Assembly: GCA_022705945.1 (NCBI GenBank)
Contig: JAKJDL010000001.1
Span: forward strand, 227,582 to 291,581
Source: Candidatus Omnitrophota bacterium
GTDB taxonomy: Bacteria > Omnitrophota > Omnitrophia > Omnitrophales > Aquincolibacteriaceae
Reading direction: 5' to 3'
Length of the DNA stretch: 64,000 bases
Positions 1 through 64,000 of this stretch are shown one piece after another (the stretch's first letter is position 1; each line of letters starts with the position of its first letter). The translations under genes and the position numbers were made by a program. The notes below the pieces were generated by a model. That model had not been told where the DNA came from. It did no database searches and saw only the letters and a program-made list of their open reading frames with translations.

Positions 1-1486
1 TTTTTTCGAGGTAATACAAAAGGCCGCTGTCGCGGAGGTAGTCCACGACAACTTGGGATCCCGGAGCAAGGCTTGTCTTGACCCAGGGTTTGGGGACCAG
101 CCCCTTAAGAGCGGCTTTTTCGGCGAGAAGCCCCGCTGTCACCATCGCGGACGGCGACGAAGTATTGGTGCAGCTCGTGATGGAAGCAATCACGACCGCG
201 CCATTTTCAAGCTCGCATTTTTGCCCTTCAATCTCGATCGAGATTTTTTTATCCGGGCTTCCTTTGCCTTTCAGAAGATCGGGAAGGGACTTTTCAAAAG
301 ACGTTTTGACGTCATGGAGGGCAACACGATCCTGGGGACGTTTGGGTCCCGCGAGGCCCGGTTCAACGGTTCTCAGATCCAGCTCCAGCACGTCGGAATA
401 TTCGATCGCTTCGTTTGGATTCTCGCGGAACAGGCTTTGCTCTTTCAAATATTCTTCCGCAAGACAGATCAGGTCGTCCGGCCGTCCCGTCAATTTCATG
501 AACGCCAGCGTCTCATCGTCAACGGGAAAATAGCCCGCGGTCGCGCCGTATTCCGGAGCCATATTGGAGATCACGGCGCGGTCGGCCAGGGAAAGCGACT
601 CCGCACCCGTACCGAAATATTCCACAATCTTGCCGACAACGCCTTTCTTGCGGAGCATCTGCGTGACCGTAAGGACCACGTCCGTGATCGTGATTCCTTC
701 TTTCATCTTACCCGTCATTCTGAATCCGACCACTTCCGGGATCAGCATCGAAACGGGCTGTCCGAGCATCGCGGCCTCCGCCTCGATCCCGCCGACGCCC
801 CATCCGAGAACGCCGAGCCCGTTAATCATGGTCGTATGCGAATCGGTCCCGACCAGCGTATCCGGATAAAGGTAGGTTTTCCCCCCCTCCTTGCGTTTGA
901 AAACGAGAGGCGAAAGGTACTCGAGGTTTACCTGATGGATAATGCCTGTAGCCGGCGGGACCACTCGGAAATTATTGAACGCCTTCTGTCCCCATTTAAG
1001 AAACTGGTAGCGCTCCCGGTTTCTTTCAAATTCCTTTTCCATGTTTTTACGGAAAGCATCCGGGGCACCGTAAAAATCGGTCTGCACCGAGTGATCGATC
1101 ACAAGATCGACGGGCTGAAGCGGATTGATTTTTTTCGGATCTCCTCCCATCCTGACCATCGCCTCACGCATCGCGGCAAGATCGACAACGGCCGGGACCC
1201 CGGTAAAATCCTGGAGAAGCACCCTCGCGGGCGTGAACGCAATTTCCTGGGTGCTTTTCTTCCTGGGAGACCAGTTAGCAAGGTTCTCGATGTCGCGGCG
1301 CGTGACATTCTTGCCGTCCTCGTTGCGGAGAAGATTCTCAAGGAGGACGCGTATCGCGTAGGGAAGCTTCAGGACATTGGCAACTCCGCACTCCTGAAGA
1401 GCGCGGATGCGGTAGATCGTGTAGCTCTTCTTCGCGATCTCGAGCGTGACCTTGCTTCCGAAGCTGTTGAGAAGGTTCATTTTTAA
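1..1486 (-). CDS. acnA: Aconitate hydratase A, N-terminal ~495 codons. Partial: the C-terminus lies beyond the window start.
   Basis: The reverse-strand translation beginning MNLLNSFGSKVTLEIAKKSYTIYRI contains the aconitase motifs FTGVPAVVDLAAMREA, GTDSHTTMINGLGVLGWGVGGIEAEAAMLGQP and ITSCTNTS. The listed + strand ORF 53..1486 is the low-complexity antisense frame. Confidence 0.9.
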
Positions 1487-1558
1487 AATCCTAAAGGGAC
1501 CTGGTCTCGTAAAACAATAGCTTGAATCGAATCCCCGGTCCCGGGAACGTGTCCCTTT

Positions 1559-2488
1559 TTAAAGTTTCAGCTTTTCAAAATTCCGCAGAACATCCTGCGC
1601 CGACCTGTGAAGTTCCGCGCGCTCGCCGTCCGTGAGCTGGATTTCGACGACTTCCTTTAAACCGCCTTTTCCGAGTTTCGCGGGCACACCGCAATAAACG
1701 CCGTTTAAGCCATACGGGCCTTTCAGATAAACACAGGACGGGATCGTTTCGCCGGTATCCCGGAGAATTGCGCGAACCATTTTGACGGCTGAGGATGAGG
1801 GGGCGTAGTAGGCGCTGCCGGTCTTGAGAAGTTTCACGATTTCCGCGCCGCCGTCGCGCGTCCGCCGGTTGATCGCTTCGATCGTCGCCGCATCCATGAG
1901 TTGCGTAACGGGTTTACCGTTCACCTTTGTGTGCTCCGGCACCGGGACCATCTGGTCACCGTGGCCGCCGAGCACCATTGCCCGGACATCGGAAGGTTTG
2001 CAACCTAGCTTTTCGGCGATGAAATACGAGTAACGCGCCGAATCAAGCTCGCCTGCCATGCCGATCACTCGCTCCGCGGGGAATCCCGACTTTTTCTGCG
2101 CGAGCCAGGTCATCACATCGAGCGGGTTCGTGACCATCACGATGACGGCATCCGGGGAATACTTCGCGCATTCCGTGACAATACCGCCAACAATCTCGGC
2201 GTTCCTGAAAAGGAGGTCGTCACGGCTCATGCCGGGTTTGCGGGCGAGGCCGGCCGTGATCACGATCACATCGGAGCCGGCAGTATCTTCGTAACGGTTC
2301 GTGCCGAGGATCTTCGAGAAAAACCCTTCCACGGGCGCCGATTCCATCATATCGAGCGCCTTGCCCTGCGGCAGACCTTCCACGATATCGATCAGGACGA
2401 CATCCGCGAGATCCTTTTCAACAATGCGCTGTGCGGCCGTCGCGCCGACGAAGCCGGCGCCAACAACAGTCACTTTCGGCATACTCAT
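1559..2488 (-). CDS. mdh: Malate dehydrogenase (LDH-like NAD-dependent MDH).
   Basis: MSMPKVTVVGAGFVGATAA Rossmann N-terminus, ITAGLARKPGMSRDDL and GGHGDQMVP motifs. The start was chosen at MSMPK, with a GGAG-like RBS context, rather than the upstream ORF extension. Confidence 0.9.
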   Translation of the reverse strand: MSMPKVTVVGAGFVGATAAQRIVEKDLADVVLIDIVEGLPQGKALDMMESAPVEGFFSKILGTNRYEDTAGSDVIVITAGLARKPGMSRDDLLFRNAEIVGGIVTECAKYSPDAVIVMVTNPLDVMTWLAQKKSGFPAERVIGMAGELDSARYSYFIAEKLGCKPSDVRAMVLGGHGDQMVPVPEHTKVNGKPVTQLMDAATIEAINRRTRDGGAEIVKLLKTGSAYYAPSSSAVKMVRAILRDTGETIPSCVYLKGPYGLNGVYCGVPAKLGKGGLKEVVEIQLTDGERAELHRSAQDVLRNFEKLKL

Positions 2489-2569
2489 AAAATCACCTTT
2501 GTTGCCATGTGCCACAAAGCCACACGCCACATGAAACATCTTGTGGCCTTGCGGCGTGTATCGTGTAAC

Positions 2570-3657
2570 TTATTTTTTTAGTTTTTGAATAATCGCCTGA
2601 CCCATCTCTCGCGTTCCGACAGCGGTAGGATCGTTGCGGTCAGCCTTCATGTCGTAAGTAACGTCTTTACCTTCCCGAATGACTTCGGCGACCGCTTTTT
2701 CAAGCCGGTCGGCGGCTTCGGTCTCTCCAAGGTGACGGAGCATCAGGACGCCCGACAGAATGACGGCCGTCGGGTTCAGCTTGTTCTGTCCCTTGTATTT
2801 CGGGGCAGAGCCGTGCGTCGCCTCAAAGAGCGCGCCGTTTGTTCCGATATTGGCGCCGGGCGCGACGCCGAGCCCCCCGACGAGTCCCGCGCAAAGGTCG
2901 GAGATGATATCTCCGTAAAGGTTCGGGAGAACAAGCACGTCGTAAAGTTCCGGCTTTTGGACGAGCTGCATACACATATTGTCGACAATCCGGTCCTCGA
3001 ACGCAATGTCGGGATACTGCTTGGCCACTTCGCGGGAAACTTCGAGGAAAAGGCCGTCTGTGAACTTCATGATGTTGGCCTTGTGGACCGCGGTCACTTT
3101 TTTGCGGCCGTATTTCCGGGCATAGTCGAACGCGAATTTAACGATGCGCTCGGTGCCGGCCACCGAGATCGGCTTGATGCTGACCCCGGAATCGGAGCGG
3201 ATCTTCCGTTTCGAAAGTTTTTCAATCTCGCCGATCAGCGCGAGAGCTCCGGCCGTTCCTTTTTGGAACTCGATCCCCGCGTAAAGATCCTCCGTGTTCT
3301 CACGGACAATGACAAGATCGATGTTTTTATAACGGGAGCGCACCCCTTCGTAGGATTTGCACGGACGAAGGCAGGCGTAGAGGTCGAGCTCCTTCCTGAG
3401 CGCGACGTTCACGGACCGGAACCCGGTGCCGACGGGCGTGGTAATCGGCGCTTTGATGGCGATCTTATTCTTCCGTATTGATTCGATCACCCGGTCAGGA
3501 AGCGGCGTTCCTTCCGCTTCCATGACATCCACTCCGGCGGTCTGGATGTCCCATTCAAATTTGACTCCGGTGGCTTCAAGGCACAACCTGGCGGCTTCGG
3601 CCAGTTCCGGACCGACACCATCGCCCGGGATCAATGTCACACGGTAGGATTTCATCG
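2570..3657 (-). CDS. icd: NADP-dependent isocitrate dehydrogenase (isocitrate/isopropylmalate DH family).
   Basis: [17 protein letters not shown]..., [12 protein letters not shown] and [19 protein letters not shown] are signatures of prokaryotic IDH. A GGAG RBS precedes the MKSYRV start. It is co-directional with mdh and acnA, forming a TCA operon. Confidence 0.85.
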
Positions 3658-3772
3658 TAACTCCTCGCTTAAAAAGGTTATTCGTTCCATGAGGGCGTTG
3701 CAGGAGGCTGACTCTTCGGCTAGAATACGATCCTGCCCGCAACAAAGCTCACTGAAAGAACCCGTATTTTAT

Positions 3773-4561
3773 ATGAATAACGCCGAAATTAAAAGAACGC
3801 TCTTGGAAGCGATCGCAAAGGCCGGGAAGACCGTCCGGGCCGCTTTCGGGAAGGAACAGCGCATCACCAAGAAAGGCGAGTTTAATCTCGTGACCGAGAT
3901 CGACAAAGCCGCCGAAAGAACAGCTCTTGCCGTTATCCGGAAAAAGTTCCCAAAACATTCGATTCTTGCGGAAGAATCCCCCGAGGTGAAGGGTTCGGAC
4001 GGCTGTTGGATCATCGATCCGATCGACGGCACCACCAATTTCGCCCACGGTTTCCCGATCGTGTCCGTTTCGATCGCCTTTGAGAGCGAAGGCCGGCTGA
4101 AAATGGGTGCCGTGTTCGACCCGACTCGCGATGAGCTTTTCTTCGCGGAACGGGGAAAAGGGGCTTTCCTGAACGGAAAATGCGTCCGAGTATCGAGAAC
4201 AAAAAAACTTGTGGATTCGCTGGTCGTTACCGGGTTCCCTTACGACCGGAAGAAGAACCCGGACGCTTACCTCGCAATGCTCCGAGCATTCCTCACTAGA
4301 GTGCAATGCATCCGGCGGACAGGATCGGCCGCTATCGATCTTTGTTATGTCGCTATGGGAAGATTCGACGGTTACTATGAAATGAAGCTGAACCCGTGGG
4401 ATAAGGCGGCGGGAATGCTGATGGTAGAAGAGGCGGGCGGCCGGTTGACGGATTTCAAGGGGCAACTGCTCGGTTTATCGTCCGTTCAGAATTTGGCGAC
4501 AAACGGCTTGATCCACAGGGAAATGCTTTCGGCGCTCAGGCCTTTTAAAGGGCTGAAATAG
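3773..4561 (+). CDS. suhB: Inositol monophosphatase family protein (SuhB-like).
   Basis: EIDKAAE, WIIDPIDGTTNFAHG and IRRTGSAAIDLCYVAMGRFDGYYE motifs. The start is at MNNAEIK (atg 3773). Confidence 0.85.
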   Translation: MNNAEIKRTLLEAIAKAGKTVRAAFGKEQRITKKGEFNLVTEIDKAAERTALAVIRKKFPKHSILAEESPEVKGSDGCWIIDPIDGTTNFAHGFPIVSVSIAFESEGRLKMGAVFDPTRDELFFAERGKGAFLNGKCVRVSRTKKLVDSLVVTGFPYDRKKNPDAYLAMLRAFLTRVQCIRRTGSAAIDLCYVAMGRFDGYYEMKLNPWDKAAGMLMVEEAGGRLTDFKGQLLGLSSVQNLATNGLIHREMLSALRPFKGLK

Positions 4562-4814
4562 TTTTCAGCTTTTTTTCATGTTCATTCTGTTTGAATTGAC
4601 GGCCGAACCTTATGACCAAAAAGAAAAAACTTCTAAAAAACCCCAAAACCCGCGGCACCTGGGCCATTAATCCAAAAACGCGGGTCAAACCTTCCCGTAA
4701 AGTCTATTCCCGGAAGAGAAATTCCTCTAAAAACGGTTGGCCGGAAGATTAACCCCAACAAAAATCCGACTTTGTCCTGTGAATCAGGACAGATTTTGTT
4801 CGGGATTCCAAAAC

Positions 4815-4850
4815 AAAAACGCCCCGTCCGGAGACGGGGCGTTTTAAAAA
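4815..4850. terminator. Bidirectional rho-independent terminator: GCCCCGTC-loop-GACGGGGC, flanked by an A-run and a T-run.
   Basis: aaaaacGCCCCGTCcggaGACGGGGCgtttt. It serves the minus-strand gene ending at 4870 and possibly suhB. Confidence 0.7.
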
Positions 4851-4869
4851 ACAACTTCCGGGCTTCTGC

Positions 4870-5199
4870 TTATTTCCCAGTAAGATCAACCGGGCTGGGG
4901 ATATCAATATCCACAGGGATCGGGAAGGTAACCAAATGGACGGCACCGAGGAACGTGGTGACCGTGCTATCGATCAGGCCCTGGCCAACACCTTGCCAAA
5001 CATTCTTTCCTTCCGTGGAATAATCATTCGGCGTGGAGAAAATCTTCGTCCAACCAAGAACAGTATTGGTCAGACCATACGCCAGTTTTCCACCGGTCTT
5101 CTCGCCATAGTTCTTCCCATCGGCCCACGGACTCGCCGCGAATGCCGCAGGAACAAGAACCATGGAAAACACTATCGCCAAACTGATAATTTTCTTCAT
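4870..5199 (-). CDS. Small secreted protein, TIGR04073-like (exosortase-system-associated family).
   Basis: Signal peptide MKKIISLAIVFSMVLVPAAFA, then KLAYGLTNTVLGW...GVGQGLIDSTVTTFLGAVHLVTFPIP. This resembles the KLGRGxxNxxTGW...TFPxP pattern I recall for TIGR04073. An AGGAGG RBS is present. Confidence 0.55.
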   Translation of the reverse strand: MKKIISLAIVFSMVLVPAAFAASPWADGKNYGEKTGGKLAYGLTNTVLGWTKIFSTPNDYSTEGKNVWQGVGQGLIDSTVTTFLGAVHLVTFPIPVDIDIPSPVDLTGK

Positions 5200-5371
5200 T
5201 GTTTTTCCTCCTTGGTTTTAAAGCCCCATTTTTTAACAGGGTGATCACCGTTTGTATATTGCCACAATCGATCCTTACCGACAACAAGATAATACTTGGA
5301 AATTTATCGACGCCTCTTCGATCTTCTTGACTCTTTTTTTCGTCCGCTTGCCCGCCCGCTTATCCCAAGTT

Positions 5372-6445
5372 ATGATACGCGCCATGATATCCCTTCGATC
5401 ATTTCCGATGAAAGCTTTCCGTATCCGGCTTCTCTCGTGGTACCGCAAAGAAAAAAGGCTTCTTCCCTGGCGCAAAACCAGAAACCCCTACAAAATATGG
5501 GTCTCCGAGATCATGCTCCAGCAAACCCAAGTCGCTACCGTCATCCCCTACTACCGGCGATGGGTCAAAAACCTTCCCACGCTCCGTTCTTTGGCCGGGG
5601 CTCCCACAGGAAAGGTTCTCCGACTATGGGAAGGTCTCGGCTATTACCGGAGAGCGCGTTTTTTGCACGAAGCCGCAAAAAAGGTTGTGCGAATCCATGG
5701 GGGCAAAATACCGCAGGAAGCTTCCTTGCTGGAAAAACTTCCCGGGATCGGCCGCTACACGGCGGGAGCCATTGCCAGCATCGCCTTCGGTGAAAAAACG
5801 CCTGTTTTGGACGGTAACGTGATCCGGGTCCTGACCCGTATTTTCGGTATCCGGCAGAGCGTCGATCGGGCCGGAACGGTAATGCGGCTTTGGAGTCTGG
5901 CGGGAAAGGTCCTGGAGAAAAGTTTTCCCGGTGATTTTAACCAGGCGATGATGGAGCTTGGAGCAACGGTTTGTTTTCCTCAAAATCCGGAGTGCCGCGT
6001 CTGTCCCGTCCGCTCCCTTTGCAAAGCTCATCGGATAAAAAAAGAAATGTTCTTCCCCGTCAAAACCCGCAGGGAAGTTTACGAAGATGTAACGATGTTC
6101 GCGGCCGTATTATTGCAGGATTCACATGAGAAGGTTTTTCTGCAGAAACAACCCGGAGGGCATTGGTGGGCGGGCTTATGGACTTTCCCTTTTTATAACT
6201 CGCTCCAAAAACTTCGGGAACTGCACGGAAAAAACGGCATTCGTCTCATCGGTCAAATCCGCCATAGTGTCACCCGCTTCAGAATCAACCTGAAAATATG
6301 GCAAAAAACCGTCCCCGCCAGAAACTTGAACAGAGCGCGGGGCGGGCGGTGGGTCAATATCAACAACCTGGGAAGAATCCCCCTCCCCGCACCTCATCGG
6401 AAAATTGCGAGGCTTATCAATTCGCTTTCAGAATCGGGGAGATAA
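5372..6445 (+). CDS. mutY: A/G-specific adenine DNA glycosylase MutY.
   Basis: HhH-GPD motifs IWVSEIMLQQTQV and LPGIGRYTAGAIASIAF, and the FeS cluster loop CFPQNPECRVCPVRSLC. A C-terminal NUDIX-like domain is present. The start at 5372 is in-frame within the longer ORF. Confidence 0.85.
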   Translation: MIRAMISLRSFPMKAFRIRLLSWYRKEKRLLPWRKTRNPYKIWVSEIMLQQTQVATVIPYYRRWVKNLPTLRSLAGAPTGKVLRLWEGLGYYRRARFLHEAAKKVVRIHGGKIPQEASLLEKLPGIGRYTAGAIASIAFGEKTPVLDGNVIRVLTRIFGIRQSVDRAGTVMRLWSLAGKVLEKSFPGDFNQAMMELGATVCFPQNPECRVCPVRSLCKAHRIKKEMFFPVKTRREVYEDVTMFAAVLLQDSHEKVFLQKQPGGHWWAGLWTFPFYNSLQKLRELHGKNGIRLIGQIRHSVTRFRINLKIWQKTVPARNLNRARGGRWVNINNLGRIPLPAPHRKIARLINSLSESGR

Positions 6446-6515
6446 CATCCGCGGATTCCGGCTTGCCTTCCGATTATTTACGGCAAGTAATAACCGGTAT
6501 CGAAACCCGTGGGTT

Positions 6516-6737
6516 TTACTGATTCATTCTTCCCATTAGCCAGTTATCCAGGACATCCTTCTTGAAGCGCCATTGCCCGCCAATCTTCGTCGCTGGAATC
6601 TCGTTTTTCTTGAGGAGGCGGTAAATTGTGACTAGGTGGAACCCAAGATACTTTGCGGCTTCCTTGGGTGTCATAATCTGGCTTCGTTCCCTCCTTGGAT
6701 ACTGAAACTGCTGGCCCGGCTCTTTTTCCTTTTCCAT
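6516..6737 (-). CDS. Small helix-turn-helix DNA-binding protein (excisionase/MerR-type HTH_17-like).
   Basis: MTPKEAAKYLGFHLVTIYRLLKKNEIPATKIGGQWRFKKDVLDNWL is a classic excisionase-family HTH. The real start may be the internal MTPKE codon. Confidence 0.6.
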   Translation of the reverse strand: MEKEKEPGQQFQYPRRERSQIMTPKEAAKYLGFHLVTIYRLLKKNEIPATKIGGQWRFKKDVLDNWLMGRMNQ

Positions 6738-6739
6738 TC

Positions 6740-7008
6740 TGGCTCTCCTGTGCTAATTATCGCTATTCTTAGATTTATTATAGCTATATACTACAACACA
6801 AATTACACCACATACTATAAATTGTCAATATTTGCTGTTTTTTATGACTTATTTATTAAAGGTTATGGAAATTGTACTCGTCAACAAAAAATCATATTGA
6901 TTGTTATTTTTATTCGTTGTAATATTCTGGGCGCGTTCAATTTATAGCAATTTTCCTTTACCGCTTAACACGTTTTCAAAATTTCAATTTCAAAAGAGGA
7001 GGTTGTTC
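6740..7008. promoter_or_regulatory. ~270-bp strongly AT-rich intergenic block upstream of the 7009 gene. Probable promoter or UP-element region.
   Basis: Runs such as ttattatagctatatactacaacacaaattacaccacatactataaattgtcaatatttgctgttttttatgac are well below the GC content of the flanks. It ends at an AGGAGG RBS. Confidence 0.4.
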
Positions 7009-7581
7009 ATGAAACGGGCAAAGGTTTTGGTTGTTCTTGTCGCTAGTTTTGCTCTTATGCTTCCTTCGGTTTTCGCCGCCGATATTTGGGAAGCCGCAAA
7101 TTCCGAAGTTTATAAAGAAAAAGTCGGTCCCATGTTCGTGCGCGGACTGCTCAACGCGGTCACGAGCCCCGTTGATATCCTAGTCCAAACCGTTGATAAA
7201 ACAAAACAAGGCCCGCCTCTTATCGGGACCCTTACCGGCATGGCGGGAGGTCTCGGTTGCACCGCTCTTCGCGCCGGATCCGGCATCGTTGATGTGGGCC
7301 TCTTCTGGGTCCCCGGTTTCAATGGCTTTCCTGTAAACCGTTCCTACAGGAACTGTCTGCTCTGTGTCGACGAGCAGCCCATGCAGGTCAGTCAGCCTGT
7401 CCAGTACGTTCAACAGCCGGTTCAGTATGTTCGGCCGGTTCAACAACCGGGCGTTACCCAGATTGTTTCTGAGCCTTCCTCAAAACCGATTGTTACTGTA
7501 GTATCGGAAGCTCCCGCACAGACAACGGAAACCACTCCTGTCAAAAAAGTCCGGGATCCTTACCGCTATGTAAAGAAATAA
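7009..7581 (+). CDS. Secreted protein with a TIGR04073-like N-terminal domain and a Pro/Gln/Val-rich repeat tail.
   Basis: AGGAGG RBS and signal peptide MKRAKVLVVLVASFALMLPSVFA. The domain reads VRGLLNAVTSPVDILVQT...GLFWVPGFNGFP. The tail carries repeats PVQYVQQPVQYVRPVQQP. Confidence 0.55.
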   Translation: MKRAKVLVVLVASFALMLPSVFAADIWEAANSEVYKEKVGPMFVRGLLNAVTSPVDILVQTVDKTKQGPPLIGTLTGMAGGLGCTALRAGSGIVDVGLFWVPGFNGFPVNRSYRNCLLCVDEQPMQVSQPVQYVQQPVQYVRPVQQPGVTQIVSEPSSKPIVTVVSEAPAQTTETTPVKKVRDPYRYVKK

Positions 7582-7597
7582 GATTCGCGTAATAAAA

Positions 7598-7640
7598 CAA
7601 AAAACCCCTCTCTCCCGGAAAGGAGAGAGGGGTTTTTTAT
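7598..7640. terminator. Strong bidirectional rho-independent terminator.
   Basis: aaaaaaCCCCTCTCTCCcggaaAGGAGAGAGGGGtttttt. It sits between the convergent genes ending at 7581 (+) and 7659 (-). Confidence 0.85.
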
Positions 7641-7658
7641 TGTTTCTTGACGGAAAAT

Positions 7659-8204
7659 TTACAGGCTGAGATCCTTAAGGTTAAAGATCGGGACGTAATG
7701 ATAGTTCGCAAGCATTTCTGCGGCGCCTTCATTCCTGTCAACAAGACAAATCACTTTAACGACCTTGGCCCCCAATTCCTCGACCGCCTTGATCGCTTTC
7801 AGCACCGAGCCTCCGGTCGTGATCACATCTTCAACTATGACAACCTTATCCCCTTCCGAGATCGGGGGGCCTTCGATCATTTTTTGCATCCCGTGATCTT
7901 TCGCCTCTTTGCGAACGATAAAAGCCTTTACTGGCTGGCCGCTATGGGAGCTGAGCAGAGAAACCGCGGCCGCGATAGGGTCGGCCCCGAGCGTCGGACC
8001 GCCAACCGCGTCAGCACCGATCGCCTGGATCATGGAAAGGATCACCCTCCCGGTCATAAACAAACCTTGAGGATCCAGCGTCACCTGCTTGCCGTCGATA
8101 TAATAATTGGAAATTTTCCCCGAAGCGAGCTTGCGCTCTCCGCGGATGACAGCTTTTTCATTGATAAGCTTTAAGAGCTTTTCCTTAAGTTCTTGCTCAT
8201 TCAT
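7659..8204 (-). CDS. pyrE: Orotate phosphoribosyltransferase.
   Basis: PRTase motif VVIVEDVITTGGSVLKAI, and the overall type-I PRT fold sequence. Confidence 0.9.
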   Translation of the reverse strand: MNEQELKEKLLKLINEKAVIRGERKLASGKISNYYIDGKQVTLDPQGLFMTGRVILSMIQAIGADAVGGPTLGADPIAAAVSLLSSHSGQPVKAFIVRKEAKDHGMQKMIEGPPISEGDKVVIVEDVITTGGSVLKAIKAVEELGAKVVKVICLVDRNEGAAEMLANYHYVPIFNLKDLSL

Positions 8205-8280
8205 GGTTACAGCTCCTTTTCCTGGTTTTATTTAAAGCTCCGGAGTAAATCATTTAAAGGTTGCGTGATTTTGTCGGACA

Positions 8281-9048
8281 TTAAGACCGGCTCAAAACTT
8301 TTTCCGTAATCTTGCGGGACAAACCCTTGATCATTTGGGCCTCCCGGTTCAAAATACCGTTCCTTTTTATAAGGTCCGCTAAAGTCCGGAGAATCCTCGG
8401 GCGAAGATTGGCTCCGCTCGCACCGTATCCGAGCGCCGTAAGGGCCTTTTCAAAGTGGCCGAGCGTGATCTCGATTTCTTTTTTCGTCAAAAAAGGTTCT
8501 TTCTCCCGGTACGGTTTTGCTTTTACCCTACCCGCTGAGTTCATGACGGAAAACAGTGAAACGATCACGGCCTGCGCCAAGTTAAGCGAAGGGTAAGCCC
8601 GCCCTGTCGGAATCGTCATAAGATAGTCACACATGAGAATATGTTCGTTCTTAAGCCCCTTCGACTCACATCCGAAAACAATTCCCGCTTTCTGGTTGTT
8701 TGAAATTTTCCGTAGTTTTTCGACCGCTTCATCAAACGCGAGAAAGGAACCCCGCCTTGCCCCGCCCCGTCTCGTGGTCCCTATCAAAAAACCGACGTCC
8801 CTGACTGCATCCCGCAGGGAACGGAAGACCTTCGCACCGCCCAAGACACCCCCGGCCGACACGGCCATTTTCCTTGCTCTCTGCCGCCAGTTCGCCGGCG
8901 GACTGACCAGTCTCAGCTCTGAGAACCCCATGTTCCTGATCGCCCTGGCCGCGGCGCCGATATTATCGGGATTTTCGGGATTAACCAGGATCGTAACAAT
9001 GTTTTGAGGTCTCATTGCCGGATCAAAAACCCTCAGGTCTTTTCCCAA
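8281..9048 (-). CDS. trmJ: SpoU/TrmH-family RNA 2'-O-methyltransferase (TrmJ-like).
   Basis: IVTILVNPENPDNIGAAARAIRNMGFSELRLVSP and the SPOUT C-terminal motifs. The start may be the downstream MRPQN codon. Confidence 0.75.
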   Translation of the reverse strand: MGKDLRVFDPAMRPQNIVTILVNPENPDNIGAAARAIRNMGFSELRLVSPPANWRQRARKMAVSAGGVLGGAKVFRSLRDAVRDVGFLIGTTRRGGARRGSFLAFDEAVEKLRKISNNQKAGIVFGCESKGLKNEHILMCDYLMTIPTGRAYPSLNLAQAVIVSLFSVMNSAGRVKAKPYREKEPFLTKKEIEITLGHFEKALTALGYGASGANLRPRILRTLADLIKRNGILNREAQMIKGLSRKITEKVLSRS

Positions 9049-9404
9049 ACGTAATCCGGTATATCAAAAAACCTTGTGATCGGCCGGGTGTCTTGTGTCG
9101 CCCACGCGTGCGCCGGGATGACAAAAAGATCGTTCACGGACGAAGCCGCGCGGGTGGTGATATTGAAAAAAACCCTTGGAATATAAGTCAGCGGCCACGC
9201 TTTGGGGTGGTTCTCCTTCTCGGCAAAACCCGTCCGGACAATCTCACCCGGAAACGTCATCAAATTAACCGCACCTCGTTTAAGCACCTCTCCCGCTCCC
9301 GACCTGTCCGAGTAAAACCCGGGGGCAGGTTCTTTCGCAAACGCACCCGCAGGAATCAAACATATCGTGAACAGAATAACCGCTGCAAACCGTTCGATCT
9401 TCAT
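9033..9404 (-). CDS. Small secreted protein, TIGR04073-like. Third copy in the window.
   Basis: AAGGAG RBS and signal peptide MKIERFAAVILFTICLIPAGAFA, then LKRGAVNLMTFPGEIVRT...VNDLFVIPAHAW. The listed ORF 9033..9764 is an upstream over-extension. Confidence 0.5.
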   Translation of the reverse strand: MKIERFAAVILFTICLIPAGAFAKEPAPGFYSDRSGAGEVLKRGAVNLMTFPGEIVRTGFAEKENHPKAWPLTYIPRVFFNITTRAASSVNDLFVIPAHAWATQDTRPITRFFDIPDYVWEKT

Positions 9405-9420
9405 AAAAAATCTCCTTGGG

Positions 9421-10710
9421 CTAAATCTTTTCCAGGGTTGCCAGAAAAAAGCCGTCGGTCCCGCTTTCAACGGGCCAAAGCTTAAAAAAATCCCCCCCCT
9501 GCTCCCCGCAGGGGATCTTTCGCATTTCAGGGTGAACCGAAAGAACCTTTTGTACCACTCCCTCATTCTCAACGGGCTCAAGAGAACACGTGACGTAATA
9601 CAGTCTGCCGTTTTTCTTGAGATATGGCAAAGCTTTTTCGATGATGCTGAATTGCTCCGCGGGAAGATTCGTGAGCCAGCTTTCATCAATCCGCCATTTG
9701 GCATCGGGATTCCGGCTGAAAGTCCCGGTGCCGGAACAGGGCGCGTCGACAAGGATCTTGTCAAACCCCTTTTGGGCCGACGTCAGCTCATTCATGCGGC
9801 CCAGATCCGCCGGAAAAATATTGAACGCGCCGGCGCGTTTGGCGCGCTTTTTGATCTCATCCAGTTTATAGGTTCTCAGGTCGGTCGCGACGATCCTGCC
9901 TTTATTCCCCATGATCGCCGCAAGCGAAAGACTTTTCCCGCCTCCTCCCGCGCAGACGTCCCAGATAATTTCTCCCGGTCTGACTTCCATTTTTTGACAA
10001 ACAAGCTGGCTTCCCTCGTCTTGGATCTCAAACCATCCGTCCCTGAAAGCTTCCGTATCAAGTATATTCTTGCGTTCATTCAGGATCACCCCGCACGAGG
10101 ATCTCAAAGTCCGCTCGGCACAAAGACCCCGGCGCTTAAACCACTCCAAAAGCTCTTCACGATCGATCTTCAGGGTGTTGGTCCTTATAACAAGCCTCGG
10201 TCTTTTATGAAAGAATGCGAGCAGGTTTTCCGTCCCGGTAAATCCATAACGCTCTACCCATCGGCGGACAAGCCAGAGAGGAAAAGAGTAAAGAAGCGCG
10301 AGCGACTCCTCCGGAGAAGCAGGATTGTGATTCGGCGGAAGATCGTGGCTCCGGATAAACCCGTATGCTTTTTCCGGTATCTTGAACTCCCTCAAACCTT
10401 CCGCTTCCAAGAGACCTTCTTTGGCCGCCGACAGGGCGCAAAAAAATTCATCTCCCGCGGCTCCGTTCATTGCGCTATTCCCGTCAAGTTCCGTAGCCCA
10501 AGCCTCCAGGAAGCTCTTATTCCTGAACGCGCCGTAGATTGTCTCAGAAATAAACCGCCGGTCACGGGAACCGATTTTTTTTCGGTTGTGAAAAAAATAC
10601 CGGCTGAGAAAGCGATCTGCGGGAATCGGGTCCTGCCGGACACCGCGCCACAGCTCCGCCGCGAGACGAAGCTGGGACCGGATCATCCGGCCCGATTTTT
10701 CATCTTTCAT
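9421..10710 (-). CDS. rsmB: 16S rRNA m5C967 methyltransferase, RsmB/Sun (NOL1/NOP2) family.
   Basis: FDKILVDAPCSGTGTFSRNPDAKWR, with catalytic Cys and the SAM site, and an N-terminal NusB-like domain. Confidence 0.85.
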   Translation of the reverse strand: MKDEKSGRMIRSQLRLAAELWRGVRQDPIPADRFLSRYFFHNRKKIGSRDRRFISETIYGAFRNKSFLEAWATELDGNSAMNGAAGDEFFCALSAAKEGLLEAEGLREFKIPEKAYGFIRSHDLPPNHNPASPEESLALLYSFPLWLVRRWVERYGFTGTENLLAFFHKRPRLVIRTNTLKIDREELLEWFKRRGLCAERTLRSSCGVILNERKNILDTEAFRDGWFEIQDEGSQLVCQKMEVRPGEIIWDVCAGGGGKSLSLAAIMGNKGRIVATDLRTYKLDEIKKRAKRAGAFNIFPADLGRMNELTSAQKGFDKILVDAPCSGTGTFSRNPDAKWRIDESWLTNLPAEQFSIIEKALPYLKKNGRLYYVTCSLEPVENEGVVQKVLSVHPEMRKIPCGEQGGDFFKLWPVESGTDGFFLATLEKI

Positions 10711-10793
10711 GGACCTTTCTTTTCCTCCTTAAAACAAAAAGGCCTGATCGTGGAGATCAGGCCTTTTGTTGATCTACGGGTCCCAACAAAATT

Positions 10794-11234
10794 CTATCTG
10801 TTCTCTTCTCCTGCGCGGAGGATTCTCTGACGGATATCGGACTCCCGCTCAAAACGGTTCTGCCTCGACACATCCAGGGTCTTCTGCGCCGCAAGCATTT
10901 GCCCTTGAATATCCGGTTCCTTATCGTTTTTCCGGGCATTCACATAGGCGTCCGTCGCACTCCACAAATGGTTGGCCAGGAGCGGTCCCGCCCCTGCCCA
11001 GACAATTGCACCTCCGGGGACAAAACCAAGGATTACTGTCGCCGTGATGGCGGCAACTTCAATGCCGGCCATGATCTTGGTTTTCGTAGTGCCGAATTGA
11101 TCGTTCATAGTCTGCCCCGTGGTCGGAAGCAAAAGCGACGCCCCGAACTCCTTCACGCCGGCCGCAAATGCCGAAGGGGTTGCCAGCGAAACCGCCAGGA
11201 ATAATACCAAAGCATAAAAGGATATCTTTTTCAT
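10794..11234 (-). CDS. Hypothetical secreted protein.
   Basis: AAGGAG RBS and signal peptide MKKISFYALVLFLAVSLATPSAFA. The C-terminal half is charged. No family recognised. Confidence 0.45.
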   Translation of the reverse strand: MKKISFYALVLFLAVSLATPSAFAAGVKEFGASLLLPTTGQTMNDQFGTTKTKIMAGIEVAAITATVILGFVPGGAIVWAGAGPLLANHLWSATDAYVNARKNDKEPDIQGQMLAAQKTLDVSRQNRFERESDIRQRILRAGEENR

Positions 11235-11394
11235 GGATGAATCTCCTTGATTGAACATATTTCCGCATCCTTCTTAACGGTCAAAACCATTAAAACCTTA
11301 AGCTTATTCGAACGGGCGAACCCGACGTTCAGAGACTTCTGAAATGAATCGATTCCATCCTGACCGACGGGCTGTTTGAGCCGAAGGCGCCCTC

Positions 11395-12912
11395 TTATTT
11401 TGAAAAACTTTCACTGCTCCAGCTTGAAAGAACTTCAGCCAAAAGCCGGACACCGAAGCCGGTGGCGCCTTTGGGGCAATCATACCGGTTCTTGCCGAGA
11501 TAAGCGGTCCCCGCGATGTCAAGATGAACCCACGGCGTCTTGACCGGAACGAATTCTTTCAGAAACATGGTCGCCGTGATCGTGCCCGCGTAACCGTCTC
11601 CCGTATTATTGATATCCGAGTGATTTCCCTTGATCGCATCCGCATAATCGTCCCAGAGGGGCAGTTGCCAACAACGTTCTCCTGTCTTTTCCCCCGCCTC
11701 GCGGACCGCATCGATCAGCTTTTGATCGTTTCCGAGGATTGCGCTGGTTTTATCACCAAAGGTAAGGTGGCATAGCCCGGTCAACGTAGCCAGGTCGATG
11801 ATGGCATCAGGCTTGTATTCCTTACAATAAGAGAGCGCATCCGCGAGGATCAGCCGGCCTTCGGCGTCCGTATTGATCACTTCAACGGTTTTCCCGTTAT
11901 ACATTTTGATAATGTCGCCCGGACGCTGGGGATCATTCGCGACGTTGTTCTCAACACAAGGAGCGAGACCGACAACATGAAGCGGAAGCTTCAGGTCAGC
12001 CACAAGGCCCATGGTTACAATCACGGCGATCGCGCCCGATTTGTCGAATTTCATTTCTTCCATGCCTTTTGGCGGCTTGATCGAGATCCCGCCCGTATCA
12101 AAAGTGACTCCTTTCCCGACGACGCAGACAGTTCCGTTTTCCTTATACTGTTCCCCGTGCTCCAGAATGATCAAAGCCGGGGGTGTAATGCTGCCCCGGT
12201 TCACGGCCAGAATGCCGTTCATCCCGAGTTTTTTAAGCTCCGCAAGGCCGAGGACTTTGCACCGGAGCCCCTTTTCTTTGGCCAGCATTCTGGATTCTTC
12301 CGCCAAACGCGGCGGATTTATGACGTTGGCGGGCTCGTTATTCAGATCACGGGCCTTGATCACCGCCCGGGCGATCTTTTCCGCGCGCGAAACAACGGGT
12401 TTCAGCTCCGCGGCATCTTTTTTATCCACGAAAGCCAGCTCGATCACATCGGGAAATTTGGGAAGTTCAGCCTTCCCGGTTGTCTTGTAGCGCAGGAACC
12501 GGTAAGCCGCAAGATTCATCGTCTCAACGAAAATCGGGGTGGCTTCTTTTGCCTCGAGACTGTCCGAAAGAAACGTATCCAAAACCACGCGGACCTTATT
12601 GGCTTTTTTCACGCTCGCTATTTCGACAATCCTTCCGGCAATCTTTCGCAGAACCGCCGGCTTCAGGTCTTTTTTCTCACCCAGCCCTAAAACGATCACC
12701 TCGGACGCGAGACGGTTTGACGGATGAAACAGCGTGAAAGAATCCTGGGCTTTGCCCGTAAAACGTTCTTTTTTTATGGCGGCTTCGAAAACTTTGGCAA
12801 ACAAAGGTTCTATTTTTTTGATAGGGTTAAGATTTTTCTCTCCCTTGAAGAACCCCGTGAAGAGAATATCCGCTTTTGTGCTGCCTTTTATAGGAACTAA
12901 AACCGTTTTCAT
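11395..12912 (-). CDS. pepA: Leucyl (cytosol) aminopeptidase, M17 family.
   Basis: M17 signature NTDAEGRLILADAL, and the metal ligands DxxK...DxE context. Confidence 0.9.
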   Translation of the reverse strand: MKTVLVPIKGSTKADILFTGFFKGEKNLNPIKKIEPLFAKVFEAAIKKERFTGKAQDSFTLFHPSNRLASEVIVLGLGEKKDLKPAVLRKIAGRIVEIASVKKANKVRVVLDTFLSDSLEAKEATPIFVETMNLAAYRFLRYKTTGKAELPKFPDVIELAFVDKKDAAELKPVVSRAEKIARAVIKARDLNNEPANVINPPRLAEESRMLAKEKGLRCKVLGLAELKKLGMNGILAVNRGSITPPALIILEHGEQYKENGTVCVVGKGVTFDTGGISIKPPKGMEEMKFDKSGAIAVIVTMGLVADLKLPLHVVGLAPCVENNVANDPQRPGDIIKMYNGKTVEVINTDAEGRLILADALSYCKEYKPDAIIDLATLTGLCHLTFGDKTSAILGNDQKLIDAVREAGEKTGERCWQLPLWDDYADAIKGNHSDINNTGDGYAGTITATMFLKEFVPVKTPWVHLDIAGTAYLGKNRYDCPKGATGFGVRLLAEVLSSWSSESFSK

Positions 12913-12931
12913 CGTATAACCTCCCTGATGA

Positions 12932-13285
12932 TCATTTCATGATGAATAGTCTAAAAGCTATCACTACAAGAAAAACAGCGAAAATGCGGCGAAGCAAAAT
13001 AGCATCCATGCCGATCGACAATTTCGTACCGAACCAGACCCCGAGAACGCTGAAGATTCCCATCAAAATCGCAACCTTGGGATCTACCATGCCCTCCCGG
13101 TGGTGGAAAAAAGCACCAAACAGCCCGGTAAAAACGATCGTCAAAAGAGATGTCCCGACCGCCTGGTGGACGTTCATCCCCTTGAGCATGATCATCAGAG
13201 GGATGTAAACCGTTCCTCCTCCCACACCGAGGAGGCCTCCCATGAATCCGCCCATCAAACCGATCGCTGCCGTGATCCAATCCAT
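12932..13285 (-). CDS. Half-size TSUP (TauE/SafE sulfite-exporter family) membrane protein. Single 4-TM repeat, 117 aa.
   Basis: GGLLGVGGGTVYIPLM and GTSLLTIVFTGLFGAFFH are TSUP repeat motifs. Only one of the usual two repeats is present. Confidence 0.65.
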   Translation of the reverse strand: MDWITAAIGLMGGFMGGLLGVGGGTVYIPLMIMLKGMNVHQAVGTSLLTIVFTGLFGAFFHHREGMVDPKVAILMGIFSVLGVWFGTKLSIGMDAILLRRIFAVFLVVIAFRLFIMK

Positions 13286-13421
13286 ATTTTTCCTAGATCC
13301 GGGACCCGCCTCTCGCCCGTCTGAGCCCCGGAAAGGGGATCTGGTCGTCTAACTCTCTCACGGAGAACTCGTAACTGCTTTCAAAACGAGTCCCGAGATT
13401 CGAGATACGAGTCCCCGGTGT

Positions 13422-13898
13422 TTAATGCCCCGCCCTGTTCAGCGCGATATTAACGAGCCGGTCGACATGCCTGATCTTTCCGTGCTCGCGAGGAAGATTG
13501 AAATAACTGACCCGCTTAAATTTTTTCTCTTTTTCTTTCACTTGTGCGAACAGGGATTTCAGGTGCTCAGCCTTCAGTTTGTAAATCCCCGAAAGCTGCT
13601 TGGCCACAAGCTCGCTGTCCGTAAAATAGTCGATCTCATCGGCTCCTGTCTCGCATGCTACGGTCATGGCCCGGATCACCGCGGTATATTCGGCCACATT
13701 GTTCGTCGTCTCCCCAATCAATTCTCCGTGCTCAGCAATCTTTCCGCCGTCAGGTCCCAGGATCAGAAAACCAATAGCGGCAGGACCGGGATTCCCCCGC
13801 GCGCCGCCATCGGAGTAAATGGTCAGCTTCCGGGAGGATAACGCTCGACGGGAGGAGGGTGTTGAATTCACGCGATTTTGTTTCGCTCCATCCGTCAT
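13422..13898 (-). CDS. rnhA: Ribonuclease HI.
   Basis: IYSDGGARGNPGPAAIGF...TNNVAEYTAVIRAM...YFTDSELV carries the DEDD RNase H catalytic motifs. Confidence 0.8.
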   Translation of the reverse strand: MTDGAKQNRVNSTPSSRRALSSRKLTIYSDGGARGNPGPAAIGFLILGPDGGKIAEHGELIGETTNNVAEYTAVIRAMTVACETGADEIDYFTDSELVAKQLSGIYKLKAEHLKSLFAQVKEKEKKFKRVSYFNLPREHGKIRHVDRLVNIALNRAGH

Positions 13899-13901
13899 CC
13901 G

Positions 13902-14588
13902 CTATCCATTCCCCGACTTTTGGGTTTGCCGGCTCTTGTGATATGTCTCGATCCGGTCCACTTCCTTTTGAAGGGCGCGAAGCCGGTTCTTGAGCTCTTT
14001 GACCGGATCCGGCAGGTCTCCGTGATCAAGGTCGATTTCTTCGGGTTTCTTGCCGTCGATACGGACGATCTCGCCCGGAACGCCGACAACGGTGCAATAA
14101 TCGGGCACGGGATGGATCACGACCGAACCGCCGCCCACTTTCACGTGATTCCCGATCCTTATGTTGCCGAGCACCTTCGCCCCAACGCCGACTACAACGT
14201 TATTGCCAATCGTCGGATGACGCTTCCCTCGTTCCTTGCCGGTCCCCCCGAGCGTGACCCCCTGATAAATCGTGACGTTCTCGCCAATAATCGTCGTTTC
14301 CCCGATCACAACCCCCATGCCGTGATCGATGAAAAATCCGGGACCAATCCGGGCTCCGGGGTGGATCTCGACGCCGGTCAGGAAACGCGCTATCTGCGAG
14401 ATCAGCCTTGGAATGAAAGGAATATGGAGACGGTGGAGCAAGTGGGCAAACCGATAGACCAAAACGGCATGAAAACCGGAATAAAGAAAAATAACTTCAA
14501 GAACCCCGAGCGGCGTCCTTGCGGCCGGATCACGGTCAAAGCAAGCCTTGAAATCCCGGAAAATTCTGTAGAAAGGAAAGTGTTTCAT
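13902..14588 (-). CDS. cysE: Serine O-acetyltransferase.
   Basis: SAT N-terminal helix region plus hexapeptide repeats [41 protein letters not shown]. Confidence 0.9.
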
Positions 14589-14706
14589 GACAGGCGGTAT
14601 TATTTCAGATTATGCAAGGTTGGTCAATCAAGCGGATGGCATCGTCGCATCCGTTTTTACTCCCGCCGCCATCCGTCCAGCACTATCCGGCTTTTCTGGT
14701 TTTCAT

Positions 14707-15801
14707 CTATACCGAAAAACGGAAAAGCATGGTGTCGCCGTCCTGAACAACGTAATCCTTGCCTTCGATCCGGAGCAGGCCTTTTTCCTTAACGGCGGCG
14801 GCGGTTTTGTATTGAAGAAGGTCTTCGCAGCGCATGACTTCGGCCCGAATAAAACCACGTTCAAAATCCGAGTGGATCACACCGGCCGCCTCGGGAGCTT
14901 TTGCGCCGTTACGGACGGTCCAGGCACGCACCTCTTTTTCTCCGGCGGTAAAATAGGTAATGAGATTGAGAGCCCTGTATCCGGCCCGGATCAGGGAATA
15001 GAGCCCCGGCTCCGCAAGCCCAAGCTCCTTCAGGAACGCTTGTTGGTCGTCTTCCGAGAGATCGATAAGCTCGGATTCGACTTTCCCGGAGATCACGACC
15101 ACTTCCGCGCCTTCCTCGGTTGCCTTCTTCCGGACCGCTTCGACATGCCTGCCGCCCGCGGGAAGATCGGTTTCGGCGACATTTGCACCGTAGAGCACAG
15201 TCTTCAAGGTAAGGAAGGCCATATCCTTGATCAGTTTTTTCTCCTCATCCGAAAATCCTGCACGCCGCAGAGGGATGCCTTCTTCCAGGGTTTTTTTGAC
15301 CCGTTCATAAATCGGTATCTTTTCTTTCGCTTCCTTGTCCCCCGACCGCGCGAGCTTTGCGGTCTTGTCAAAGCGGGCGCTGATCGTATCGAGGTCTTTC
15401 AGGCAAAGTTCCGTATCGATGACCTCAATGTCGCGCACGGGATCGACCGTCGATCCGACATGAACAATGTTCGGATCCTCAAAACACCGGACCACATGAA
15501 GGATCGCCTCGACCTCCTTGATGTGCCCGAGAAATTGATTTCCGAGCCCCTCGCCTTTTGAAGCGCCGGCCACAAGTCCCGCAATGTCATAGAACTCAAC
15601 CATCGTGGGCGTAGTCTTCTGGGGGTTATAAAGTTTGGAAATTTCACTCAGGCGCGGATCCGGTACCGGCACCATGCCGACGTTCGGCTCGATGGTGCAG
15701 AAAGGATAGTTCGACGCCGCGACATGCGCCCTGGCGAGTGCGTTGAAGATCGTGGATTTACCGACGTTGGGGAGCCCAACAATACCGCATCGAAAGCCCA
15801 T
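14707..15801 (-). CDS. ychF: Ribosome-binding ATPase YchF (Obg-family GTPase).
   Basis: MGFRCGIVGLPNVGKSTIFNALA, with its P-loop, and the C-terminal TGS domain. Confidence 0.9.
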   Translation of the reverse strand: MGFRCGIVGLPNVGKSTIFNALARAHVAASNYPFCTIEPNVGMVPVPDPRLSEISKLYNPQKTTPTMVEFYDIAGLVAGASKGEGLGNQFLGHIKEVEAILHVVRCFEDPNIVHVGSTVDPVRDIEVIDTELCLKDLDTISARFDKTAKLARSGDKEAKEKIPIYERVKKTLEEGIPLRRAGFSDEEKKLIKDMAFLTLKTVLYGANVAETDLPAGGRHVEAVRKKATEEGAEVVVISGKVESELIDLSEDDQQAFLKELGLAEPGLYSLIRAGYRALNLITYFTAGEKEVRAWTVRNGAKAPEAAGVIHSDFERGFIRAEVMRCEDLLQYKTAAAVKEKGLLRIEGKDYVVQDGDTMLFRFSV

Positions 15802-15862
15802 AACGGGAGGAGACTATAACAGAGGCCGTCAGATATTTCCATGGGAAAAACGAAAAACCTTG

Positions 15863-15891
15863 TTGACAATATTATAATATATGCATATATT
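15863..15891 (+). promoter_or_regulatory. Candidate sigma70 promoter: TTGACA, 17-nt spacer, TATATT.
   Basis: ttgaca at 15863-15868 and tatatt at 15886-15891 with 17-nt spacing, in an AT-rich stretch upstream of the 15923 start. Confidence 0.4.
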
Positions 15892-15922
15892 TTATGATAT
15901 ATATGAATATATGGAGGTTCTC

Positions 15923-17611
15923 ATGCTCGGCTCCAAGAACACAAAATGGATTTTACTTATCCCCCTGCTAGCAACTGCGGGCTTCCACGCTTACTCTGCG
16001 TCCGCGGAATGGCAGCGCCCCTTGCAACCTTCGTTCTCGGGAGGAGACCTTGTCTGCCTGACCGCTCATCCTCAAAAACATTCCGGATTCCTTATTGCAA
16101 ACAATTCCCAGCTTTTTGAAGGTTCCTCTTCTTCGGGCTGGAAAATGCTATGGTCGGGGGCCGGCAAAAAAGAGGGTATCGTAAAGGTTTTCACGGACCC
16201 TTCTTTTCCCGATCACGCTTTTTTGCTGACTTCCGGGACAATCTTTAAGGGAAATCTTTTACTAAACTCGTGGGAAACTGTTTATCGGAGCGGAAACAGC
16301 GCGGATAAGAAACCCCTTTCTTTCGCCGTAGATCCCGAAAATCCCTCCCGGTGGTTCGCGGGGACCTCCGGAGGGCTTTGGGTGACTCTCAACGCCGGCA
16401 AAGACTGGGCACGATCCGGGCTTGTCTCGGACTCGGAAGCGGTAAAGCTGCTTAATTTTACGGAGAATGGTCTTCTGATAGGAAGCAACACGATCTTGCG
16501 TCTTTCACTGCTAGATTCGGAACCTCAAATAGTTTTTGAACTCCCGCCAAGATCTCTGGAATTTCCGGGTGGAACCGAAACGGACGATGAAGAGGAATTC
16601 CTATACGCCTCACGGCTTTTTGAACTGATTAAAATCCCGGGCCGGGCAAATCATTTTTTCCTGGGAACTGACGAAGGCGTTTTTGAAAGTTCGGACGGCG
16701 GACACAGCTGGGAGCCCCTTCCTCAGAGCGGTCTCCAAAGCACCAAAGTCTTGGGGTTGGCTTACTCCGGCAAAACAGCCTCCTTGTTTGCCGCAACACC
16801 TCGCGGCACCTATCGTTATCATCCGGACAAAGAATCCTGGCAGGTTCTTTCTGACGGGCTTGCAAAAGCTTATACAAAAAGCCTGGCGGTTGTTAACGAT
16901 TCGGTTCTGATCGGAATTACCGGAGACGGGTTCGTTGAATATCCCGTTGCACCGGAACCGCCGGCTTCCCTGCCCATGCAGATCTTCATGCCCGAAGCCG
17001 AAACACTTGAGTTATTGAAAAAACTTATTTCCCTGGAACCTTCTTCCAGGGACATCCACAACGCCGTGATCCGTTACGCGGACGTTTCAAACGGTAAGAT
17101 CAAGAGGTGGCATGCCGAGTCCCGCCTTGCGATGCTTGTTCCGAAATTCACTTTCAACAAAAGTTCCTCCGGCCATAACACGATCGATCTGGACCGGGGC
17201 AGCACCAACGATCCGGACAAATACATTCTTGGCCCCGAATCTTTCAGCAACAGCGCCTACCGGACAATCAGCTGGGATCTTGGCGACGCGATCTACAGTT
17301 CGGCTCAAACCTCGATCGACTCCCGCGGGAAACTCATGGTGGAGCTGAGGCAGGACCTGCTTTCGGAAGCAACACGAATTTACTACGAGCGGCGTCGCCT
17401 TCAGATCGATATCGTTTACGAACCCTCCCCGTCCGAGCAGAAACACCTCGACCGCCTGATCCGTCTCGACGAACTGACCGCGCTCCTCGACGCAATGACG
17501 GACGGGTTCCTTTCAAAACGTCTGGAGGAAATTTATGAACGCAACGTCGAGCTGAACGGGTTGTGGATTTATTGCTTCAAGGCAGAAAGGGGCTTGCCCC
17601 CGGGGACCTAG
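15923..17611 (+). CDS. Secreted BNR/Asp-box-repeat (beta-propeller, Ycf48/sortilin-like) protein with a C-terminal domain of unknown function.
   Basis: GGAGG RBS and signal peptide MLGSKNTKWILLIPLLATAGFHAYSASA. BNR-like motifs SDGGHSW, AGKDW and GTSGGLW are present. Confidence 0.5.
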   Translation: MLGSKNTKWILLIPLLATAGFHAYSASAEWQRPLQPSFSGGDLVCLTAHPQKHSGFLIANNSQLFEGSSSSGWKMLWSGAGKKEGIVKVFTDPSFPDHAFLLTSGTIFKGNLLLNSWETVYRSGNSADKKPLSFAVDPENPSRWFAGTSGGLWVTLNAGKDWARSGLVSDSEAVKLLNFTENGLLIGSNTILRLSLLDSEPQIVFELPPRSLEFPGGTETDDEEEFLYASRLFELIKIPGRANHFFLGTDEGVFESSDGGHSWEPLPQSGLQSTKVLGLAYSGKTASLFAATPRGTYRYHPDKESWQVLSDGLAKAYTKSLAVVNDSVLIGITGDGFVEYPVAPEPPASLPMQIFMPEAETLELLKKLISLEPSSRDIHNAVIRYADVSNGKIKRWHAESRLAMLVPKFTFNKSSSGHNTIDLDRGSTNDPDKYILGPESFSNSAYRTISWDLGDAIYSSAQTSIDSRGKLMVELRQDLLSEATRIYYERRRLQIDIVYEPSPSEQKHLDRLIRLDELTALLDAMTDGFLSKRLEEIYERNVELNGLWIYCFKAERGLPPGT

Positions 17612-17657
17612 AATCCGCAAAACTCAAACGAACAAACAAACCAAAACGGAGACAGCC

Positions 17658-18110
17658 ATGACAGAAGGGAACAAGAGCAAACCAATCACTAGCTTCAAAG
17701 ATCTGGTTATATGGAAAACGGGGAAGGAGCTCGCGGCGGATATATACCGGATCACCCAATCATTCCCTCAGGAAGAGCGGTTTGGGTTAACGGACCAAAT
17801 GCGACGAACTTCCGTTTCAATCCCAAGCAATATCGCGGAAGGATTTAACCGGAAATATTCTACCGATTACAAGAAATTCCTTTATATGGCGCTCGGTTTC
17901 TGCGGAGAACTGGATACTCAACTGGAAATTGCCTTAATGCTCCGGTTAACAAATCCGGCGCAAATCCAAAAGGTCGTCGAAAAAATCAGCCATGAATCCG
18001 GAATGCTAAGAAAACTTCTTGAAAAAATTGAAGCCTCTATAAAAGAACGGAAGGGTTTGAAACAAAAAACAAGTTTCGAGGCTCCGGGGGCGAGTCCCGA
18101 TCAGACTTGA
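17658..18110 (+). CDS. Four-helix-bundle protein (TIGR02436; 23S rRNA intervening-sequence protein family).
   Basis: FKDLVIWKTGKELAADIYRITQSFPQEERFGLTDQMRRTSVSIPSNIAEGFNR matches the conserved family pattern. Confidence 0.7.
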   Translation: MTEGNKSKPITSFKDLVIWKTGKELAADIYRITQSFPQEERFGLTDQMRRTSVSIPSNIAEGFNRKYSTDYKKFLYMALGFCGELDTQLEIALMLRLTNPAQIQKVVEKISHESGMLRKLLEKIEASIKERKGLKQKTSFEAPGASPDQT

Positions 18111-19159
18111 CGCATCGAGCGATCCAGCCTTAATTGTCCGCAAGCGGCTTCCGCATCTAGACCGGCGCTTTTACGGAAGGTTGAACGCACGCCGGACTTT
18201 TCAAGAGTTTCCCGGAAAAGCATCATGCGTTCCCTAGACGGTGTTTCCCAGGCAATCTCCCGTATCGGGTTGTAGGGGATCAGATTAAGCTTGGCCCGGA
18301 GAGGTTTCGCAATACCCGCAACCGCTTTCGCGTCCTCCCTGGAATCGTTCACCCCGGCAATCAGGGTATATTCGAATGTGATATCCCGTTTCAGGACCTG
18401 ATGGACCTTTTTCAATTCGGCAAGAAGTCCGGGGAGAGGATATTTCCTGTTATAGGGGATGAGCTTGCTTCGCGTTTCATCCGCCGGGGCATGAAGGGAG
18501 ACCGAAAGACGGATCTTTCCGTCGGTCCGTTTGACAAATTCATAAATCTTGTCCGTTACACCGCACGTCGAAAGCGTGATCTTGCGCCCTCCCATTTCAA
18601 AACCCCATTGCGCCGTCAGAATGTCGAGCGCCTTTATGACTTCCTCAAAATTCTCAAGGGGTTCCCCCATCCCCATAAAAACAACGTTCGTGATCTTGCG
18701 GCCGGATTTTTTCGCGATCCAGACTATCTGTTCGATAATTTCTCCCGCCGTGAGGTTACGAAGGAATCCGCCTTTCCCGCTTGCGCAAAAAGTACAACGG
18801 ACAGGACAGCCAAGCTGACTGGAAACGCAGACCGTTTCGCGTTCCCGTTGGCCGACAGGCTCTCTTTGAGAGGAGATCAGGACACTTTCAAGCAAGTGCC
18901 CGTCACTGGTCCGAAACAGATATTTTGAAGATGTTTCACCGAGGCAGGTCGCATCTTCCTCCATTTGAAGCGCGGTGAGTGCGTATTTTTTTTCCAGCTC
19001 CCCAAGAAGATCTTTCGGGAGGTTCTTTATCTCGTCCCAATCGAGAATATGTTTCTTGTAGAGCCAGTCGAGGATCTGGGCAGCGCGAAATTTCGGAAAC
19101 CCGAGGGATATAACGAGGGCTTCAGCTTCAGTTTGGGTCAGACCGTATAAGCTTTTCAT
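18101..19159 (-). CDS. rlmN: 23S rRNA/tRNA adenine-C2 methyltransferase RlmN (radical SAM).
   Basis: CVSSQLGCPVRCTFCASG (CxxxCxxC), GMGEPLEN, and the C-terminal catalytic Cys region. Confidence 0.9.
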   Translation of the reverse strand: MKSLYGLTQTEAEALVISLGFPKFRAAQILDWLYKKHILDWDEIKNLPKDLLGELEKKYALTALQMEEDATCLGETSSKYLFRTSDGHLLESVLISSQREPVGQRERETVCVSSQLGCPVRCTFCASGKGGFLRNLTAGEIIEQIVWIAKKSGRKITNVVFMGMGEPLENFEEVIKALDILTAQWGFEMGGRKITLSTCGVTDKIYEFVKRTDGKIRLSVSLHAPADETRSKLIPYNRKYPLPGLLAELKKVHQVLKRDITFEYTLIAGVNDSREDAKAVAGIAKPLRAKLNLIPYNPIREIAWETPSRERMMLFRETLEKSGVRSTFRKSAGLDAEAACGQLRLDRSMRQV

Positions 19160-19291
19160 TTCTTATCCTTCGCGCGACACACAACGGTCAACCCGCGGGG
19201 CAAGATTTCGGCCTTCATCACCAGGCATTGCGCATTAAGCGGCCAAAGGACCCGTGTGCGCATAAGTTGGAAAAACAACGAGAAAAGCGGG

Positions 19292-20269
19292 CTAGATCCA
19301 CTTCTTGAGCTTCATCCAGACAAGCATCCCAACCGAAGAGACCGCGCAAAGAGCGAGGGCGAACCAGTAGCCAAAGGGCCATTCGAGTTCCGGCATATGA
19401 CGGAAATTCATTCCGTAGATGCTCGCGATAATGACCGGCGGAAGGGTAATCGTGGCGAGAACAGTGAGCCGCTTGGTGACTTCGTTCAATTTGGTGGATG
19501 TGTAGGAAAAATAGACCTGAAGAATGCTGTTCAGGGTTTCCTGATAGCTTTCCGCCATGCTCTGGATCCGGACAAGGTGATCGTAAACGTCCCGGAAATA
19601 CATGAGGTTTTTGGTCTTGATAAACCGGGTCGGATTGCGCGTCAGGGAGTAAAGCGTATCCCTCTGGGGGGCAATCACCCGGCGAAGAGTGAAGATATCC
19701 TGCTTAATCTGGAGAAGCGTGTTCAGGTAGTTCTTGGAACCGTTTTCGAACATGTGTTTTTCCAGCGCGTCGATTTTCACGTCATAATCGTGCAGCACGG
19801 GCAGGTAGCTGTCCACAAGGTGGTCGAGGATCGAGTGAACCAGAAGGTCAGAAGTGCCGCCCATCAGAACCTGCGCTTTCTTTTGCACCACGTCCTTGAC
19901 CTGCATGATGCCGGGGATCGGAGCTCTGTGGAATGTTACGACATAGTTTTCGCCGATAAAAATATTCAGCTCTACCGTCCCGAGTTCCTTTTGGTTATCT
20001 TTTTCATGCATCCCGACCGCGTGAACCACGAGGAAAAGGTATTCCTCATAATCGTCCACTTTGGGCTGGGAGTGATCCGTAATACAGTCTTCAACGGCAA
20101 GCGGATGAAAATTGAATATTTCGACAAGAGTCTCCTCTTCAAAATCGTTGGCGTTCTCGAAGTCCACCCAGAGGAGGCCTCCTTTTTCCTGAAGCGCCGA
20201 AAGCATGCGCGCCCTGGAGAGGTCCGTCTCGACCGGACTGCCTTTTTTATAAAGAAAGCTCGTGATCAT
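19292..20269 (-). CDS. corA: Magnesium/cobalt transporter CorA.
   Basis: YGMNF (GMN signature) followed by two C-terminal TM helices. Confidence 0.9.
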   Translation of the reverse strand: MITSFLYKKGSPVETDLSRARMLSALQEKGGLLWVDFENANDFEEETLVEIFNFHPLAVEDCITDHSQPKVDDYEEYLFLVVHAVGMHEKDNQKELGTVELNIFIGENYVVTFHRAPIPGIMQVKDVVQKKAQVLMGGTSDLLVHSILDHLVDSYLPVLHDYDVKIDALEKHMFENGSKNYLNTLLQIKQDIFTLRRVIAPQRDTLYSLTRNPTRFIKTKNLMYFRDVYDHLVRIQSMAESYQETLNSILQVYFSYTSTKLNEVTKRLTVLATITLPPVIIASIYGMNFRHMPELEWPFGYWFALALCAVSSVGMLVWMKLKKWI

Positions 20270-20379
20270 TTCTCTCTCACCCCGGCGTTATGATACCAAC
20301 CGCTTTCTTTTTTTGCGACATAAAATTTAAACTTCGGAGGATTCTTGATCTATAATGGCTGCGCTTCGGAAAAGATCTC

Positions 20380-20751
20380 ATGGCCCAAAAAATCGTTGTG
20401 ATCGAAGATGAAGCCGAGATTCTTAAAATGGTCTCGGAGTTTCTGCTTGAGTCGGGTTACGCGTGCTATGGGGCTCTCAATGCTCCGGACGGCCTGGCCT
20501 TGGTCAAAAAAGAGCTCCCTTCACTCGTTCTCCTGGATATCGGCCTTCCGGGCATGAACGGCCTTGAAGTTCTTGAAAAAATCCGGCGGGATTACCCTGA
20601 AACATCTGTCTTGATCCTAAGCGGGCACCAAGAAACGGAAATTGTTAAAAGAGCGCTAACGGCGGGAGCCTCGGAGTACATCACCAAACCGATCCAGCTT
20701 GAAACCCTGCTGAATCACTTCATCAAAGAGCTAATAGGCCCGCCCCGGTAG
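20380..20751 (+). CDS. Stand-alone response-regulator receiver domain (CheY-like).
   Basis: IVVIEDE, LVLLDIGLPGMNG with the phospho-acceptor Asp, and SGHQE...K motifs. Confidence 0.85.
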   Translation: MAQKIVVIEDEAEILKMVSEFLLESGYACYGALNAPDGLALVKKELPSLVLLDIGLPGMNGLEVLEKIRRDYPETSVLILSGHQETEIVKRALTAGASEYITKPIQLETLLNHFIKELIGPPR

Positions 20752-20754
20752 GAA

Positions 20755-21123
20755 TTATCTGTGTTTTTGGGCAACATAACCGCGGATCGCCTGAAGGTCT
20801 TTTTTCCCAAGCTTGCAAAACTCGACTCCCGAACGGAACAAGTCTTTTTCAAGATAACCGGTATATTTGACCGCCCCTTTAACGGCGATTAGCCTTTCCT
20901 TCGTATCCGGGAGCCGGAAGTTGAGGGTTATGATCGTATCGATCGGGATTCCTTCCTCAAACGTAATCAACTTGACGCCGCCTTCCGAAATATCCGAAAT
21001 ACGTGTCTGAACGCCGATTTCTTTATCGCGGACCGAACAAAAATAGCGCGTTACGGCATAAATATCCGCCCTGACGAATCTGCGTCTTTCCTGATTTTGG
21101 GTTTCATGTAGCTGCTTCGACAT
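20755..21123 (-). CDS. PilZ-domain protein (c-di-GMP-binding family).
   Basis: RRRFVR...DISEGGVKL corresponds to the RxxxR and DxSxxG PilZ motifs. Confidence 0.65.
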   Translation of the reverse strand: MSKQLHETQNQERRRFVRADIYAVTRYFCSVRDKEIGVQTRISDISEGGVKLITFEEGIPIDTIITLNFRLPDTKERLIAVKGAVKYTGYLEKDLFRSGVEFCKLGKKDLQAIRGYVAQKHR

Positions 21124-21151
21124 ACGGCAAACTCCCTGTATATTGATAATA

Positions 21152-22837
21152 TTACATCACCCGGTTCGTTTTTGTCTTGAACAAAATCCCGAAAGCTTCG
21201 GCCATTAGTAGGCAGGCGAGGCCCAAAAGCGTCACGGCGGTTATCGCCATCGGATCCCAAACGATCCGGCGCAAAAGGATCATGGTTTTAAACCACGGTT
21301 TGAGAATAAAATAAAGCGACGCGACGGCCACCACGGTCATAAAAACAGAAGGGAGAAGCGTGATCATTATATTTTTTCCCTTTTTCAAGAGCCAGAGGCT
21401 GACTCCCAAAAGCGCCAGCGCGGCAAGCAGCTGATTGCTTGACCCAAAGACCATCCAGAACATTTTCCACGCCGGAATGACGTTGCCCGCCCCGTCCGTC
21501 ATCTTGCCTGTCACAAAAACAGCCGGAAGGATCAGCGTTATAAAAGCCGCCGCATAAGGGCTCCATTTCCCCCGCCACCCCGTGAGCTCCTCGAAAATAT
21601 AACGCCCGAGCCTTGTCGCAACATCGAGCGTGTCATAAACAAAAGTGGCAAACGCCAGAAGCGCAAAATTGAGCGCAAGCTCCCGCGAAATGCCGAGAGA
21701 GTTTAAAAACAGCCCGACCCCGTTCGCGAAAATGAGGTTGGGATCGCGCAACTCGCCGGCTTGTGCTGTCGTCAAAACCAGCACCGTCGCAAGGGCAATG
21801 ACCGCGACAAAACTTTCGAGAAGAAGACCGCCGTATCCAATCAACTTGATATCCGATTCCTTCGAGATCTGCTTCGAAGTCGTTCCGGAAGAAACAAGAG
21901 CGTGAAAACCGGAACAGGCGCCGCAGGCGACAGTCGTGAAAAGGAGCGGAAGGAGCGGGAATCCGGACGGGCTTAACCAGCCTGTGAATGCCGGATAATG
22001 GACGGTATAACCCCCGATAATGCTTCCCGCCAGTATCCCGATAAGACTGACTCCTGCCAACAAGGTCAAAAAAAATCCTCCGAGGTAGCCTCGCGGCTGC
22101 AGAAGCATCCACATGGGGATCACGGCCGCGACAAAACAGTATCCCAGAAGAAGAAAATTCCAGCTCGTCTTGAGGTCCGCTCCGAAAAGGCTCGGGAGAA
22201 CGAACGGAAATTTCGGGCCGAGCCAGATCGCCAGAAAAATCAGCGGGATGAAAATCACGGTGGTAACGGCCAGGGGGGCTTTGAAAACCCTGAGGATGAT
22301 CCCCATCGCCACGGCCAAACCGAGATACATCATGGATGAGGAAGCGACACCGGGACCGCGAACGGGGTCCGCAAATGTCCCCGCTGTGATATCCATGAAA
22401 GTCGTGATGATATAGATGAGAGAAAACCAGAGAAAAAGAAGAAAAAGGATAAACGCCTTACGGCTCATGTTCTCGCGGATCACCTCGGCAATGGAACGGC
22501 CCTGATGACGGACCGAGACGGCCACCGTAAAAAAATCATGCACCCCGCCGATCAGGATTCCCCCCAGAAGGATCCAGAGAAGTGTCGGTAGCCAACCGAA
22601 CCAGAGCCCCGCAAGGATCGGTCCGACAATGGGTCCTGCCGCCGCGATTGCGGAAAAATGCTGCCCGAGAAGATACCATTTTCCGGCAGGAACATAGTCA
22701 ACATCGTCCCGCTTCGCGTGCGCGGGAGTCGGCCGGTCATCTCTCAGATTTAAAAATTTCGCGAGAAAGGTCCCGTAAACAAAATACCCCGCAAGCAGGG
22801 TTCCTCCGGAGATCAGTATTAAAAAAAGAAGACTCAT
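21152..22837 (-). CDS. cstA: Carbon starvation protein CstA (peptide/pyruvate transporter family).
   Basis: 561-aa polytopic membrane protein with a CstA-type N-terminus MSLLFLILISGGTLLAGYFVYGTFLAKF and a conserved internal region. Confidence 0.8.
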   Translation of the reverse strand: MSLLFLILISGGTLLAGYFVYGTFLAKFLNLRDDRPTPAHAKRDDVDYVPAGKWYLLGQHFSAIAAAGPIVGPILAGLWFGWLPTLLWILLGGILIGGVHDFFTVAVSVRHQGRSIAEVIRENMSRKAFILFLLFLWFSLIYIITTFMDITAGTFADPVRGPGVASSSMMYLGLAVAMGIILRVFKAPLAVTTVIFIPLIFLAIWLGPKFPFVLPSLFGADLKTSWNFLLLGYCFVAAVIPMWMLLQPRGYLGGFFLTLLAGVSLIGILAGSIIGGYTVHYPAFTGWLSPSGFPLLPLLFTTVACGACSGFHALVSSGTTSKQISKESDIKLIGYGGLLLESFVAVIALATVLVLTTAQAGELRDPNLIFANGVGLFLNSLGISRELALNFALLAFATFVYDTLDVATRLGRYIFEELTGWRGKWSPYAAAFITLILPAVFVTGKMTDGAGNVIPAWKMFWMVFGSSNQLLAALALLGVSLWLLKKGKNIMITLLPSVFMTVVAVASLYFILKPWFKTMILLRRIVWDPMAITAVTLLGLACLLMAEAFGILFKTKTNRVM

Positions 22838-23230
22838 GAGGTCGGTCTCAAATAAGGTTACGATCCAGCGTTGCTCTTTCTCCTGATCGGCAAATGCGGT
22901 CCATTACAACCTGTTTCAAGCTTGCCCGAAAAACAAATTTGCCAAAACAGCCCGCCCATGACTGCTCATGTTTAGCAGAAGCCCCTGCCGGGCAAAAAAA
23001 CAACGGCGGGGAACCCCCTTGTCCCAATAAACAAAAATGAGTTTCCAGCGGACGATAAGCGAACCCTACACCCCATCGAAATACCGCTGCTTACAAAAAT
23101 TCACCGCAACAACGGTATGGGTTGGCTTATTGCCCTTGACGCCATATTCCCAAAGCCAACAAATCGAAAGAACAAACAAATCCGGGGCCTCACTACAACC
23201 ATGTTATTTAGTTATCCCAATCACACTTCG

Positions 23231-24034
23231 CTACCCTAACTGATTTAAGATGTCTATAGATGTTCTTGCAATATCCATCATTATCTCTCGCATCTCATTT
23301 TCTCTCCAAGGGTTACATCTAGCATATATAGAAGCGGCTTGAAGCATTATTGACGAATTTTTATGCCCTATAAAAATGTTCTTACAATAATTGCGGTTAA
23401 TCGGCATACAATAATTTGCCGCCGTTACTCTATCAATTCTATTCATTGCGCCTGAATCAGATCTAATCTCAACAAAAGAACCATCCGGCCTAAATGCTTG
23501 AACTGTTTCGGTTGCAAAGTTAGACCCCTGCAAGAATACCGCGCACGGAAAATGATATTCATCAAGCATAAAATTTCTGATTTCACTAATGTTCTTATAC
23601 ACTCTCTCAATGGCATTTCCCGCTACCATTAAATCTTGATCTTTATTCTTTCCGACAAGAATTCCCGCCTTGATGTTTTCCACATCTTTGCCCTGATACT
23701 TTGCTTCGCTAACCAAAACAACTCTCCACCGTTTGTCTTTATCTTGAACTTCAATAATTCCTCCGTCAGGTTTTATTTTTGACTCTTTAACAAAAAGGGT
23801 TTTCCCCAATCTCCTGTCTATTGAGTTTAGCTTTTTATTTATTTCCTGTTTGCCGATGAATTTCCTGAATCTAAACCGGTACTTTTGATAATCTTTTTTC
23901 AGAGCATTGAATACACTCATGCCCACACGATGAACAGACACGTCATGCGCCTGAGCATCTTTACCAAAAATGCCGCTTGCACCCCCCGACAAGCTGTGCT
24001 GTTTAGTTAGTCGCTTTGCCTGTCCTTTACTCAT
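23231..24034 (-). CDS. Type II restriction endonuclease, EcoRI/RsrI family.
   Basis: Collinear with R.EcoRI as I recall it. LTKQHSLSGGASGIFGKDAQAHD matches LTEQHKLSQGVIGIFGDYAKAHD. KPDGGIIEV...VVLVSEAKYQGKD is the PD...EAK catalytic motif. GKNKDQDLMVAGNAIERVYKNISEIRNFML is also shared. Confidence 0.9.
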   Translation of the reverse strand: MSKGQAKRLTKQHSLSGGASGIFGKDAQAHDVSVHRVGMSVFNALKKDYQKYRFRFRKFIGKQEINKKLNSIDRRLGKTLFVKESKIKPDGGIIEVQDKDKRWRVVLVSEAKYQGKDVENIKAGILVGKNKDQDLMVAGNAIERVYKNISEIRNFMLDEYHFPCAVFLQGSNFATETVQAFRPDGSFVEIRSDSGAMNRIDRVTAANYCMPINRNYCKNIFIGHKNSSIMLQAASIYARCNPWRENEMREIMMDIARTSIDILNQLG

Positions 24035-25010
24035 TGCGATGCTCCATGATAGAGGTGCTGTGTAATGATCGCCGATTCACCAAATTAATTTCTTTTAGCA
24101 CCATGTCAATATTGGCATCTTTCATTAGACTATATTTTGGCAAAAACATATTTGCTTCAATCTGCTTAATGTGTTTATCAAGATAACCATGCAGTTTTTT
24201 GTCTGAATCCACCAAGAGTGAATGTCGCCGTTCTTCAATGCAAACACGTCCTGTGGTTCCAGAACCGGCAAAAAAGTCGAGGACTATTGAACCTTCAAAA
24301 GATAAGGCTTTAACAAATCGCCTGATCAGCTCGGCCGGCTTTTGTGTAAGATGACCAACTCTTTCAGAGGAATTCCCATTTAATCTCCCTATTTCCCAAA
24401 CATTCGTCGGATTCTTTCCCTTATCAACACTTTCAGGATTAAGGCGCTTGTCTTTTTTGTACATCATTTTTGTTGCCTCATCAAACGGCACTCTAACGGA
24501 ATCTAAATCAAAATAGTATTTACTTGTCTTAGAAAGCCATACTGCTTCTTCATGCCTGTTGGCAAAAAAACGGTGAGCGCTCATTCCATTTTTATAGTAC
24601 CAGATAATCAAATTAGTGAATCGTAAATCTGTTTTATGGCGGGTGTAGTGAAGGATTTCAAGGAGATCTCCTTTCTTCAAATCCTGATATTGAAAACCGC
24701 CAAAAATGACACAGTTACCCGAATCGGATAATATGCGATGGATTTGATTCAACCATCCTTTTGCCCAATCAAGATAGTTGTTGAAACTATCCCACTCATC
24801 CAAGTCAAGATTATATGGCGGGTCAATCAGAATTAATTGAACTGACGAGTCGGGCAATGCTTTCAAAAAATCAACTGCATCTTGGATAAAAACACCATGA
24901 ACCGTATGTGGCGGCGCAATTCGTTTAACCATCGAGTTGTGGTGAATCCCGTTCCTTTTCAACCGATTCATTGCCATATGCCCGCTATTAAAATGTGATT
25001 TATTAGCCAT
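24027..25010 (-). CDS. N6-adenine DNA methyltransferase, beta class (M.RsrI-like). Cognate methyltransferase of the EcoRI-family endonuclease.
   Basis: Motif IV LILIDPPYNL precedes motif I LDFFAGSGTTG, which gives beta-class order. There is an 8-nt overlap with the downstream R gene. Confidence 0.85.
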   Translation of the reverse strand: MANKSHFNSGHMAMNRLKRNGIHHNSMVKRIAPPHTVHGVFIQDAVDFLKALPDSSVQLILIDPPYNLDLDEWDSFNNYLDWAKGWLNQIHRILSDSGNCVIFGGFQYQDLKKGDLLEILHYTRHKTDLRFTNLIIWYYKNGMSAHRFFANRHEEAVWLSKTSKYYFDLDSVRVPFDEATKMMYKKDKRLNPESVDKGKNPTNVWEIGRLNGNSSERVGHLTQKPAELIRRFVKALSFEGSIVLDFFAGSGTTGRVCIEERRHSLLVDSDKKLHGYLDKHIKQIEANMFLPKYSLMKDANIDMVLKEINLVNRRSLHSTSIMEHRNE

Positions 25011-25145
25011 CTAAGTTTTTTGCCCGTAAATCTTTAGTCGCATTTTTTCAATCTCTTCTTGAGCGTCACCGTATTGAGCATAAAACTTATCGTTCTTTGC
25101 CCGTCTTGCGTTCTTAAGATTTTTGATTGAAGGTTTTCTAGCCAT
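25011..25145 (-). CDS. 44-aa basic ORF translationally coupled to the methyltransferase gene: its TAG stop directly abuts the M gene ATG.
   Basis: MARKPSIKNLKNARRAKNDKFYAQYGDAQEEIEKMRLKIYGQKT. It lies in the low-GC islet. Its stop is at 25011-25013 and the methyltransferase start is at 25008-25010. Confidence 0.3.
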   Translation of the reverse strand: MARKPSIKNLKNARRAKNDKFYAQYGDAQEEIEKMRLKIYGQKT

Positions 25146-25242
25146 AATTCATTTAATCCAATAAATAGCACGGGATTCGCGCCCGCAATTAGTGTGAACG
25201 CCTTCCTCGACCCTCCGACGAGGAGGGTTCACCCCAAAAAAC

Positions 25243-25332
25243 TGGCGGAGGGAGTAGGATTCGAACCTACGAGACCCTTACGGGCCTAACGGTTTTCAAG
25301 ACCGCCGCATTCAACCGCTCTGCCATCCCTCC
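25243..25332 (-). tRNA. tRNA-Ser, anticodon TGA. Class II tRNA with a long variable arm.
   Basis: GGAGGGATGGCAGAGCGGTTGAATGC...GGTCTTGAAAACC...GGTTCGAATCCTACTCCCTCCGCCA. The anticodon loop is CT-TGA-AA, with T-loop TTCGAATCC and an encoded CCA. Confidence 0.85.
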
Positions 25333-25387
25333 GTTGGAAAATTCATTTCAAGTTTTTTCGCTTTGCCGCATCTTCATCAAGAACGCC

Positions 25388-25415
25388 CCCCCTCTTTGAA
25401 GTCTCAAAGAGGGGG
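25388..25415. promoter_or_regulatory. Perfect 12-bp GC-clamped hairpin (CCCCCTCTTTGA-agtc-TCAAAGAGGGGG) between tadA and tRNA-Ser. No U-tract follows.
   Basis: Read directly from the sequence. It could be an atypical terminator or an RNA processing element. Confidence 0.35.
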
Positions 25416-25528
25416 ACAAGACTGCCGCATTCCCGTAGGGTTCGCCTGCCCCGCATCTCCGGATTTGTTGAGAAAATATTCGAGGCAAATTCGTCCCGAT
25501 CGCCTCTTCCCGAAGGAAAGCGTCCGGG

Positions 25529-26056
25529 CTATCTTTTCTCTTTACGCAGTTGTTTAAAAAACTCACTCAACAGAAACTTCGTTTCATCCGCCATCACCCC
25601 GCCGGTCACTTTTACCCGATGGTTCAAGCGGTCGTCTTCCGTAATATGATAAAGACTTCGGCAAGCCCCCGCCCTCGGATCGAGTGCTCCGAACACCAGA
25701 TTCTCGCATTTTGTCATGACAAGCGCGCCGGCACACATCGGGCAAGGCTCAAGCGTCACATAAAGCGTCGCGCCCTCAAGCGAACCGCGATGGCTCTTAT
25801 CTTTCGGCCTCGCTTCTTCCATCCCGGCAAGCGTTTCGGACGCCTGCGTCAGCGCGATCATTTCCGCATGCGCCGTCGGATCCCTCAGCGTTTCCATCTG
25901 ATTATGAGCCCGCGCGACGATCTTGTTTTTCCAGACCACTACCGCCCCGACCGGGACTTCCCCTTTTTCGAGAGCCTGCACAGCCTGTTTGATCGCCTCT
26001 TTCATGAAATGCTGGTGGTCGGGCTTCTCCACCCCGCGAGAGGGTTTTATGGACAC
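25529..26056 (-). CDS. tadA: tRNA-specific adenosine deaminase TadA.
   Basis: HAEMIAL...LYVTLEPCPMCAGAL is the CDA zinc motif HAE...PCxxC. The likely true start is the internal MKEAIKQ codon. Confidence 0.9.
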   Translation of the reverse strand: MSIKPSRGVEKPDHQHFMKEAIKQAVQALEKGEVPVGAVVVWKNKIVARAHNQMETLRDPTAHAEMIALTQASETLAGMEEARPKDKSHRGSLEGATLYVTLEPCPMCAGALVMTKCENLVFGALDPRAGACRSLYHITEDDRLNHRVKVTGGVMADETKFLLSEFFKQLRKEKR

Positions 26057-26173
26057 AGCGAACCCACTCTGTTAAAAACATCACTTTTCGTCAGCATTGA
26101 TCAAACCATCCTCTTCAGGAACTCTTGTCAGAAGCGGGCACTATTATAGGTTTTTAGCTCACAAGTGGTAGGA

Positions 26174-26215
26174 GAAAAAAAGACCCGGCTCCGTTATTGC
26201 GGAACCGGGTCTTCA
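26174..26215 (-). terminator. Rho-independent terminator for the OMP gene.
   Basis: Minus-strand reading: AGACCCGGTTCCG-caataa-CGGAGCCGGGTCT followed by TTTTTTT. Confidence 0.65.
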
Positions 26216-26257
26216 GAAAAACTTCGTCTTCTTTGTCTTTAAGCCGCAAGAACCGTT

Positions 26258-27223
26258 TTAAAAATCATACCGGATCTTACCGTAACCGACATTCTCGAGA
26301 TCCCTGTTTTGCATGAGCATTTCCCAGTTAGCCGAGAAAGTCATATGCCCTTTGTTCAGGAAAATAAGGCCGGCACCAAAAAGGCCCGTGTTCCTCTGCC
26401 GGTTGTGGCTCTGGATGTCGCGAATATAGGCGATCAGCCACTCGCCTTTCACGTAAGGAATAAATGTCCCGAGTTTCTCGGAAACCAGCGATTTTGCAAT
26501 CTGAACGCCGAACCCCTGTTCGAGATCGGTCGCGCCGCCATCCTTAATCTTGTAATCATTGGCGCCTAAACCCTTCACTCTCGCCGTGTTCCGGTAGAGG
26601 TAATTATAATTCAATTCCGTAAAAGGCGTGATGTGAATCGAATTGTCTTCTCCCATATTGAAAATATATCCCGCCTCCGTTCCGAGAGCATATTCCTGGG
26701 CGTGAAAATCCGATTTTCCGACTTCCAGGTTGGGAGCAAGGGCAAGGTCATAACGCTCGGTGCGCAAGTCATAGTTGTGCTGTGTAAATCCGAGAGCGCT
26801 ATCGACATACCATCCGTCAATTCCCTGGTTGCGAACGGCCTCGGGAGAATACTTGCCGCGAGCGCGCGATTCACACAGATCAATCGAGTCGTAAGTAGCC
26901 GTCAAAACAGTCGCGAACGAATGATCATTGATACCGTAGCTTCCATATCCCGTCTGATTTTGTTTGAAATTCTTGTTGGAATAACCGTATCCAAAGTTCG
27001 CTCCGAGCCGGGTATGGCGGTTGACGATCTTGTCAAACCCCACGGTGTAATCCATTATGTTGTCCTGAAAAGCCTTATATCCTTTGTTTTCTCTCTGATT
27101 GTCCTGACCGGCAAGACCTTGAACCCAGATACCCGTGCCGCCCAAATCATTTTCAGCAAAGGCGGGGGTGACGGGTGAGAAGACAAATGAAAGGATCGCG
27201 ATTACAGAGAAGATTTTCTTCAT
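26258..27223 (-). CDS. Outer-membrane beta-barrel protein (autotransporter/OMP-like barrel ending in aromatic F).
   Basis: AAGGAG RBS and signal peptide MKKIFSVIAILSFVFSPVTPAFA. The sequence alternates hydrophobic beta-strands and ends ...IRYDF. Confidence 0.55.
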   Translation of the reverse strand: MKKIFSVIAILSFVFSPVTPAFAENDLGGTGIWVQGLAGQDNQRENKGYKAFQDNIMDYTVGFDKIVNRHTRLGANFGYGYSNKNFKQNQTGYGSYGINDHSFATVLTATYDSIDLCESRARGKYSPEAVRNQGIDGWYVDSALGFTQHNYDLRTERYDLALAPNLEVGKSDFHAQEYALGTEAGYIFNMGEDNSIHITPFTELNYNYLYRNTARVKGLGANDYKIKDGGATDLEQGFGVQIAKSLVSEKLGTFIPYVKGEWLIAYIRDIQSHNRQRNTGLFGAGLIFLNKGHMTFSANWEMLMQNRDLENVGYGKIRYDF

Positions 27224-27553
27224 TGGGAATAGCTCCTTTAGAAAGGTTTTACGCTTCGTTTCTTCAAATCGTTCGTTCATGGTTCTTTCAGCCCCGTTTT
27301 TATCCTGATAATTTGCCAGTCTCTCTCGCTCTGTCAAAATTCAGTCCTGACCGGGCCGTCACTTCCACTTATAATTATGAGGCCGTCCCTCAAAACAGCA
27401 CAGGGAGTATAATCCCAACTCTTTCTCTCTGCAATTCTTTTTTTACAAAGAATTTACAGGTCTTCGGGTTATCGGCGGATAGTTTGGTATCTTGAGGGTT
27501 TTTTAATGCTGCCGCACAGGCTGGCGCTACAAATCATTATATTTTTTGTTTGA

Positions 27554-28222
27554 TCATGATCCGGAACGGGAGGCATTCGCAGACGCCGCCCGCAAAGCAT
27601 CCTGAAAGCTGATCTTCGCCGGATCTCCCGCCGCCGACACGGTCATTGCGTCATGAACATAGTTCTCCTCGCCGGGCTTGATCTTGGATTCCAAGACAAT
27701 GTCGGCGGCGACGGCGTTCACAACCACGGCACCTCCGGCCAGCATCCCCGTCCCCGCTCCTCCCGTCCCGGCCGCAGCGGCCACCGGCATGGCCGCCGTC
27801 ACCACCCCTCCCGCCACACCAAGGGTCATCATGGTGGCCGCAAAAACATAAACCTTCCTCCGGTCGCTCACGGGCCCGTCATAGGGAACGTCCCTCGCGT
27901 TCGCATCGAGCATTCCATAATCCGGCCGGATCTCGCGCTTTTTGAAATCGGGAAAAGGATTCCGGGCAATCTGGCCGGCGCCCAAGGTTACAAACGGTTT
28001 CCCCGTCTGGGGATGCTCTCTCACATAAACCTTCGCGCCGCTGTCGGGAAAAACCTCGTTTTCGGCGGCGCGGGCCGGACCACAGAGCATGGTCACTGCG
28101 AGCAACGCAGCAACCATCCTTCCCGGCAATCCCCGTTCAGGGGATAGACATACAGCGGCTGCCCATCCCATAAGCCCCTCGGGCCTGTTCGGCATTTTCA
28201 GCCTATTCCGTTTTTGAAACAT
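27554..28222 (-). CDS. Exported Gly/Ala-rich glycine-zipper-type protein (SlyB/Pcp-like). Start uncertain.
   Basis: Signal-like MVAALLAVTMLCGPARA and a C-terminal GVAGGVVTAAMPVAAAAGTGGAGTGMLAGGAVV glycine zipper. Confidence 0.4.
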   Translation of the reverse strand: MFQKRNRLKMPNRPEGLMGWAAAVCLSPERGLPGRMVAALLAVTMLCGPARAAENEVFPDSGAKVYVREHPQTGKPFVTLGAGQIARNPFPDFKKREIRPDYGMLDANARDVPYDGPVSDRRKVYVFAATMMTLGVAGGVVTAAMPVAAAAGTGGAGTGMLAGGAVVVNAVAADIVLESKIKPGEENYVHDAMTVSAAGDPAKISFQDALRAASANASRSGS

Positions 28223-28853
28223 TTTTTACCCATCGTCCGCTGCGAAGCGCGTCCTGGATATGAAGCGCGATGCTTTCGGCATTATTTTCCAGGGCCGCGT
28301 TCAAATTGACCTGAGGACCGCCCTTTTTTGCGAAAACTTTTTTGGCATCGCTTGAACCGGTGGTTGTGAATCGGTCCACAAAACCAAGGTTCCGATCGAA
28401 CACGAACACCTCCGTTTCGAATGAAACCGCCTGGCCTTTCAGCGTGACATCGTTCCCAAAATCCCCGGGCTTTATATAAACAAGATAAGGAATCGCGTAT
28501 TGACGAAGCATCTCCTGCGTCGGCTCACTTTCGATCAATACAAATTCCGTAAAACCCTGCTGGAAAGCCTCGATCGCCATCGGAACGTAGGCCTCTCCTA
28601 TGTGATAAGTTTGCGGATCCGCAAACCGTCCCCCTCTATCGGTGGAGATCATCCCATGAAGCGAGGGGTCAAGATAGAGCCCGATCCTTTGCTCCTGCGG
28701 CAGGACACGGCTGTAAAAACGATTCGAAAGAACGCCGGGCGCATGGATATCCCATCCGAAAAGCGTCGCACAGCCGGAAGCGAGCAGAACTGCGGCACAT
28801 ATTAAAAACGGGGCGGAGAAAAAAGCGGCTGGCCGAATTTTAGGTTCTGGCAT
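28203..28853 (-). CDS. Lipoprotein of unknown function.
   Basis: Lipobox LLASGC after the hydrophobic N-terminus. Confidence 0.5.
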   Translation of the reverse strand: MPEPKIRPAAFFSAPFLICAAVLLASGCATLFGWDIHAPGVLSNRFYSRVLPQEQRIGLYLDPSLHGMISTDRGGRFADPQTYHIGEAYVPMAIEAFQQGFTEFVLIESEPTQEMLRQYAIPYLVYIKPGDFGNDVTLKGQAVSFETEVFVFDRNLGFVDRFTTTGSSDAKKVFAKKGGPQVNLNAALENNAESIALHIQDALRSGRWVKNVSKTE

Positions 28854-29004
28854 GGGAAATCACTTCGTATTGGCTCTCAATCCGGGCGAAATCCGCCCCA
28901 AGGTCCGGTTATCGGCCATTGGCAATCACCGATTTTAAAAATTGCTCCGGGGCTTCATGGCCCGTAGCCGGAAGAGAATCGTTGCAAAATGGGTCGTCGT
29001 TATT

Positions 29005-30060
29005 TCATACAAGGCAGGCATCACGGATCTCACAGAGGATATCTTCCATATTCTTCGTTAGAGACCAACCCGGATAATGTTTTGAAAATTTTGAGATATC
29101 GCTCACCCACCACATGTGATCGCCGACACGATTTTGAGGGTCATAAGCCGTTTTCATTTTCCGCCCCGTTATCTTTTCACAGAGCAGGATCGTTTCCTGC
29201 ATGGAGCCGTGGCTGAAACGGCTTCCGCCCATATTATATGCCTCTCCGCACCTCGGCTTTTGATAAAAATGGTAAAAGGCATTTACCAGATCGTAGCTGT
29301 GGAGATTGTCCCGCACCTGTTTCCCCTGATAGCCGAAGATTCTGTATTCGCGGCCCGTGACGGCGCATTTCATAAGATAAGCCAGATAACCGTGAAGTTC
29401 GGCCGCAGCGTGCCTCGGACCGGTCAAACACCCGCATCTGAAAGCTGCTGTCTTCATCCCGAAATACCGCCCGTATTCCTGGACCATGATGTCCGCGGCA
29501 ACCTTGGAAGCTCCGAAAATCGAGTGAGTGCAATGATCCAGCGACATGGTTTCGTCAATACCGTTTTGGAAATACGGATGGCCAGCATCAAGTTCCCACC
29601 GGGTTTCCAGTTCCCGAAGAGGAAGTCCGTTGGGGTTATCTCCATAAACTTTATTGGTCGATGTAAAAATAAAAACTGCGCCCGGACAAAAGTTCCGCGC
29701 GGCTTCCAAAAGGTTCAGCGTTCCCGCCGCATTGATGCCAAAATCCGTATGCGGTTCCCTAGCGGCCCAATCGTGGCTCGGCTGTGCCGCATTATGAATG
29801 ATCAACGTAATGTCACGTCCATACTCGGAGAAGATCCGATTTATTGCCTCCGCGTCTCTGACATCCTTGTCATAATCAGAAAATAACGGACATTCGGCCC
29901 GAAGTTCCGTCATGCAACGCTGAACGGAGCCCTCTTCGCCAAAAAAATACTTTCGCATGTTATTTTCGATCCCGACGGGTTTAAAACCTTTCGAGTGAAA
30001 AAAACGGACTGATTCCGATCCTATAAGACCACCCGCTCCCGTGATTAAAACAACCTTCAT
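29005..30060 (-). CDS. NAD-dependent sugar epimerase/dehydratase (extended SDR, CDP-paratose-2-epimerase-like).
   Basis: [29 protein letters not shown] and [12 protein letters not shown] motifs. Confidence 0.8.
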
Positions 30061-30097
30061 TTACCCTCCTCCCATCTGACCTTGTCAATCATGCAGG

Positions 30098-31198
30098 TCA
30101 AAGAAATATTTTTCGCGCTTCCGCTTCGTTCTCCCTCATCCAGAGAAAAATGTCTTCAAAAATCTCCTTTACCGCTCTGCGGGGCTTCCAGTCAAAAATT
30201 TCGCCTGTGTTTCCATTATCGGTTAAATACCAGATCATATCGGCCGGCCGACATTCCGGGATGCTGCCAACAGCCACCGCGTTCCCTGTTAATCGGGCGC
30301 AAAGGTTTGTCGCCTCAAAAAGGGAGAGGTTTGAAAAACGCGATCCCCCGGCGTTGAACACCTCTCCGTAAAACGGAGCTGCCCCGTTCATCAGGATCCG
30401 GGCCTGTGTCCCGATAAGGTCCGCAAGATCCTGAACATGTAAAAGGTCCCTGACCTGTTTTCCCGTCCCCCCAAAACCGATATAGTTCAACGGCCCTCTG
30501 AAGTAGTGCTTGGCCATCCAAAAAGCAAATACTCCCTGGTCCGCCTTCCCAAGCTGCCATGGCCCCGCCACAACTCCGCACCGATCGATGATCGCGGGCA
30601 ATTTATACTGGAAAGCGTATTCCTGAAGAATCAGTTCGGCTCCCAATTTGCTGGCTCCGTATAACGAACGGACACCCTGGAGAGGCATTTCGGCAGAAAC
30701 TCCGTCGGGATGAACACCCGGGCATCCCTCCAGAAGCTCGTACCTTGTTTCCGTCTCTTGATAGCGGCAGGCGTTGATTTTATCGTAGGGATATACCCTG
30801 GAAGTTGATAAAAAAATTACCGGTGTCCGACGTTCGCGGGCCCATTCAAAACAATTGATCGCTCCCTGCAGGTTCACATCAAGAAGATAGCGGGCGTCTT
30901 CTCCTTTTGTCCCCATGAGCACCGACGGCTCCGCACTGCATTCAATCAACAAATCATAGCGACCGGGAACCTTTCTCAGGTCTTCGGGAATCCGGACATC
31001 TCCGCGGATAAAACCGGCCCCGCAAGCGTTTACTCTTTGTTGCAATAAAATTTCCGATCCTCGCCGGCTCAGGTTGTCCAGGGCGGTCACTTCAAAACCC
31101 TGACAAGTTAAATCGACCGCCAGGTGAGATCCGATAAAGCCGCATCCCCCCGTAATCAGGATCCTTTTCTTTTTCATTTTCCCCTTTCCCTGATTCAA
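30098..31198 (-). CDS. NAD-dependent sugar epimerase (CDP-paratose 2-epimerase family). Paralog of the upstream gene.
   Basis: ILITGGCGFIGSHL, DNLSRRGS, ETETRY, YGASKL and GTGKQVRDLLH, the last matching the GNGKQVRDVLH I recall for RfbE. Confidence 0.85.
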   Translation of the reverse strand: MNQGKGKMKKKRILITGGCGFIGSHLAVDLTCQGFEVTALDNLSRRGSEILLQQRVNACGAGFIRGDVRIPEDLRKVPGRYDLLIECSAEPSVLMGTKGEDARYLLDVNLQGAINCFEWARERRTPVIFLSTSRVYPYDKINACRYQETETRYELLEGCPGVHPDGVSAEMPLQGVRSLYGASKLGAELILQEYAFQYKLPAIIDRCGVVAGPWQLGKADQGVFAFWMAKHYFRGPLNYIGFGGTGKQVRDLLHVQDLADLIGTQARILMNGAAPFYGEVFNAGGSRFSNLSLFEATNLCARLTGNAVAVGSIPECRPADMIWYLTDNGNTGEIFDWKPRRAVKEIFEDIFLWMRENEAEARKIFL

Positions 31199-31208
31199 AA
31201 AATGAGCT

Positions 31209-32054
31209 CTACCACTTCAAAAATTGAATTATCCGGTATTCGCCCGATATCAAAAGCCGTAAAAACCTGGCAAGCTCGTAAGGGGCTGTCAACAGATGCA
31301 AGCATAGCCTTTTAATGAAATTTTCGTTCTTTTGTATCATCAGCCGCCGATTACGGAAGCACAGGTATCGGCGCGCCGCGATATCCGTGTTGGACCCGTT
31401 GCCGCTATGAAAACAAACCGACTCAGGACAAAACTTCGTTCGCCATCCGGCGCGCCAAGCCCTCCAGGCCAGATCCACGTCTTCCACAAGAAAAAAAAAC
31501 CTTTCGTCAAAATAACCCGTGCTTTCCTTGAGACTGTCCAGCATGCGGCGACTGTAAAAAGCCGCTGCTGAACAGGGGCCTATGATTTTTTTTTCAACCT
31601 CCCCGGAGCAACTCCGGGGTTTCCCCCGGTTCAGGTCATAAAATCTTCGAAAAACCGTCAGGCGGATCCCGTGTGAATAGACCTCCCGGCCGGCCGCATT
31701 CAACACGTTGGGCTGGATCATCCCTGCAGTGCTTTCAAGCGCAGTTGCCGTTCTTGTAAAGTTTTTCAAAAAATTTTTTTCAAGAACAACATCACTGTCG
31801 AGAGAGAGCACCCAATCTCCCGACGAGGCTTCGATACCCTGATTTCTCGCCTTGCTGGCTCCGTAATTCCCTGGATTTTCGATTAATCGCACATCGGCAT
31901 AATTCTTTTTGACGAACTCTTTTGTCCCGTCCGACGAGGCATTATCGACCACAATAACTTCTTTTTCTGACACACCCTGATCAAACACGGAATCCAGACA
32001 AAAGCGTATAGATTCGATGCTGTTGTGTGTGAGAATCACTATAGAAAGCATCAT
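31209..32054 (-). CDS. Family 2 glycosyltransferase (soluble type).
   Basis: LSIVILTHN...VVDNASSDGT...NPGNYGASKARNQG...LDSDV corresponds to the DxD and ED GT-A motifs. Confidence 0.85.
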   Translation of the reverse strand: MMLSIVILTHNSIESIRFCLDSVFDQGVSEKEVIVVDNASSDGTKEFVKKNYADVRLIENPGNYGASKARNQGIEASSGDWVLSLDSDVVLEKNFLKNFTRTATALESTAGMIQPNVLNAAGREVYSHGIRLTVFRRFYDLNRGKPRSCSGEVEKKIIGPCSAAAFYSRRMLDSLKESTGYFDERFFFLVEDVDLAWRAWRAGWRTKFCPESVCFHSGNGSNTDIAARRYLCFRNRRLMIQKNENFIKRLCLHLLTAPYELARFLRLLISGEYRIIQFLKW

Positions 32055-33157
32055 GGGTGCCGGATCTCTTTCAAGATATCAGCCAGCCTTTCCCCCAGAA
32101 TCGTCAGGGAGTAATTCCGCTCCGCTTCGTTCCTGGCCGATCGTCCCATTTTTTTACGAAGGGTCTCATCCTCCGCCAAACAGCACATTCGTGACACAAA
32201 TTCAGCGCGACCTTCCGCCAAAAATCCGGTCTCGCCGTCACGAATCACCGCGGCGGCTTCTCCGCGGCGGCTTGAAATGGTCGCCTTCCCCATACTCATG
32301 TATTCGAAAAGCTTCGTAGGGCTTTTGGCCCGATTGAATTTTGTATCCTGGATCAGAGGCAAAAGTCCGACATCCGTTTGAGCGAGATATTCCGGAATTT
32401 TCTCCGGGGGAATCCACGGATAAATTTTGATCTTGTCCGCATATTTGTTTAATTTAACAGCCTCTTTGAATTGCTCGAAATATTTCCCCTCTCCGGCCAA
32501 ACTCAACCGCATATGCCCGTTCCGGGCGGCCGCCTCTGAAAAACAGTCCAGCAGAAAACAAAGATTCTCTGCCATTTCCGGGTGATAAGCGGTCCCGATC
32601 CAGGAATAAACAATTTCAGGCGATTTTCTTTCCTCCCGGAGACCGAAAAGCTCCGTATCCACCCCGGTCGGGAGATAATAAACATTGGGATTAAATCGCT
32701 TCAAATAATCTTTGAGGAATTTGCTGGCGGCAATACAAACGCTGGCTTTGCGGGAGACCACCCTCGTTAGCCATTCCATTTTGGAGCTTGGGTAAAACCC
32801 GAAATGGTAGACGGGATTTTCCCGGATATTCCAGTCGTCACAGTCAAAGACCACGGGATTGCGTTTAAAAAAAGAAACCAGGAGCGGCGCCAAGGTATGA
32901 TAATTCAGCCGCTGAAGGATGAAAACGGTATCGCGGGGTTCTTTTATAAGCCTGCCAAAGGCTTTTATATTAAGTCTAAGCTTTGCGAAGGCGGACATCT
33001 CGAGTTCTTTTTCGCCGCATTTCGCGCCAAGATCATCGGCAAAAGAAAAAACTTTCGCGGCAATCCCGCGCCTGCCCAACTCCCGGGCAAAATTATAGCA
33101 CCGCACTCTCGCCCCTGCGAGCTGGTAACCTTCGCGAGTGATAAATAGAACCTTCAT
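32051..33157 (-). CDS. Group 1 (GT4) glycosyltransferase.
   Basis: C-terminal KLFEYMSMGKATISSRRGEAAAVIRDGETGFL is the GT-B EX7E-like motif. There is a 4-nt overlap with the downstream GT2 gene. Confidence 0.85.
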   Translation of the reverse strand: MKVLFITREGYQLAGARVRCYNFARELGRRGIAAKVFSFADDLGAKCGEKELEMSAFAKLRLNIKAFGRLIKEPRDTVFILQRLNYHTLAPLLVSFFKRNPVVFDCDDWNIRENPVYHFGFYPSSKMEWLTRVVSRKASVCIAASKFLKDYLKRFNPNVYYLPTGVDTELFGLREERKSPEIVYSWIGTAYHPEMAENLCFLLDCFSEAAARNGHMRLSLAGEGKYFEQFKEAVKLNKYADKIKIYPWIPPEKIPEYLAQTDVGLLPLIQDTKFNRAKSPTKLFEYMSMGKATISSRRGEAAAVIRDGETGFLAEGRAEFVSRMCCLAEDETLRKKMGRSARNEAERNYSLTILGERLADILKEIRHP

Positions 33158-33389
33158 TAAGGTTACCGGAATCCTCTTTTCGATCTCAAAACTTTACGAT
33201 TCAATTCATCCTTCTCGATATTAAGAATGTAAAACATCAGCATGGTTGTCTGTCACGAACCACAAGAGGTTCAGTGTCATCGCAAAGAGAATAAAAAAAG
33301 CGGCACCCCAATCATAGAAATCGGCCATTTTCAGAGTCTTTTGCGGCTGAATATCCATAAACTTTCTCTGGTGAAAGGAATCTGTTTTT

Positions 33390-34556
33390 TTATCTAATTT
33401 TCTCGTATGCGGCCAATAAAGTCGCCGCAGTCTTGGGCCAATCGTATCTCAGTTCCGCTCTCTCACGGCTCGCTTTTTCCAGATTCTTCCTTAGTTCCGG
33501 ATCCTCAAGGGCAAGAAGGATGCCTTCGGCCATCGCATTGTGATCCCCTGGGGAAGTCAGGATGCCCACTCCCCCGAGCATTTTCCGGACCTCTCCCACG
33601 TCACTCGCCACGATCGCCTTCCCCATCGCCATGTATTCGACGATCTTCAAAGGACTTTTGCATCGCGTCACAAGCGTATCTTTAAAAGGGGCCACACATA
33701 CCGTAGCGGCGGCAATATAAAAGGGTATTTCGGAGTGAGGAACCGACCCGGTAAAGATTACCCGGGACCCCAGACCGAGTTCGTGAACCATCCGACGCAA
33801 TTTCCACTCCATAAACCCCTCTCCGACAATAAAAAATCTGGTGTTCGGACGCTTGTGCAGAATGATATTAGCGGCTTTAATGAATAAATCCACGTATTGG
33901 GCCCCGTGAAGTTGACCGACATAAAGAACGATTTCTTCGTGATTCAGAAGTTCGTGTTTTTTTCTTACGGCTTCCCCCGAGATCGACGGGTTGAATTTCT
34001 CCATATCCGCCCCGACCGGGGTTTCCGACAGGCGCACTCCCCGCACACCGAACCTTTCGGCTAAACTTTTTAGATGTCCGCTCGCGCAGGAAACGGAATC
34101 CGCCAGGACCGGAAGCGTCCGCTCGAGAACTTTGAACGAGAATCCGATAAACCTCGAATGAAGTCCCCTCCCGCAGGACTCAAACCAGATCTTTTCTTCC
34201 CAATCATCCCAGTCGTAATGAAGCGGTTTCTTTTTAATATACGCCGCGATCACGGCGGGAACCGAAGCATAATGGTGGCATTTCTGAAAGTGTACGATAT
34301 CCGCCCATTCGCATAAGGAGAGAAGAGTCTTAATATTTTTAAAAAAGACGAGGGGGGAAGGATTTCTATCGAGCGGGACAAGCTCCACCGCGTTGATTTG
34401 TCCGGGGAGGTGTTTTTTGTTTAACGCCAGGGGAAAATAACAGAGCTTCACCCAATGACCCTTTTTGGTAAATTCGTGAGCGATACTCGTCACCCTTATG
34501 GTCCACGGCTCGGATTTATCAAGCGGATCATGGGGGTGGATCATTAAAATTTTCAT
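33390..34556 (-). CDS. Group 1 (GT4) glycosyltransferase.
   Basis: PLKIVEYMAMGKAIVASDVGEVRKMLGGVGILT. Confidence 0.85.
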   Translation of the reverse strand: MKILMIHPHDPLDKSEPWTIRVTSIAHEFTKKGHWVKLCYFPLALNKKHLPGQINAVELVPLDRNPSPLVFFKNIKTLLSLCEWADIVHFQKCHHYASVPAVIAAYIKKKPLHYDWDDWEEKIWFESCGRGLHSRFIGFSFKVLERTLPVLADSVSCASGHLKSLAERFGVRGVRLSETPVGADMEKFNPSISGEAVRKKHELLNHEEIVLYVGQLHGAQYVDLFIKAANIILHKRPNTRFFIVGEGFMEWKLRRMVHELGLGSRVIFTGSVPHSEIPFYIAAATVCVAPFKDTLVTRCKSPLKIVEYMAMGKAIVASDVGEVRKMLGGVGILTSPGDHNAMAEGILLALEDPELRKNLEKASRERAELRYDWPKTAATLLAAYEKIR

Positions 34557-34580
34557 TTTATTGATAGCACTCCTGACTTC

Positions 34581-35549
34581 TTAACCGATTATTTGAGAGT
34601 TTATTAAGGCCTTAAAAATAATTCCGGCAATGACCCGGTGTCCTTCATAAGTCGGATGCATCTCATCTACAAAATAAGAATCCTCTTCGAGCGCGGGCCG
34701 CGTATCGATAAAAACAACACCCTCATTTGCCTCTGCCAGGTTCTTCATAATCTCAACATACCGCACAATCGCATCCGGAGAGCGATGGGCTTCAGTGATC
34801 AATAAAATTTTAAAATGCCGCCTTTCTCCCAACGCAATGATTTCCCGGAGATTGTTTTCAAAATCTTCAGGAGGAACTCTTTGTTTTGGTTTATTGAGCA
34901 AACGGAACAACATTTCATCGAACCAATTATAGATTCTCAGATTTTGCAAAAACCGTCTCAGATTTAACCCGATAAGTTCCCACTCTCCTCGCGGCCGGAG
35001 GCTTTCCTGCTTGAGCCATTCCGAATATTCTTTATCAGATAAGGTGATGTGGATTTCACCGTTATGGTGGCTGTCATTTGCGCCAACGCAAAGAGTAACC
35101 AGATCCGGGCTGAAATTCAAAAGCCGCTGTTTAAGGTACATCAAAACCTGAAAAGTTGAATAACCTCCAACCCCGGCATTAATTACTTCAAATTTATTTT
35201 TAGAAAATTGGCGATTTAGCATTGTCTCAAGAACTGCCGGATAAATTTTTTCCGTGTCCTCCAAAGGCCATCCCCACGTCGAGGATCCGCCGAGACACAA
35301 AATCCTAAAAACCCCTTGTGGTTTTTTTTCTTCATGAAAAACGCCCCTGAATTCCATTGCAGCATGGTGAGCAATGCCCGATGGATTATGTTGCGGCGGT
35401 TCCGGCCGCCAAAAAACCGAGTGATCCAGCAACGACCCTTGACGGTATTCGGGAGAAAAATAACTGTCCCACGGAGACAGGCGCAAGGCAAACTCCAACA
35501 ACGAAAATAACACTATGGCGGGGATCAGAGAAAACAATATTCTTTTCAT
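34581..35549 (-). CDS. SGNH/GDSL-family hydrolase, N-terminally membrane-anchored. Possible polysaccharide O-acyl esterase or acyltransferase.
   Basis: TM anchor MKRILFSLIPAIVLFSLLEFA. Block I ILCLGGSSTWG and block III CVGANDSHH are present. Confidence 0.65.
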   Translation of the reverse strand: MKRILFSLIPAIVLFSLLEFALRLSPWDSYFSPEYRQGSLLDHSVFWRPEPPQHNPSGIAHHAAMEFRGVFHEEKKPQGVFRILCLGGSSTWGWPLEDTEKIYPAVLETMLNRQFSKNKFEVINAGVGGYSTFQVLMYLKQRLLNFSPDLVTLCVGANDSHHNGEIHITLSDKEYSEWLKQESLRPRGEWELIGLNLRRFLQNLRIYNWFDEMLFRLLNKPKQRVPPEDFENNLREIIALGERRHFKILLITEAHRSPDAIVRYVEIMKNLAEANEGVVFIDTRPALEEDSYFVDEMHPTYEGHRVIAGIIFKALINSQIIG

Positions 35550-35604
35550 TCGCTAGCCCGTGTTCCCATGAATTGTCAAAAGAAGGCTCTTTATCGAAAT
35601 TATT

Positions 35605-37242
35605 TTATTTGGCACGCTTTTTTCCTCCCAACAAGACCCGCCCGCGAGCCATGGCAAATAACCAGAAATAGCCCGTATAAACCAAAACAAAAACCGAAAG
35701 AAAAATTAATGCTGTCCATTTTTTGATATTGCGCCTCATCTTTACAGGATATGCTTTCGATGCAGCGCAAACAGTCAAACCGGCATTCCCTGGTTCTTCC
35801 CTGTTGATACAACACAAAAGATCCAATCGTCGCTCTTTCCCTTCCGAGATATTCGTTTCCAGAACCCGGATGTTGGATCCGTCCGCTATTTGCAGCAACC
35901 GTTCGGCCCTTCTTTTTCTTACCGGATATGTATTTCCATCTTTGGTTTCCCACAAATAATACCAATCCTTTTCGGGCAGCGATTTAAGGCCGAACGCGGC
36001 GGCATGATCGTAAACATCGGTGCCCGCGATAAGGTGCAGGGTATTAATGGATTTGATCGCATCAATCACATCCGCGTTTTTTTTGACAAAATGGCAGGTT
36101 TCCCGGAAATCCTCTTCTGATTCTCCCGGAAACCCTATCATCACGAAAATTTCGGTTTCAATCCCAGCCCGTTTGGCGTTTCTAATGTTTTGCTCCGAGG
36201 TTTCCGCCGTAAACGGTTTTCGCATGATTTTTAAAATTTTATTTGACCCGGATTCAAGCCCTATCTGGAGTTTATAACAACCGGCTTCTCTCATCTTTTT
36301 GAAAAATTCGAACGTCATTTCTTCCCGAGGGGCGATTTGACCAGACCACCGCAGTCGTAAATTTTCACTCAGGATTTTATCGCAGATTTTTTCAAGGGTC
36401 GGCGGGTCACCGTTCAGCACGTTATCCACAACCGTGAATTCATGTATCTTTTTATTTTCGCAATGATACTTTAGTTCCCGGAGAGCCCAATCCGGCGATT
36501 TGGAACGGTAATAAGGAAAAAGTTTGTGATTTTTACAAAAAGCGCACCGGCTCCGGCAGCCGCGCGACCACTCCACCAGGAGTGCGTCGGAATATAAACT
36601 CATGTTAAATTCTTCATAAGTCGGGAAAGGGAGGGATTCCAAATGTTGGATGGGGGGCCTTTCCTGATACTCCCATGTCCCATTGTTTTTAAAGTAGCAG
36701 CCCTTTAAGCCGCTCAAACTTTTCCCATTTAAGAGACGATCGGTCAAATCAAACAACGTTTCTTCCCCTTCTCCTATCACGAAAAAATCAACGTATTCTG
36801 CCGCCTTTTCCAAAAAAATATGTCGTTGTTCTCGCGTGGATGTGGCAGGCCCGCCAAGAATGATACGTTTCCGAGGAGCTTTTTTTTTGATCGATTTAAT
36901 GAATTCAATTGTTAATCGCTCCTTAGGATCCACCACGGAAAACCCGAGAATCCCCGCTTCGCAATCGACGATTTCGTCAACAGCCTTATCAATGTCGTTT
37001 CTCAGAGCGGCCACAATCGCCGGGAAGGTTTTTTCGTTGGACCAATAATTTTTGTTTTCGACATGCCATAGGGCCTGCAATTCGGGATGATCGTTAAAAA
37101 AGGACTTATTCAAGTCAAACAATTTAAGGGAAATCTTTTTTGCCCTGAGGTACGAAGCCAAATAACCGATCCCGATATGAGGATTTTCCTGACTCCAGGG
37201 AGGCAGGTTAACAATAACAAGATCCATAGAAACCAATCGCAA
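35605..37242 (-). CDS. Cobalamin-binding (class B) radical SAM protein with a C-terminal transmembrane helix.
   Basis: N-terminal B12-binding-like domain DLVIVNLPPW...GIGYLASYL. Radical SAM motif CRSRCAFC. C-terminal WTALIFLSVFVLVYTGYFWLFAMA. Confidence 0.8.
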   Translation of the reverse strand: MRLVSMDLVIVNLPPWSQENPHIGIGYLASYLRAKKISLKLFDLNKSFFNDHPELQALWHVENKNYWSNEKTFPAIVAALRNDIDKAVDEIVDCEAGILGFSVVDPKERLTIEFIKSIKKKAPRKRIILGGPATSTREQRHIFLEKAAEYVDFFVIGEGEETLFDLTDRLLNGKSLSGLKGCYFKNNGTWEYQERPPIQHLESLPFPTYEEFNMSLYSDALLVEWSRGCRSRCAFCKNHKLFPYYRSKSPDWALRELKYHCENKKIHEFTVVDNVLNGDPPTLEKICDKILSENLRLRWSGQIAPREEMTFEFFKKMREAGCYKLQIGLESGSNKILKIMRKPFTAETSEQNIRNAKRAGIETEIFVMIGFPGESEEDFRETCHFVKKNADVIDAIKSINTLHLIAGTDVYDHAAAFGLKSLPEKDWYYLWETKDGNTYPVRKRRAERLLQIADGSNIRVLETNISEGKERRLDLLCCINREEPGNAGLTVCAASKAYPVKMRRNIKKWTALIFLSVFVLVYTGYFWLFAMARGRVLLGGKKRAK

Positions 37243-37281
37243 AAGTCATCATGTTCTAAACTTCTCTCTTTTTGTTATGCC

Positions 37282-38181
37282 TTAGACAACAGCCGCTTCA
37301 CATCGTTTACAAAGAAAACTACCCGGGGAACCTTTTTTGCCGTCCCTCTGGTCCCGGACATCTTGGTATTTCGAAGAATTCCAGATCGTTTCGATGCTCT
37401 TTTCATTAAGATCCCCCAAAACGACCTCCCTTCTCCAATCCATGCAGCATAAGATAACTTTCCCGTCTTCGGTTACATGCATCATTTCGTTTGCCCAAAT
37501 ACTGGCGCAACCTTTGACCTGATGATGCGTAACATGAGGGATTGTTTTTACATTTCCTGCACGGCTGATCGGCTTTTCGAAAAAGCTAATTCTTTCTACA
37601 CCCTGTTTTCGCCAAAACTTAACTGCTTCATCTTTTTCTTCCGGGTTTAAATGGTCGTGTCCTAAAAATGTAATCATAACGTAATCTTTGATGTTCTTAT
37701 TCGACTTAACCCGGTCCAAAAAGCTCAGGACCCTTTCAATTGTCTTGGCGGCATCGATTCCCATAGCTTCTTTTATCGTTTCATGCCTGATCCCGTGCAA
37801 GCTTATCCCGATCCAATCTAGCCTGGAAGCAACCAATTGATCCGCCAAGGACGGGGTCAGAAGACTCCCGTTGGTGAGGATATGGACACAAGACCACGGA
37901 ACCTTAGTTTTCGCATAATCAATTCGTTCAATCAGAAAAGGGTCCGTTAAAGGATCATTGTTCATGTAGAGGATCATTCGCTCAATGTTCTTGTGGGCCG
38001 CACATTCATCTATGATTTTGCGGTAAAGTTTACCTTCCATCACCCTGGGAGGAAAAAGCTCCTTAATTTCCCGAAAGGGACAAAAAATACAGGCAGCATT
38101 GCACATGGATGTCGTTTGGATGGAAAACTTGTTAGGAAAATCTCTGGTCTGATCCATAAATTCTTGTGTAAATTTTTTCAT
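37282..38181 (-). CDS. Radical SAM/SPASM-domain protein. Paralog of the modules in the adjacent 1473-aa protein.
   Basis: TTSMCNAACIFCP (CxxxCxxC). The C-terminal Cys-rich region is GCASIW...ILCCMDW...GDLNEKSIETIWNSSKYQDVR...CKRCE. Confidence 0.8.
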   Translation of the reverse strand: MKKFTQEFMDQTRDFPNKFSIQTTSMCNAACIFCPFREIKELFPPRVMEGKLYRKIIDECAAHKNIERMILYMNNDPLTDPFLIERIDYAKTKVPWSCVHILTNGSLLTPSLADQLVASRLDWIGISLHGIRHETIKEAMGIDAAKTIERVLSFLDRVKSNKNIKDYVMITFLGHDHLNPEEKDEAVKFWRKQGVERISFFEKPISRAGNVKTIPHVTHHQVKGCASIWANEMMHVTEDGKVILCCMDWRREVVLGDLNEKSIETIWNSSKYQDVRDQRDGKKGSPGSFLCKRCEAAVV

Positions 38182-41100
38182 TCTGCATCAGATTATCGCA
38201 TTCTTTAAGGCATCCCACGTCTTGAAAATAGCTGTCCGTCTTGGGAAGAGATTCGGCCTTGCGTCGGAACTCATTGTAACGGCTGCCATACCATATTTTC
38301 TCAAAAGAGGTTACATTGATATTTCCCATGGTCTTTTTGACTCCACGACAGCAAGGGGCGACATCGCCGTCAGCCAGGACACGCGCAAACGCCCACCCCG
38401 CATAGCAAGGCATCTTCCCCGTACGCACTTCGTCATAGTTACCCGTCAAGGCTCCTTCGCACCGGAGCCGGGAAAGGAAACCGTCGAAATAATCCATTCT
38501 TAATTTTTTCTCTTCCGGAAGATTTTGCCATACTTTTTTCACCGCCTCGGCCTTTTGCAAGGCGATCTTCCGCTCTCCGGAATTTAAAAGCAGCTCTTCA
38601 GTTCCTTCCAAGGTATCCACCAAAGTGAAGTAGAGACCTTCGACGCCCAGGTCCAGGGCAAAACGGAACATTTCTTCAATTTCCATGTAGTTCAAATTGC
38701 ATATCACATTGCTCAAAACCACGGAAAGCCCTTGGTTTTTTTCTTTCATCAGGCGTTGCAGATTTTCATGAATCTGGCTAAAGCGGTCCGAAGAAGTTCC
38801 CGGATGTGTCTTCTGATAAATGAAGTCGCTCGCGGCCCAAAGGCTCACGGTCAATTCATCAATACCTGATTCTATCAATTTTTTCAGTTTGCCGTTGTTG
38901 ATAAGAGAAAAATTTGTCGTCACCGCACATCTCATACCGCTCGATTTTACAAGCCCGATAAATTCCATAATTTGCGGATGCAGAAACGGCTCCCCGCCGC
39001 CCGTAAATCTTATTTCTTTCGTTCCGAGTTTTTTTAGCGACGCTATAAGTTTTTTCGTCTCAGGGAAAGCCAATTCCTGTTTCAACCACCCGGCGGCAGG
39101 ACGCTTTTTCAAAAGCGGCGAGTAAAGCCAGCACCCGACGCATTTTTCATTACACCGGTTCGTCACATCAATGACAACCTGCTCGGGGCCGGCAAATGCC
39201 CGGCTACCGTGTCGCGCCCCCCTAATGACAGGGTCGGATTCTTTGCGGACTTCCGGCTTTGGTTTGAGAATTTTCGCTGCCAACTTCAAAATCATCTTTT
39301 CCCCCCATGTGAGGGACATGATTCTGTTGTGGATGTAAAGATTCCGCCCCACGTCATCGCAGCTTTTATAACAGCCTGCTTCCTTGGTGTCGGGATCATT
39401 GCCGATCATGGTAAAAAAAGAGTCTGTCTTTTTTTCTACCAGGGTTTTTTTGCGGAAATTCCTTTGCGATTCGCCGTTCCATATTTCTTTAAAACTGGAT
39501 TGGTGTAAATTACCTGTCGGGATCCGGTGGGCTTTCAGACACCCGTTAATATCCCCGTTCGGCATCACCCGAGCAAAATGCCAGCCGATATAACACGGCA
39601 TCTTGTCGATAATGTTCCGGTCATAAGTTGCCTTCATCAGATCGCTCGTTGAGGAAATTCTTCTTAAAAAAGACTGAAATCCAAAAAGGATCACTCCGTT
39701 GTATTTGTTTTTGTCATCCAAAACTCTCGCTATTTCCGTTGCCGAATCCTGAAGTTCACGGCTCTGCGCGGCATTCAGGAGAAGTTTATCGGTCTTCCCG
39801 GGCATGGTGTCAACCAGCGTGAATTCCACCGATTCACACTTGGTTTCCTTTGCGAAAAGAATCATGTCTTTTAGTTCGAAATAATTGAGCTTAGAAATAA
39901 CGTTGTATAGTTTGATGTAAGGGGTTTTGACTTTTGTCGCGTTTAAAAATTTCAGATTTTCCCTGATAGTTTCGAATGTGGCCTCATTTTTATTGGGGTG
40001 GGTGTCCGCATAGGTTTTAGCCGTGGCAGCCCAGGTGCTTACCGTAAGATGCTCAATTCCCAACCTGATGAGGTTTTCTATTTTTTCTTTATCGAGAAGC
40101 GTAAAGTTTGTGTTTACGTAACAAATGAACTGTTTTTTTTTGGCGTAAGCAAGAATCTCCATGATTTGAGGATGAATGAAAGGCTCTCCTCCGCCCGAGA
40201 AATAAATCTCCCGGGTTCCCATGGCCGATAATTGGTCCAAAAGCCGGATCACCAGATCAAAAGGAAGCTCCTGTCTTTTAATCTCCGGAGATAATAACCT
40301 CTCTTCCAGCAAAGGCGAATTGCACCAGCAGGCTATGCAGTCATTGTTGCAATTGTAGGTCAGATCGATTTGAACATGGTGAGGTCCCCTAAAAGCATAA
40401 TCACCCGTATAAATTCCCAATATATCTTGGTAGTTTTCTATTAATTTCCCTCCCCAAACATACCTGTGCAAATCTTTTAAGATAGTGAGAAGGCCCGCAT
40501 GCTTGAATTTATCCTTTAACGCTCCTAGCGGCCGGGGGTGTAAATAAAGTTGTTCTGCCTGCGTTATGTGAAAGACCTCATGCTCTTCCTTGATCCCCTT
40601 GAGAAATGCAAAAGCGGCCAGGTGCGGGAAGGAACCCTGGGAAGACAGTTTTAGGATGTGTTTGCCCGGGGTCACTTCAAGAACAGCCTCTCGAAACCAG
40701 CAAAGAGCGTCTTTTGTCCAGCCCTGCGTTGTCCGCCTCAGCCCCTCTCGCTGAATCAGCTTCCCGTCAAAATATATCTCGACCGGCCGTTCCTCCTGGC
40801 TGGCATAGCAGACATAGAAGGAATAAATTCCGGGCCTGGAAAAACCCAGTTCATACTGGGCAAAACTCCATCTCTGCCAACTGCAAACGATCATCTTGTC
40901 CGGAAAATCCGGAAGCGGAGATAAATTGCCGTCCGAAAACGCGGCTGCGGGCACTATAATTTTGGTTCCCGCTTCCGGAAGGGCTTTTTGAATAACACTT
41001 AACATTTTTTCCTGGGACAATGAAGCTTGTTTTCGTGCCTGCTTGCGCAAGAAGGCCTGATGAACCTCAAAGTTCATGCCCAGGTTATCGCAAGATTTCG

Positions 41101-42553
41101 CACATTGGATATTTTTGAAATACGGATGGCTTTTTTTCAGATTTTTTGCGTTATGCCTAAATTTCCGATAGGCAGAAGAATTCCATATCTTGGAAAACGA
41201 ATTCTGATTGATGTTTCCGAGGGGATGGTTCACGCTTTTGCAGCATGGGATAATCTCCCCCGTCGAAAGCACCCGCAAATACTTCCATCCAACGTAGCAG
41301 GGGATGGTGTTGATCATCTCCTCTTCGTATTTCTGATTGGAAGCGATTTCACGGGCCACTTCCCCATTTTCCGATCCTTGAGAAACATCGGGGTTGGGAA
41401 TACCCGCAAAACCACCTCCTCCCTGAGAAGCTGCATTTAATCGTTTCTCCAGGATGTAAAAACCAAACACGCGTAAAAACTTAAAGCTGATTTCTCCTTT
41501 TTTGTTCGCCGGGCAGCTCTTTCCCCAGCGGACACAGCGACGGCATTCCGAAAGAGGCATGGAGAATTTCAAACGGTGGCGGTAGGTTTCGATGAGCGGG
41601 TTATCTTCTTCCGGAGTGTGCGTGATTCCTTCGGGGCATGTTAACTGCCGGTTGATGACTCTTTTACGGCCAAGGATGCCCGGCTCTTCCTTAATCTGAA
41701 AACCCGGCGGCATACTGATAAAACGGCCGGGAAATTCCATCAGCTCCTTTTGTTCGTTTGTGTTTCCCCGGTCAAGATCCGTCATATTCCCAAGGTTCAA
41801 CTCCTTAAAATACAACCGATGATCCCGCGTTAATTCATAAAACTGTTTTTTGATTTCTTGCGCCTGGCGCGCGGAGAGAGAGAGAAAATCCGTCGCCCCC
41901 TTCACAATATCCATGAGCTGGAACTCCACGATTTCCGCATTCACCTCAAGGCAAAAATTCACCATCTCGCCTATTTCGGAGTAGTTTTGACTGCAAAGAA
42001 CATTATAGATTTTTACAAAGGGCAGATTCTTCTTTTGAAGAACTTTCAGGTCAGAAAGCCTTTGAAGGTTCTTTTTGAGGAGCAGGAAATCTTCCCTGCT
42101 CTTGCGCGGGTGGGTTTTGGCATAAGTTTCCGCCGTCCCTGCCCAAACACTTACGGTCAGCAAATCGAGATTGCTCCGGATCAGCCGTTGCATTTTTTCT
42201 TCATCAAGCAAGGTGAAATTTGTAATGACATTCAATTTAATATCATAACTTTTAATCAGCTCGATGATTTCAACGGCCTGTGGATGCATGAACGGCTCGC
42301 CTGCCCCCGAAATAATAATCTCCTCGGTACCCGCCGCTGAAAGTTCCCGGATCAAGGCTGTCGTTTTTTCAAAAGGAAGGATCTTGTTTTTGTCGCGGGG
42401 CGGTTTGGAAATAGACGGAGCGTGGACCCAGCATCCGATACATTGTTGATTGCATTGTCCGGTTAGGTCGATTTGGACGACTTGGGGTCCTTGGAAGGCG
42501 CGTTTCCCGTTTTTAACACCCTTCAAAAATTTAGAATCGAGTTCTTTCATCAA
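38132..42553 (-). CDS. 1473-aa protein of three tandem radical SAM/SPASM modules, with an internal ~200-aa domain of unknown function after module 1.
   Basis: Three CxxxCxxC-W sites: QIDLTGQCNQQCIGCW, QIDLTYNCNNDCIACW and VIDVTNRCNEKCVGCW. Each is followed by GAGEPF/GGGEPF and then a SPASM-like block: IPCYVGW...PCCKS...GNINQNSFSKIWNS..CAKSCD, MPCYIGW...GNLHQSSFKEIWNG..CYKSCD, and MPCYAGW...PCCRG...GNINVTSFEKIWYG..CLKECD. A single uninterrupted ORF is present in the provided track. Confidence 0.85.
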   Translation of the reverse strand: MMKELDSKFLKGVKNGKRAFQGPQVVQIDLTGQCNQQCIGCWVHAPSISKPPRDKNKILPFEKTTALIRELSAAGTEEIIISGAGEPFMHPQAVEIIELIKSYDIKLNVITNFTLLDEEKMQRLIRSNLDLLTVSVWAGTAETYAKTHPRKSREDFLLLKKNLQRLSDLKVLQKKNLPFVKIYNVLCSQNYSEIGEMVNFCLEVNAEIVEFQLMDIVKGATDFLSLSARQAQEIKKQFYELTRDHRLYFKELNLGNMTDLDRGNTNEQKELMEFPGRFISMPPGFQIKEEPGILGRKRVINRQLTCPEGITHTPEEDNPLIETYRHRLKFSMPLSECRRCVRWGKSCPANKKGEISFKFLRVFGFYILEKRLNAASQGGGGFAGIPNPDVSQGSENGEVAREIASNQKYEEEMINTIPCYVGWKYLRVLSTGEIIPCCKSVNHPLGNINQNSFSKIWNSSAYRKFRHNAKNLKKSHPYFKNIQCAKSCDNLGMNFEVHQAFLRKQARKQASLSQEKMLSVIQKALPEAGTKIIVPAAAFSDGNLSPLPDFPDKMIVCSWQRWSFAQYELGFSRPGIYSFYVCYASQEERPVEIYFDGKLIQREGLRRTTQGWTKDALCWFREAVLEVTPGKHILKLSSQGSFPHLAAFAFLKGIKEEHEVFHITQAEQLYLHPRPLGALKDKFKHAGLLTILKDLHRYVWGGKLIENYQDILGIYTGDYAFRGPHHVQIDLTYNCNNDCIACWCNSPLLEERLLSPEIKRQELPFDLVIRLLDQLSAMGTREIYFSGGGEPFIHPQIMEILAYAKKKQFICYVNTNFTLLDKEKIENLIRLGIEHLTVSTWAATAKTYADTHPNKNEATFETIRENLKFLNATKVKTPYIKLYNVISKLNYFELKDMILFAKETKCESVEFTLVDTMPGKTDKLLLNAAQSRELQDSATEIARVLDDKNKYNGVILFGFQSFLRRISSTSDLMKATYDRNIIDKMPCYIGWHFARVMPNGDINGCLKAHRIPTGNLHQSSFKEIWNGESQRNFRKKTLVEKKTDSFFTMIGNDPDTKEAGCYKSCDDVGRNLYIHNRIMSLTWGEKMILKLAAKILKPKPEVRKESDPVIRGARHGSRAFAGPEQVVIDVTNRCNEKCVGCWLYSPLLKKRPAAGWLKQELAFPETKKLIASLKKLGTKEIRFTGGGEPFLHPQIMEFIGLVKSSGMRCAVTTNFSLINNGKLKKLIESGIDELTVSLWAASDFIYQKTHPGTSSDRFSQIHENLQRLMKEKNQGLSVVLSNVICNLNYMEIEEMFRFALDLGVEGLYFTLVDTLEGTEELLLNSGERKIALQKAEAVKKVWQNLPEEKKLRMDYFDGFLSRLRCEGALTGNYDEVRTGKMPCYAGWAFARVLADGDVAPCCRGVKKTMGNINVTSFEKIWYGSRYNEFRRKAESLPKTDSYFQDVGCLKECDNLMQNEKIYTRIYGSDQRFS

Positions 42554-44952
42554 TTTTTTTGAGAATAACGCAGGTAGGCATAGGTTTTGGCCAAAGAATG
42601 CTTCAAACCTTTGCTGTGAGTTAAATCCAAAAATGCTTTAACACGGCCCGATAACCGCGTTTTTTTTCTTCGGTGTTCACCCCACGTTTTATAAGCATCC
42701 TTTTTTGCTTGAACAAGCGCCTGGGGCGTAAGCAAATCCGGTTTAAAAATACAGTTTTGATGACCGTCATATTCGTCCCAGTTTTTCGTCAGAATTTTTC
42801 CTGACCGGTCCAACTCGTCAAAAAGGGCTGTGCCCGGAAAAGGCGTCAGGATCGAGAATTGAACGGAATCCGGATCGCAGGCAATGGCGTAGCGAACGGT
42901 CTTTTGAATGCTTTCCTCCGTTTCCCGCATGAACCCGAAACAAAAAGTGAGATGCACTTTAATGCCGAGAGATCGGGTAAATTTGATCATCCGGGTGGTT
43001 TTGTCGAGATCCATTTTTTTCCCGGATTCCTCCAGAAGAAACTTGTCCGGAGATTCCACCCCGTATTTCACAGCGAAAAGTCCGGCGGACTTCATCTCCC
43101 GGAGAATTTGCTCGTCCATCAGATCAGCCCTGGCCATGATCGCCCAGGGCACTTTGTGCAATCCCCGGTCCTTAAGGAGTTTGCAAAACTCAAGCATCCT
43201 TTCTTTACCGATGTTGAAGGTGTCATCGTCAAAGTATACCGATCTGTAATGCTTCTCCCTGACGAGATATTCCATTTCATCAAGCACATCTTCAAGATCT
43301 CGAACCCGGTAATGATTCCCGCCATACATGACTTGAGGCCAAAGGCAAAAGCTGCAACCAAAACTGCATCCCCGCGATGCAAGCATTTGAACGGAGGGAT
43401 AGGGAATGTCTCCCGGAAGGTCCCAATAGTATTCCATGCCGGCCATCGTGCGATCAGGCCATGGTAACAAGTTGATGTCGGACGGTTCACGCGGCGGGTT
43501 TTTTACCGCTTTTCCCCTGTCTCGGTAGATCAGCCCGGCGATGCCAGAAAGTTCGCGGCCATCCTGCAAATGCCGGATCAATTCCAGCAATGTAAATTCG
43601 TATTCCCCGCACAGAACGAAATCAACGAATTCATGTTTCTCCAGGAATTCAGTGTTATAGATTTCGGCGTGAGGACCGCATAGAACAATAAATTTGCCGG
43701 TTTGAGAAAGCTTTTTAATGAACTTGAGATCATTGTTAAAGGAAGGAACGGACGTTTCAATGATGAAGTAGTCGGCATCGGAACTCAAAACCCTTTCCAT
43801 AAATCCGCGCTCCGTAATTTTTTCAGCAACCGCGTCGATCACGAGCGCATCCATGTTGTTTTTCCGAAGCAAGGATGCGGCATAAGCCAGAAAAAAAGGG
43901 AACGGCGTATAGAGGCCCTCGGACTCGTCTTTAAGATGAGGCCAGCGGGAACCGGCCCGGACCCCCCGTTTACTTCCGTCTCGCCATGGCAGATTTAACA
44001 ATAACGCCGAAGGCCTTTTCCCGCGAAGAAACTGCGGAGTTTTCCGATCAGCCTTTTTTTCGGCCTGGTCATCCCTCCAAAAAGCTTCTTGCCGCAATCG
44101 CTCCATTTTTTCATCAAGCTCTTGAGGTGAATCATATAAAGTGATAAGGGCAGAAAAGGACATAGCTTCTTTTGCCTTGTAAGAAATTCTCCCTTGGGTC
44201 CTGAACCCGACGATAAGCGCACCGTTCGGGGAAGGCGTGCCTTGAACAACAGGGAACAGAACCCCCTCCCTGGTTTCAATCGAGAAAGCGTGAGTCTGAT
44301 TATCCCGGACAGGAAAACGCGCTCCGACCATGGTAGCCGTTTGATCTTCCAGACACAGGCTGTGCCAATTTCTATCCGGACGAGGAATATCAGAAATTCT
44401 ATAATCACAGAACCAGCTTTTATAACAAGCCCGCATCAAACAAACATAACGGGTTTCATTGATGTGCATTTGCTCTTCAAATTCCGTGACCACTTTCCAC
44501 CTGATCTTTTTTTCGCTCAATATTTCTACCGTCCAGATTTGATGAAGCCGCAGCTCTTTATAACTCACCTTGAATTTAAATTCTTCACCGCCATTCTCCA
44601 GCATCGACCATTCCGCTTTTGAAGAATCAGTCCATAACCCCAGAGAATGGACCGCCGTGTTTAACCCGAGGTGTGTTAACTCGTATCGGTTATAAAAAAA
44701 TTTAACGCCGCATTCATAAAACAAAATATCCAGCTTCCCCGAAGAAATTTTTTGGCTGGGACAAACTTTTTCAACCGCCTGCCATCCTTCCGGAGCCATG
44801 ATGTTTGTGTACACCCATTTCCGGATCAAAAAAACCATGTAGGAAAAACCTTTGCCAAGGGCATGCCTCCACCCCCGCTCCCTGACATATCCGTTAAATT
44901 TTGAGAGCCCCTGTTTAAGCTTCAATTTCGATCTCTCCTTCAAAATAATCAT
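42550..44952 (-). CDS. Cobalamin-binding radical SAM protein (class B) with a ~300-aa N-terminal extra domain.
   Basis: B12-binding region ALVIDAV...FIVLCGPHA and radical SAM motif ASRGCSFGCSFC. The N-terminal domain is homologous to the Wzt C-terminal segment (see findings). There is a 4-nt ATGA overlap with the downstream gene. Confidence 0.85.
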   Translation of the reverse strand: MIILKERSKLKLKQGLSKFNGYVRERGWRHALGKGFSYMVFLIRKWVYTNIMAPEGWQAVEKVCPSQKISSGKLDILFYECGVKFFYNRYELTHLGLNTAVHSLGLWTDSSKAEWSMLENGGEEFKFKVSYKELRLHQIWTVEILSEKKIRWKVVTEFEEQMHINETRYVCLMRACYKSWFCDYRISDIPRPDRNWHSLCLEDQTATMVGARFPVRDNQTHAFSIETREGVLFPVVQGTPSPNGALIVGFRTQGRISYKAKEAMSFSALITLYDSPQELDEKMERLRQEAFWRDDQAEKKADRKTPQFLRGKRPSALLLNLPWRDGSKRGVRAGSRWPHLKDESEGLYTPFPFFLAYAASLLRKNNMDALVIDAVAEKITERGFMERVLSSDADYFIIETSVPSFNNDLKFIKKLSQTGKFIVLCGPHAEIYNTEFLEKHEFVDFVLCGEYEFTLLELIRHLQDGRELSGIAGLIYRDRGKAVKNPPREPSDINLLPWPDRTMAGMEYYWDLPGDIPYPSVQMLASRGCSFGCSFCLWPQVMYGGNHYRVRDLEDVLDEMEYLVREKHYRSVYFDDDTFNIGKERMLEFCKLLKDRGLHKVPWAIMARADLMDEQILREMKSAGLFAVKYGVESPDKFLLEESGKKMDLDKTTRMIKFTRSLGIKVHLTFCFGFMRETEESIQKTVRYAIACDPDSVQFSILTPFPGTALFDELDRSGKILTKNWDEYDGHQNCIFKPDLLTPQALVQAKKDAYKTWGEHRRKKTRLSGRVKAFLDLTHSKGLKHSLAKTYAYLRYSQKN

Positions 44953-47665
44953 ACTTTCCGGGCAACATTATTTGATTTTGCTCTCTCTGGAACTGGAGAA
45001 GGCGCCCGCAATACAATTGGTCCGTGTTTTCAATAACACCTCTCATTTCAGGACGGTTTTTACTCCTGAATTTAACGCGCAGAAAACCATTCCCGCAAGC
45101 TTCAATCTCCGAATCCTTCCCGTACCAAAACCGGAAAGGCAAAATGTCATATTGAGCCGTGTAATCCCCGGTAAACTTTCCCTTGGCCCCTCCGGATGAA
45201 CTCCAACGCCTGAAATCGGAAGAAAGCATCAGGTTGGCCTGATGTATTTCCAAATTGCATTTTTCATAAACTTCCATCACAACTTTCCAGTGAAGTGTTT
45301 TTTTGCTTTTGAAAAAAAACGACCAGGACTGAGAAACGGGGATGTGAGTCCAATGGCCCACCACACGTATTTTGTTATCTGCTTTTTCGATGAGATCCCA
45401 GGCGGCCTGATACGAGTCAAACCAAACATTGGAGGAACGAATCGATGTGAAAACACCCAAGCCGCAGGTCAATTCCTTCGGACCTAAACACAATTTGCTT
45501 TTGCCTCTGGAAAAAACAAATCGCCGGTCCGTTGAGGCAATCTCATACTCGCGATCGCCGGCCGCATCCCGATCAAAATACGGTTCCGCATCGAACGTTA
45601 CCTTCCCGTGAAAATAAACATGCTCTCCCGGCGCAAAGTAAACCTGATCATAAAAAACGATAGGTGAAAACTGGACGCAGGTCTCAGAGGTTTCTTCCGG
45701 CGCTGCTTTTTCAAAAACGGTCAAAATGGATCTGTCTGTTTTCTGGCAGGTTTCAAAAGCCAGATTGGAAAAAACAGAACCTTGTTTAGAGCCCAGAAGA
45801 ATCTTAGAAATCTTGTTCTCTTTCATTCTCACGGCGCTGAACATCTTTTCAGGACCAGCGCCTTCAAATCCGTTTTTCTCATATCTCGTCTGCCACTCCC
45901 GAAAGGGGGCATTCAACTCCATTCGGAAACTTCGATCTTTCATCTTGATCTTTTTGGAATTTTTAACTGTGACTTTAATATCAACCGAATTGGTTTCGCT
46001 GATTGAAAATTCGTAAATTTGGTAAAGATCCATCGGTTCAACAAAAGCATCGTAATAAAGAATCAAGCTGATGTTTTTCTCGTCCTTTTTTTTAACTTCC
46101 ATGGAGATACAATGCTCAAACGGCAAAACGGAATGGAAAGCGCCTCGGCTTCCGCTGACTTCCTGCCCCTTGAAATACAGCCTTATAGCCCTATGGTTCG
46201 TATCTATAAAAAGCCGCACATGATCGGAACCGATACTGTGAGAGGCTAAAAACTTTTCGGAAGGTTTGGTTTCTTTTGAGGAGAGTCTGGCGGCATCTTG
46301 TCCCGGGGATTCGCCAATCCGGACAGGCTTGATATTATGAAAAATATCTTCAAATTCCTCTTTGGCTTTGAGAAAGCGAATGGTCAAAGTGCTGGTCTTG
46401 GCCAGGAAGTGAGTTTGAACAACTCTTGAGGCTGTATCAAAACCCGTGTTGTGGATTTTAAATAAACAATCTTTCCGTTCTGCTTTGAAAAACAAAAAGG
46501 GGAGGCCTTTTTTTTCTTCTTTCGGCATGAGGCCCAGCACGGAGAGATCGTTTTCCAGGTTTAAAATTTCTTCTCTGTCGCCGGTAAAATTCGGAAAAAC
46601 AATTTCCTTGTTTAAGGTTTTGCATTTGGAATATTCGGAGGGGAAAGGCATGTCCATATAAAACTCTTTTGCACCCTTTTCCTCCGTCTCAAAAGCAAGA
46701 TCCAATTCCCTGCCGCGAAGACTCATCCGCCAAGCCTGCAAAACCTTCCCGCCCGCATCTTTCCCCGTTGCCGCGGCTTCTTCCTTTTTCAAGAGTTCAA
46801 CCTCCCAACTCAGGTTTGCGGAAGACACTTTGCAACCTTCATGGGGGGAAAGAACCACATACCCTCCGTTGCCATGGGAAATCAGATTCCCGCCTTGGTT
46901 TAAAAACAAACGCCCATTATTGAAAACGATCCGGGCATGTGGGTTTTCAAGAACACAAATTCCTTTTTTGTTGCCACAGGTTTCGATGTAATGAGGAATT
47001 ACCGCTTCGGGATCCCCTGCGGCTGTTTTTTTTCCTTTTTCCAACAACACAACCCGATCGCATAGTTTCTTGACCATATTCATGTCGTGGCTGACGACCA
47101 AAATGGTCTTGCCGGCATCCTTGAGTTCAAACACTTTTTTAATGCACTTTTGCTGCGCGTCTTGATCCCCCACGGCAAGAATATCATCTATCAGCAAAAT
47201 GTCCGGATCCGAAAAGATCGCCAGGGCAAAAGCCAGTCTCATGTACATCCCCTGAGAATAATATTTGATGGGTGCGTTTATAAACCGCCCCAGCCCCGAA
47301 AATTCAACGATTTTATTGATCTTCTCGTTAAGGGAGTTCTCGCTGATACCGTAGACCCCGGCATTTAAAACGATATTTTCGCGACCGGTAAATTCATGAT
47401 CAAAGCCTGCTCCCAGCTCCATCAGAGCACTTACGCGTCCGTTGACATCGAGACTGCCTTTATCGGGCATCAGCATCCCGGCGATCAAGCGGAGCAACGT
47501 TGTCTTTCCCGCACCATTCTCGCCTATCACCCCCACTACTTCCCCTTTGGCAACCGTCAGGCTCAAGTCCTGCAAAGCCCATACTTCTTCCCAGGAAACC
47601 TTTCCCGCCTCAACAAACTTGACGCGATATTTTTCCCAAAGATTCTGAATCGTTATGGCATTCAT
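44915..47665 (-). CDS. wzt: Polysaccharide ABC exporter ATP-binding protein Wzt/KpsT/TagH type, with a ~680-aa C-terminal extension.
   Basis: Walker A GENGAGKTT, signature YSQGMYMRLAFA and Walker B ILLIDDILAVGD within the first ~235 aa. A long non-ABC C-terminal region follows. Confidence 0.9.
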   Translation of the reverse strand: MNAITIQNLWEKYRVKFVEAGKVSWEEVWALQDLSLTVAKGEVVGVIGENGAGKTTLLRLIAGMLMPDKGSLDVNGRVSALMELGAGFDHEFTGRENIVLNAGVYGISENSLNEKINKIVEFSGLGRFINAPIKYYSQGMYMRLAFALAIFSDPDILLIDDILAVGDQDAQQKCIKKVFELKDAGKTILVVSHDMNMVKKLCDRVVLLEKGKKTAAGDPEAVIPHYIETCGNKKGICVLENPHARIVFNNGRLFLNQGGNLISHGNGGYVVLSPHEGCKVSSANLSWEVELLKKEEAAATGKDAGGKVLQAWRMSLRGRELDLAFETEEKGAKEFYMDMPFPSEYSKCKTLNKEIVFPNFTGDREEILNLENDLSVLGLMPKEEKKGLPFLFFKAERKDCLFKIHNTGFDTASRVVQTHFLAKTSTLTIRFLKAKEEFEDIFHNIKPVRIGESPGQDAARLSSKETKPSEKFLASHSIGSDHVRLFIDTNHRAIRLYFKGQEVSGSRGAFHSVLPFEHCISMEVKKKDEKNISLILYYDAFVEPMDLYQIYEFSISETNSVDIKVTVKNSKKIKMKDRSFRMELNAPFREWQTRYEKNGFEGAGPEKMFSAVRMKENKISKILLGSKQGSVFSNLAFETCQKTDRSILTVFEKAAPEETSETCVQFSPIVFYDQVYFAPGEHVYFHGKVTFDAEPYFDRDAAGDREYEIASTDRRFVFSRGKSKLCLGPKELTCGLGVFTSIRSSNVWFDSYQAAWDLIEKADNKIRVVGHWTHIPVSQSWSFFFKSKKTLHWKVVMEVYEKCNLEIHQANLMLSSDFRRWSSSGGAKGKFTGDYTAQYDILPFRFWYGKDSEIEACGNGFLRVKFRSKNRPEMRGVIENTDQLYCGRLLQFQREQNQIMLPGKYDYFEGEIEIEA

Positions 47666-48453
47666 GTTTTTTTGAGGATCTCCTGCTCATTTTTAAAATA
47701 ATAAGCGCATCCTGCCCCAAGAAAGATTAATGAGACAAGAAAAAGAAGTATCCACTCCCCCGCGCCGGGGCAAACGGCTTCGTAAAGAATGCTTCGGAAA
47801 GCGCTCACATAATAGGTCACCGGATTAAGCAAACAGATCCACCGGTAAGGGAAATCCAGCATTGTCTCGGAGTAAAAAATCGGGGTCATCCAAAACCAGA
47901 ACATCAGTCCTGTTGAAAGAAAATAGGAGGTGTCCTTGAAAAACGTGTTCACCGCCGCAAAAATCAACCCAAGGCCTAATGTAAATACAAGCATAAATAA
48001 AATCAGGAAGGCAAGAGCCGGAAGAAGCAAAAAAACAGCGGGCTGGATGACGATGTAAAACGGAATAAGGATAAAAAATCCCGGCAAAAAAATTAAAAAA
48101 TTCGAAAGTACCGCCGCCAGGGGAATAAATTCTCTCGGGAATACCCCCTGCCGCAGCATGTGACGGTTCGATGAAAATGCGTTGGTAGATTCACTGACCG
48201 ATTGGCTTATGAAAAACCACGGGATCAGCCCGCTGAGGATAAAGAATGTGTAATGAGGCATATCTACCTTAAACGCCAGCACAAAAACCGCGTTGATGCA
48301 AAAAGCCATCGCAAGCGGAATCACAAAAACCCACCAAACGCCCAGCTTGAGCCCCGCGAATCTTGCTTTCGTTTGAGACCGAGTCAGTGCCCAAAGCGCC
48401 TGCCGGTTTTTAAAAAAATTCCCGGCTTTTTGATTCAAACCGTCAAAGTTCAT
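47662..48453 (-). CDS. wzm: ABC-2 type polysaccharide exporter permease (Wzm/KpsM).
   Basis: 6-TM ABC-2 profile. There is a 4-nt overlap with wzt. Confidence 0.85.
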   Translation of the reverse strand: MNFDGLNQKAGNFFKNRQALWALTRSQTKARFAGLKLGVWWVFVIPLAMAFCINAVFVLAFKVDMPHYTFFILSGLIPWFFISQSVSESTNAFSSNRHMLRQGVFPREFIPLAAVLSNFLIFLPGFFILIPFYIVIQPAVFLLLPALAFLILFMLVFTLGLGLIFAAVNTFFKDTSYFLSTGLMFWFWMTPIFYSETMLDFPYRWICLLNPVTYYVSAFRSILYEAVCPGAGEWILLFLVSLIFLGAGCAYYFKNEQEILKKT

Positions 48454-48597
48454 GCGTTCTCCAGACCGGCCACGTGAGAGTGTTTCTTACCTGTGCATTA
48501 AAGAGCGTAGAATTATACAGTTATATTGCCAAGTTGGGCAGACAAAACCCCGTCAAACTGAAACCCATCTGCCGAATGCTCCCAAAGCAAAAGGGCT

Positions 48598-49545
48598 TTA
48601 GTTTTTTTGAACATGCCGGATGAAACCGTTTCTTTGCGGCTTTTGGCAAGTGTCATTTTTCTTAAAAAAAATGACGGCAGTCTTCGGCCTAAAAAAAAGG
48701 ATATATGTCCAGGTGACAATCTCGTAAAAAAGCACGGGGATCAAACAGAGGAGCATCTCTGAAAGCGATTCATTTTTAATAATCGAAAGATACCGGTTCT
48801 TGATCAATTCCTTGTGCGCCGTATCATCAATATAGTGTCGGGCCATTTTTTTCCCCCGCCCTTTCGGATTTCGAATAGTTCCGCCCCGCACATGGTAGGC
48901 CAAAGCCAGAGGGGTATAGTAGGCCTTCCAACCTGCCCGTTGCGCACGCCACGCGAGGTCGAGATCTTCATAAAACATCCGGAATCGGGGATCGAAATAA
49001 TTCCGCCCTTCCTTGACGGCCTCCAGCATTTCTCTTCGATAAAAGGCCGCCGCTCCGCTCACACCGAAAACAAAACCGGACTGATTGAACTGTCCCTTGT
49101 CAATTTTTCCATATCCCCTTTCACGGGCGGTTCTCCATAATGTTAAAAAAAGACCCGTCGAATCAAGGGTTTTCCGGTCCGGCCGCATGATCTTTCCGCT
49201 CACCATTCCTATTTTTTCATTCTGCGCAAAACCCTCCAAAGCCTCTTTGATGAAATCCTTGTCCAGAATCGTGTCGTCGTTCAAGCACAGTATGAAATCC
49301 CCCGAACTTGCGGCTATCCCGAGATTAAGAGTGCTTCCAAAGTAAAAGTCCGCGGGCACATTGTGACAAACAACGGAGGGATAAACCTCCCGGGCCTTAG
49401 AAGCCGTTGCTTTATCCGGTGAGCTATCAAGTAGAATCACTTCACCGGGAGGCCTTGTCTGGGAGCGAAGGGATTTGAGACAATCGACATAATAATCTTC
49501 TCGGCCGCACGTGGGAATAAGAACACTGATAAGCCGGCTCGTCAT
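48598..49545 (-). CDS. Membrane-anchored family 2 glycosyltransferase (GtrB/CsbB-like polyprenyl-phosphate sugar synthase type).
   Basis: ISVLIPTCG...LLDSSPD...CLNDDT GT-A motifs plus C-terminal TM segment(s) LLCLIPVLFYEIVTWTYILFF. Its start ATG overlaps the stop of the upstream YfhO-like gene in ATGA. Confidence 0.75.
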   Translation of the reverse strand: MTSRLISVLIPTCGREDYYVDCLKSLRSQTRPPGEVILLDSSPDKATASKAREVYPSVVCHNVPADFYFGSTLNLGIAASSGDFILCLNDDTILDKDFIKEALEGFAQNEKIGMVSGKIMRPDRKTLDSTGLFLTLWRTARERGYGKIDKGQFNQSGFVFGVSGAAAFYRREMLEAVKEGRNYFDPRFRMFYEDLDLAWRAQRAGWKAYYTPLALAYHVRGGTIRNPKGRGKKMARHYIDDTAHKELIKNRYLSIIKNESLSEMLLCLIPVLFYEIVTWTYILFFRPKTAVIFFKKNDTCQKPQRNGFIRHVQKN

Positions 49546-51377
49546 AAGAGGGCCATAGCCGCGGTAGAGTTTTTTTTCCGGACAACGAAAAACCTGGCTC
49601 CCACCGCAAGCAGTGTCAGAACCGTGATGATACTGCCGAGCAAAAATCCCTTTAACCGGTACTTGAAGACAATTCGCCGAGAGCCTTTTTCGACGGCCGC
49701 ACTCAACAACCCTCTCGTATTCAGAACCTGAAAACCCTCGGCCTGCCAATTGCTGTGGAAGTTCTGGTTAAGGACAAGAATATCGGGCTCCAGGACCTCC
49801 GCATCAACAATAATCTTATTAGGGCTAAAAAAAACAGGACGGGCTTTATTGCCGTGATTCTTGAAAAAAACCTCCCCCTTGTAGGCCGGATTGGGGAATA
49901 GGGTATCGTTTGAATCCACAAAGTATCGCGGCAGCGCATATTCGCCGACCGCAATGTTCGCTTTCCAATCGATCGTTCCGATACCCCGCAAGAGATTAAA
50001 ATAGTAATTGCTGTTGAATGTCCTGGCATCGTAGCGCGGCAAATCCAATCCGCGAACATGGTAGAACTGCTTTTCCTTCAAGAGCGCCGGCCCGGAATGA
50101 GTAAACACTTCGGCGTTGGTGGGGATGTTAAAAAAGAAAAGCTGAAAGAGAGATATCAAACCGATCACGGCGACTCCGCAGCGAAGAAATCCGGCCTTTG
50201 TTTTTTTAAAAACCAAGTCAACAAATCCGCCGGCCAGGATCGCCAGAAAGAAAACGATAAAAAAATCATAGTATTTCAAGGGTTTGTGCATCGAGTGGAA
50301 CAGCGGTAAATGCCAAAGCATTTTAAAAAGATCGATGGGGGCGTTGTTTCCCATGGCAAGAAAAACCGCGATTGTTAATAAAAAAACAAACCCGAAGGAT
50401 TTCCTGACGTTCCCTCCCACAAAACCAAGGGCCATCACTATGGGGATAATTCCGACAAAAACTCTCGAATCTCCCATCGGCGCCGAAGGCCATGGCCGTT
50501 TATACAATAAAGAATCGAGAAGCGTCCTGAAGGTGTAGGCCATTTCAGACGCAACACCATAGTCATCGATCCCCCGGCTATCGTAGAGAAGCAGGTGTAT
50601 CATCGGAATAATTTTTACCATGGAAATAAGAATCGCCAGAAGAACACCGGCCGCAAGAGCCTTGGCGCCTTTCAACATGAATTCAGAGGGTTTTTCCTGC
50701 TCTCGAAACGGATCAAAGACCACCGTCAGGAATAAAAAAAGGAGCAAGGCAAGAAAAGCGACATTTCCGTCAAAAATCACGAGGCTCAAAAGGATTGAAA
50801 AAAGGTATAGAGGCTTTTCGCCTCCGTTTTTTTTGAAGCGGGTTATCAGGAAAAGAAGCGCCGGGAAAAGAAAATAGTGCATTTCGATAAAATTCCCGTC
50901 TTTGGCGGTCCATGGCATCCAGCTTGAAAATGCCAATATTAAGGCCGCGTAAGCCGCGGCGGCAGGATGATACCGGAGATTTTCTCGCGCAAGAAAAAAA
51001 ACACCCAATGTCCCCAAAAGATAAAAAAATAGTATGACGATCTTCGGCCCGATGATTTCATCGAATATAAGCGTCGGGAGAATGACGGGGCTGACCAGCG
51101 GAAATTCCGGATAGCCCGCAATAGGATACCCCCCGCAAACATACGGCGACCAAAGGGGTATTTGCCGAAAACACTGGAAGCTGTCTTTGATAAAGTGATG
51201 GTGCAAGTAAACCGTCAGCCAATCGTCATCCATGCTGAGTTGCCGGATATTGACGAATAAAGGAGATAAAAAAATAAAGCTCGCTACTAAAACGATCATC
51301 AACGCGACCTTATGTGTCGAAGGTTCCTTCTTGGGCGTCATGTATTTTTGTGTTCCCGTCACAAAAGCCGTTTCCAT
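49542..51377 (-). CDS. YfhO-like polytopic membrane protein (GT-C-fold glycosyltransferase candidate), paralog 1.
   Basis: Multi-TM protein with IPLWSPYVCGGYPIAGYPEFPL, a motif shared with two paralogs. Large C-terminal soluble domain and final TM. Confidence 0.55.
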   Translation of the reverse strand: METAFVTGTQKYMTPKKEPSTHKVALMIVLVASFIFLSPLFVNIRQLSMDDDWLTVYLHHHFIKDSFQCFRQIPLWSPYVCGGYPIAGYPEFPLVSPVILPTLIFDEIIGPKIVILFFYLLGTLGVFFLARENLRYHPAAAAYAALILAFSSWMPWTAKDGNFIEMHYFLFPALLFLITRFKKNGGEKPLYLFSILLSLVIFDGNVAFLALLLFLFLTVVFDPFREQEKPSEFMLKGAKALAAGVLLAILISMVKIIPMIHLLLYDSRGIDDYGVASEMAYTFRTLLDSLLYKRPWPSAPMGDSRVFVGIIPIVMALGFVGGNVRKSFGFVFLLTIAVFLAMGNNAPIDLFKMLWHLPLFHSMHKPLKYYDFFIVFFLAILAGGFVDLVFKKTKAGFLRCGVAVIGLISLFQLFFFNIPTNAEVFTHSGPALLKEKQFYHVRGLDLPRYDARTFNSNYYFNLLRGIGTIDWKANIAVGEYALPRYFVDSNDTLFPNPAYKGEVFFKNHGNKARPVFFSPNKIIVDAEVLEPDILVLNQNFHSNWQAEGFQVLNTRGLLSAAVEKGSRRIVFKYRLKGFLLGSIITVLTLLAVGARFFVVRKKNSTAAMALL

Positions 51378-52363
51378 TTTTTAAACAACTCATAGGCGGA
51401 ACGAAAGTTCCAGGAACCCAGGAGGTTAAAATCAACGCAGGCGCTTGACCAACACCCGTCACAAGACGGCTGTCTGAGCATTTGAAGGGCTTTTTCGAAA
51501 GAATGCTTCCTAAGATCAATCCCGTCCGAGCGTTTTAAAATTAAAATCGGTGTCCAGCCACAGGCAAGAAGTAACCCGTCGGGCTCGATCCGGCAGCTCA
51601 ACGAACCGGCAAAACAATTTATCCGGTTTTTTTGAGGCCATAGCTTTAAATGCTCCAGAGTGGCCAAAGAGGTGGCAATAACCTCACCGCCTTCACGTTT
51701 ATGGGCAATCAAGTAATCTATAGCCTTTTGATACGCCTTGTCCGGCGTAGCGATGGGGTTAGGACCTTTTCCCCCGAGCAACAAAAGAGACGCGGGCTGA
51801 AATGAAACCTGGATACGGTAACCTTTGGCAATCCGTATTACCTCCGGTATAAAGGCAGCGTTAAGGCTTGATATAACCGTATTAAGCTCGACCGCAATCC
51901 CGGCCTGTCGCGCAGTTTTAATGGCGGTAACCACTTTCTGGAAATTCCCTTTACCGCGGATTGAGTCATGGATTTCTTCCGGACCATCCAAACTGATTTT
52001 TAATAAAAAGATTTTTTTTATTTTTGATATTGCGTCGGGAACCCGTTTTCCGTTTGTGTTGAGAACCACGCGCAAACCAAGGGCTGCCGCCCGGTCAAGG
52101 ATTAACCCGATATCTTCTCTTAATAGAGGCTCCCCGCCGGTAAAAACAACTCCCCAAACCCTTGCGCGATGCAACTGTTCAAGGATCTCAAGCGCCTCAC
52201 GAGTCGAAAGTTCCTCCAGAACCTCATGGTTCAAACGGCAATAAAGGCACTGTTCGTCACACCGATAAGTCAGGGCCCAACTTACAGCGAGAGGACTTTT
52301 AAGCTTAAACACCCTCGCTTTTAAAAGACCGTAACAGATCTTTCCCAAACTACGAATCTTCAT
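51359..52363 (-). CDS. Radical SAM/SPASM-domain protein.
   Basis: LAVSWALTYRCDEQCLYC, FTGGEPLLRED and C-terminal Cys cluster C..C...C...CDGCWSSAC. Paralog of the 60185 gene. Confidence 0.8.
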   Translation of the reverse strand: MKIRSLGKICYGLLKARVFKLKSPLAVSWALTYRCDEQCLYCRLNHEVLEELSTREALEILEQLHRARVWGVVFTGGEPLLREDIGLILDRAAALGLRVVLNTNGKRVPDAISKIKKIFLLKISLDGPEEIHDSIRGKGNFQKVVTAIKTARQAGIAVELNTVISSLNAAFIPEVIRIAKGYRIQVSFQPASLLLLGGKGPNPIATPDKAYQKAIDYLIAHKREGGEVIATSLATLEHLKLWPQKNRINCFAGSLSCRIEPDGLLLACGWTPILILKRSDGIDLRKHSFEKALQMLRQPSCDGCWSSACVDFNLLGSWNFRSAYELFKKWKRLL

Positions 52364-52364
52364 T

Positions 52365-53126
52365 TCAAATTTCTTTCTCCAGAGCCGCAGGAAACCTGAT
52401 GGATTTTTTTTCCGCCAATAACACCAAAATCTCTCCGACATCAAAAGGATAATTTAAAAAAGACAACATATAAAGTATTGCTGAAACCCACTTTTGAAAA
52501 ACACCGTATTTTTTCAGAAATTTTTTTGAAACGTTCGCAAAGCCGAGGATGTTGCCCATTGTCAGATACAGTGTATGCACCGGGAATCCCCAGTACCTTG
52601 AAAACAAAAGTTTCATGTCATTCTCCCTAAGGGGACCCTCGAAATCTTCCTTTCTAAAGTTCCTTAAATGCCCTCGCGCCTCAAGAAACTTATGCATCTT
52701 TCCGCTGGGCACAGTAATAAGAACATAGCGGCGGGACATGGCACAAAGATTATCGAAAGCCTGTCGCCAGTTTTTGGCGGATTCTAAAACATCTCCACAA
52801 ATCACCATGTCAAACCTGGCCCCTCCCGAATAGCTCCCGCTGGAAATATCAAGGGTTTCAAAATGGACACCGGGAAACATTTTTTTATTCCTCTCTATAA
52901 GCAGAGGTGATAGATCACAAGCACTTACAATCTTTCCTTCTTCCAGGAGAGGCTGAATCATGTAGCCATATCCACAGCCCACATCAATACAAGATCGAAA
53001 ATTCATCTTTCGGATGATTGACATCAGAATGCGTCTCCGATGCCGAGCGGAAGGTCCGTACCGCTCCGCATCTTCATGCGAAAAGAACTTGTCTGTGCAA
53101 TGATTTTTCATTCTTCCAACCTTCAT
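52365..53126 (-). CDS. Class I SAM-dependent methyltransferase (Methyltransf_11/12 type).
   Basis: CIDVGCGYGY motif I and DMVICGDVLE. Confidence 0.8.
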   Translation of the reverse strand: MKVGRMKNHCTDKFFSHEDAERYGPSARHRRRILMSIIRKMNFRSCIDVGCGYGYMIQPLLEEGKIVSACDLSPLLIERNKKMFPGVHFETLDISSGSYSGGARFDMVICGDVLESAKNWRQAFDNLCAMSRRYVLITVPSGKMHKFLEARGHLRNFRKEDFEGPLRENDMKLLFSRYWGFPVHTLYLTMGNILGFANVSKKFLKKYGVFQKWVSAILYMLSFLNYPFDVGEILVLLAEKKSIRFPAALEKEI

Positions 53127-53331
53127 TCGTTACGAGTTTCCGGATGTAAGATTTTCGCGATGAAAAAAAATATTTTTATCATCAAGATCTTCGTAAAAAA
53201 GCAGCAACAAGTTATGCCGGTTTGCGTTTACTACGCCCGGGCAAGAGACACCGCTCTCCTCACGAGGCCTTTTGTTTTTCATATTTTCACAACTCATTAT
53301 CACCAAAACAATCCGTATCCCGCCGTTTCAT

Positions 53332-54567
53332 TCAGGACGGGGTGCTCAAGGATTCCATCATCTTATTCGCCGTCGCCGCAATATAGCGGATTTCCTTTTC
53401 GTCGAGATCGCTATAAAAAGGAAGTAACAGGTTACCTGCTTCCGCCATATCCGTTACCGGATAATCGTTCGCCGACACCCCGAGCGCTTTGGGACAATGA
53501 TCCATGATCTCTCCACAAATCCCAACATCCACCCCAGCTTTGATCAAGGCTTGGGCAAGCGGCCCCAACGGACATTTTTTTTTGGATCGGACTACAAAAT
53601 AGCAGTTCGCCGATATATCGCCCGGTGCTACCTCCTGAAATAAAAAATTTCCGCTCAAAAGATCCCGGTAAAGCCTTGCCCTGGCCTCTCGGATCTCCAG
53701 ATCTTTTCCGATGCCTTCCAGTTGTTTCCGTCCGATCATGGATTGCAGGGGCGAAAGGCTTTTGTTCCAGGCTCTTGTTTTATTCTTTGTCTTTCGGTAA
53801 AACTCGATGAAAAACTCCACGTGTTTACGCGAACCCAGAAGGAGTTTTGAAAAAAAAGGAAGAACGGCAATCCTTTCCAGATATGCAGTTGTTGCGGAGG
53901 CAAGCGTTTCAATCTTGCCGGGAATGTATGAAAAAATCTTTGAACGGCAAAAACCGATGATTTTTTTGTCGGGGGAGTAAATCATTCCCCCGCCGAAAGC
54001 GTTGATCTGTTTCCCCATGCTAAAGCTGAAAAAAGCGGCCTTCCCGAAGTTGCCGACCTTTCTCCCCCGGCTCTCGGCTCCAAGCGCGTGAGCGCAATCT
54101 TCAACCACCATGATGCCTTTGGCATCCGCCAGGCGGCAGATTTCTTGAATCCGGCACGGAACGCCAAAAATATGCGTGGCAACAATAACTCTGGTTTTCG
54201 GAGTGATCTTTTGAGCAACCGCTTCGGGGCTCATATTGAAAGTCTTGGGATCTATATCCGCAAAAACCGGTTTGAGCTTCATTTCTTCGATCATTTTTAC
54301 GAGATCGAATAGCGTATAGGCAGGGAAAAGAATTTCATCGCCCTCCCGGAGGTCTTGTGACTCCAGTATGAGCTTTAGCGCCTGCCTCCCGCTGCAAGTG
54401 GCTACCGCCTCTCCCCCGCCCAAATATTCCGAGAAAACCCTCTCAAAAAGGCTGATTTGTGATCCGGCTGGAAATCCGGGGGAAAAAATGGCCTTCAAAA
54501 TATCCAGATCCTCGTTGGGATAAAATTTGATCTTTCTACGGGGGATAACCTTGATTTGTCTCAACAT
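53332..54567 (-). CDS. DegT/DnrJ/EryC1/StrS family PLP-dependent sugar aminotransferase.
   Basis: HIFGVPC...VVEDCAHALGA...FSFSMGKQINAFGGG, with the PLP lysine context. Confidence 0.9.
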   Translation of the reverse strand: MLRQIKVIPRRKIKFYPNEDLDILKAIFSPGFPAGSQISLFERVFSEYLGGGEAVATCSGRQALKLILESQDLREGDEILFPAYTLFDLVKMIEEMKLKPVFADIDPKTFNMSPEAVAQKITPKTRVIVATHIFGVPCRIQEICRLADAKGIMVVEDCAHALGAESRGRKVGNFGKAAFFSFSMGKQINAFGGGMIYSPDKKIIGFCRSKIFSYIPGKIETLASATTAYLERIAVLPFFSKLLLGSRKHVEFFIEFYRKTKNKTRAWNKSLSPLQSMIGRKQLEGIGKDLEIREARARLYRDLLSGNFLFQEVAPGDISANCYFVVRSKKKCPLGPLAQALIKAGVDVGICGEIMDHCPKALGVSANDYPVTDMAEAGNLLLPFYSDLDEKEIRYIAATANKMMESLSTPS

Positions 54568-56467
54568 GGCTCGTCCTTGCGCTTGAACTCCGGATCAACG
54601 GAATATTCTTTATGTTCAATAAAATCAAAAGGGAAATCAGGCTGATCCCGGCTCCGGCGTAAAATGTCGCGGGTTGGTATTTTAAAACAATATGATGTTC
54701 ACCCTCTGTAACACCCGCGACACACAACAACCCCTGTCGGGGAATCAATCTCCCCGCATTGGCACGCCACCACGGAGAGAAATTCTGATTAATCAAAACA
54801 TCCCCCCGTTTTTTTAAATGAACTTTGATTTCAATTTTTCGGGGAGTCATGGAAACGACTTTTAGGATTCCGGCGGTCTGCTCTCCCAAAAAGGCTTCCC
54901 CCCGATAAAGAGGGTTGGCCTCGGGAAGTTGATAGACGACATCAAGATCATGCGTCCGATCCCGCCATGCCTTCCGGGAGATTCGATAAAACAACTTAGG
55001 AACGGTGTTTTCTCCAAACGTAACCGGTATCACCGCATTGATCGTCCCGATCCCACGCTTTACATTATAATATTGTTCGAGTGAATAAAAATTTGTTCTC
55101 TGGTCCGGTTGCTTCCCTGCCTCTTGCCCGAGAAAAACCGTTTGAAAAAAATCCGATTCCGTCATAAGGTGAGGGGGAGGAATATCGAAAATACCTTCCC
55201 ACATCCAACGGGCTCCCGCCAAAGGCGTTATCGAAAAAAACAGCAGCAACCCTGTCACGACACATCTCACCCCGCGCCGTTTGCCGCGAATCACCGAAAA
55301 AAAACTTCCCGCAATGATAGCCCCGAGGAAAAGGATCAGAGGAACAAAGTATTTATCAAGTTTATAGATCTCTCGAAAAGGAAAGAGTGCTTTCCATAAA
55401 AACTTATAAATATCCACGCGCCCATTGCACCCCATGGAAATCAGCAGTATGAAGAGTAAAACAAAAAGATGCCGCCGGTTTTTTCCAAAAAGCAGCATGC
55501 TGCCGAGAAGAAATAATATAAAAGGGATAGGGCCTACAAACATAAGCGAGTGGCCATAATCATGATAAGGCGCCGAGCTTCGCCCGGGAGGGATGGTCGC
55601 ATTCATAAAAAGCTTTTGGAGATCAACCGCTTCGGCAATTTTGCAGAAATCGCTATAGTCCTTTTGTATCCTGTCGTGAGGTTTGCTTAGAGAGGATTGC
55701 AACAGCTCAACCGCAGGGAGAACGCGTGGTGCGGCCAGCAGTAAAGAGAAAAGGGTCACCGCAAAAAACCTCTGAAAATATTTTGTCCGATCCGAAAATT
55801 TCGGCCGGGCCCTAAAAAGTTCCGTGAAACTATAAAGAAACAGGAGCAGAAGGGTGACGAAATAAACGAATCCCGCTTGAAACAGCAGCGCGGCAAGAAC
55901 CACCGCAGAACCAGCCAAAAATCGTCTGTCGTCCCTGGTTTTTATAAAAAAACCCAAAACGATCGGAAGCAGACAAAAATAGAATTTCGTAAAATTACCG
56001 CTTCGGGCCTCCGCCGCCCACCAGGAACAAAGAGCGAAGACAAGAGAGGAAAAAAGGGCACCACCCAAATTGTAATTTAACACATTCCGTGTCAAATAAA
56101 ACATCCCGAAGAAACCGCTCAGCCAGAGAAAAAGGATCGCCAATTTCACTCCGGCAATCTCGCCTGCGACCAGAACTACCGGGAAAAAAAGCGATAGAGA
56201 AAAATCATAAGGGTTCGCTACGAGGGGATACCCGCCGCAAAAAAGATTGCTCCAGAGGGGAAACTGATGAAACCGCAGCATGCTGTCGCGTGCCGCGGCC
56301 GCATAAGCAAAAGCCTGGACCCAGTCGGGATTTTTGCTTAAATGGGTGATATTAAACAAAAAAGGCGCTATAAAAAAAAGCAGCCCCGCGAGAGAAAAAC
56401 ATAATCCCCAAAAATCTTTTGTTCCCCCAAATACCGTTTTGTTTTTATGAAGGGTTTTTTCTGTCAT
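54536..56467 (-). CDS. YfhO-like polytopic membrane protein, paralog 2.
   Basis: FPLWSNLFCGGYPLVANPYDFSL. Multi-TM. Confidence 0.55.
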   Translation of the reverse strand: MTEKTLHKNKTVFGGTKDFWGLCFSLAGLLFFIAPFLFNITHLSKNPDWVQAFAYAAAARDSMLRFHQFPLWSNLFCGGYPLVANPYDFSLSLFFPVVLVAGEIAGVKLAILFLWLSGFFGMFYLTRNVLNYNLGGALFSSLVFALCSWWAAEARSGNFTKFYFCLLPIVLGFFIKTRDDRRFLAGSAVVLAALLFQAGFVYFVTLLLLFLYSFTELFRARPKFSDRTKYFQRFFAVTLFSLLLAAPRVLPAVELLQSSLSKPHDRIQKDYSDFCKIAEAVDLQKLFMNATIPPGRSSAPYHDYGHSLMFVGPIPFILFLLGSMLLFGKNRRHLFVLLFILLISMGCNGRVDIYKFLWKALFPFREIYKLDKYFVPLILFLGAIIAGSFFSVIRGKRRGVRCVVTGLLLFFSITPLAGARWMWEGIFDIPPPHLMTESDFFQTVFLGQEAGKQPDQRTNFYSLEQYYNVKRGIGTINAVIPVTFGENTVPKLFYRISRKAWRDRTHDLDVVYQLPEANPLYRGEAFLGEQTAGILKVVSMTPRKIEIKVHLKKRGDVLINQNFSPWWRANAGRLIPRQGLLCVAGVTEGEHHIVLKYQPATFYAGAGISLISLLILLNIKNIPLIRSSSARTSHVETNQGYPP

Positions 56468-57872
56468 CGATTAGATCGCATCCATGGTGTCGTTTCGGCC
56501 CCAGCACGAACAAAAAAGTCCGCCCGAGATACAGTAAAACAGAAAAGAAAATTCGAACCGCTTGAGGGAGCCTCCTCCCCAGAAAAAGGAGGTTTTGAAA
56601 GAAAATAACAGGGTGCAGATAAAACCTTAAATGCAAAAGCAGGGCCCATCCTCTGGTTTTCTCCCATTTCAAAAGCATCTCTTCTTTTCCGTAAAACTCC
56701 TTAAAAAAAGAAGATCCTTCCAACATCAGGAACTTATAGAAAAAAACATAATGAGAACGCGCTTTAATTGCCAAAGCCAGGTTTTGTTCATCTGTGTCCT
56801 GCTCCTCACCCGGAAGTCCGAGAATAAATTGAAGTTTGACCATGATGTTGGCTTGCTTGGCCTTTCGGACAATCTCGTTCAGCAAAACCGGACTAACCGG
56901 CGTCCTTTGACTCATCCGAAGAGCCCGGGCACTCACCGATTGAACCCCCAGAACAAGTCCCACACAGCCGGCATTCCCCATCAGCTCCAATATCCCGGGA
57001 TCTTCCAGGCTCGTAAAATGCATCATACAAGCCCAGCGGATATCATGCTTACCGGCAATCATTTTTTCACAAAAACTCCGGAGCCACTCCCGGTTTAATC
57101 CAAAAACATCGTCGTGAAAACTGATGAATTTGATCTGGTAAAGCTTCTTGCATTCCTCTATCTCTCGCATAACGTTTGCAACGCTTCGCGATCGGTATCG
57201 GTTGCCCCAAAAATTACAGGAAGCGCAGTAAGCGCAGGAGAATGGACAGCCGCGCGAGGCAACCATGTTGATAAAAGGCCTTGCGCTATCAAACCACTGA
57301 AAATTGAACGATTTTTCCACCTGTTCTTTATCCCGCTTGGGAAACGGCAACGTATCTAGGTCCTGAATCAGGTCTTGAGGAGGAGCATGTTTAATCCCAC
57401 CATGCTCAAAATAAGAGACTCCTTTCAAATCGCCTTTACTCCTTTTCCCCTCAAAATAATCCGCGAGATCAGCGATCGTTCGCTCCCCTTCTCCATGGCA
57501 TACAAAATCACAGCCGCCCGAAAGATATTCATCGGGACAAAAACATCCCGGGCCGCCGACAATAATGGGGAGATCTTTTAATTCTTTCTTAATCTCTTGT
57601 ATAGAGCGAACGACCTTTCCCCCGACTGAATAAGCTGAATAAAAACCCACAAACAACCATGGGGTTTTTTTTAAACGCAAGACCAGTTCCTCCATGGAAA
57701 ATGAAACATAGCTCTGGTCCAGCAATTCAGTCTTGATGCCTTTTTCTTCCAAAACAGCACAAAGGTATTGAAGTCCTAATTTAGGCGTTGTTTTCAGTTC
57801 CTTGGTTGGCCGGATGCCGAAAAAATCATCCGATTCGGGGGCCAGATAAACTAAGAGGGCTCTTTTGTTCAT
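56445..57872 (-). CDS. Cobalamin-binding radical SAM protein (class B) with a hydrophobic C-terminal tail.
   Basis: B12-binding-like N-terminus LLVYLAP...GLQYLCAVL. Radical SAM motif ASRGCPFSCAYC. Confidence 0.85.
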   Translation of the reverse strand: MNKRALLVYLAPESDDFFGIRPTKELKTTPKLGLQYLCAVLEEKGIKTELLDQSYVSFSMEELVLRLKKTPWLFVGFYSAYSVGGKVVRSIQEIKKELKDLPIIVGGPGCFCPDEYLSGGCDFVCHGEGERTIADLADYFEGKRSKGDLKGVSYFEHGGIKHAPPQDLIQDLDTLPFPKRDKEQVEKSFNFQWFDSARPFINMVASRGCPFSCAYCASCNFWGNRYRSRSVANVMREIEECKKLYQIKFISFHDDVFGLNREWLRSFCEKMIAGKHDIRWACMMHFTSLEDPGILELMGNAGCVGLVLGVQSVSARALRMSQRTPVSPVLLNEIVRKAKQANIMVKLQFILGLPGEEQDTDEQNLALAIKARSHYVFFYKFLMLEGSSFFKEFYGKEEMLLKWEKTRGWALLLHLRFYLHPVIFFQNLLFLGRRLPQAVRIFFSVLLYLGRTFLFVLGPKRHHGCDLIDDRKNPS

Positions 57873-57875
57873 TGG

Positions 57876-60008
57876 TTATTTAAAACCGGTTTCAACATAA
57901 CGTTTTTTCTTTCTCAAAACCATAAAGAGAGTGGCGGTCAAAACTAAAAAAACGGAGGAGATCAAAACCCCGGCCGCAAACGAGGACGGAGTATACCAAA
58001 GTCGCACGAAGTTGCGGCCCGGTCGCAAAAAAACAGCCCGGAAAGCCCCGTTTGCACGATAAATGTTTTCTTCCTTGCCGTTCACTCGAACCTTCCAGCC
58101 CGGATAAAAGAGATCCGAAATAACCAGAAAAGAGGGCTGTTTGACAGCAACTTCAAGATCCGCTTTCTGTGAAGTTTCCCTGATAACCTTTACCCGGTTA
58201 TCACTCAGGGATTTATCCGTTTCTTTATCGGGAAGCTCCGTAGGCATCGGGGGTTTTTCTATCGTGACCGTCGTAGTGAAATCAATATCGCCGTCCGCGA
58301 TCCTCTCGACAGCCTCCCGATAATTTTCTACCGCTATCGCATAAGGCGCCACCCGGAATCTGTCAAGAGCGCCGGGCACCTCATAGACCAGGATATCCCC
58401 GAAAGCGGCTGTCTGCTTTAACAAAGGATTATCGATAACCCTGTCTGACAGAATATATTTGACGCTCGCCAATCTTAAAAAGGTCAAATCGCCTTCAGGG
58501 TCCATTCGATCTTTAACCGCATCATACTCCGGCAAAGGAAATTCAATAAGCCCCGTGGCACTTTTGATTCTAAATCGAATATTATTGTCAGCCTCGAGAA
58601 GATCCACCATATGCCTGTCTTGATCGCGAACGGAGAATATTCTTTGATCCGCCAATTGTTGAGATAAAAAACCGGTTACCGGGGGATAGAAATCGGCTGA
58701 GCGTTTATCGGGAGATCTGCTCCGGAAAAAATCGAAAAAATGGTTCGAAAAAAACCAAAGCTCGGACACCGTCAAAACAATCACCGCCACACCAAAAAGT
58801 TTGAGTTTGGGTTTCATTCCCCCTTTCTTGGCGGAAGCTTTTATCCAGATATCCAGCCCCAGACCGGCCAACACAGCTAAAATAAAGGTGGCAATATAAA
58901 GGGTTCGATAACTTCGTCCTATGTATTTTATGAAAAAAAGCGGCTCAAGAGCATACGTAAAAAATGGATTGTTTTCGCCCAAAGCTAAAAAAAACGCTAT
59001 GGCGCACAGCGATAGAAAAGTGCAGATAAGTCCGTTTCTGATTTTTAAAACCGCCCACAGGCATAAAAACAACGGCGCGGTCCCCAGGTACATGCAAGTC
59101 TGCATATCAAAACCATCCGGGAGCCTACCGTTGGTCCAGGGGTAAAAAAAAGTCAAAAGGGCGTGAGGAGACATGGAATTGTCAAAGATTAATTCGCTGT
59201 CGGTCCCGAGCGACCGGCTTGAAAGCCGGAACAACTCAAGTGTGGGGAGATTCTGAACGGCTGAAAGGCCGAGGCCGATCAGAAGCGCCGTGCCCAAAAA
59301 AGACAGATGCCGCAAAAAATCTTTTTTGGGTCTTTGAAACAGCCCCCTTATAAACAAATAAAGCCCCGCGAAAAAAATGGAATAAACGGCAAAGGAGTAA
59401 TACCCCGAGAGAAGCTGCAATCCAAAAACGCACCCGAGCATTAACGCGCTGATTGGGTTTTTGTCTTTAAGATATTTTTCGATTAAAAAAAAGGCCGCGG
59501 GTAGCCAAGGCATGGGACGCACACGAGCAAGGCTGCTTATGTGAAAAACCACAAAAGAGCTTAAAATCAATACCGCTGCCGAGAAAAAAGCGCTGATTTT
59601 GCGGGCATCCAAGCTTTTGGTATAAAGATAAGTGAACACCCCGATCAGAAAAATGTGCAGGAATAATGATGCGTTGTGCGCAACAGCAGCGGGAAAACAC
59701 AAGAAAAGCAAGATGTCGATGGGATAAAAACTTCCGGGTTGCGCATTGGCCAACAAGGGATACCCGCAATAAATATACGGATTCCAAAGCGGGAAGACAC
59801 CGCTTTTCAAAAATTCGGCACTTAACCCAACCCGGCCATAAGGAGCATCGATTCCGTCATGCAGCAAGCTGATCCCGGCGATCAACCCGCCTTGGCTCAG
59901 GATGGTTTGAAAAAAAAACGGCAGGATAATGAAGCCGAGCATACTCAAAAAGACCAGATCTCTTTTATCAATTTTCACAAGTTTCGCCCGCCGGTTTTTG
60001 TAATACAA
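57876..60008 (-). CDS. YfhO-like polytopic membrane protein, paralog 3.
   Basis: FPLWNPYIYCGYPLLANAQPGSFYP. Multi-TM with a C-terminal TM. Confidence 0.55.
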   Translation of the reverse strand: MYYKNRRAKLVKIDKRDLVFLSMLGFIILPFFFQTILSQGGLIAGISLLHDGIDAPYGRVGLSAEFLKSGVFPLWNPYIYCGYPLLANAQPGSFYPIDILLFLCFPAAVAHNASLFLHIFLIGVFTYLYTKSLDARKISAFFSAAVLILSSFVVFHISSLARVRPMPWLPAAFFLIEKYLKDKNPISALMLGCVFGLQLLSGYYSFAVYSIFFAGLYLFIRGLFQRPKKDFLRHLSFLGTALLIGLGLSAVQNLPTLELFRLSSRSLGTDSELIFDNSMSPHALLTFFYPWTNGRLPDGFDMQTCMYLGTAPLFLCLWAVLKIRNGLICTFLSLCAIAFFLALGENNPFFTYALEPLFFIKYIGRSYRTLYIATFILAVLAGLGLDIWIKASAKKGGMKPKLKLFGVAVIVLTVSELWFFSNHFFDFFRSRSPDKRSADFYPPVTGFLSQQLADQRIFSVRDQDRHMVDLLEADNNIRFRIKSATGLIEFPLPEYDAVKDRMDPEGDLTFLRLASVKYILSDRVIDNPLLKQTAAFGDILVYEVPGALDRFRVAPYAIAVENYREAVERIADGDIDFTTTVTIEKPPMPTELPDKETDKSLSDNRVKVIRETSQKADLEVAVKQPSFLVISDLFYPGWKVRVNGKEENIYRANGAFRAVFLRPGRNFVRLWYTPSSFAAGVLISSVFLVLTATLFMVLRKKKRYVETGFK

Positions 60009-60184
60009 AACACTGATTGATAAAGGCCCATCCTGATAATTTTATTTTCCCGATAGCTCAGTCTGTCTTCCGGGCCAATTGTGCGGCAACTTCGGCCCGT
60101 TGTTGATACCGGAGCTTAAACGGGGCTTTTTCACTCCTGTCCGAGTGATATTGAACCCCCAATACACCATCCGTCATGCCGCTT

Positions 60185-61174
60185 TTACCTGAAAAACCTT
60201 TTAAGCCGGTTATACACCGCATTAAGGTTCCCCTTGAAAAAATAATTAACTTCGACCCTCTCGGCGCACCAGCAGAAATCACAGGTCATGGGTTTCGTTT
60301 TAAGAAACAAATCCCTGAGATCTTCCTGAAAACAATTTCCGGCAATGTTCGGCCGGGGACAAACTCCGCAAAGCATGACATTGCCGCGAGGATCAATGCG
60401 TCGGAATATAAACTCGCCCGCGCAAGAAAGGGGGGCGGGATCCGGCCATAATTTAAGGTGCCGCAGTCCCGCAACAGAATTACCTATATTCGCACCTTTT
60501 TTTTTCAGTGCGATCAAATAATCGAGCATTTCCCGATAGTCTGTGATAAAAGGATCCACAAGGGTCTTCCCCTGTCCTCTGAGACGGTTTTGGAAAACGG
60601 GCTGAAAGGTAACGTCGCTTTTGTAGTTCGATGCAAATTTCAACATAAAATCAATATACCGGGATTGAACGTTGCCGGCCGACAAAACCGTCAGGAAACC
60701 TGTTTTAACGGAGTGGCGGGCCGCCGCCTCCGCGGCATCGACCACTCTTTTGAAAGACCCTGCCCCGCGCAACGGATCATTCACCTCCTCGGGGCCATCC
60801 AAACTTAATGTTAACTTCCCAACCGGCCGGATCTCTTTGATTCGTAAAGGAACCAGGGCTCCGTTTGAATTCAAGCGGGTCAGAATACCCTCTTGCGAAC
60901 AACAATCCAGTATTCTGCCAATGTCTTCTCTCAGAAGGGGCTCCCCTCCCGTAAAGGATATTACCTTGACCCCCAGACGAGCCATCGTCCTGATCAGGAA
61001 GAGGACCTTCTCTTCCCGGATCTCTTCCGATACAGAAACCTGATGCTCGTTACAATAAACACAACGGTAATTACACCTCTCGGTAATAATCCAGCTGACC
61101 GCCAAAGGAATTCTTCTCCTCAAAACCTTGGCTAAAATCACCCCCCCGAGCAGACCTAAAGTGTTTTTTGTCAT
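60185..61174 (-). CDS. Radical SAM/SPASM-domain protein.
   Basis: LAVSWIITERCNYRCVYC, FTGGEPLLRED and C-terminal CAGE...CGVCPRPN...CDFCWC. Confidence 0.8.
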   Translation of the reverse strand: MTKNTLGLLGGVILAKVLRRRIPLAVSWIITERCNYRCVYCNEHQVSVSEEIREEKVLFLIRTMARLGVKVISFTGGEPLLREDIGRILDCCSQEGILTRLNSNGALVPLRIKEIRPVGKLTLSLDGPEEVNDPLRGAGSFKRVVDAAEAAARHSVKTGFLTVLSAGNVQSRYIDFMLKFASNYKSDVTFQPVFQNRLRGQGKTLVDPFITDYREMLDYLIALKKKGANIGNSVAGLRHLKLWPDPAPLSCAGEFIFRRIDPRGNVMLCGVCPRPNIAGNCFQEDLRDLFLKTKPMTCDFCWCAERVEVNYFFKGNLNAVYNRLKRFFR

Positions 61175-62697
61175 GGCGTTCTCTTGATTTTTATAAACGA
61201 AAACGCTCTTGAGAGCAAATATCCGGTTCTTTCGAGGTAGTTTTTAAAATAAACCCAAAATCGCGGATCACGATTTTTAATTCCTATAAAAATTTTCAGG
61301 CAATCCACCAAAAAATCGGGCAAAAAACGGGCTCTTAGGTATCTTTTTTCTTCAGAAAGCCATCTCACGGTATTTTCTGATAATAGAGGCAGTATCGAAT
61401 AAAGCTTTTTTAAAGCCTCTCCCGCCTTCTTTACGTCCTCATCCCCAAGATCCGCCTGACGAAAAAAACCATCTGTTCTTCCTTGCTCTATTTCCCGGAC
61501 ATCATCTTCGGAAAGTGTTTTTTCACGGAGAGCGATATCTACGATCTCAAGCTTGGGGAAATAACAAAGATTAAAGCATTTGATCCTGTTTAAACGCTTA
61601 TAGCGTTTAAAGCGGGAAGCGGCGCGAGCCGCGTCATCGGTATTTTCTCCGGGAAGATCAAACATCAGATCGGCGTCAAACCATATCCCGGCTTCATCGC
61701 ACAAGCGGAAAACCTTCCATATCTGGTCATCGGTAACAGGCCGATTAAGAAACCTTTCCCGAACGCGGCGATTCATCGACTGAATTCCGAAGTTCACCGC
61801 GTAGCAATTACTCTCCCGAAGCTCAATCGCTATTTCCCGATCAAAAGATTCCAGGTGTCCCATACACTTGAACGGCACTCCGATACGGGTCCGGTATTCT
61901 TTCAAAAAAGCCTTCATCCACTCCTTGTTATAATGAAAAATATTATCAAAAAAAATAATCCTCTCATATCGATACCGATGTTTCATGAGCTCAAGCTCCG
62001 AAATCATCGATCCGACACTTCTTTGACGGAAATATTTTGGCCCGTAAAACCTGTTCATAAAGCTCTCACAGCAGTAAGTGCAGCTGTAAGGACATCCCCG
62101 CGAGGTCATGACAAGAAAATCGTCGCGATAATTTATATGTCGCTCAAAAAGAGCTTTGTCGGGATAAGGGAGTAAATCCAGATTGGTTATTAACCTGTCG
62201 GAAATCTTATTCTTGATGACTTTTCCGTCTTTTTTATAAAAAACATTATCGATATCGCAGTTTTTTGCGGGTTTTTGAAGGAAGCGAACCAATTCAACAA
62301 AGGTTTTCTCGGATTCGCCGGCAACAACATAGTCAACGGCATCCGCCCCGGCAACAATCTCCGGTACCAGGGTGGCGTGGCTTCCTCCCACCACAATCTT
62401 GGTTTCTATATGCTCCTTTATCGATCGCGCAAAGCGCTTGATCCAATCAAAATTGGCCGTGTAAGCCGAAAAGGCTACAACATCGGGTTTTTCCCTGCAT
62501 ATTTGAGACAACATCTCTTTTTCACGGCTAAATGCTCTTTCCAGCCACGGGTTGTAAAGAGTGTTATCTTGCTTACTGAAATATCCGGGGTCATAGCTCA
62601 ACAAAACCTCGACATCCAGACCGCTTTGTTTTAGAACAGCCGACAAATACTCAATCCCCAGATGCTCCCTGCCGAGATGGCAAAAAAGAACCTTCAC
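61171..62697 (-). CDS. Cobalamin-binding radical SAM protein (class B).
   Basis: B12-binding-like N-terminus and TSRGCPYSCTYC. There are 4-nt overlaps with both neighbours. Confidence 0.85.
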   Translation of the reverse strand: MKVLFCHLGREHLGIEYLSAVLKQSGLDVEVLLSYDPGYFSKQDNTLYNPWLERAFSREKEMLSQICREKPDVVAFSAYTANFDWIKRFARSIKEHIETKIVVGGSHATLVPEIVAGADAVDYVVAGESEKTFVELVRFLQKPAKNCDIDNVFYKKDGKVIKNKISDRLITNLDLLPYPDKALFERHINYRDDFLVMTSRGCPYSCTYCCESFMNRFYGPKYFRQRSVGSMISELELMKHRYRYERIIFFDNIFHYNKEWMKAFLKEYRTRIGVPFKCMGHLESFDREIAIELRESNCYAVNFGIQSMNRRVRERFLNRPVTDDQIWKVFRLCDEAGIWFDADLMFDLPGENTDDAARAASRFKRYKRLNRIKCFNLCYFPKLEIVDIALREKTLSEDDVREIEQGRTDGFFRQADLGDEDVKKAGEALKKLYSILPLLSENTVRWLSEEKRYLRARFLPDFLVDCLKIFIGIKNRDPRFWVYFKNYLERTGYLLSRAFSFIKIKRTP

Positions 62698-63686
62698 CTT
62701 AATCCCCCCCCTTCAGGGTTCCGGCTCATAAGAGCTTTTAAAAAAAAAGGTAATGGGAGCAGTCCGGCTATTGCCGGGAGAAGATAACAGACAAGGGAAT
62801 ATAAAAGACCGCAACTCAGCAATGCTTCATTTGAAGCGTTGCCGGAAAAAAAATACAGAACCGCCAGTTCACGAGTCCCGAGACCAAACAAGGTGAAGGG
62901 CAAGTTTGTAATAAACATGATGGCGGGAACCGCGAATAATGCTTTTGCGAACGGGATATCGATCGCCAGCGTTCGCGCCAAAGAAAAGAATATGATTACT
63001 TCTATCAGTTCGATTAATATCGCGAGCCCCAGGATTTTCAAAATCTTTCTCTTCTCGCTCCGAAAAAACCGGGCGACCGCCGTCAACCGCTCTAAAAACC
63101 CCCGAACTCGGTTATTGGTCCCATGTTGTTTTAAAAATCTTACGGCCAACACTAACGTTCCGGCCATCACGGTTAAAACAGCCGCGCCTTTTAAAGCGGC
63201 GGCATTTCCGTTAAACATGAGTCCGGTCAAAATAATCATTAAAAGCACAACGGCTGCCAGGAACATACTGATCATTATCGTTTGAAGCGATTGGGTAACG
63301 GGGACAGACCGTTTCCATTTCAGATATCCGCACACGAAAAACTCGCCTGCCTTCAGGGGAAACACTCCCTTGAGAGGAGCGGCTGCCATTCTTATAAACA
63401 TCGCTTCACCAAAGGAAATGGACGGGCCGACCGCCTTGAGTATCCACCTAAACTCAAGCGGCACAAGGATGGCGGCCGAGAAGAGAGAGAGAACTGCTAT
63501 GCTTCCGAGTTTCGTCCGGCTCACATCCTCAATCAGGCAAAGCACTTGGGTTGCATCATTTTTTTTAAAGAAAAAAATAAAAAAAAGCCCCGTTAAAAAA
63601 ACCGTTAAAAAAAACCGCAGGTTGTTTTGAATCCGCTTTTTATTGTTGGGCAAGGCTGCTTTCACCGCCGCGACAGACGAGCACAT
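62694..63686 (-). CDS. Flippase-like / lysylphosphatidylglycerol-synthase-TM-domain (UPF0104) membrane protein.
   Basis: ~8 TM helices with the pattern typical of LPG_synthase_TM-type proteins, which often accompany GT2 enzymes. Confidence 0.6.
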   Translation of the reverse strand: MCSSVAAVKAALPNNKKRIQNNLRFFLTVFLTGLFFIFFFKKNDATQVLCLIEDVSRTKLGSIAVLSLFSAAILVPLEFRWILKAVGPSISFGEAMFIRMAAAPLKGVFPLKAGEFFVCGYLKWKRSVPVTQSLQTIMISMFLAAVVLLMIILTGLMFNGNAAALKGAAVLTVMAGTLVLAVRFLKQHGTNNRVRGFLERLTAVARFFRSEKRKILKILGLAILIELIEVIIFFSLARTLAIDIPFAKALFAVPAIMFITNLPFTLFGLGTRELAVLYFFSGNASNEALLSCGLLYSLVCYLLPAIAGLLPLPFFLKALMSRNPEGGGLR

Positions 63687-64000
63687 TGAACACCTTTAAA
63701 AACTGTTTCATGGTCAACTTTAAAAGACCGTGCTTTAAAATAATCCTTAAGAAAAGAAAATGCCCTCGGATCCGTCCACCGGCTTGTTATCACCCAAACG
63801 TCTTCGGGTTTCCACGGCAGACGACGGACTTCCTGCATGGAAACTTCAAAGTCTTTTACAAAAAACAACTCACTGTGCTTCTGGTTTTCCCTGAGCCCGA
63901 CAAAAAACATTCTGGGCTTTTCGATTGAAACCGTGTTCTGATCTTCCGGACCGTCAACAATCCTTAAATTTTTCAAAAAATCCGGGCCTCTAAAATAATA
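63662..64000 (-). CDS. Hypothetical protein, partial. The ORF stays open to the window edge, and the apparent start at 63976 is TTG.
   Basis: An open frame continues upstream with no stop before position 64000. No family recognised. Confidence 0.3.
   Translation of the reverse strand, partial: YYFRGPDFLKNLRIVDGPEDQNTVSIEKPRMFFVGLRENQKHSELFFVKDFEVSMQEVRRLPWKPEDVWVITSRWTDPRAFSFLKDYFKARSFKVDHETVFKGVQCARLSRR

Follow-up and report, generated by a model that had tools for sequence, protein, structure and literature searches.

In B. subtilis, S. aureus and Listeria, the CsbB/GtcA/YfhO system glycosylates lipoteichoic acid and wall teichoic acid (PMC5836110, PMC8035078). O-polysaccharides made by the Wzm/Wzt pathway can be modified in a comparable manner, as in the three-component galactosylation of the Klebsiella O2 polymer that is cited in PMC11127046. 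The pentofuranose system of Citrobacter youngae O1/O2 comprises a PPPRS, a MATE flippase and a GT-C of family GT136, indicating that proteins other than GtrB and GtrA can serve as donor synthase and flippase, respectively (PMC11127046). These reports provide precedent for a logic in which the sugar donor is made inside, flipped and transferred outside (PMC8035078, PMC11127046). As far as the two papers relate, GT-C decoration combined with Wzm/Wzt has precedents in Klebsiella O2, C. youngae O1/O2 and the streptococcal/lactococcal rhamnans and is not unusual, in contrast to the original prediction for the present locus.

We analyzed a window of 64,000 nt from an uncultured Candidatus Omnitrophota bacterium (assembly GCA_022705945.1, contig JAKJDL010000001.1, positions 227,582–291,581). 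In this window, three YfhO-like GT-C paralogs, a GtrB/CsbB-like GT2 and a flippase-like protein had been predicted to form a three-component module. These five ORFs are located on the minus strand at the predicted coordinates, as are all genes described below that lie between positions 44915 and 63976. The host locus specifies an O-antigen-like polysaccharide assembled via the ABC-transporter pathway and is conserved in Omnitrophota, its core consisting of a GT4, a WecA-like initiating transferase, a flavin oxidase, a GT2, Wzm, Wzt and radical SAM enzymes. Wzm, the ABC-2 permease of the polysaccharide exporter, is encoded at 47662..48453 (Pfam ABC2_membrane, 3e-13). Wzt (44915..47665) is an ABC ATPase of 916 aa, in which the Pfam ABC_tran match (2.8e-21) covers residues 31–161 only, while no Pfam match was obtained for the C-terminal extension of ~650 aa. 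The genes for oxidase and GT2 are spaced by 95 nt in locus L003 vs ~20 kb in the window's genome. This ~20-kb block contains the three divergent-YfhO GT-Cs and the PF03706 flippase-like protein together with a PMT_2 GT-C, a GT9 and a Wzy_C/WaaL-like gene; six radical SAM or B12-radical SAM enzymes, a DegT aminotransferase and a methyltransferase are also encoded in it. Comparison with other species suggests that the region from 49.5 to 64 kb may be read as a cassette inserted in the core; it extends ~6 kb past the end of the window. Considering the data as a whole, it appears somewhat likely that this region is an accessory cassette, which alters the surface glycan beyond the cytoplasmic membrane and resides inside an ABC-transporter locus.

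Judged from their sequences, the three YfhO-like proteins Y1 (49542..51377; 611 aa), Y2 (54536..56467; 643 aa) and Y3 (57876..60008; 710 aa counted from a TTG start, 700 aa in the GenBank call) are paralogs, as anticipated, with similarities far above chance: Y1 matches Y2 with E 4e-56 (29% identity across 606 aa) and Y3 with E 4e-14 (25% identity across 442 aa), and Y2 matches Y3 with E 3e-5. They represent divergent YfhO-superfamily GT-C proteins. The predicted match to Pfam YfhO (PF09586; cut-off 28.5 bits) held for Y3 (54.2 bits, 1.1e-14), whereas Y2 (27.1 bits, 1.8e-6) and Y1 (22.1 bits, 5.9e-5) remained below the cut-off. In this respect they differ from CsbB/GtcA/YfhO, and they are also shorter (~600–700 aa) than the 835 positions of the model. 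Only 13 of the 53 members of the YfhO-like subfamily match PF09586, and among the 39,442 relatives retrieved by an exhaustive profile search it is the distant ones that carry this domain. The (F/I)PLW..GGYP-type motif, predicted to be common to the three paralogs, was found in all of them (IPLWSPYVCGGYP, FPLWSNLFCGGYP and FPLWNPYIYCGYP) and is a signature of the whole subfamily. It lies together with a conserved Asp residue in the first extracytoplasmic loop; positions D52, P74, G82, G83, P85 and P97 are conserved to at least 90% in the alignment of the 53 sequences.

The GT-C fold was borne out by the AF2 model of Y1 (pLDDT 92.4), for which the best 23 PDB matches in Foldseek were all GT-C enzymes (STT3/PglB, AftD, AftA, Pmt4 and DPY19), with STT3/PglB leading the list (1e-5). 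None of the three proteins belongs to an unrelated family, such as O-antigen ligases or polymerases or ArnT-like GT83 enzymes. Y1 to Y3 share an architecture of ~12 TM helices and a periplasmic β-sandwich preceding the last helix, the latter domain comprising approximately residues 440–573 of Y1. They thereby resemble the GT-Cs of CsbB/GtcA/YfhO systems, which likewise belong to the YfhO superfamily and possess a large extracytoplasmic C-terminal domain.

The GT2 encoded at 48598..49545 (315 aa) had been proposed as a GtrB/CsbB-like enzyme with the corresponding two-helix C-terminus. In that case the locus could harbor a self-contained three-component system, in which the polyprenyl-phosphate sugar is made by this GT2, flipped by the PF03706 protein and used by the three YfhO-like GT-Cs. 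Indeed, the predicted ATGA overlap between the stop codon of Y1 and the start codon of the GT2 gene is real (49545..49542), but such 4-nt overlaps are common in the operon, with identical ones at six junctions. Only a single marginal hydrophobic segment (approximately residues 260–285) is present instead of a two-helix hairpin, and the predicted membrane anchor is therefore only half supported; however, this helix, which may be interfacial or an anchor, is conserved across the family, and GtrB-type enzymes may carry just one or two TM helices (PMC11127046). Moreover, Y1-like genes in other loci are always followed by a GT2 gene, i.e. GT2c (L006, L096) or an ArnC-like gene (L100), suggesting a functional slot that is filled by non-orthologous GT2s, and a GT2-YfhO fusion protein exists (P0274). 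The family profile of the GT2 speaks against such a function: searched against PDB sequences, it detected ArnC, GtrB and DPMS with 0.31, 1.8e-3 and 4e-5, respectively, in alignments confined to the N-terminal 100 residues, vs 1.5e-21 for chondroitin synthase. In the same tests, the ArnC/GtrB-like GT2 of the sister locus L073, which served as positive control, scored 3e-33 with ArnC (structures 9hwj and 9bhc) and 1e-23 with GtrB. NCBIfam yielded neither an ArnC nor a PgfS match, and the best 50 Foldseek matches include GlfT2, ppGalNAc-T, HAS, WrtF and SpsA, while GtrB, DPMS and ArnC are all absent from them. A soluble GT2 encoded at 31209..32054 is a full-length paralog (30% identity).

Gene neighborhood points in the same direction. 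Orthologs of this GT2 in 80 reference loci (46–61% identity) are found in the context GT4-WecA-AmOx-GT2-Wzm-Wzt or beside Wzy_C/GT2b, typically in a slot after WecA or the oxidase and before Wzm, and 77 of the 80 lack a YfhO-like gene nearby (3/80 have one within 10 kb). True ArnC/DPM-like GT2s adjoin GT-C genes in L073, L100 and L068. By its profile and predicted structure as well as the topology of its C-terminus and its conserved neighborhood, the protein is not GtrB/CsbB-like but a chain-building GT2 of the WbbL/GlfT/EpsD type that belongs to the conserved core locus. As it is not the donor synthase, two of the three components of the proposed module, namely the GT-Cs and the flippase-like protein, are present in the window and the third is missing. 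A self-contained system is therefore unlikely.

The polytopic protein encoded at 62694..63686 (330 aa) matches PF03706 (LPG_synthase_TM, MprF-flippase-like) over its full length (3.5e-27), in agreement with its earlier assignment, and reaches 33.9 bits with TIGR00374, which is under the cut-off of 43.2 of that model. It is a candidate flippase for a lipid-linked sugar; to our knowledge, a flippase role of PF03706 has been demonstrated only for lysyl-phosphatidylglycerol in MprF, not for polyprenyl-linked sugars. A fourth GT-C, which was not part of the original prediction, is encoded at 63662..63976 and shares 25 nt with the PF03706 gene. It belongs to the PMT_2 family (Pfam 5.3e-8; local match 1.2e-75) and is interrupted by the window end, leaving the C-terminal 104 of its 539 aa; the complete gene corresponds to L001 8406..10025. 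Neither the window nor the 10 kb upstream yielded a polyprenyl-phosphate sugar synthase, which leaves the observed donor pathway incomplete; the synthase would have to be encoded elsewhere or be of an unrecognized type. Unlike CsbB/GtcA/YfhO systems, the window lacks a CsbB-type GT2 and a GtrA/GtcA flippase and has a PF03706 protein instead. GtrABC of Shigella/Salmonella and the Klebsiella O2 system, to the extent that they are covered in PMC11127046, resemble the inferred function in decorating O-polysaccharide in the periplasm with one specific GT-C per modification, but the window has neither a GtrB nor a GtrA homolog, its GT-Cs belong to another family, and three to four of them are combined with tailoring enzymes in a single operon. 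With C. youngae, the locus shares a GT-C embedded in an ABC-transporter O-antigen locus, the C. youngae enzyme having a C-terminal glycan-binding domain; however, the GT-C family is different, and neither a UbiA-like PPPRS nor a MATE protein is encoded in the window.

In mycobacterial arabinogalactan assembly, WecA, WbbL, GlfT1/2 and Wzm/Wzt are followed by the Emb/Aft GT-Cs. By analogy, the four GT-Cs might not add single side branches but jointly extend the exported primer by a second glycan domain on the outer side of the membrane, as Emb/Aft build arabinan on the mycobacterial galactan exported by Wzm/Wzt, which we regard as improbable. The locus does combine a WecA-like initiator, a GlfT2/WbbL-like GT2 with structural resemblance to GlfT2, Wzm/Wzt and several paralogous GT-Cs that would act outside the membrane. 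AftD and AftA are among the Foldseek matches of Y1, but Aft and STT3 matches are equally generic in strength (TM 0.40–0.47). In L004 and L005, which are other loci of Omnitrophota, a UbiA-type gene adjoins B12-radical SAM and PMT_2 genes, whereas no UbiA-type or any other donor synthase was found in the window. Furthermore, the GT-C families differ, genes of the decaprenyl-phosphoribose pathway were not seen, the host is an anaerobic member of the Omnitrophota, and no feature separates polymerization from single additions.

A radical SAM gene is located directly upstream of each YfhO-like gene (3/3), and the predicted flanking by radical SAM genes was seen for all three, distinguishing the locus from both CsbB/GtcA/YfhO and C. 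youngae systems. The enzyme upstream of Y1 (51359..52444; at most 361 aa, start codon uncertain; Radical_SAM 4.6e-24; 19-nt overlap with Y1) has BlsE cytosylglucuronate decarboxylase as closest solved structure (6.7e-11). Its paralog (2e-60) upstream of Y3 (60185..61174; 329 aa; Radical_SAM 7.1e-22) has no Pfam SPASM match, its nearest NCBIfam relatives being SPASM/twitch-type radical SAM families. The enzyme upstream of Y2 is a B12-binding radical SAM protein (56445..57872; 475 aa; 23-nt overlap with Y2) that carries a hydrophobic helix at its C-terminus and has AprD4 as closest solved structure (1.9e-13). BlsE and AprD4 both act on sugars. A further B12-binding radical SAM enzyme of 508 aa is encoded at 61171..62697 (B12-binding 3.7e-19, Radical_SAM 4.3e-16). 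Between Y1 and Y2, a class I SAM-dependent methyltransferase (52365..53126; Methyltransf_23 1.1e-10 and related models) and a DegT/DnrJ/EryC1 sugar aminotransferase (53332..54567; Pfam 2.4e-64; 32-nt overlap with Y2) are encoded. Gene neighborhood and superfamily-level similarity suggest that the radical SAM enzymes may tailor the sugar donors.

The Arn pathway consists of ArnB, a DegT-family aminotransferase, the GT2 ArnC and the GT-C ArnT. The neighboring genes for DegT and a GT-C are reminiscent of this arrangement, and in L073 the genes for DegT, a YfhO-like GT-C and an ArnC-like GT2 occur together; however, the window lacks an ArnC-like GT2 and its GT-Cs are of another family. GT9 and Wzy_C/WaaL-like genes lie within the same block, and the sole NCBIfam matches of Y3 are the C-termini of PgfM2 (1.1e-8) and PgfM1 (1.4e-3). 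The acceptor might hence be lipid A/core, as for ArnT, or surface proteins, as for the YfhO-family enzymes PgfM1/PgfM2 of S. mutans, rather than the exported polymer. This is quite doubtful, since the PgfM matches are limited to the last ~75–90 residues with scores far under the cut-offs and the cassette is embedded in a polysaccharide export operon in the same orientation. The periplasmic β-sandwich would fit a glycan-binding module, although by analogy only, as in C. youngae ORF12 (PMC11127046).

As a general notion, decoration of the polymer in the periplasm after its export is reasonable. In an accessory cassette of this kind, the polymer would be synthesized in the cytoplasm on undecaprenyl-PP by the WecA-like enzyme, GT4s and GT2s including that at 48598..49545, and exported through Wzm/Wzt. 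The PF03706 protein would flip a polyprenyl-phosphate-linked sugar donor, and each GT-C would then add one sugar to the exported polymer as candidate acceptor. The logic of a lipid-linked sugar made inside, flipped and transferred outside would be that of CsbB/GtcA/YfhO, but the presumed acceptor is a diderm O-antigen-like polymer and not teichoic acid. In the cytoplasm, the donors may be tailored by amination, C-methylation, deoxygenation or epimerization through the DegT, methyltransferase and radical SAM partners, possibly with one tailoring enzyme for each GT-C.

What is new is that members of this YfhO-like subfamily are repeatedly paired, in synteny, with radical SAM/B12-radical SAM, DegT and PF03706 genes, as seen in at least eight loci. 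The orthologous pair of B12-radical SAM and Y2-like genes recurs in L006/L089 (5.5e-122) and L096 (1e-106), a radical SAM gene lies directly upstream of the Y1-like gene also in L006 and L096, and the Y3-like gene of L006 has an ortholog of the B12-radical SAM gene at 61171..62697 upstream of it. Radical SAM genes alternate with or directly flank YfhO-like genes in L097, L099, L073, L020 and L068. DegT and YfhO-like genes co-occur in L006, L073, L096 and L099, being adjacent in L073 and L099. PF03706 genes are found near GT-C genes also in L099, L085 and L094, in the case of L099 following the cassette.

The operon genes all lie on the minus strand, are tightly packed and run from high to low coordinates. 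The C-terminus of a PMT_2-family GT-C protein of 539 aa (63662..63976) is encoded at the end of the window, overlapping by 25 nt the gene of the flippase-like PF03706 (LPG_synthase_TM) protein (62694..63686; full-length match, 3.5e-27). Downstream are the genes of the YfhO-like proteins Y3 (57876..60008; 710 aa), Y2 (54536..56467; 643 aa) and Y1 (49542..51377; 611 aa), so that with the PMT_2 protein the locus has four GT-Cs. Directly downstream of Y1 lies the glycosyltransferase gene 48598..49545 (subsequently designated the GT2), which had been taken for a GtrB/CsbB-like donor synthase. As noticed originally, radical SAM genes accompany every YfhO-like gene, one being located directly upstream in each case: a 329-aa radical SAM (rSAM) enzyme is encoded before Y3, the gene of a 475-aa B12-binding rSAM (B12-rSAM) enzyme overlaps Y2 and that of a 361-aa rSAM enzyme overlaps Y1. 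Farther upstream, in the compared locus L001 that extends beyond the window end, there are genes for a B12-rSAM enzyme, a GT9, an opposite-strand Wzy_C/WaaL-like protein, a flavin amine-oxidase-like protein, a WecA-type Glycos_transf_4 protein and a GT4. The stop codon of Y1 and the start codon of the GT2 indeed overlap as ATGA, which the original prediction read as translational coupling; the same 4-nt overlap is present at six operon junctions and was therefore dropped as a sign of a specific partnership. The annotation of the anaerobic-digester MAG Candidatus Omnitrophica bacterium ADurb.Bin277 lists Y1, Y2 and the PF03706 protein as hypothetical and gives the GT2 the automatic name “PNAG synthase”.

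The three large membrane proteins are true paralogs, as had been proposed: Y1 and Y2 share 29% identity over 606 residues (E 4e-56), and pairwise comparison with Y3 gave E values of 4e-14 for Y1 and 3e-5 for Y2. The motif by which they had been grouped was found in Y1, Y2 and Y3 (IPLWSPYVCGGYP, FPLWSNLFCGGYP and FPLWNPYIYCGYP, respectively). When scored against Pfam family YfhO (PF09586; curated cut-off 28.5 bits), Y3 exceeded the cut-off with 54.2 bits, while Y2 (27.1 bits) and Y1 (22.1 bits) both fell below it, and only 13 of 53 aligned subfamily members match PF09586 at E<=1e-3. The subfamily profile reaches PF09586 carriers, and its more distant matches all carry PF09586. NCBIfam holds no model for Y1 or Y2; Y3 matches there only the C-termini of the streptococcal YfhO-family proteins PgfM2 and PgfM1. 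A word-indexed homolog search returned 4 proteins with Y1 alone and 16 with a 7-sequence profile, a yield so sparse that an exhaustive profile search was needed to reveal the family; with the latter, the number of cluster representatives was 39,442 at E<=1e-3 and 2,162 at E<=1e-30.

An AlphaFold2 model of Y1, built on the subfamily alignment (pLDDT 92.4, pTM 0.91), comprises ~12 TM helices, a long first loop, a beta-sandwich at residues ~440–573 and a terminal TM helix. When this model was compared to the PDB using Foldseek, the first 23 matches were all GT-C enzymes (probability 0.99–1.00, TM 0.29–0.47, E from 1e-5), among them STT3/PglB, AftD, AftA, Pmt4, DPY19 and GPI mannosyltransferase I. 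The GT-C fold, i.e. a TM-helix bundle with an extracytoplasmic C-terminal domain, is seen for Y1 in the model and assigned to Y2 and Y3 by homology. GT-C enzymes carry a catalytic acidic residue in an extracytoplasmic loop. Residues D52, P74, G82, G83 and P85 are at least 90% conserved among the 53 sequences, and D52 and the motif residues are located in the loop following TM1 (residues 19–37 of the Y1 model). This loop is predicted to be extracytoplasmic, its side of the membrane being deduced from the positive-inside rule, which would leave the Lys-rich N-terminus in the cytoplasm. Sequence comparison and modelling together identify Y1–Y3 as putative GT-C enzymes of a divergent YfhO branch. 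None of the alternative assignments considered originally, namely O-antigen ligase or polymerase and ArnT-like GT83, fits Y1–Y3; the locus has a PMT_2 GT-C and a Wzy_C protein besides these three. The branch, which appears in GenBank as “hypothetical protein”, would represent a GT-C family that has thousands of relatives in metagenomes. One subfamily member, P0004 (725 aa, locus L095), has a Laminin_G_3 (concanavalin-like lectin) domain inserted into its periplasmic C-terminal part, which agrees with a role of the latter as glycan-binding module. In another relative, the metagenomic protein P0274 (1189 aa), GT2 (PF00535/PF13641) and YfhO (PF09586) domains are joined in a natural GT-A/GT-C fusion.

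The assignment of the GT2 as GtrB/CsbB-like did not hold, as five independent tests all argued against it. Its best NCBIfam matches are PgaC, EpsD, HpsN and MftF, and neither the ArnC (NF007986) nor the PgfS (NF047588) model matched at E<=0.01. Likewise, ArnC-like and DPM-like queries failed to match the GT2 at E<=10. A GT2 family profile of 48 sequences was searched against PDB sequences and ranked chain-building GT2s at the top, chondroitin synthase first (1.5e-21), with GalT1, heparosan synthase, the 5tze and 6h1j glycosyltransferases, WrtF, PglI and SpsA also scoring high. The polyprenol-phosphate enzymes DPMS (4.3e-5), GtrB (1.8e-3) and ArnC (0.31) came last, and their alignments cover only the generic N-terminal ~100 residues. 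Similarly, the proteins closest by Foldseek to an AlphaFold2 model of the GT2 (pLDDT 88.9) were ppGalNAc-T2, GlfT2, hyaluronan synthase, K4CP, WrtF and SpsA; GtrB, DPMS and ArnC were absent from the top 50. A second GT2 of the window (31209..32054), which has no hydrophobic segment, is 30% identical to the GT2 over the full length including the tail. In place of the C-terminal two-helix hairpin expected for a GtrB-type enzyme, the GT2 has a single hydrophobic segment at residues ~260–285 (peak KD 1.91), modelled as a helix spanning 268–285. This helix is marginal, as a KD of 1.6 is passed by only 33 of the 48 family members, and in its middle an Asp/Glu forms part of a conserved sequence motif. 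These features suit an interfacial or single anchor helix better than a hairpin. One or two helices are permitted for GtrB-type enzymes (PMC11127046), and helix count alone therefore weighs little. Taken together, sequence and modelled fold argue that the GT2 is not a GtrB/CsbB-like enzyme.

The tests can detect a genuine polyprenol-phosphate GT2, since the GT2 encoded beside a YfhO-like gene in the Omnitrophota locus L073, which served as positive control, matched ArnC (3.2e-33), GtrB (1.2e-23) and DPMS (1.6e-14) in the PDB and ArnC (4.1e-39) and PgfS (4e-27) in NCBIfam. Two hydrophobic segments are present at the C-terminus of this control protein. Together with the test set, this control is offered for separating the two GT2 types; the practical lesson is that a GT2 adjoining a GT-C gene is not necessarily its donor synthase, a tempting mis-assignment that is corrected here. 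Genes for ArnC/DPM-like GT2s also adjoin GT-C genes in L100 and L068, lie within a few kb in L054 and are located elsewhere in L088. The same queries detected no ArnC/DPM-like gene in any frame of the 64-kb window, including the housekeeping genes of its first 21 kb, nor in the 10 kb upstream. Of the three components that had been expected to be encoded together, GT-Cs and a flippase candidate are present, and no recognisable synthase is found in these 64 kb and the 10 kb upstream. Shared or remote synthase and flippase genes are common in known multi-component systems (PMC8035078), and alternative donor synthases and flippases have precedents in UbiA-type PPPRS and MATE proteins (PMC11127046). 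In two other Omnitrophota loci, L004 and L005 (positions 1..3166), a UbiA-family prenyltransferase-like gene is located next to genes for a B12-rSAM enzyme and a PMT_2 GT-C, which brings to mind polyprenyl-phosphoribose donor synthesis for GT-C enzymes. The initial functional model, in which the window's GT2 makes the lipid-linked donor, is quite unlikely; we retain it at this low level because a GT2 gene recurs downstream of the Y1-like gene in other loci, though the proteins are not orthologous. In L006 and L096 this position is taken by a third lineage (GT2c), whose two members share 46% identity, compared to only ~20% with the window's GT2, and are EpsD/rhamnosyltransferase-like rather than GtrB-like, and in L100 an ArnC-like GT2 follows the YfhO-like gene.

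Genomic neighbourhoods likewise failed to reveal a conserved pairing of the GT2 with a GT-C. Among the best 80 of 451 relatives in species-representative genomes, nearly all from Omnitrophota and 46–61% identical, a YfhO-like gene lies within ±10 kb in just 3 cases and a PMT_2 gene in 6, compared to 37 for GT4, 21 for WecA and 47 for Wzy_C. In the closest four loci (L009–L012; 57–61% identical), the order GT2-Wzm-Wzt-B12rSAM-rSAM is the same as in the window downstream of the GT2, and in L009 and L010 it is preceded by GT4-WecA-oxidase. These genes form a core locus with the features of ABC-transporter-dependent O-polysaccharide synthesis, i.e. Wzm (3e-13) and the Wzt ABC_tran domain (2.8e-21), and, upstream of the window in L001, matches to Glycos_transf_4 (3.7e-33) and Wzy_C (2.3e-13); the Wzy_C protein could be either a WaaL-type ligase or a polymerase. 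The distance from the oxidase gene to the GT2 is 95 nt in L003, whereas in this genome ~20 kb are interposed, encoding Wzy_C, GT9, B12-rSAM, PMT_2, PF03706, B12-rSAM, rSAM, Y3, B12-rSAM, Y2, DegT, methyltransferase, rSAM and Y1. The adjacency of GT2 and Y1 is therefore best read as the edge of an accessory block inside a conserved core, and not as a partnership.

The oxidase gene itself (PF01593 plus NAD_binding_8; L001 2989..4317) has equivalents in L003, L009, L010 and L006. Many Omnitrophota loci, 15 of the 80 analysed, retain it at this position, flanked by the WecA-like gene and the core GT2. Its identification as UDP-galactopyranose mutase, which would suit a GlfT2-like GT2, was not adopted: the Pfam matches are Amino_oxidase and NAD_binding_8, and GLF gave only a faint match, in L006.

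The cassette itself is conserved, as judged from ~9 informative loci. A different organism (L006/L089), whose Y1 ortholog is 42% identical, has the order B12rSAM-Y3like-B12rSAM-rSAM-B12rSAM-Y2like-rSAM-Y1like; both an ortholog of the 475-aa B12-rSAM enzyme before Y2-like (5.5e-122) and the rSAM gene before Y1-like are retained. The pairs B12rSAM-Y2like and rSAM-Y1like are also kept in L096, and L099 has the order DegT-Ylike-B12rSAM-Ylike-rSAM-rSAM-PF03706. In L097, B12-rSAM genes alternate with genes for proteins of ~600–650 aa without Pfam match, one of which (P0129) was confirmed as YfhO-like, the other three being unmatched by the subfamily profile. Direct adjacency of rSAM genes to a YfhO-like gene is further seen in L073, L020 and L068, and among more distant YfhO proteins (L093–L095) the pairing is weak or absent. 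Close Y1 orthologs, used as queries, detected no related loci in reference genomes and only 4 in metagenomes, so that Y1 orthologs are rare.

The closest solved relatives of the rSAM partners are the decarboxylase BlsE (6.7e-11) and the diol-dehydratase AprD4 (1.9e-13), and at superfamily level the partners thus resemble sugar-modifying radical enzymes. Tailoring of hopanoid or ladderane lipids, hinted at by HpnJ, HpnR and TIGR04072 matches, was rejected, as the scores are far below the cut-offs. Two B12-rSAM enzymes (56445..57872 and 35605..37242) possess a C-terminal hydrophobic helix (residues 438–459 and 509–532, respectively), which suggests membrane anchoring and would suit lipid-linked substrates; to our knowledge, such anchoring is unusual for this enzyme class. 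Counting the upstream gene in L001, there are ~11 radical SAM domains in roughly 40 kb of the locus. They include a 1473-aa protein with three tandem radical SAM plus SPASM units (38132..42553; three Radical_SAM and three SPASM matches in Pfam), which is followed by a stand-alone rSAM-SPASM protein (37282..38181) and then by the B12-rSAM enzyme 35605..37242. In L003, another Omnitrophota polysaccharide locus, a 636-aa protein (13764..15674) encoded directly after Wzm combines GT2 and Radical_SAM Pfam domains.

The presence of a flippase-like protein was borne out by a PF03706 score of 96.1 bits (cut-off 33.4 bits), with residues 27–308 aligned to profile positions 3–302 of 302; the NCBIfam model TIGR00374 scored 33.9 bits, below its cut-off of 43.2 bits. 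PF03706 genes recur next to GT-C/GT2 genes in the window, L099, L085 and L094, and from this recurrence we infer that the protein may flip a lipid-linked substrate.

Co-oriented, often overlapping genes encode Wzm, Wzt, a WecA-type initiator, GT4s, GT2s, a Wzy_C/WaaL-like protein and a GT9, and, in the same set, four GT-Cs, the PF03706 protein, a DegT aminotransferase, a methyltransferase and many radical SAM enzymes. On this basis we propose that the polymer would be finished on Und-PP in the cytoplasm and then exported by Wzm/Wzt. The GT-Cs would decorate the exported polymer in the periplasm, using polyprenyl-phosphate-linked donors flipped by the candidate PF03706 protein. On the cytoplasmic face, these donors would be tailored by DegT, the methyltransferase and the rSAM partners. 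By analogy with the CBM of C. youngae ORF12 (PMC11127046), binding of the acceptor glycan may fall to the beta-sandwich domain of the respective YfhO-like protein. More tentatively, the YfhO-like subfamily and its syntenic rSAM/B12-rSAM enzymes might form an undescribed decoration module, each GT-C having a dedicated radical enzyme that remodels the membrane-bound polyprenyl-linked sugar by C-methylation, deoxygenation or epimerisation before flipping by the PF03706 protein. If so, Omnitrophota surface glycans would contain sugars of radical origin, which nucleotide-sugar pathways are unable to provide in the absence of oxygen.

Extracytoplasmic glycan decoration by GT-Cs generates antigenic diversity and has been studied thoroughly in pathogens; we know of no such study in candidate phyla. 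Multi-component GT-A/flippase/GT-C systems are well described (PMC5836110, PMC8035078). Their combination with a Wzm/Wzt pathway had been considered unusual, but for polymers made by ABC transporters it is established in the rhamnans of group A streptococci and of lactococci (PMC8035078) as well as in Klebsiella O2 and C. youngae O1/O2 (PMC11127046). Interest comes chiefly from the conserved rSAM-GT-C pairing and from the missing donor synthase. In Omnitrophota, genes of the divergent YfhO branch and of radical SAM enzymes form conserved pairs. Should this pairing be functional, it would tie radical chemistry to lipid-linked sugar donors, and the cell surface of these ultra-small bacteria, which depend on hosts, could be expected to display unusual sugars of the C-methylated, deoxy or amino type. 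A literature search found no published description of the YfhO-like subfamily, of its systematic rSAM/B12-rSAM pairing or of PF03706 as candidate flippase; searches combining radical SAM with GT-C or O-antigen, and for PF03706 as polyprenyl-sugar flippase, returned nothing relevant in the collection searched. A 2026 preprint on Omnitrophota genomes mentions radical SAM and glycosyltransferase domains only as modules that occur together in giant proteins.

Residues ~731–821 of Wzt (44915..47665), part of its ~650-aa C-terminal extension, are homologous to residues 91–180 in the N-terminal extension of the 800-aa B12-rSAM enzyme 42550..44952 (26% identity over 91 aa, pairwise E 3e-9), and neither extension has a Pfam match. 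Should the Wzt extension serve in glycan recognition, this B12-rSAM enzyme may bind the same lipid-linked polymer. Elsewhere in the window, two overlapping genes (23231..25010) resemble a restriction-modification pair, and in the 327-aa product the sequence LILIDPPYNL represents a DPPY-type motif, as is typical of N6/N4 DNA methyltransferases.
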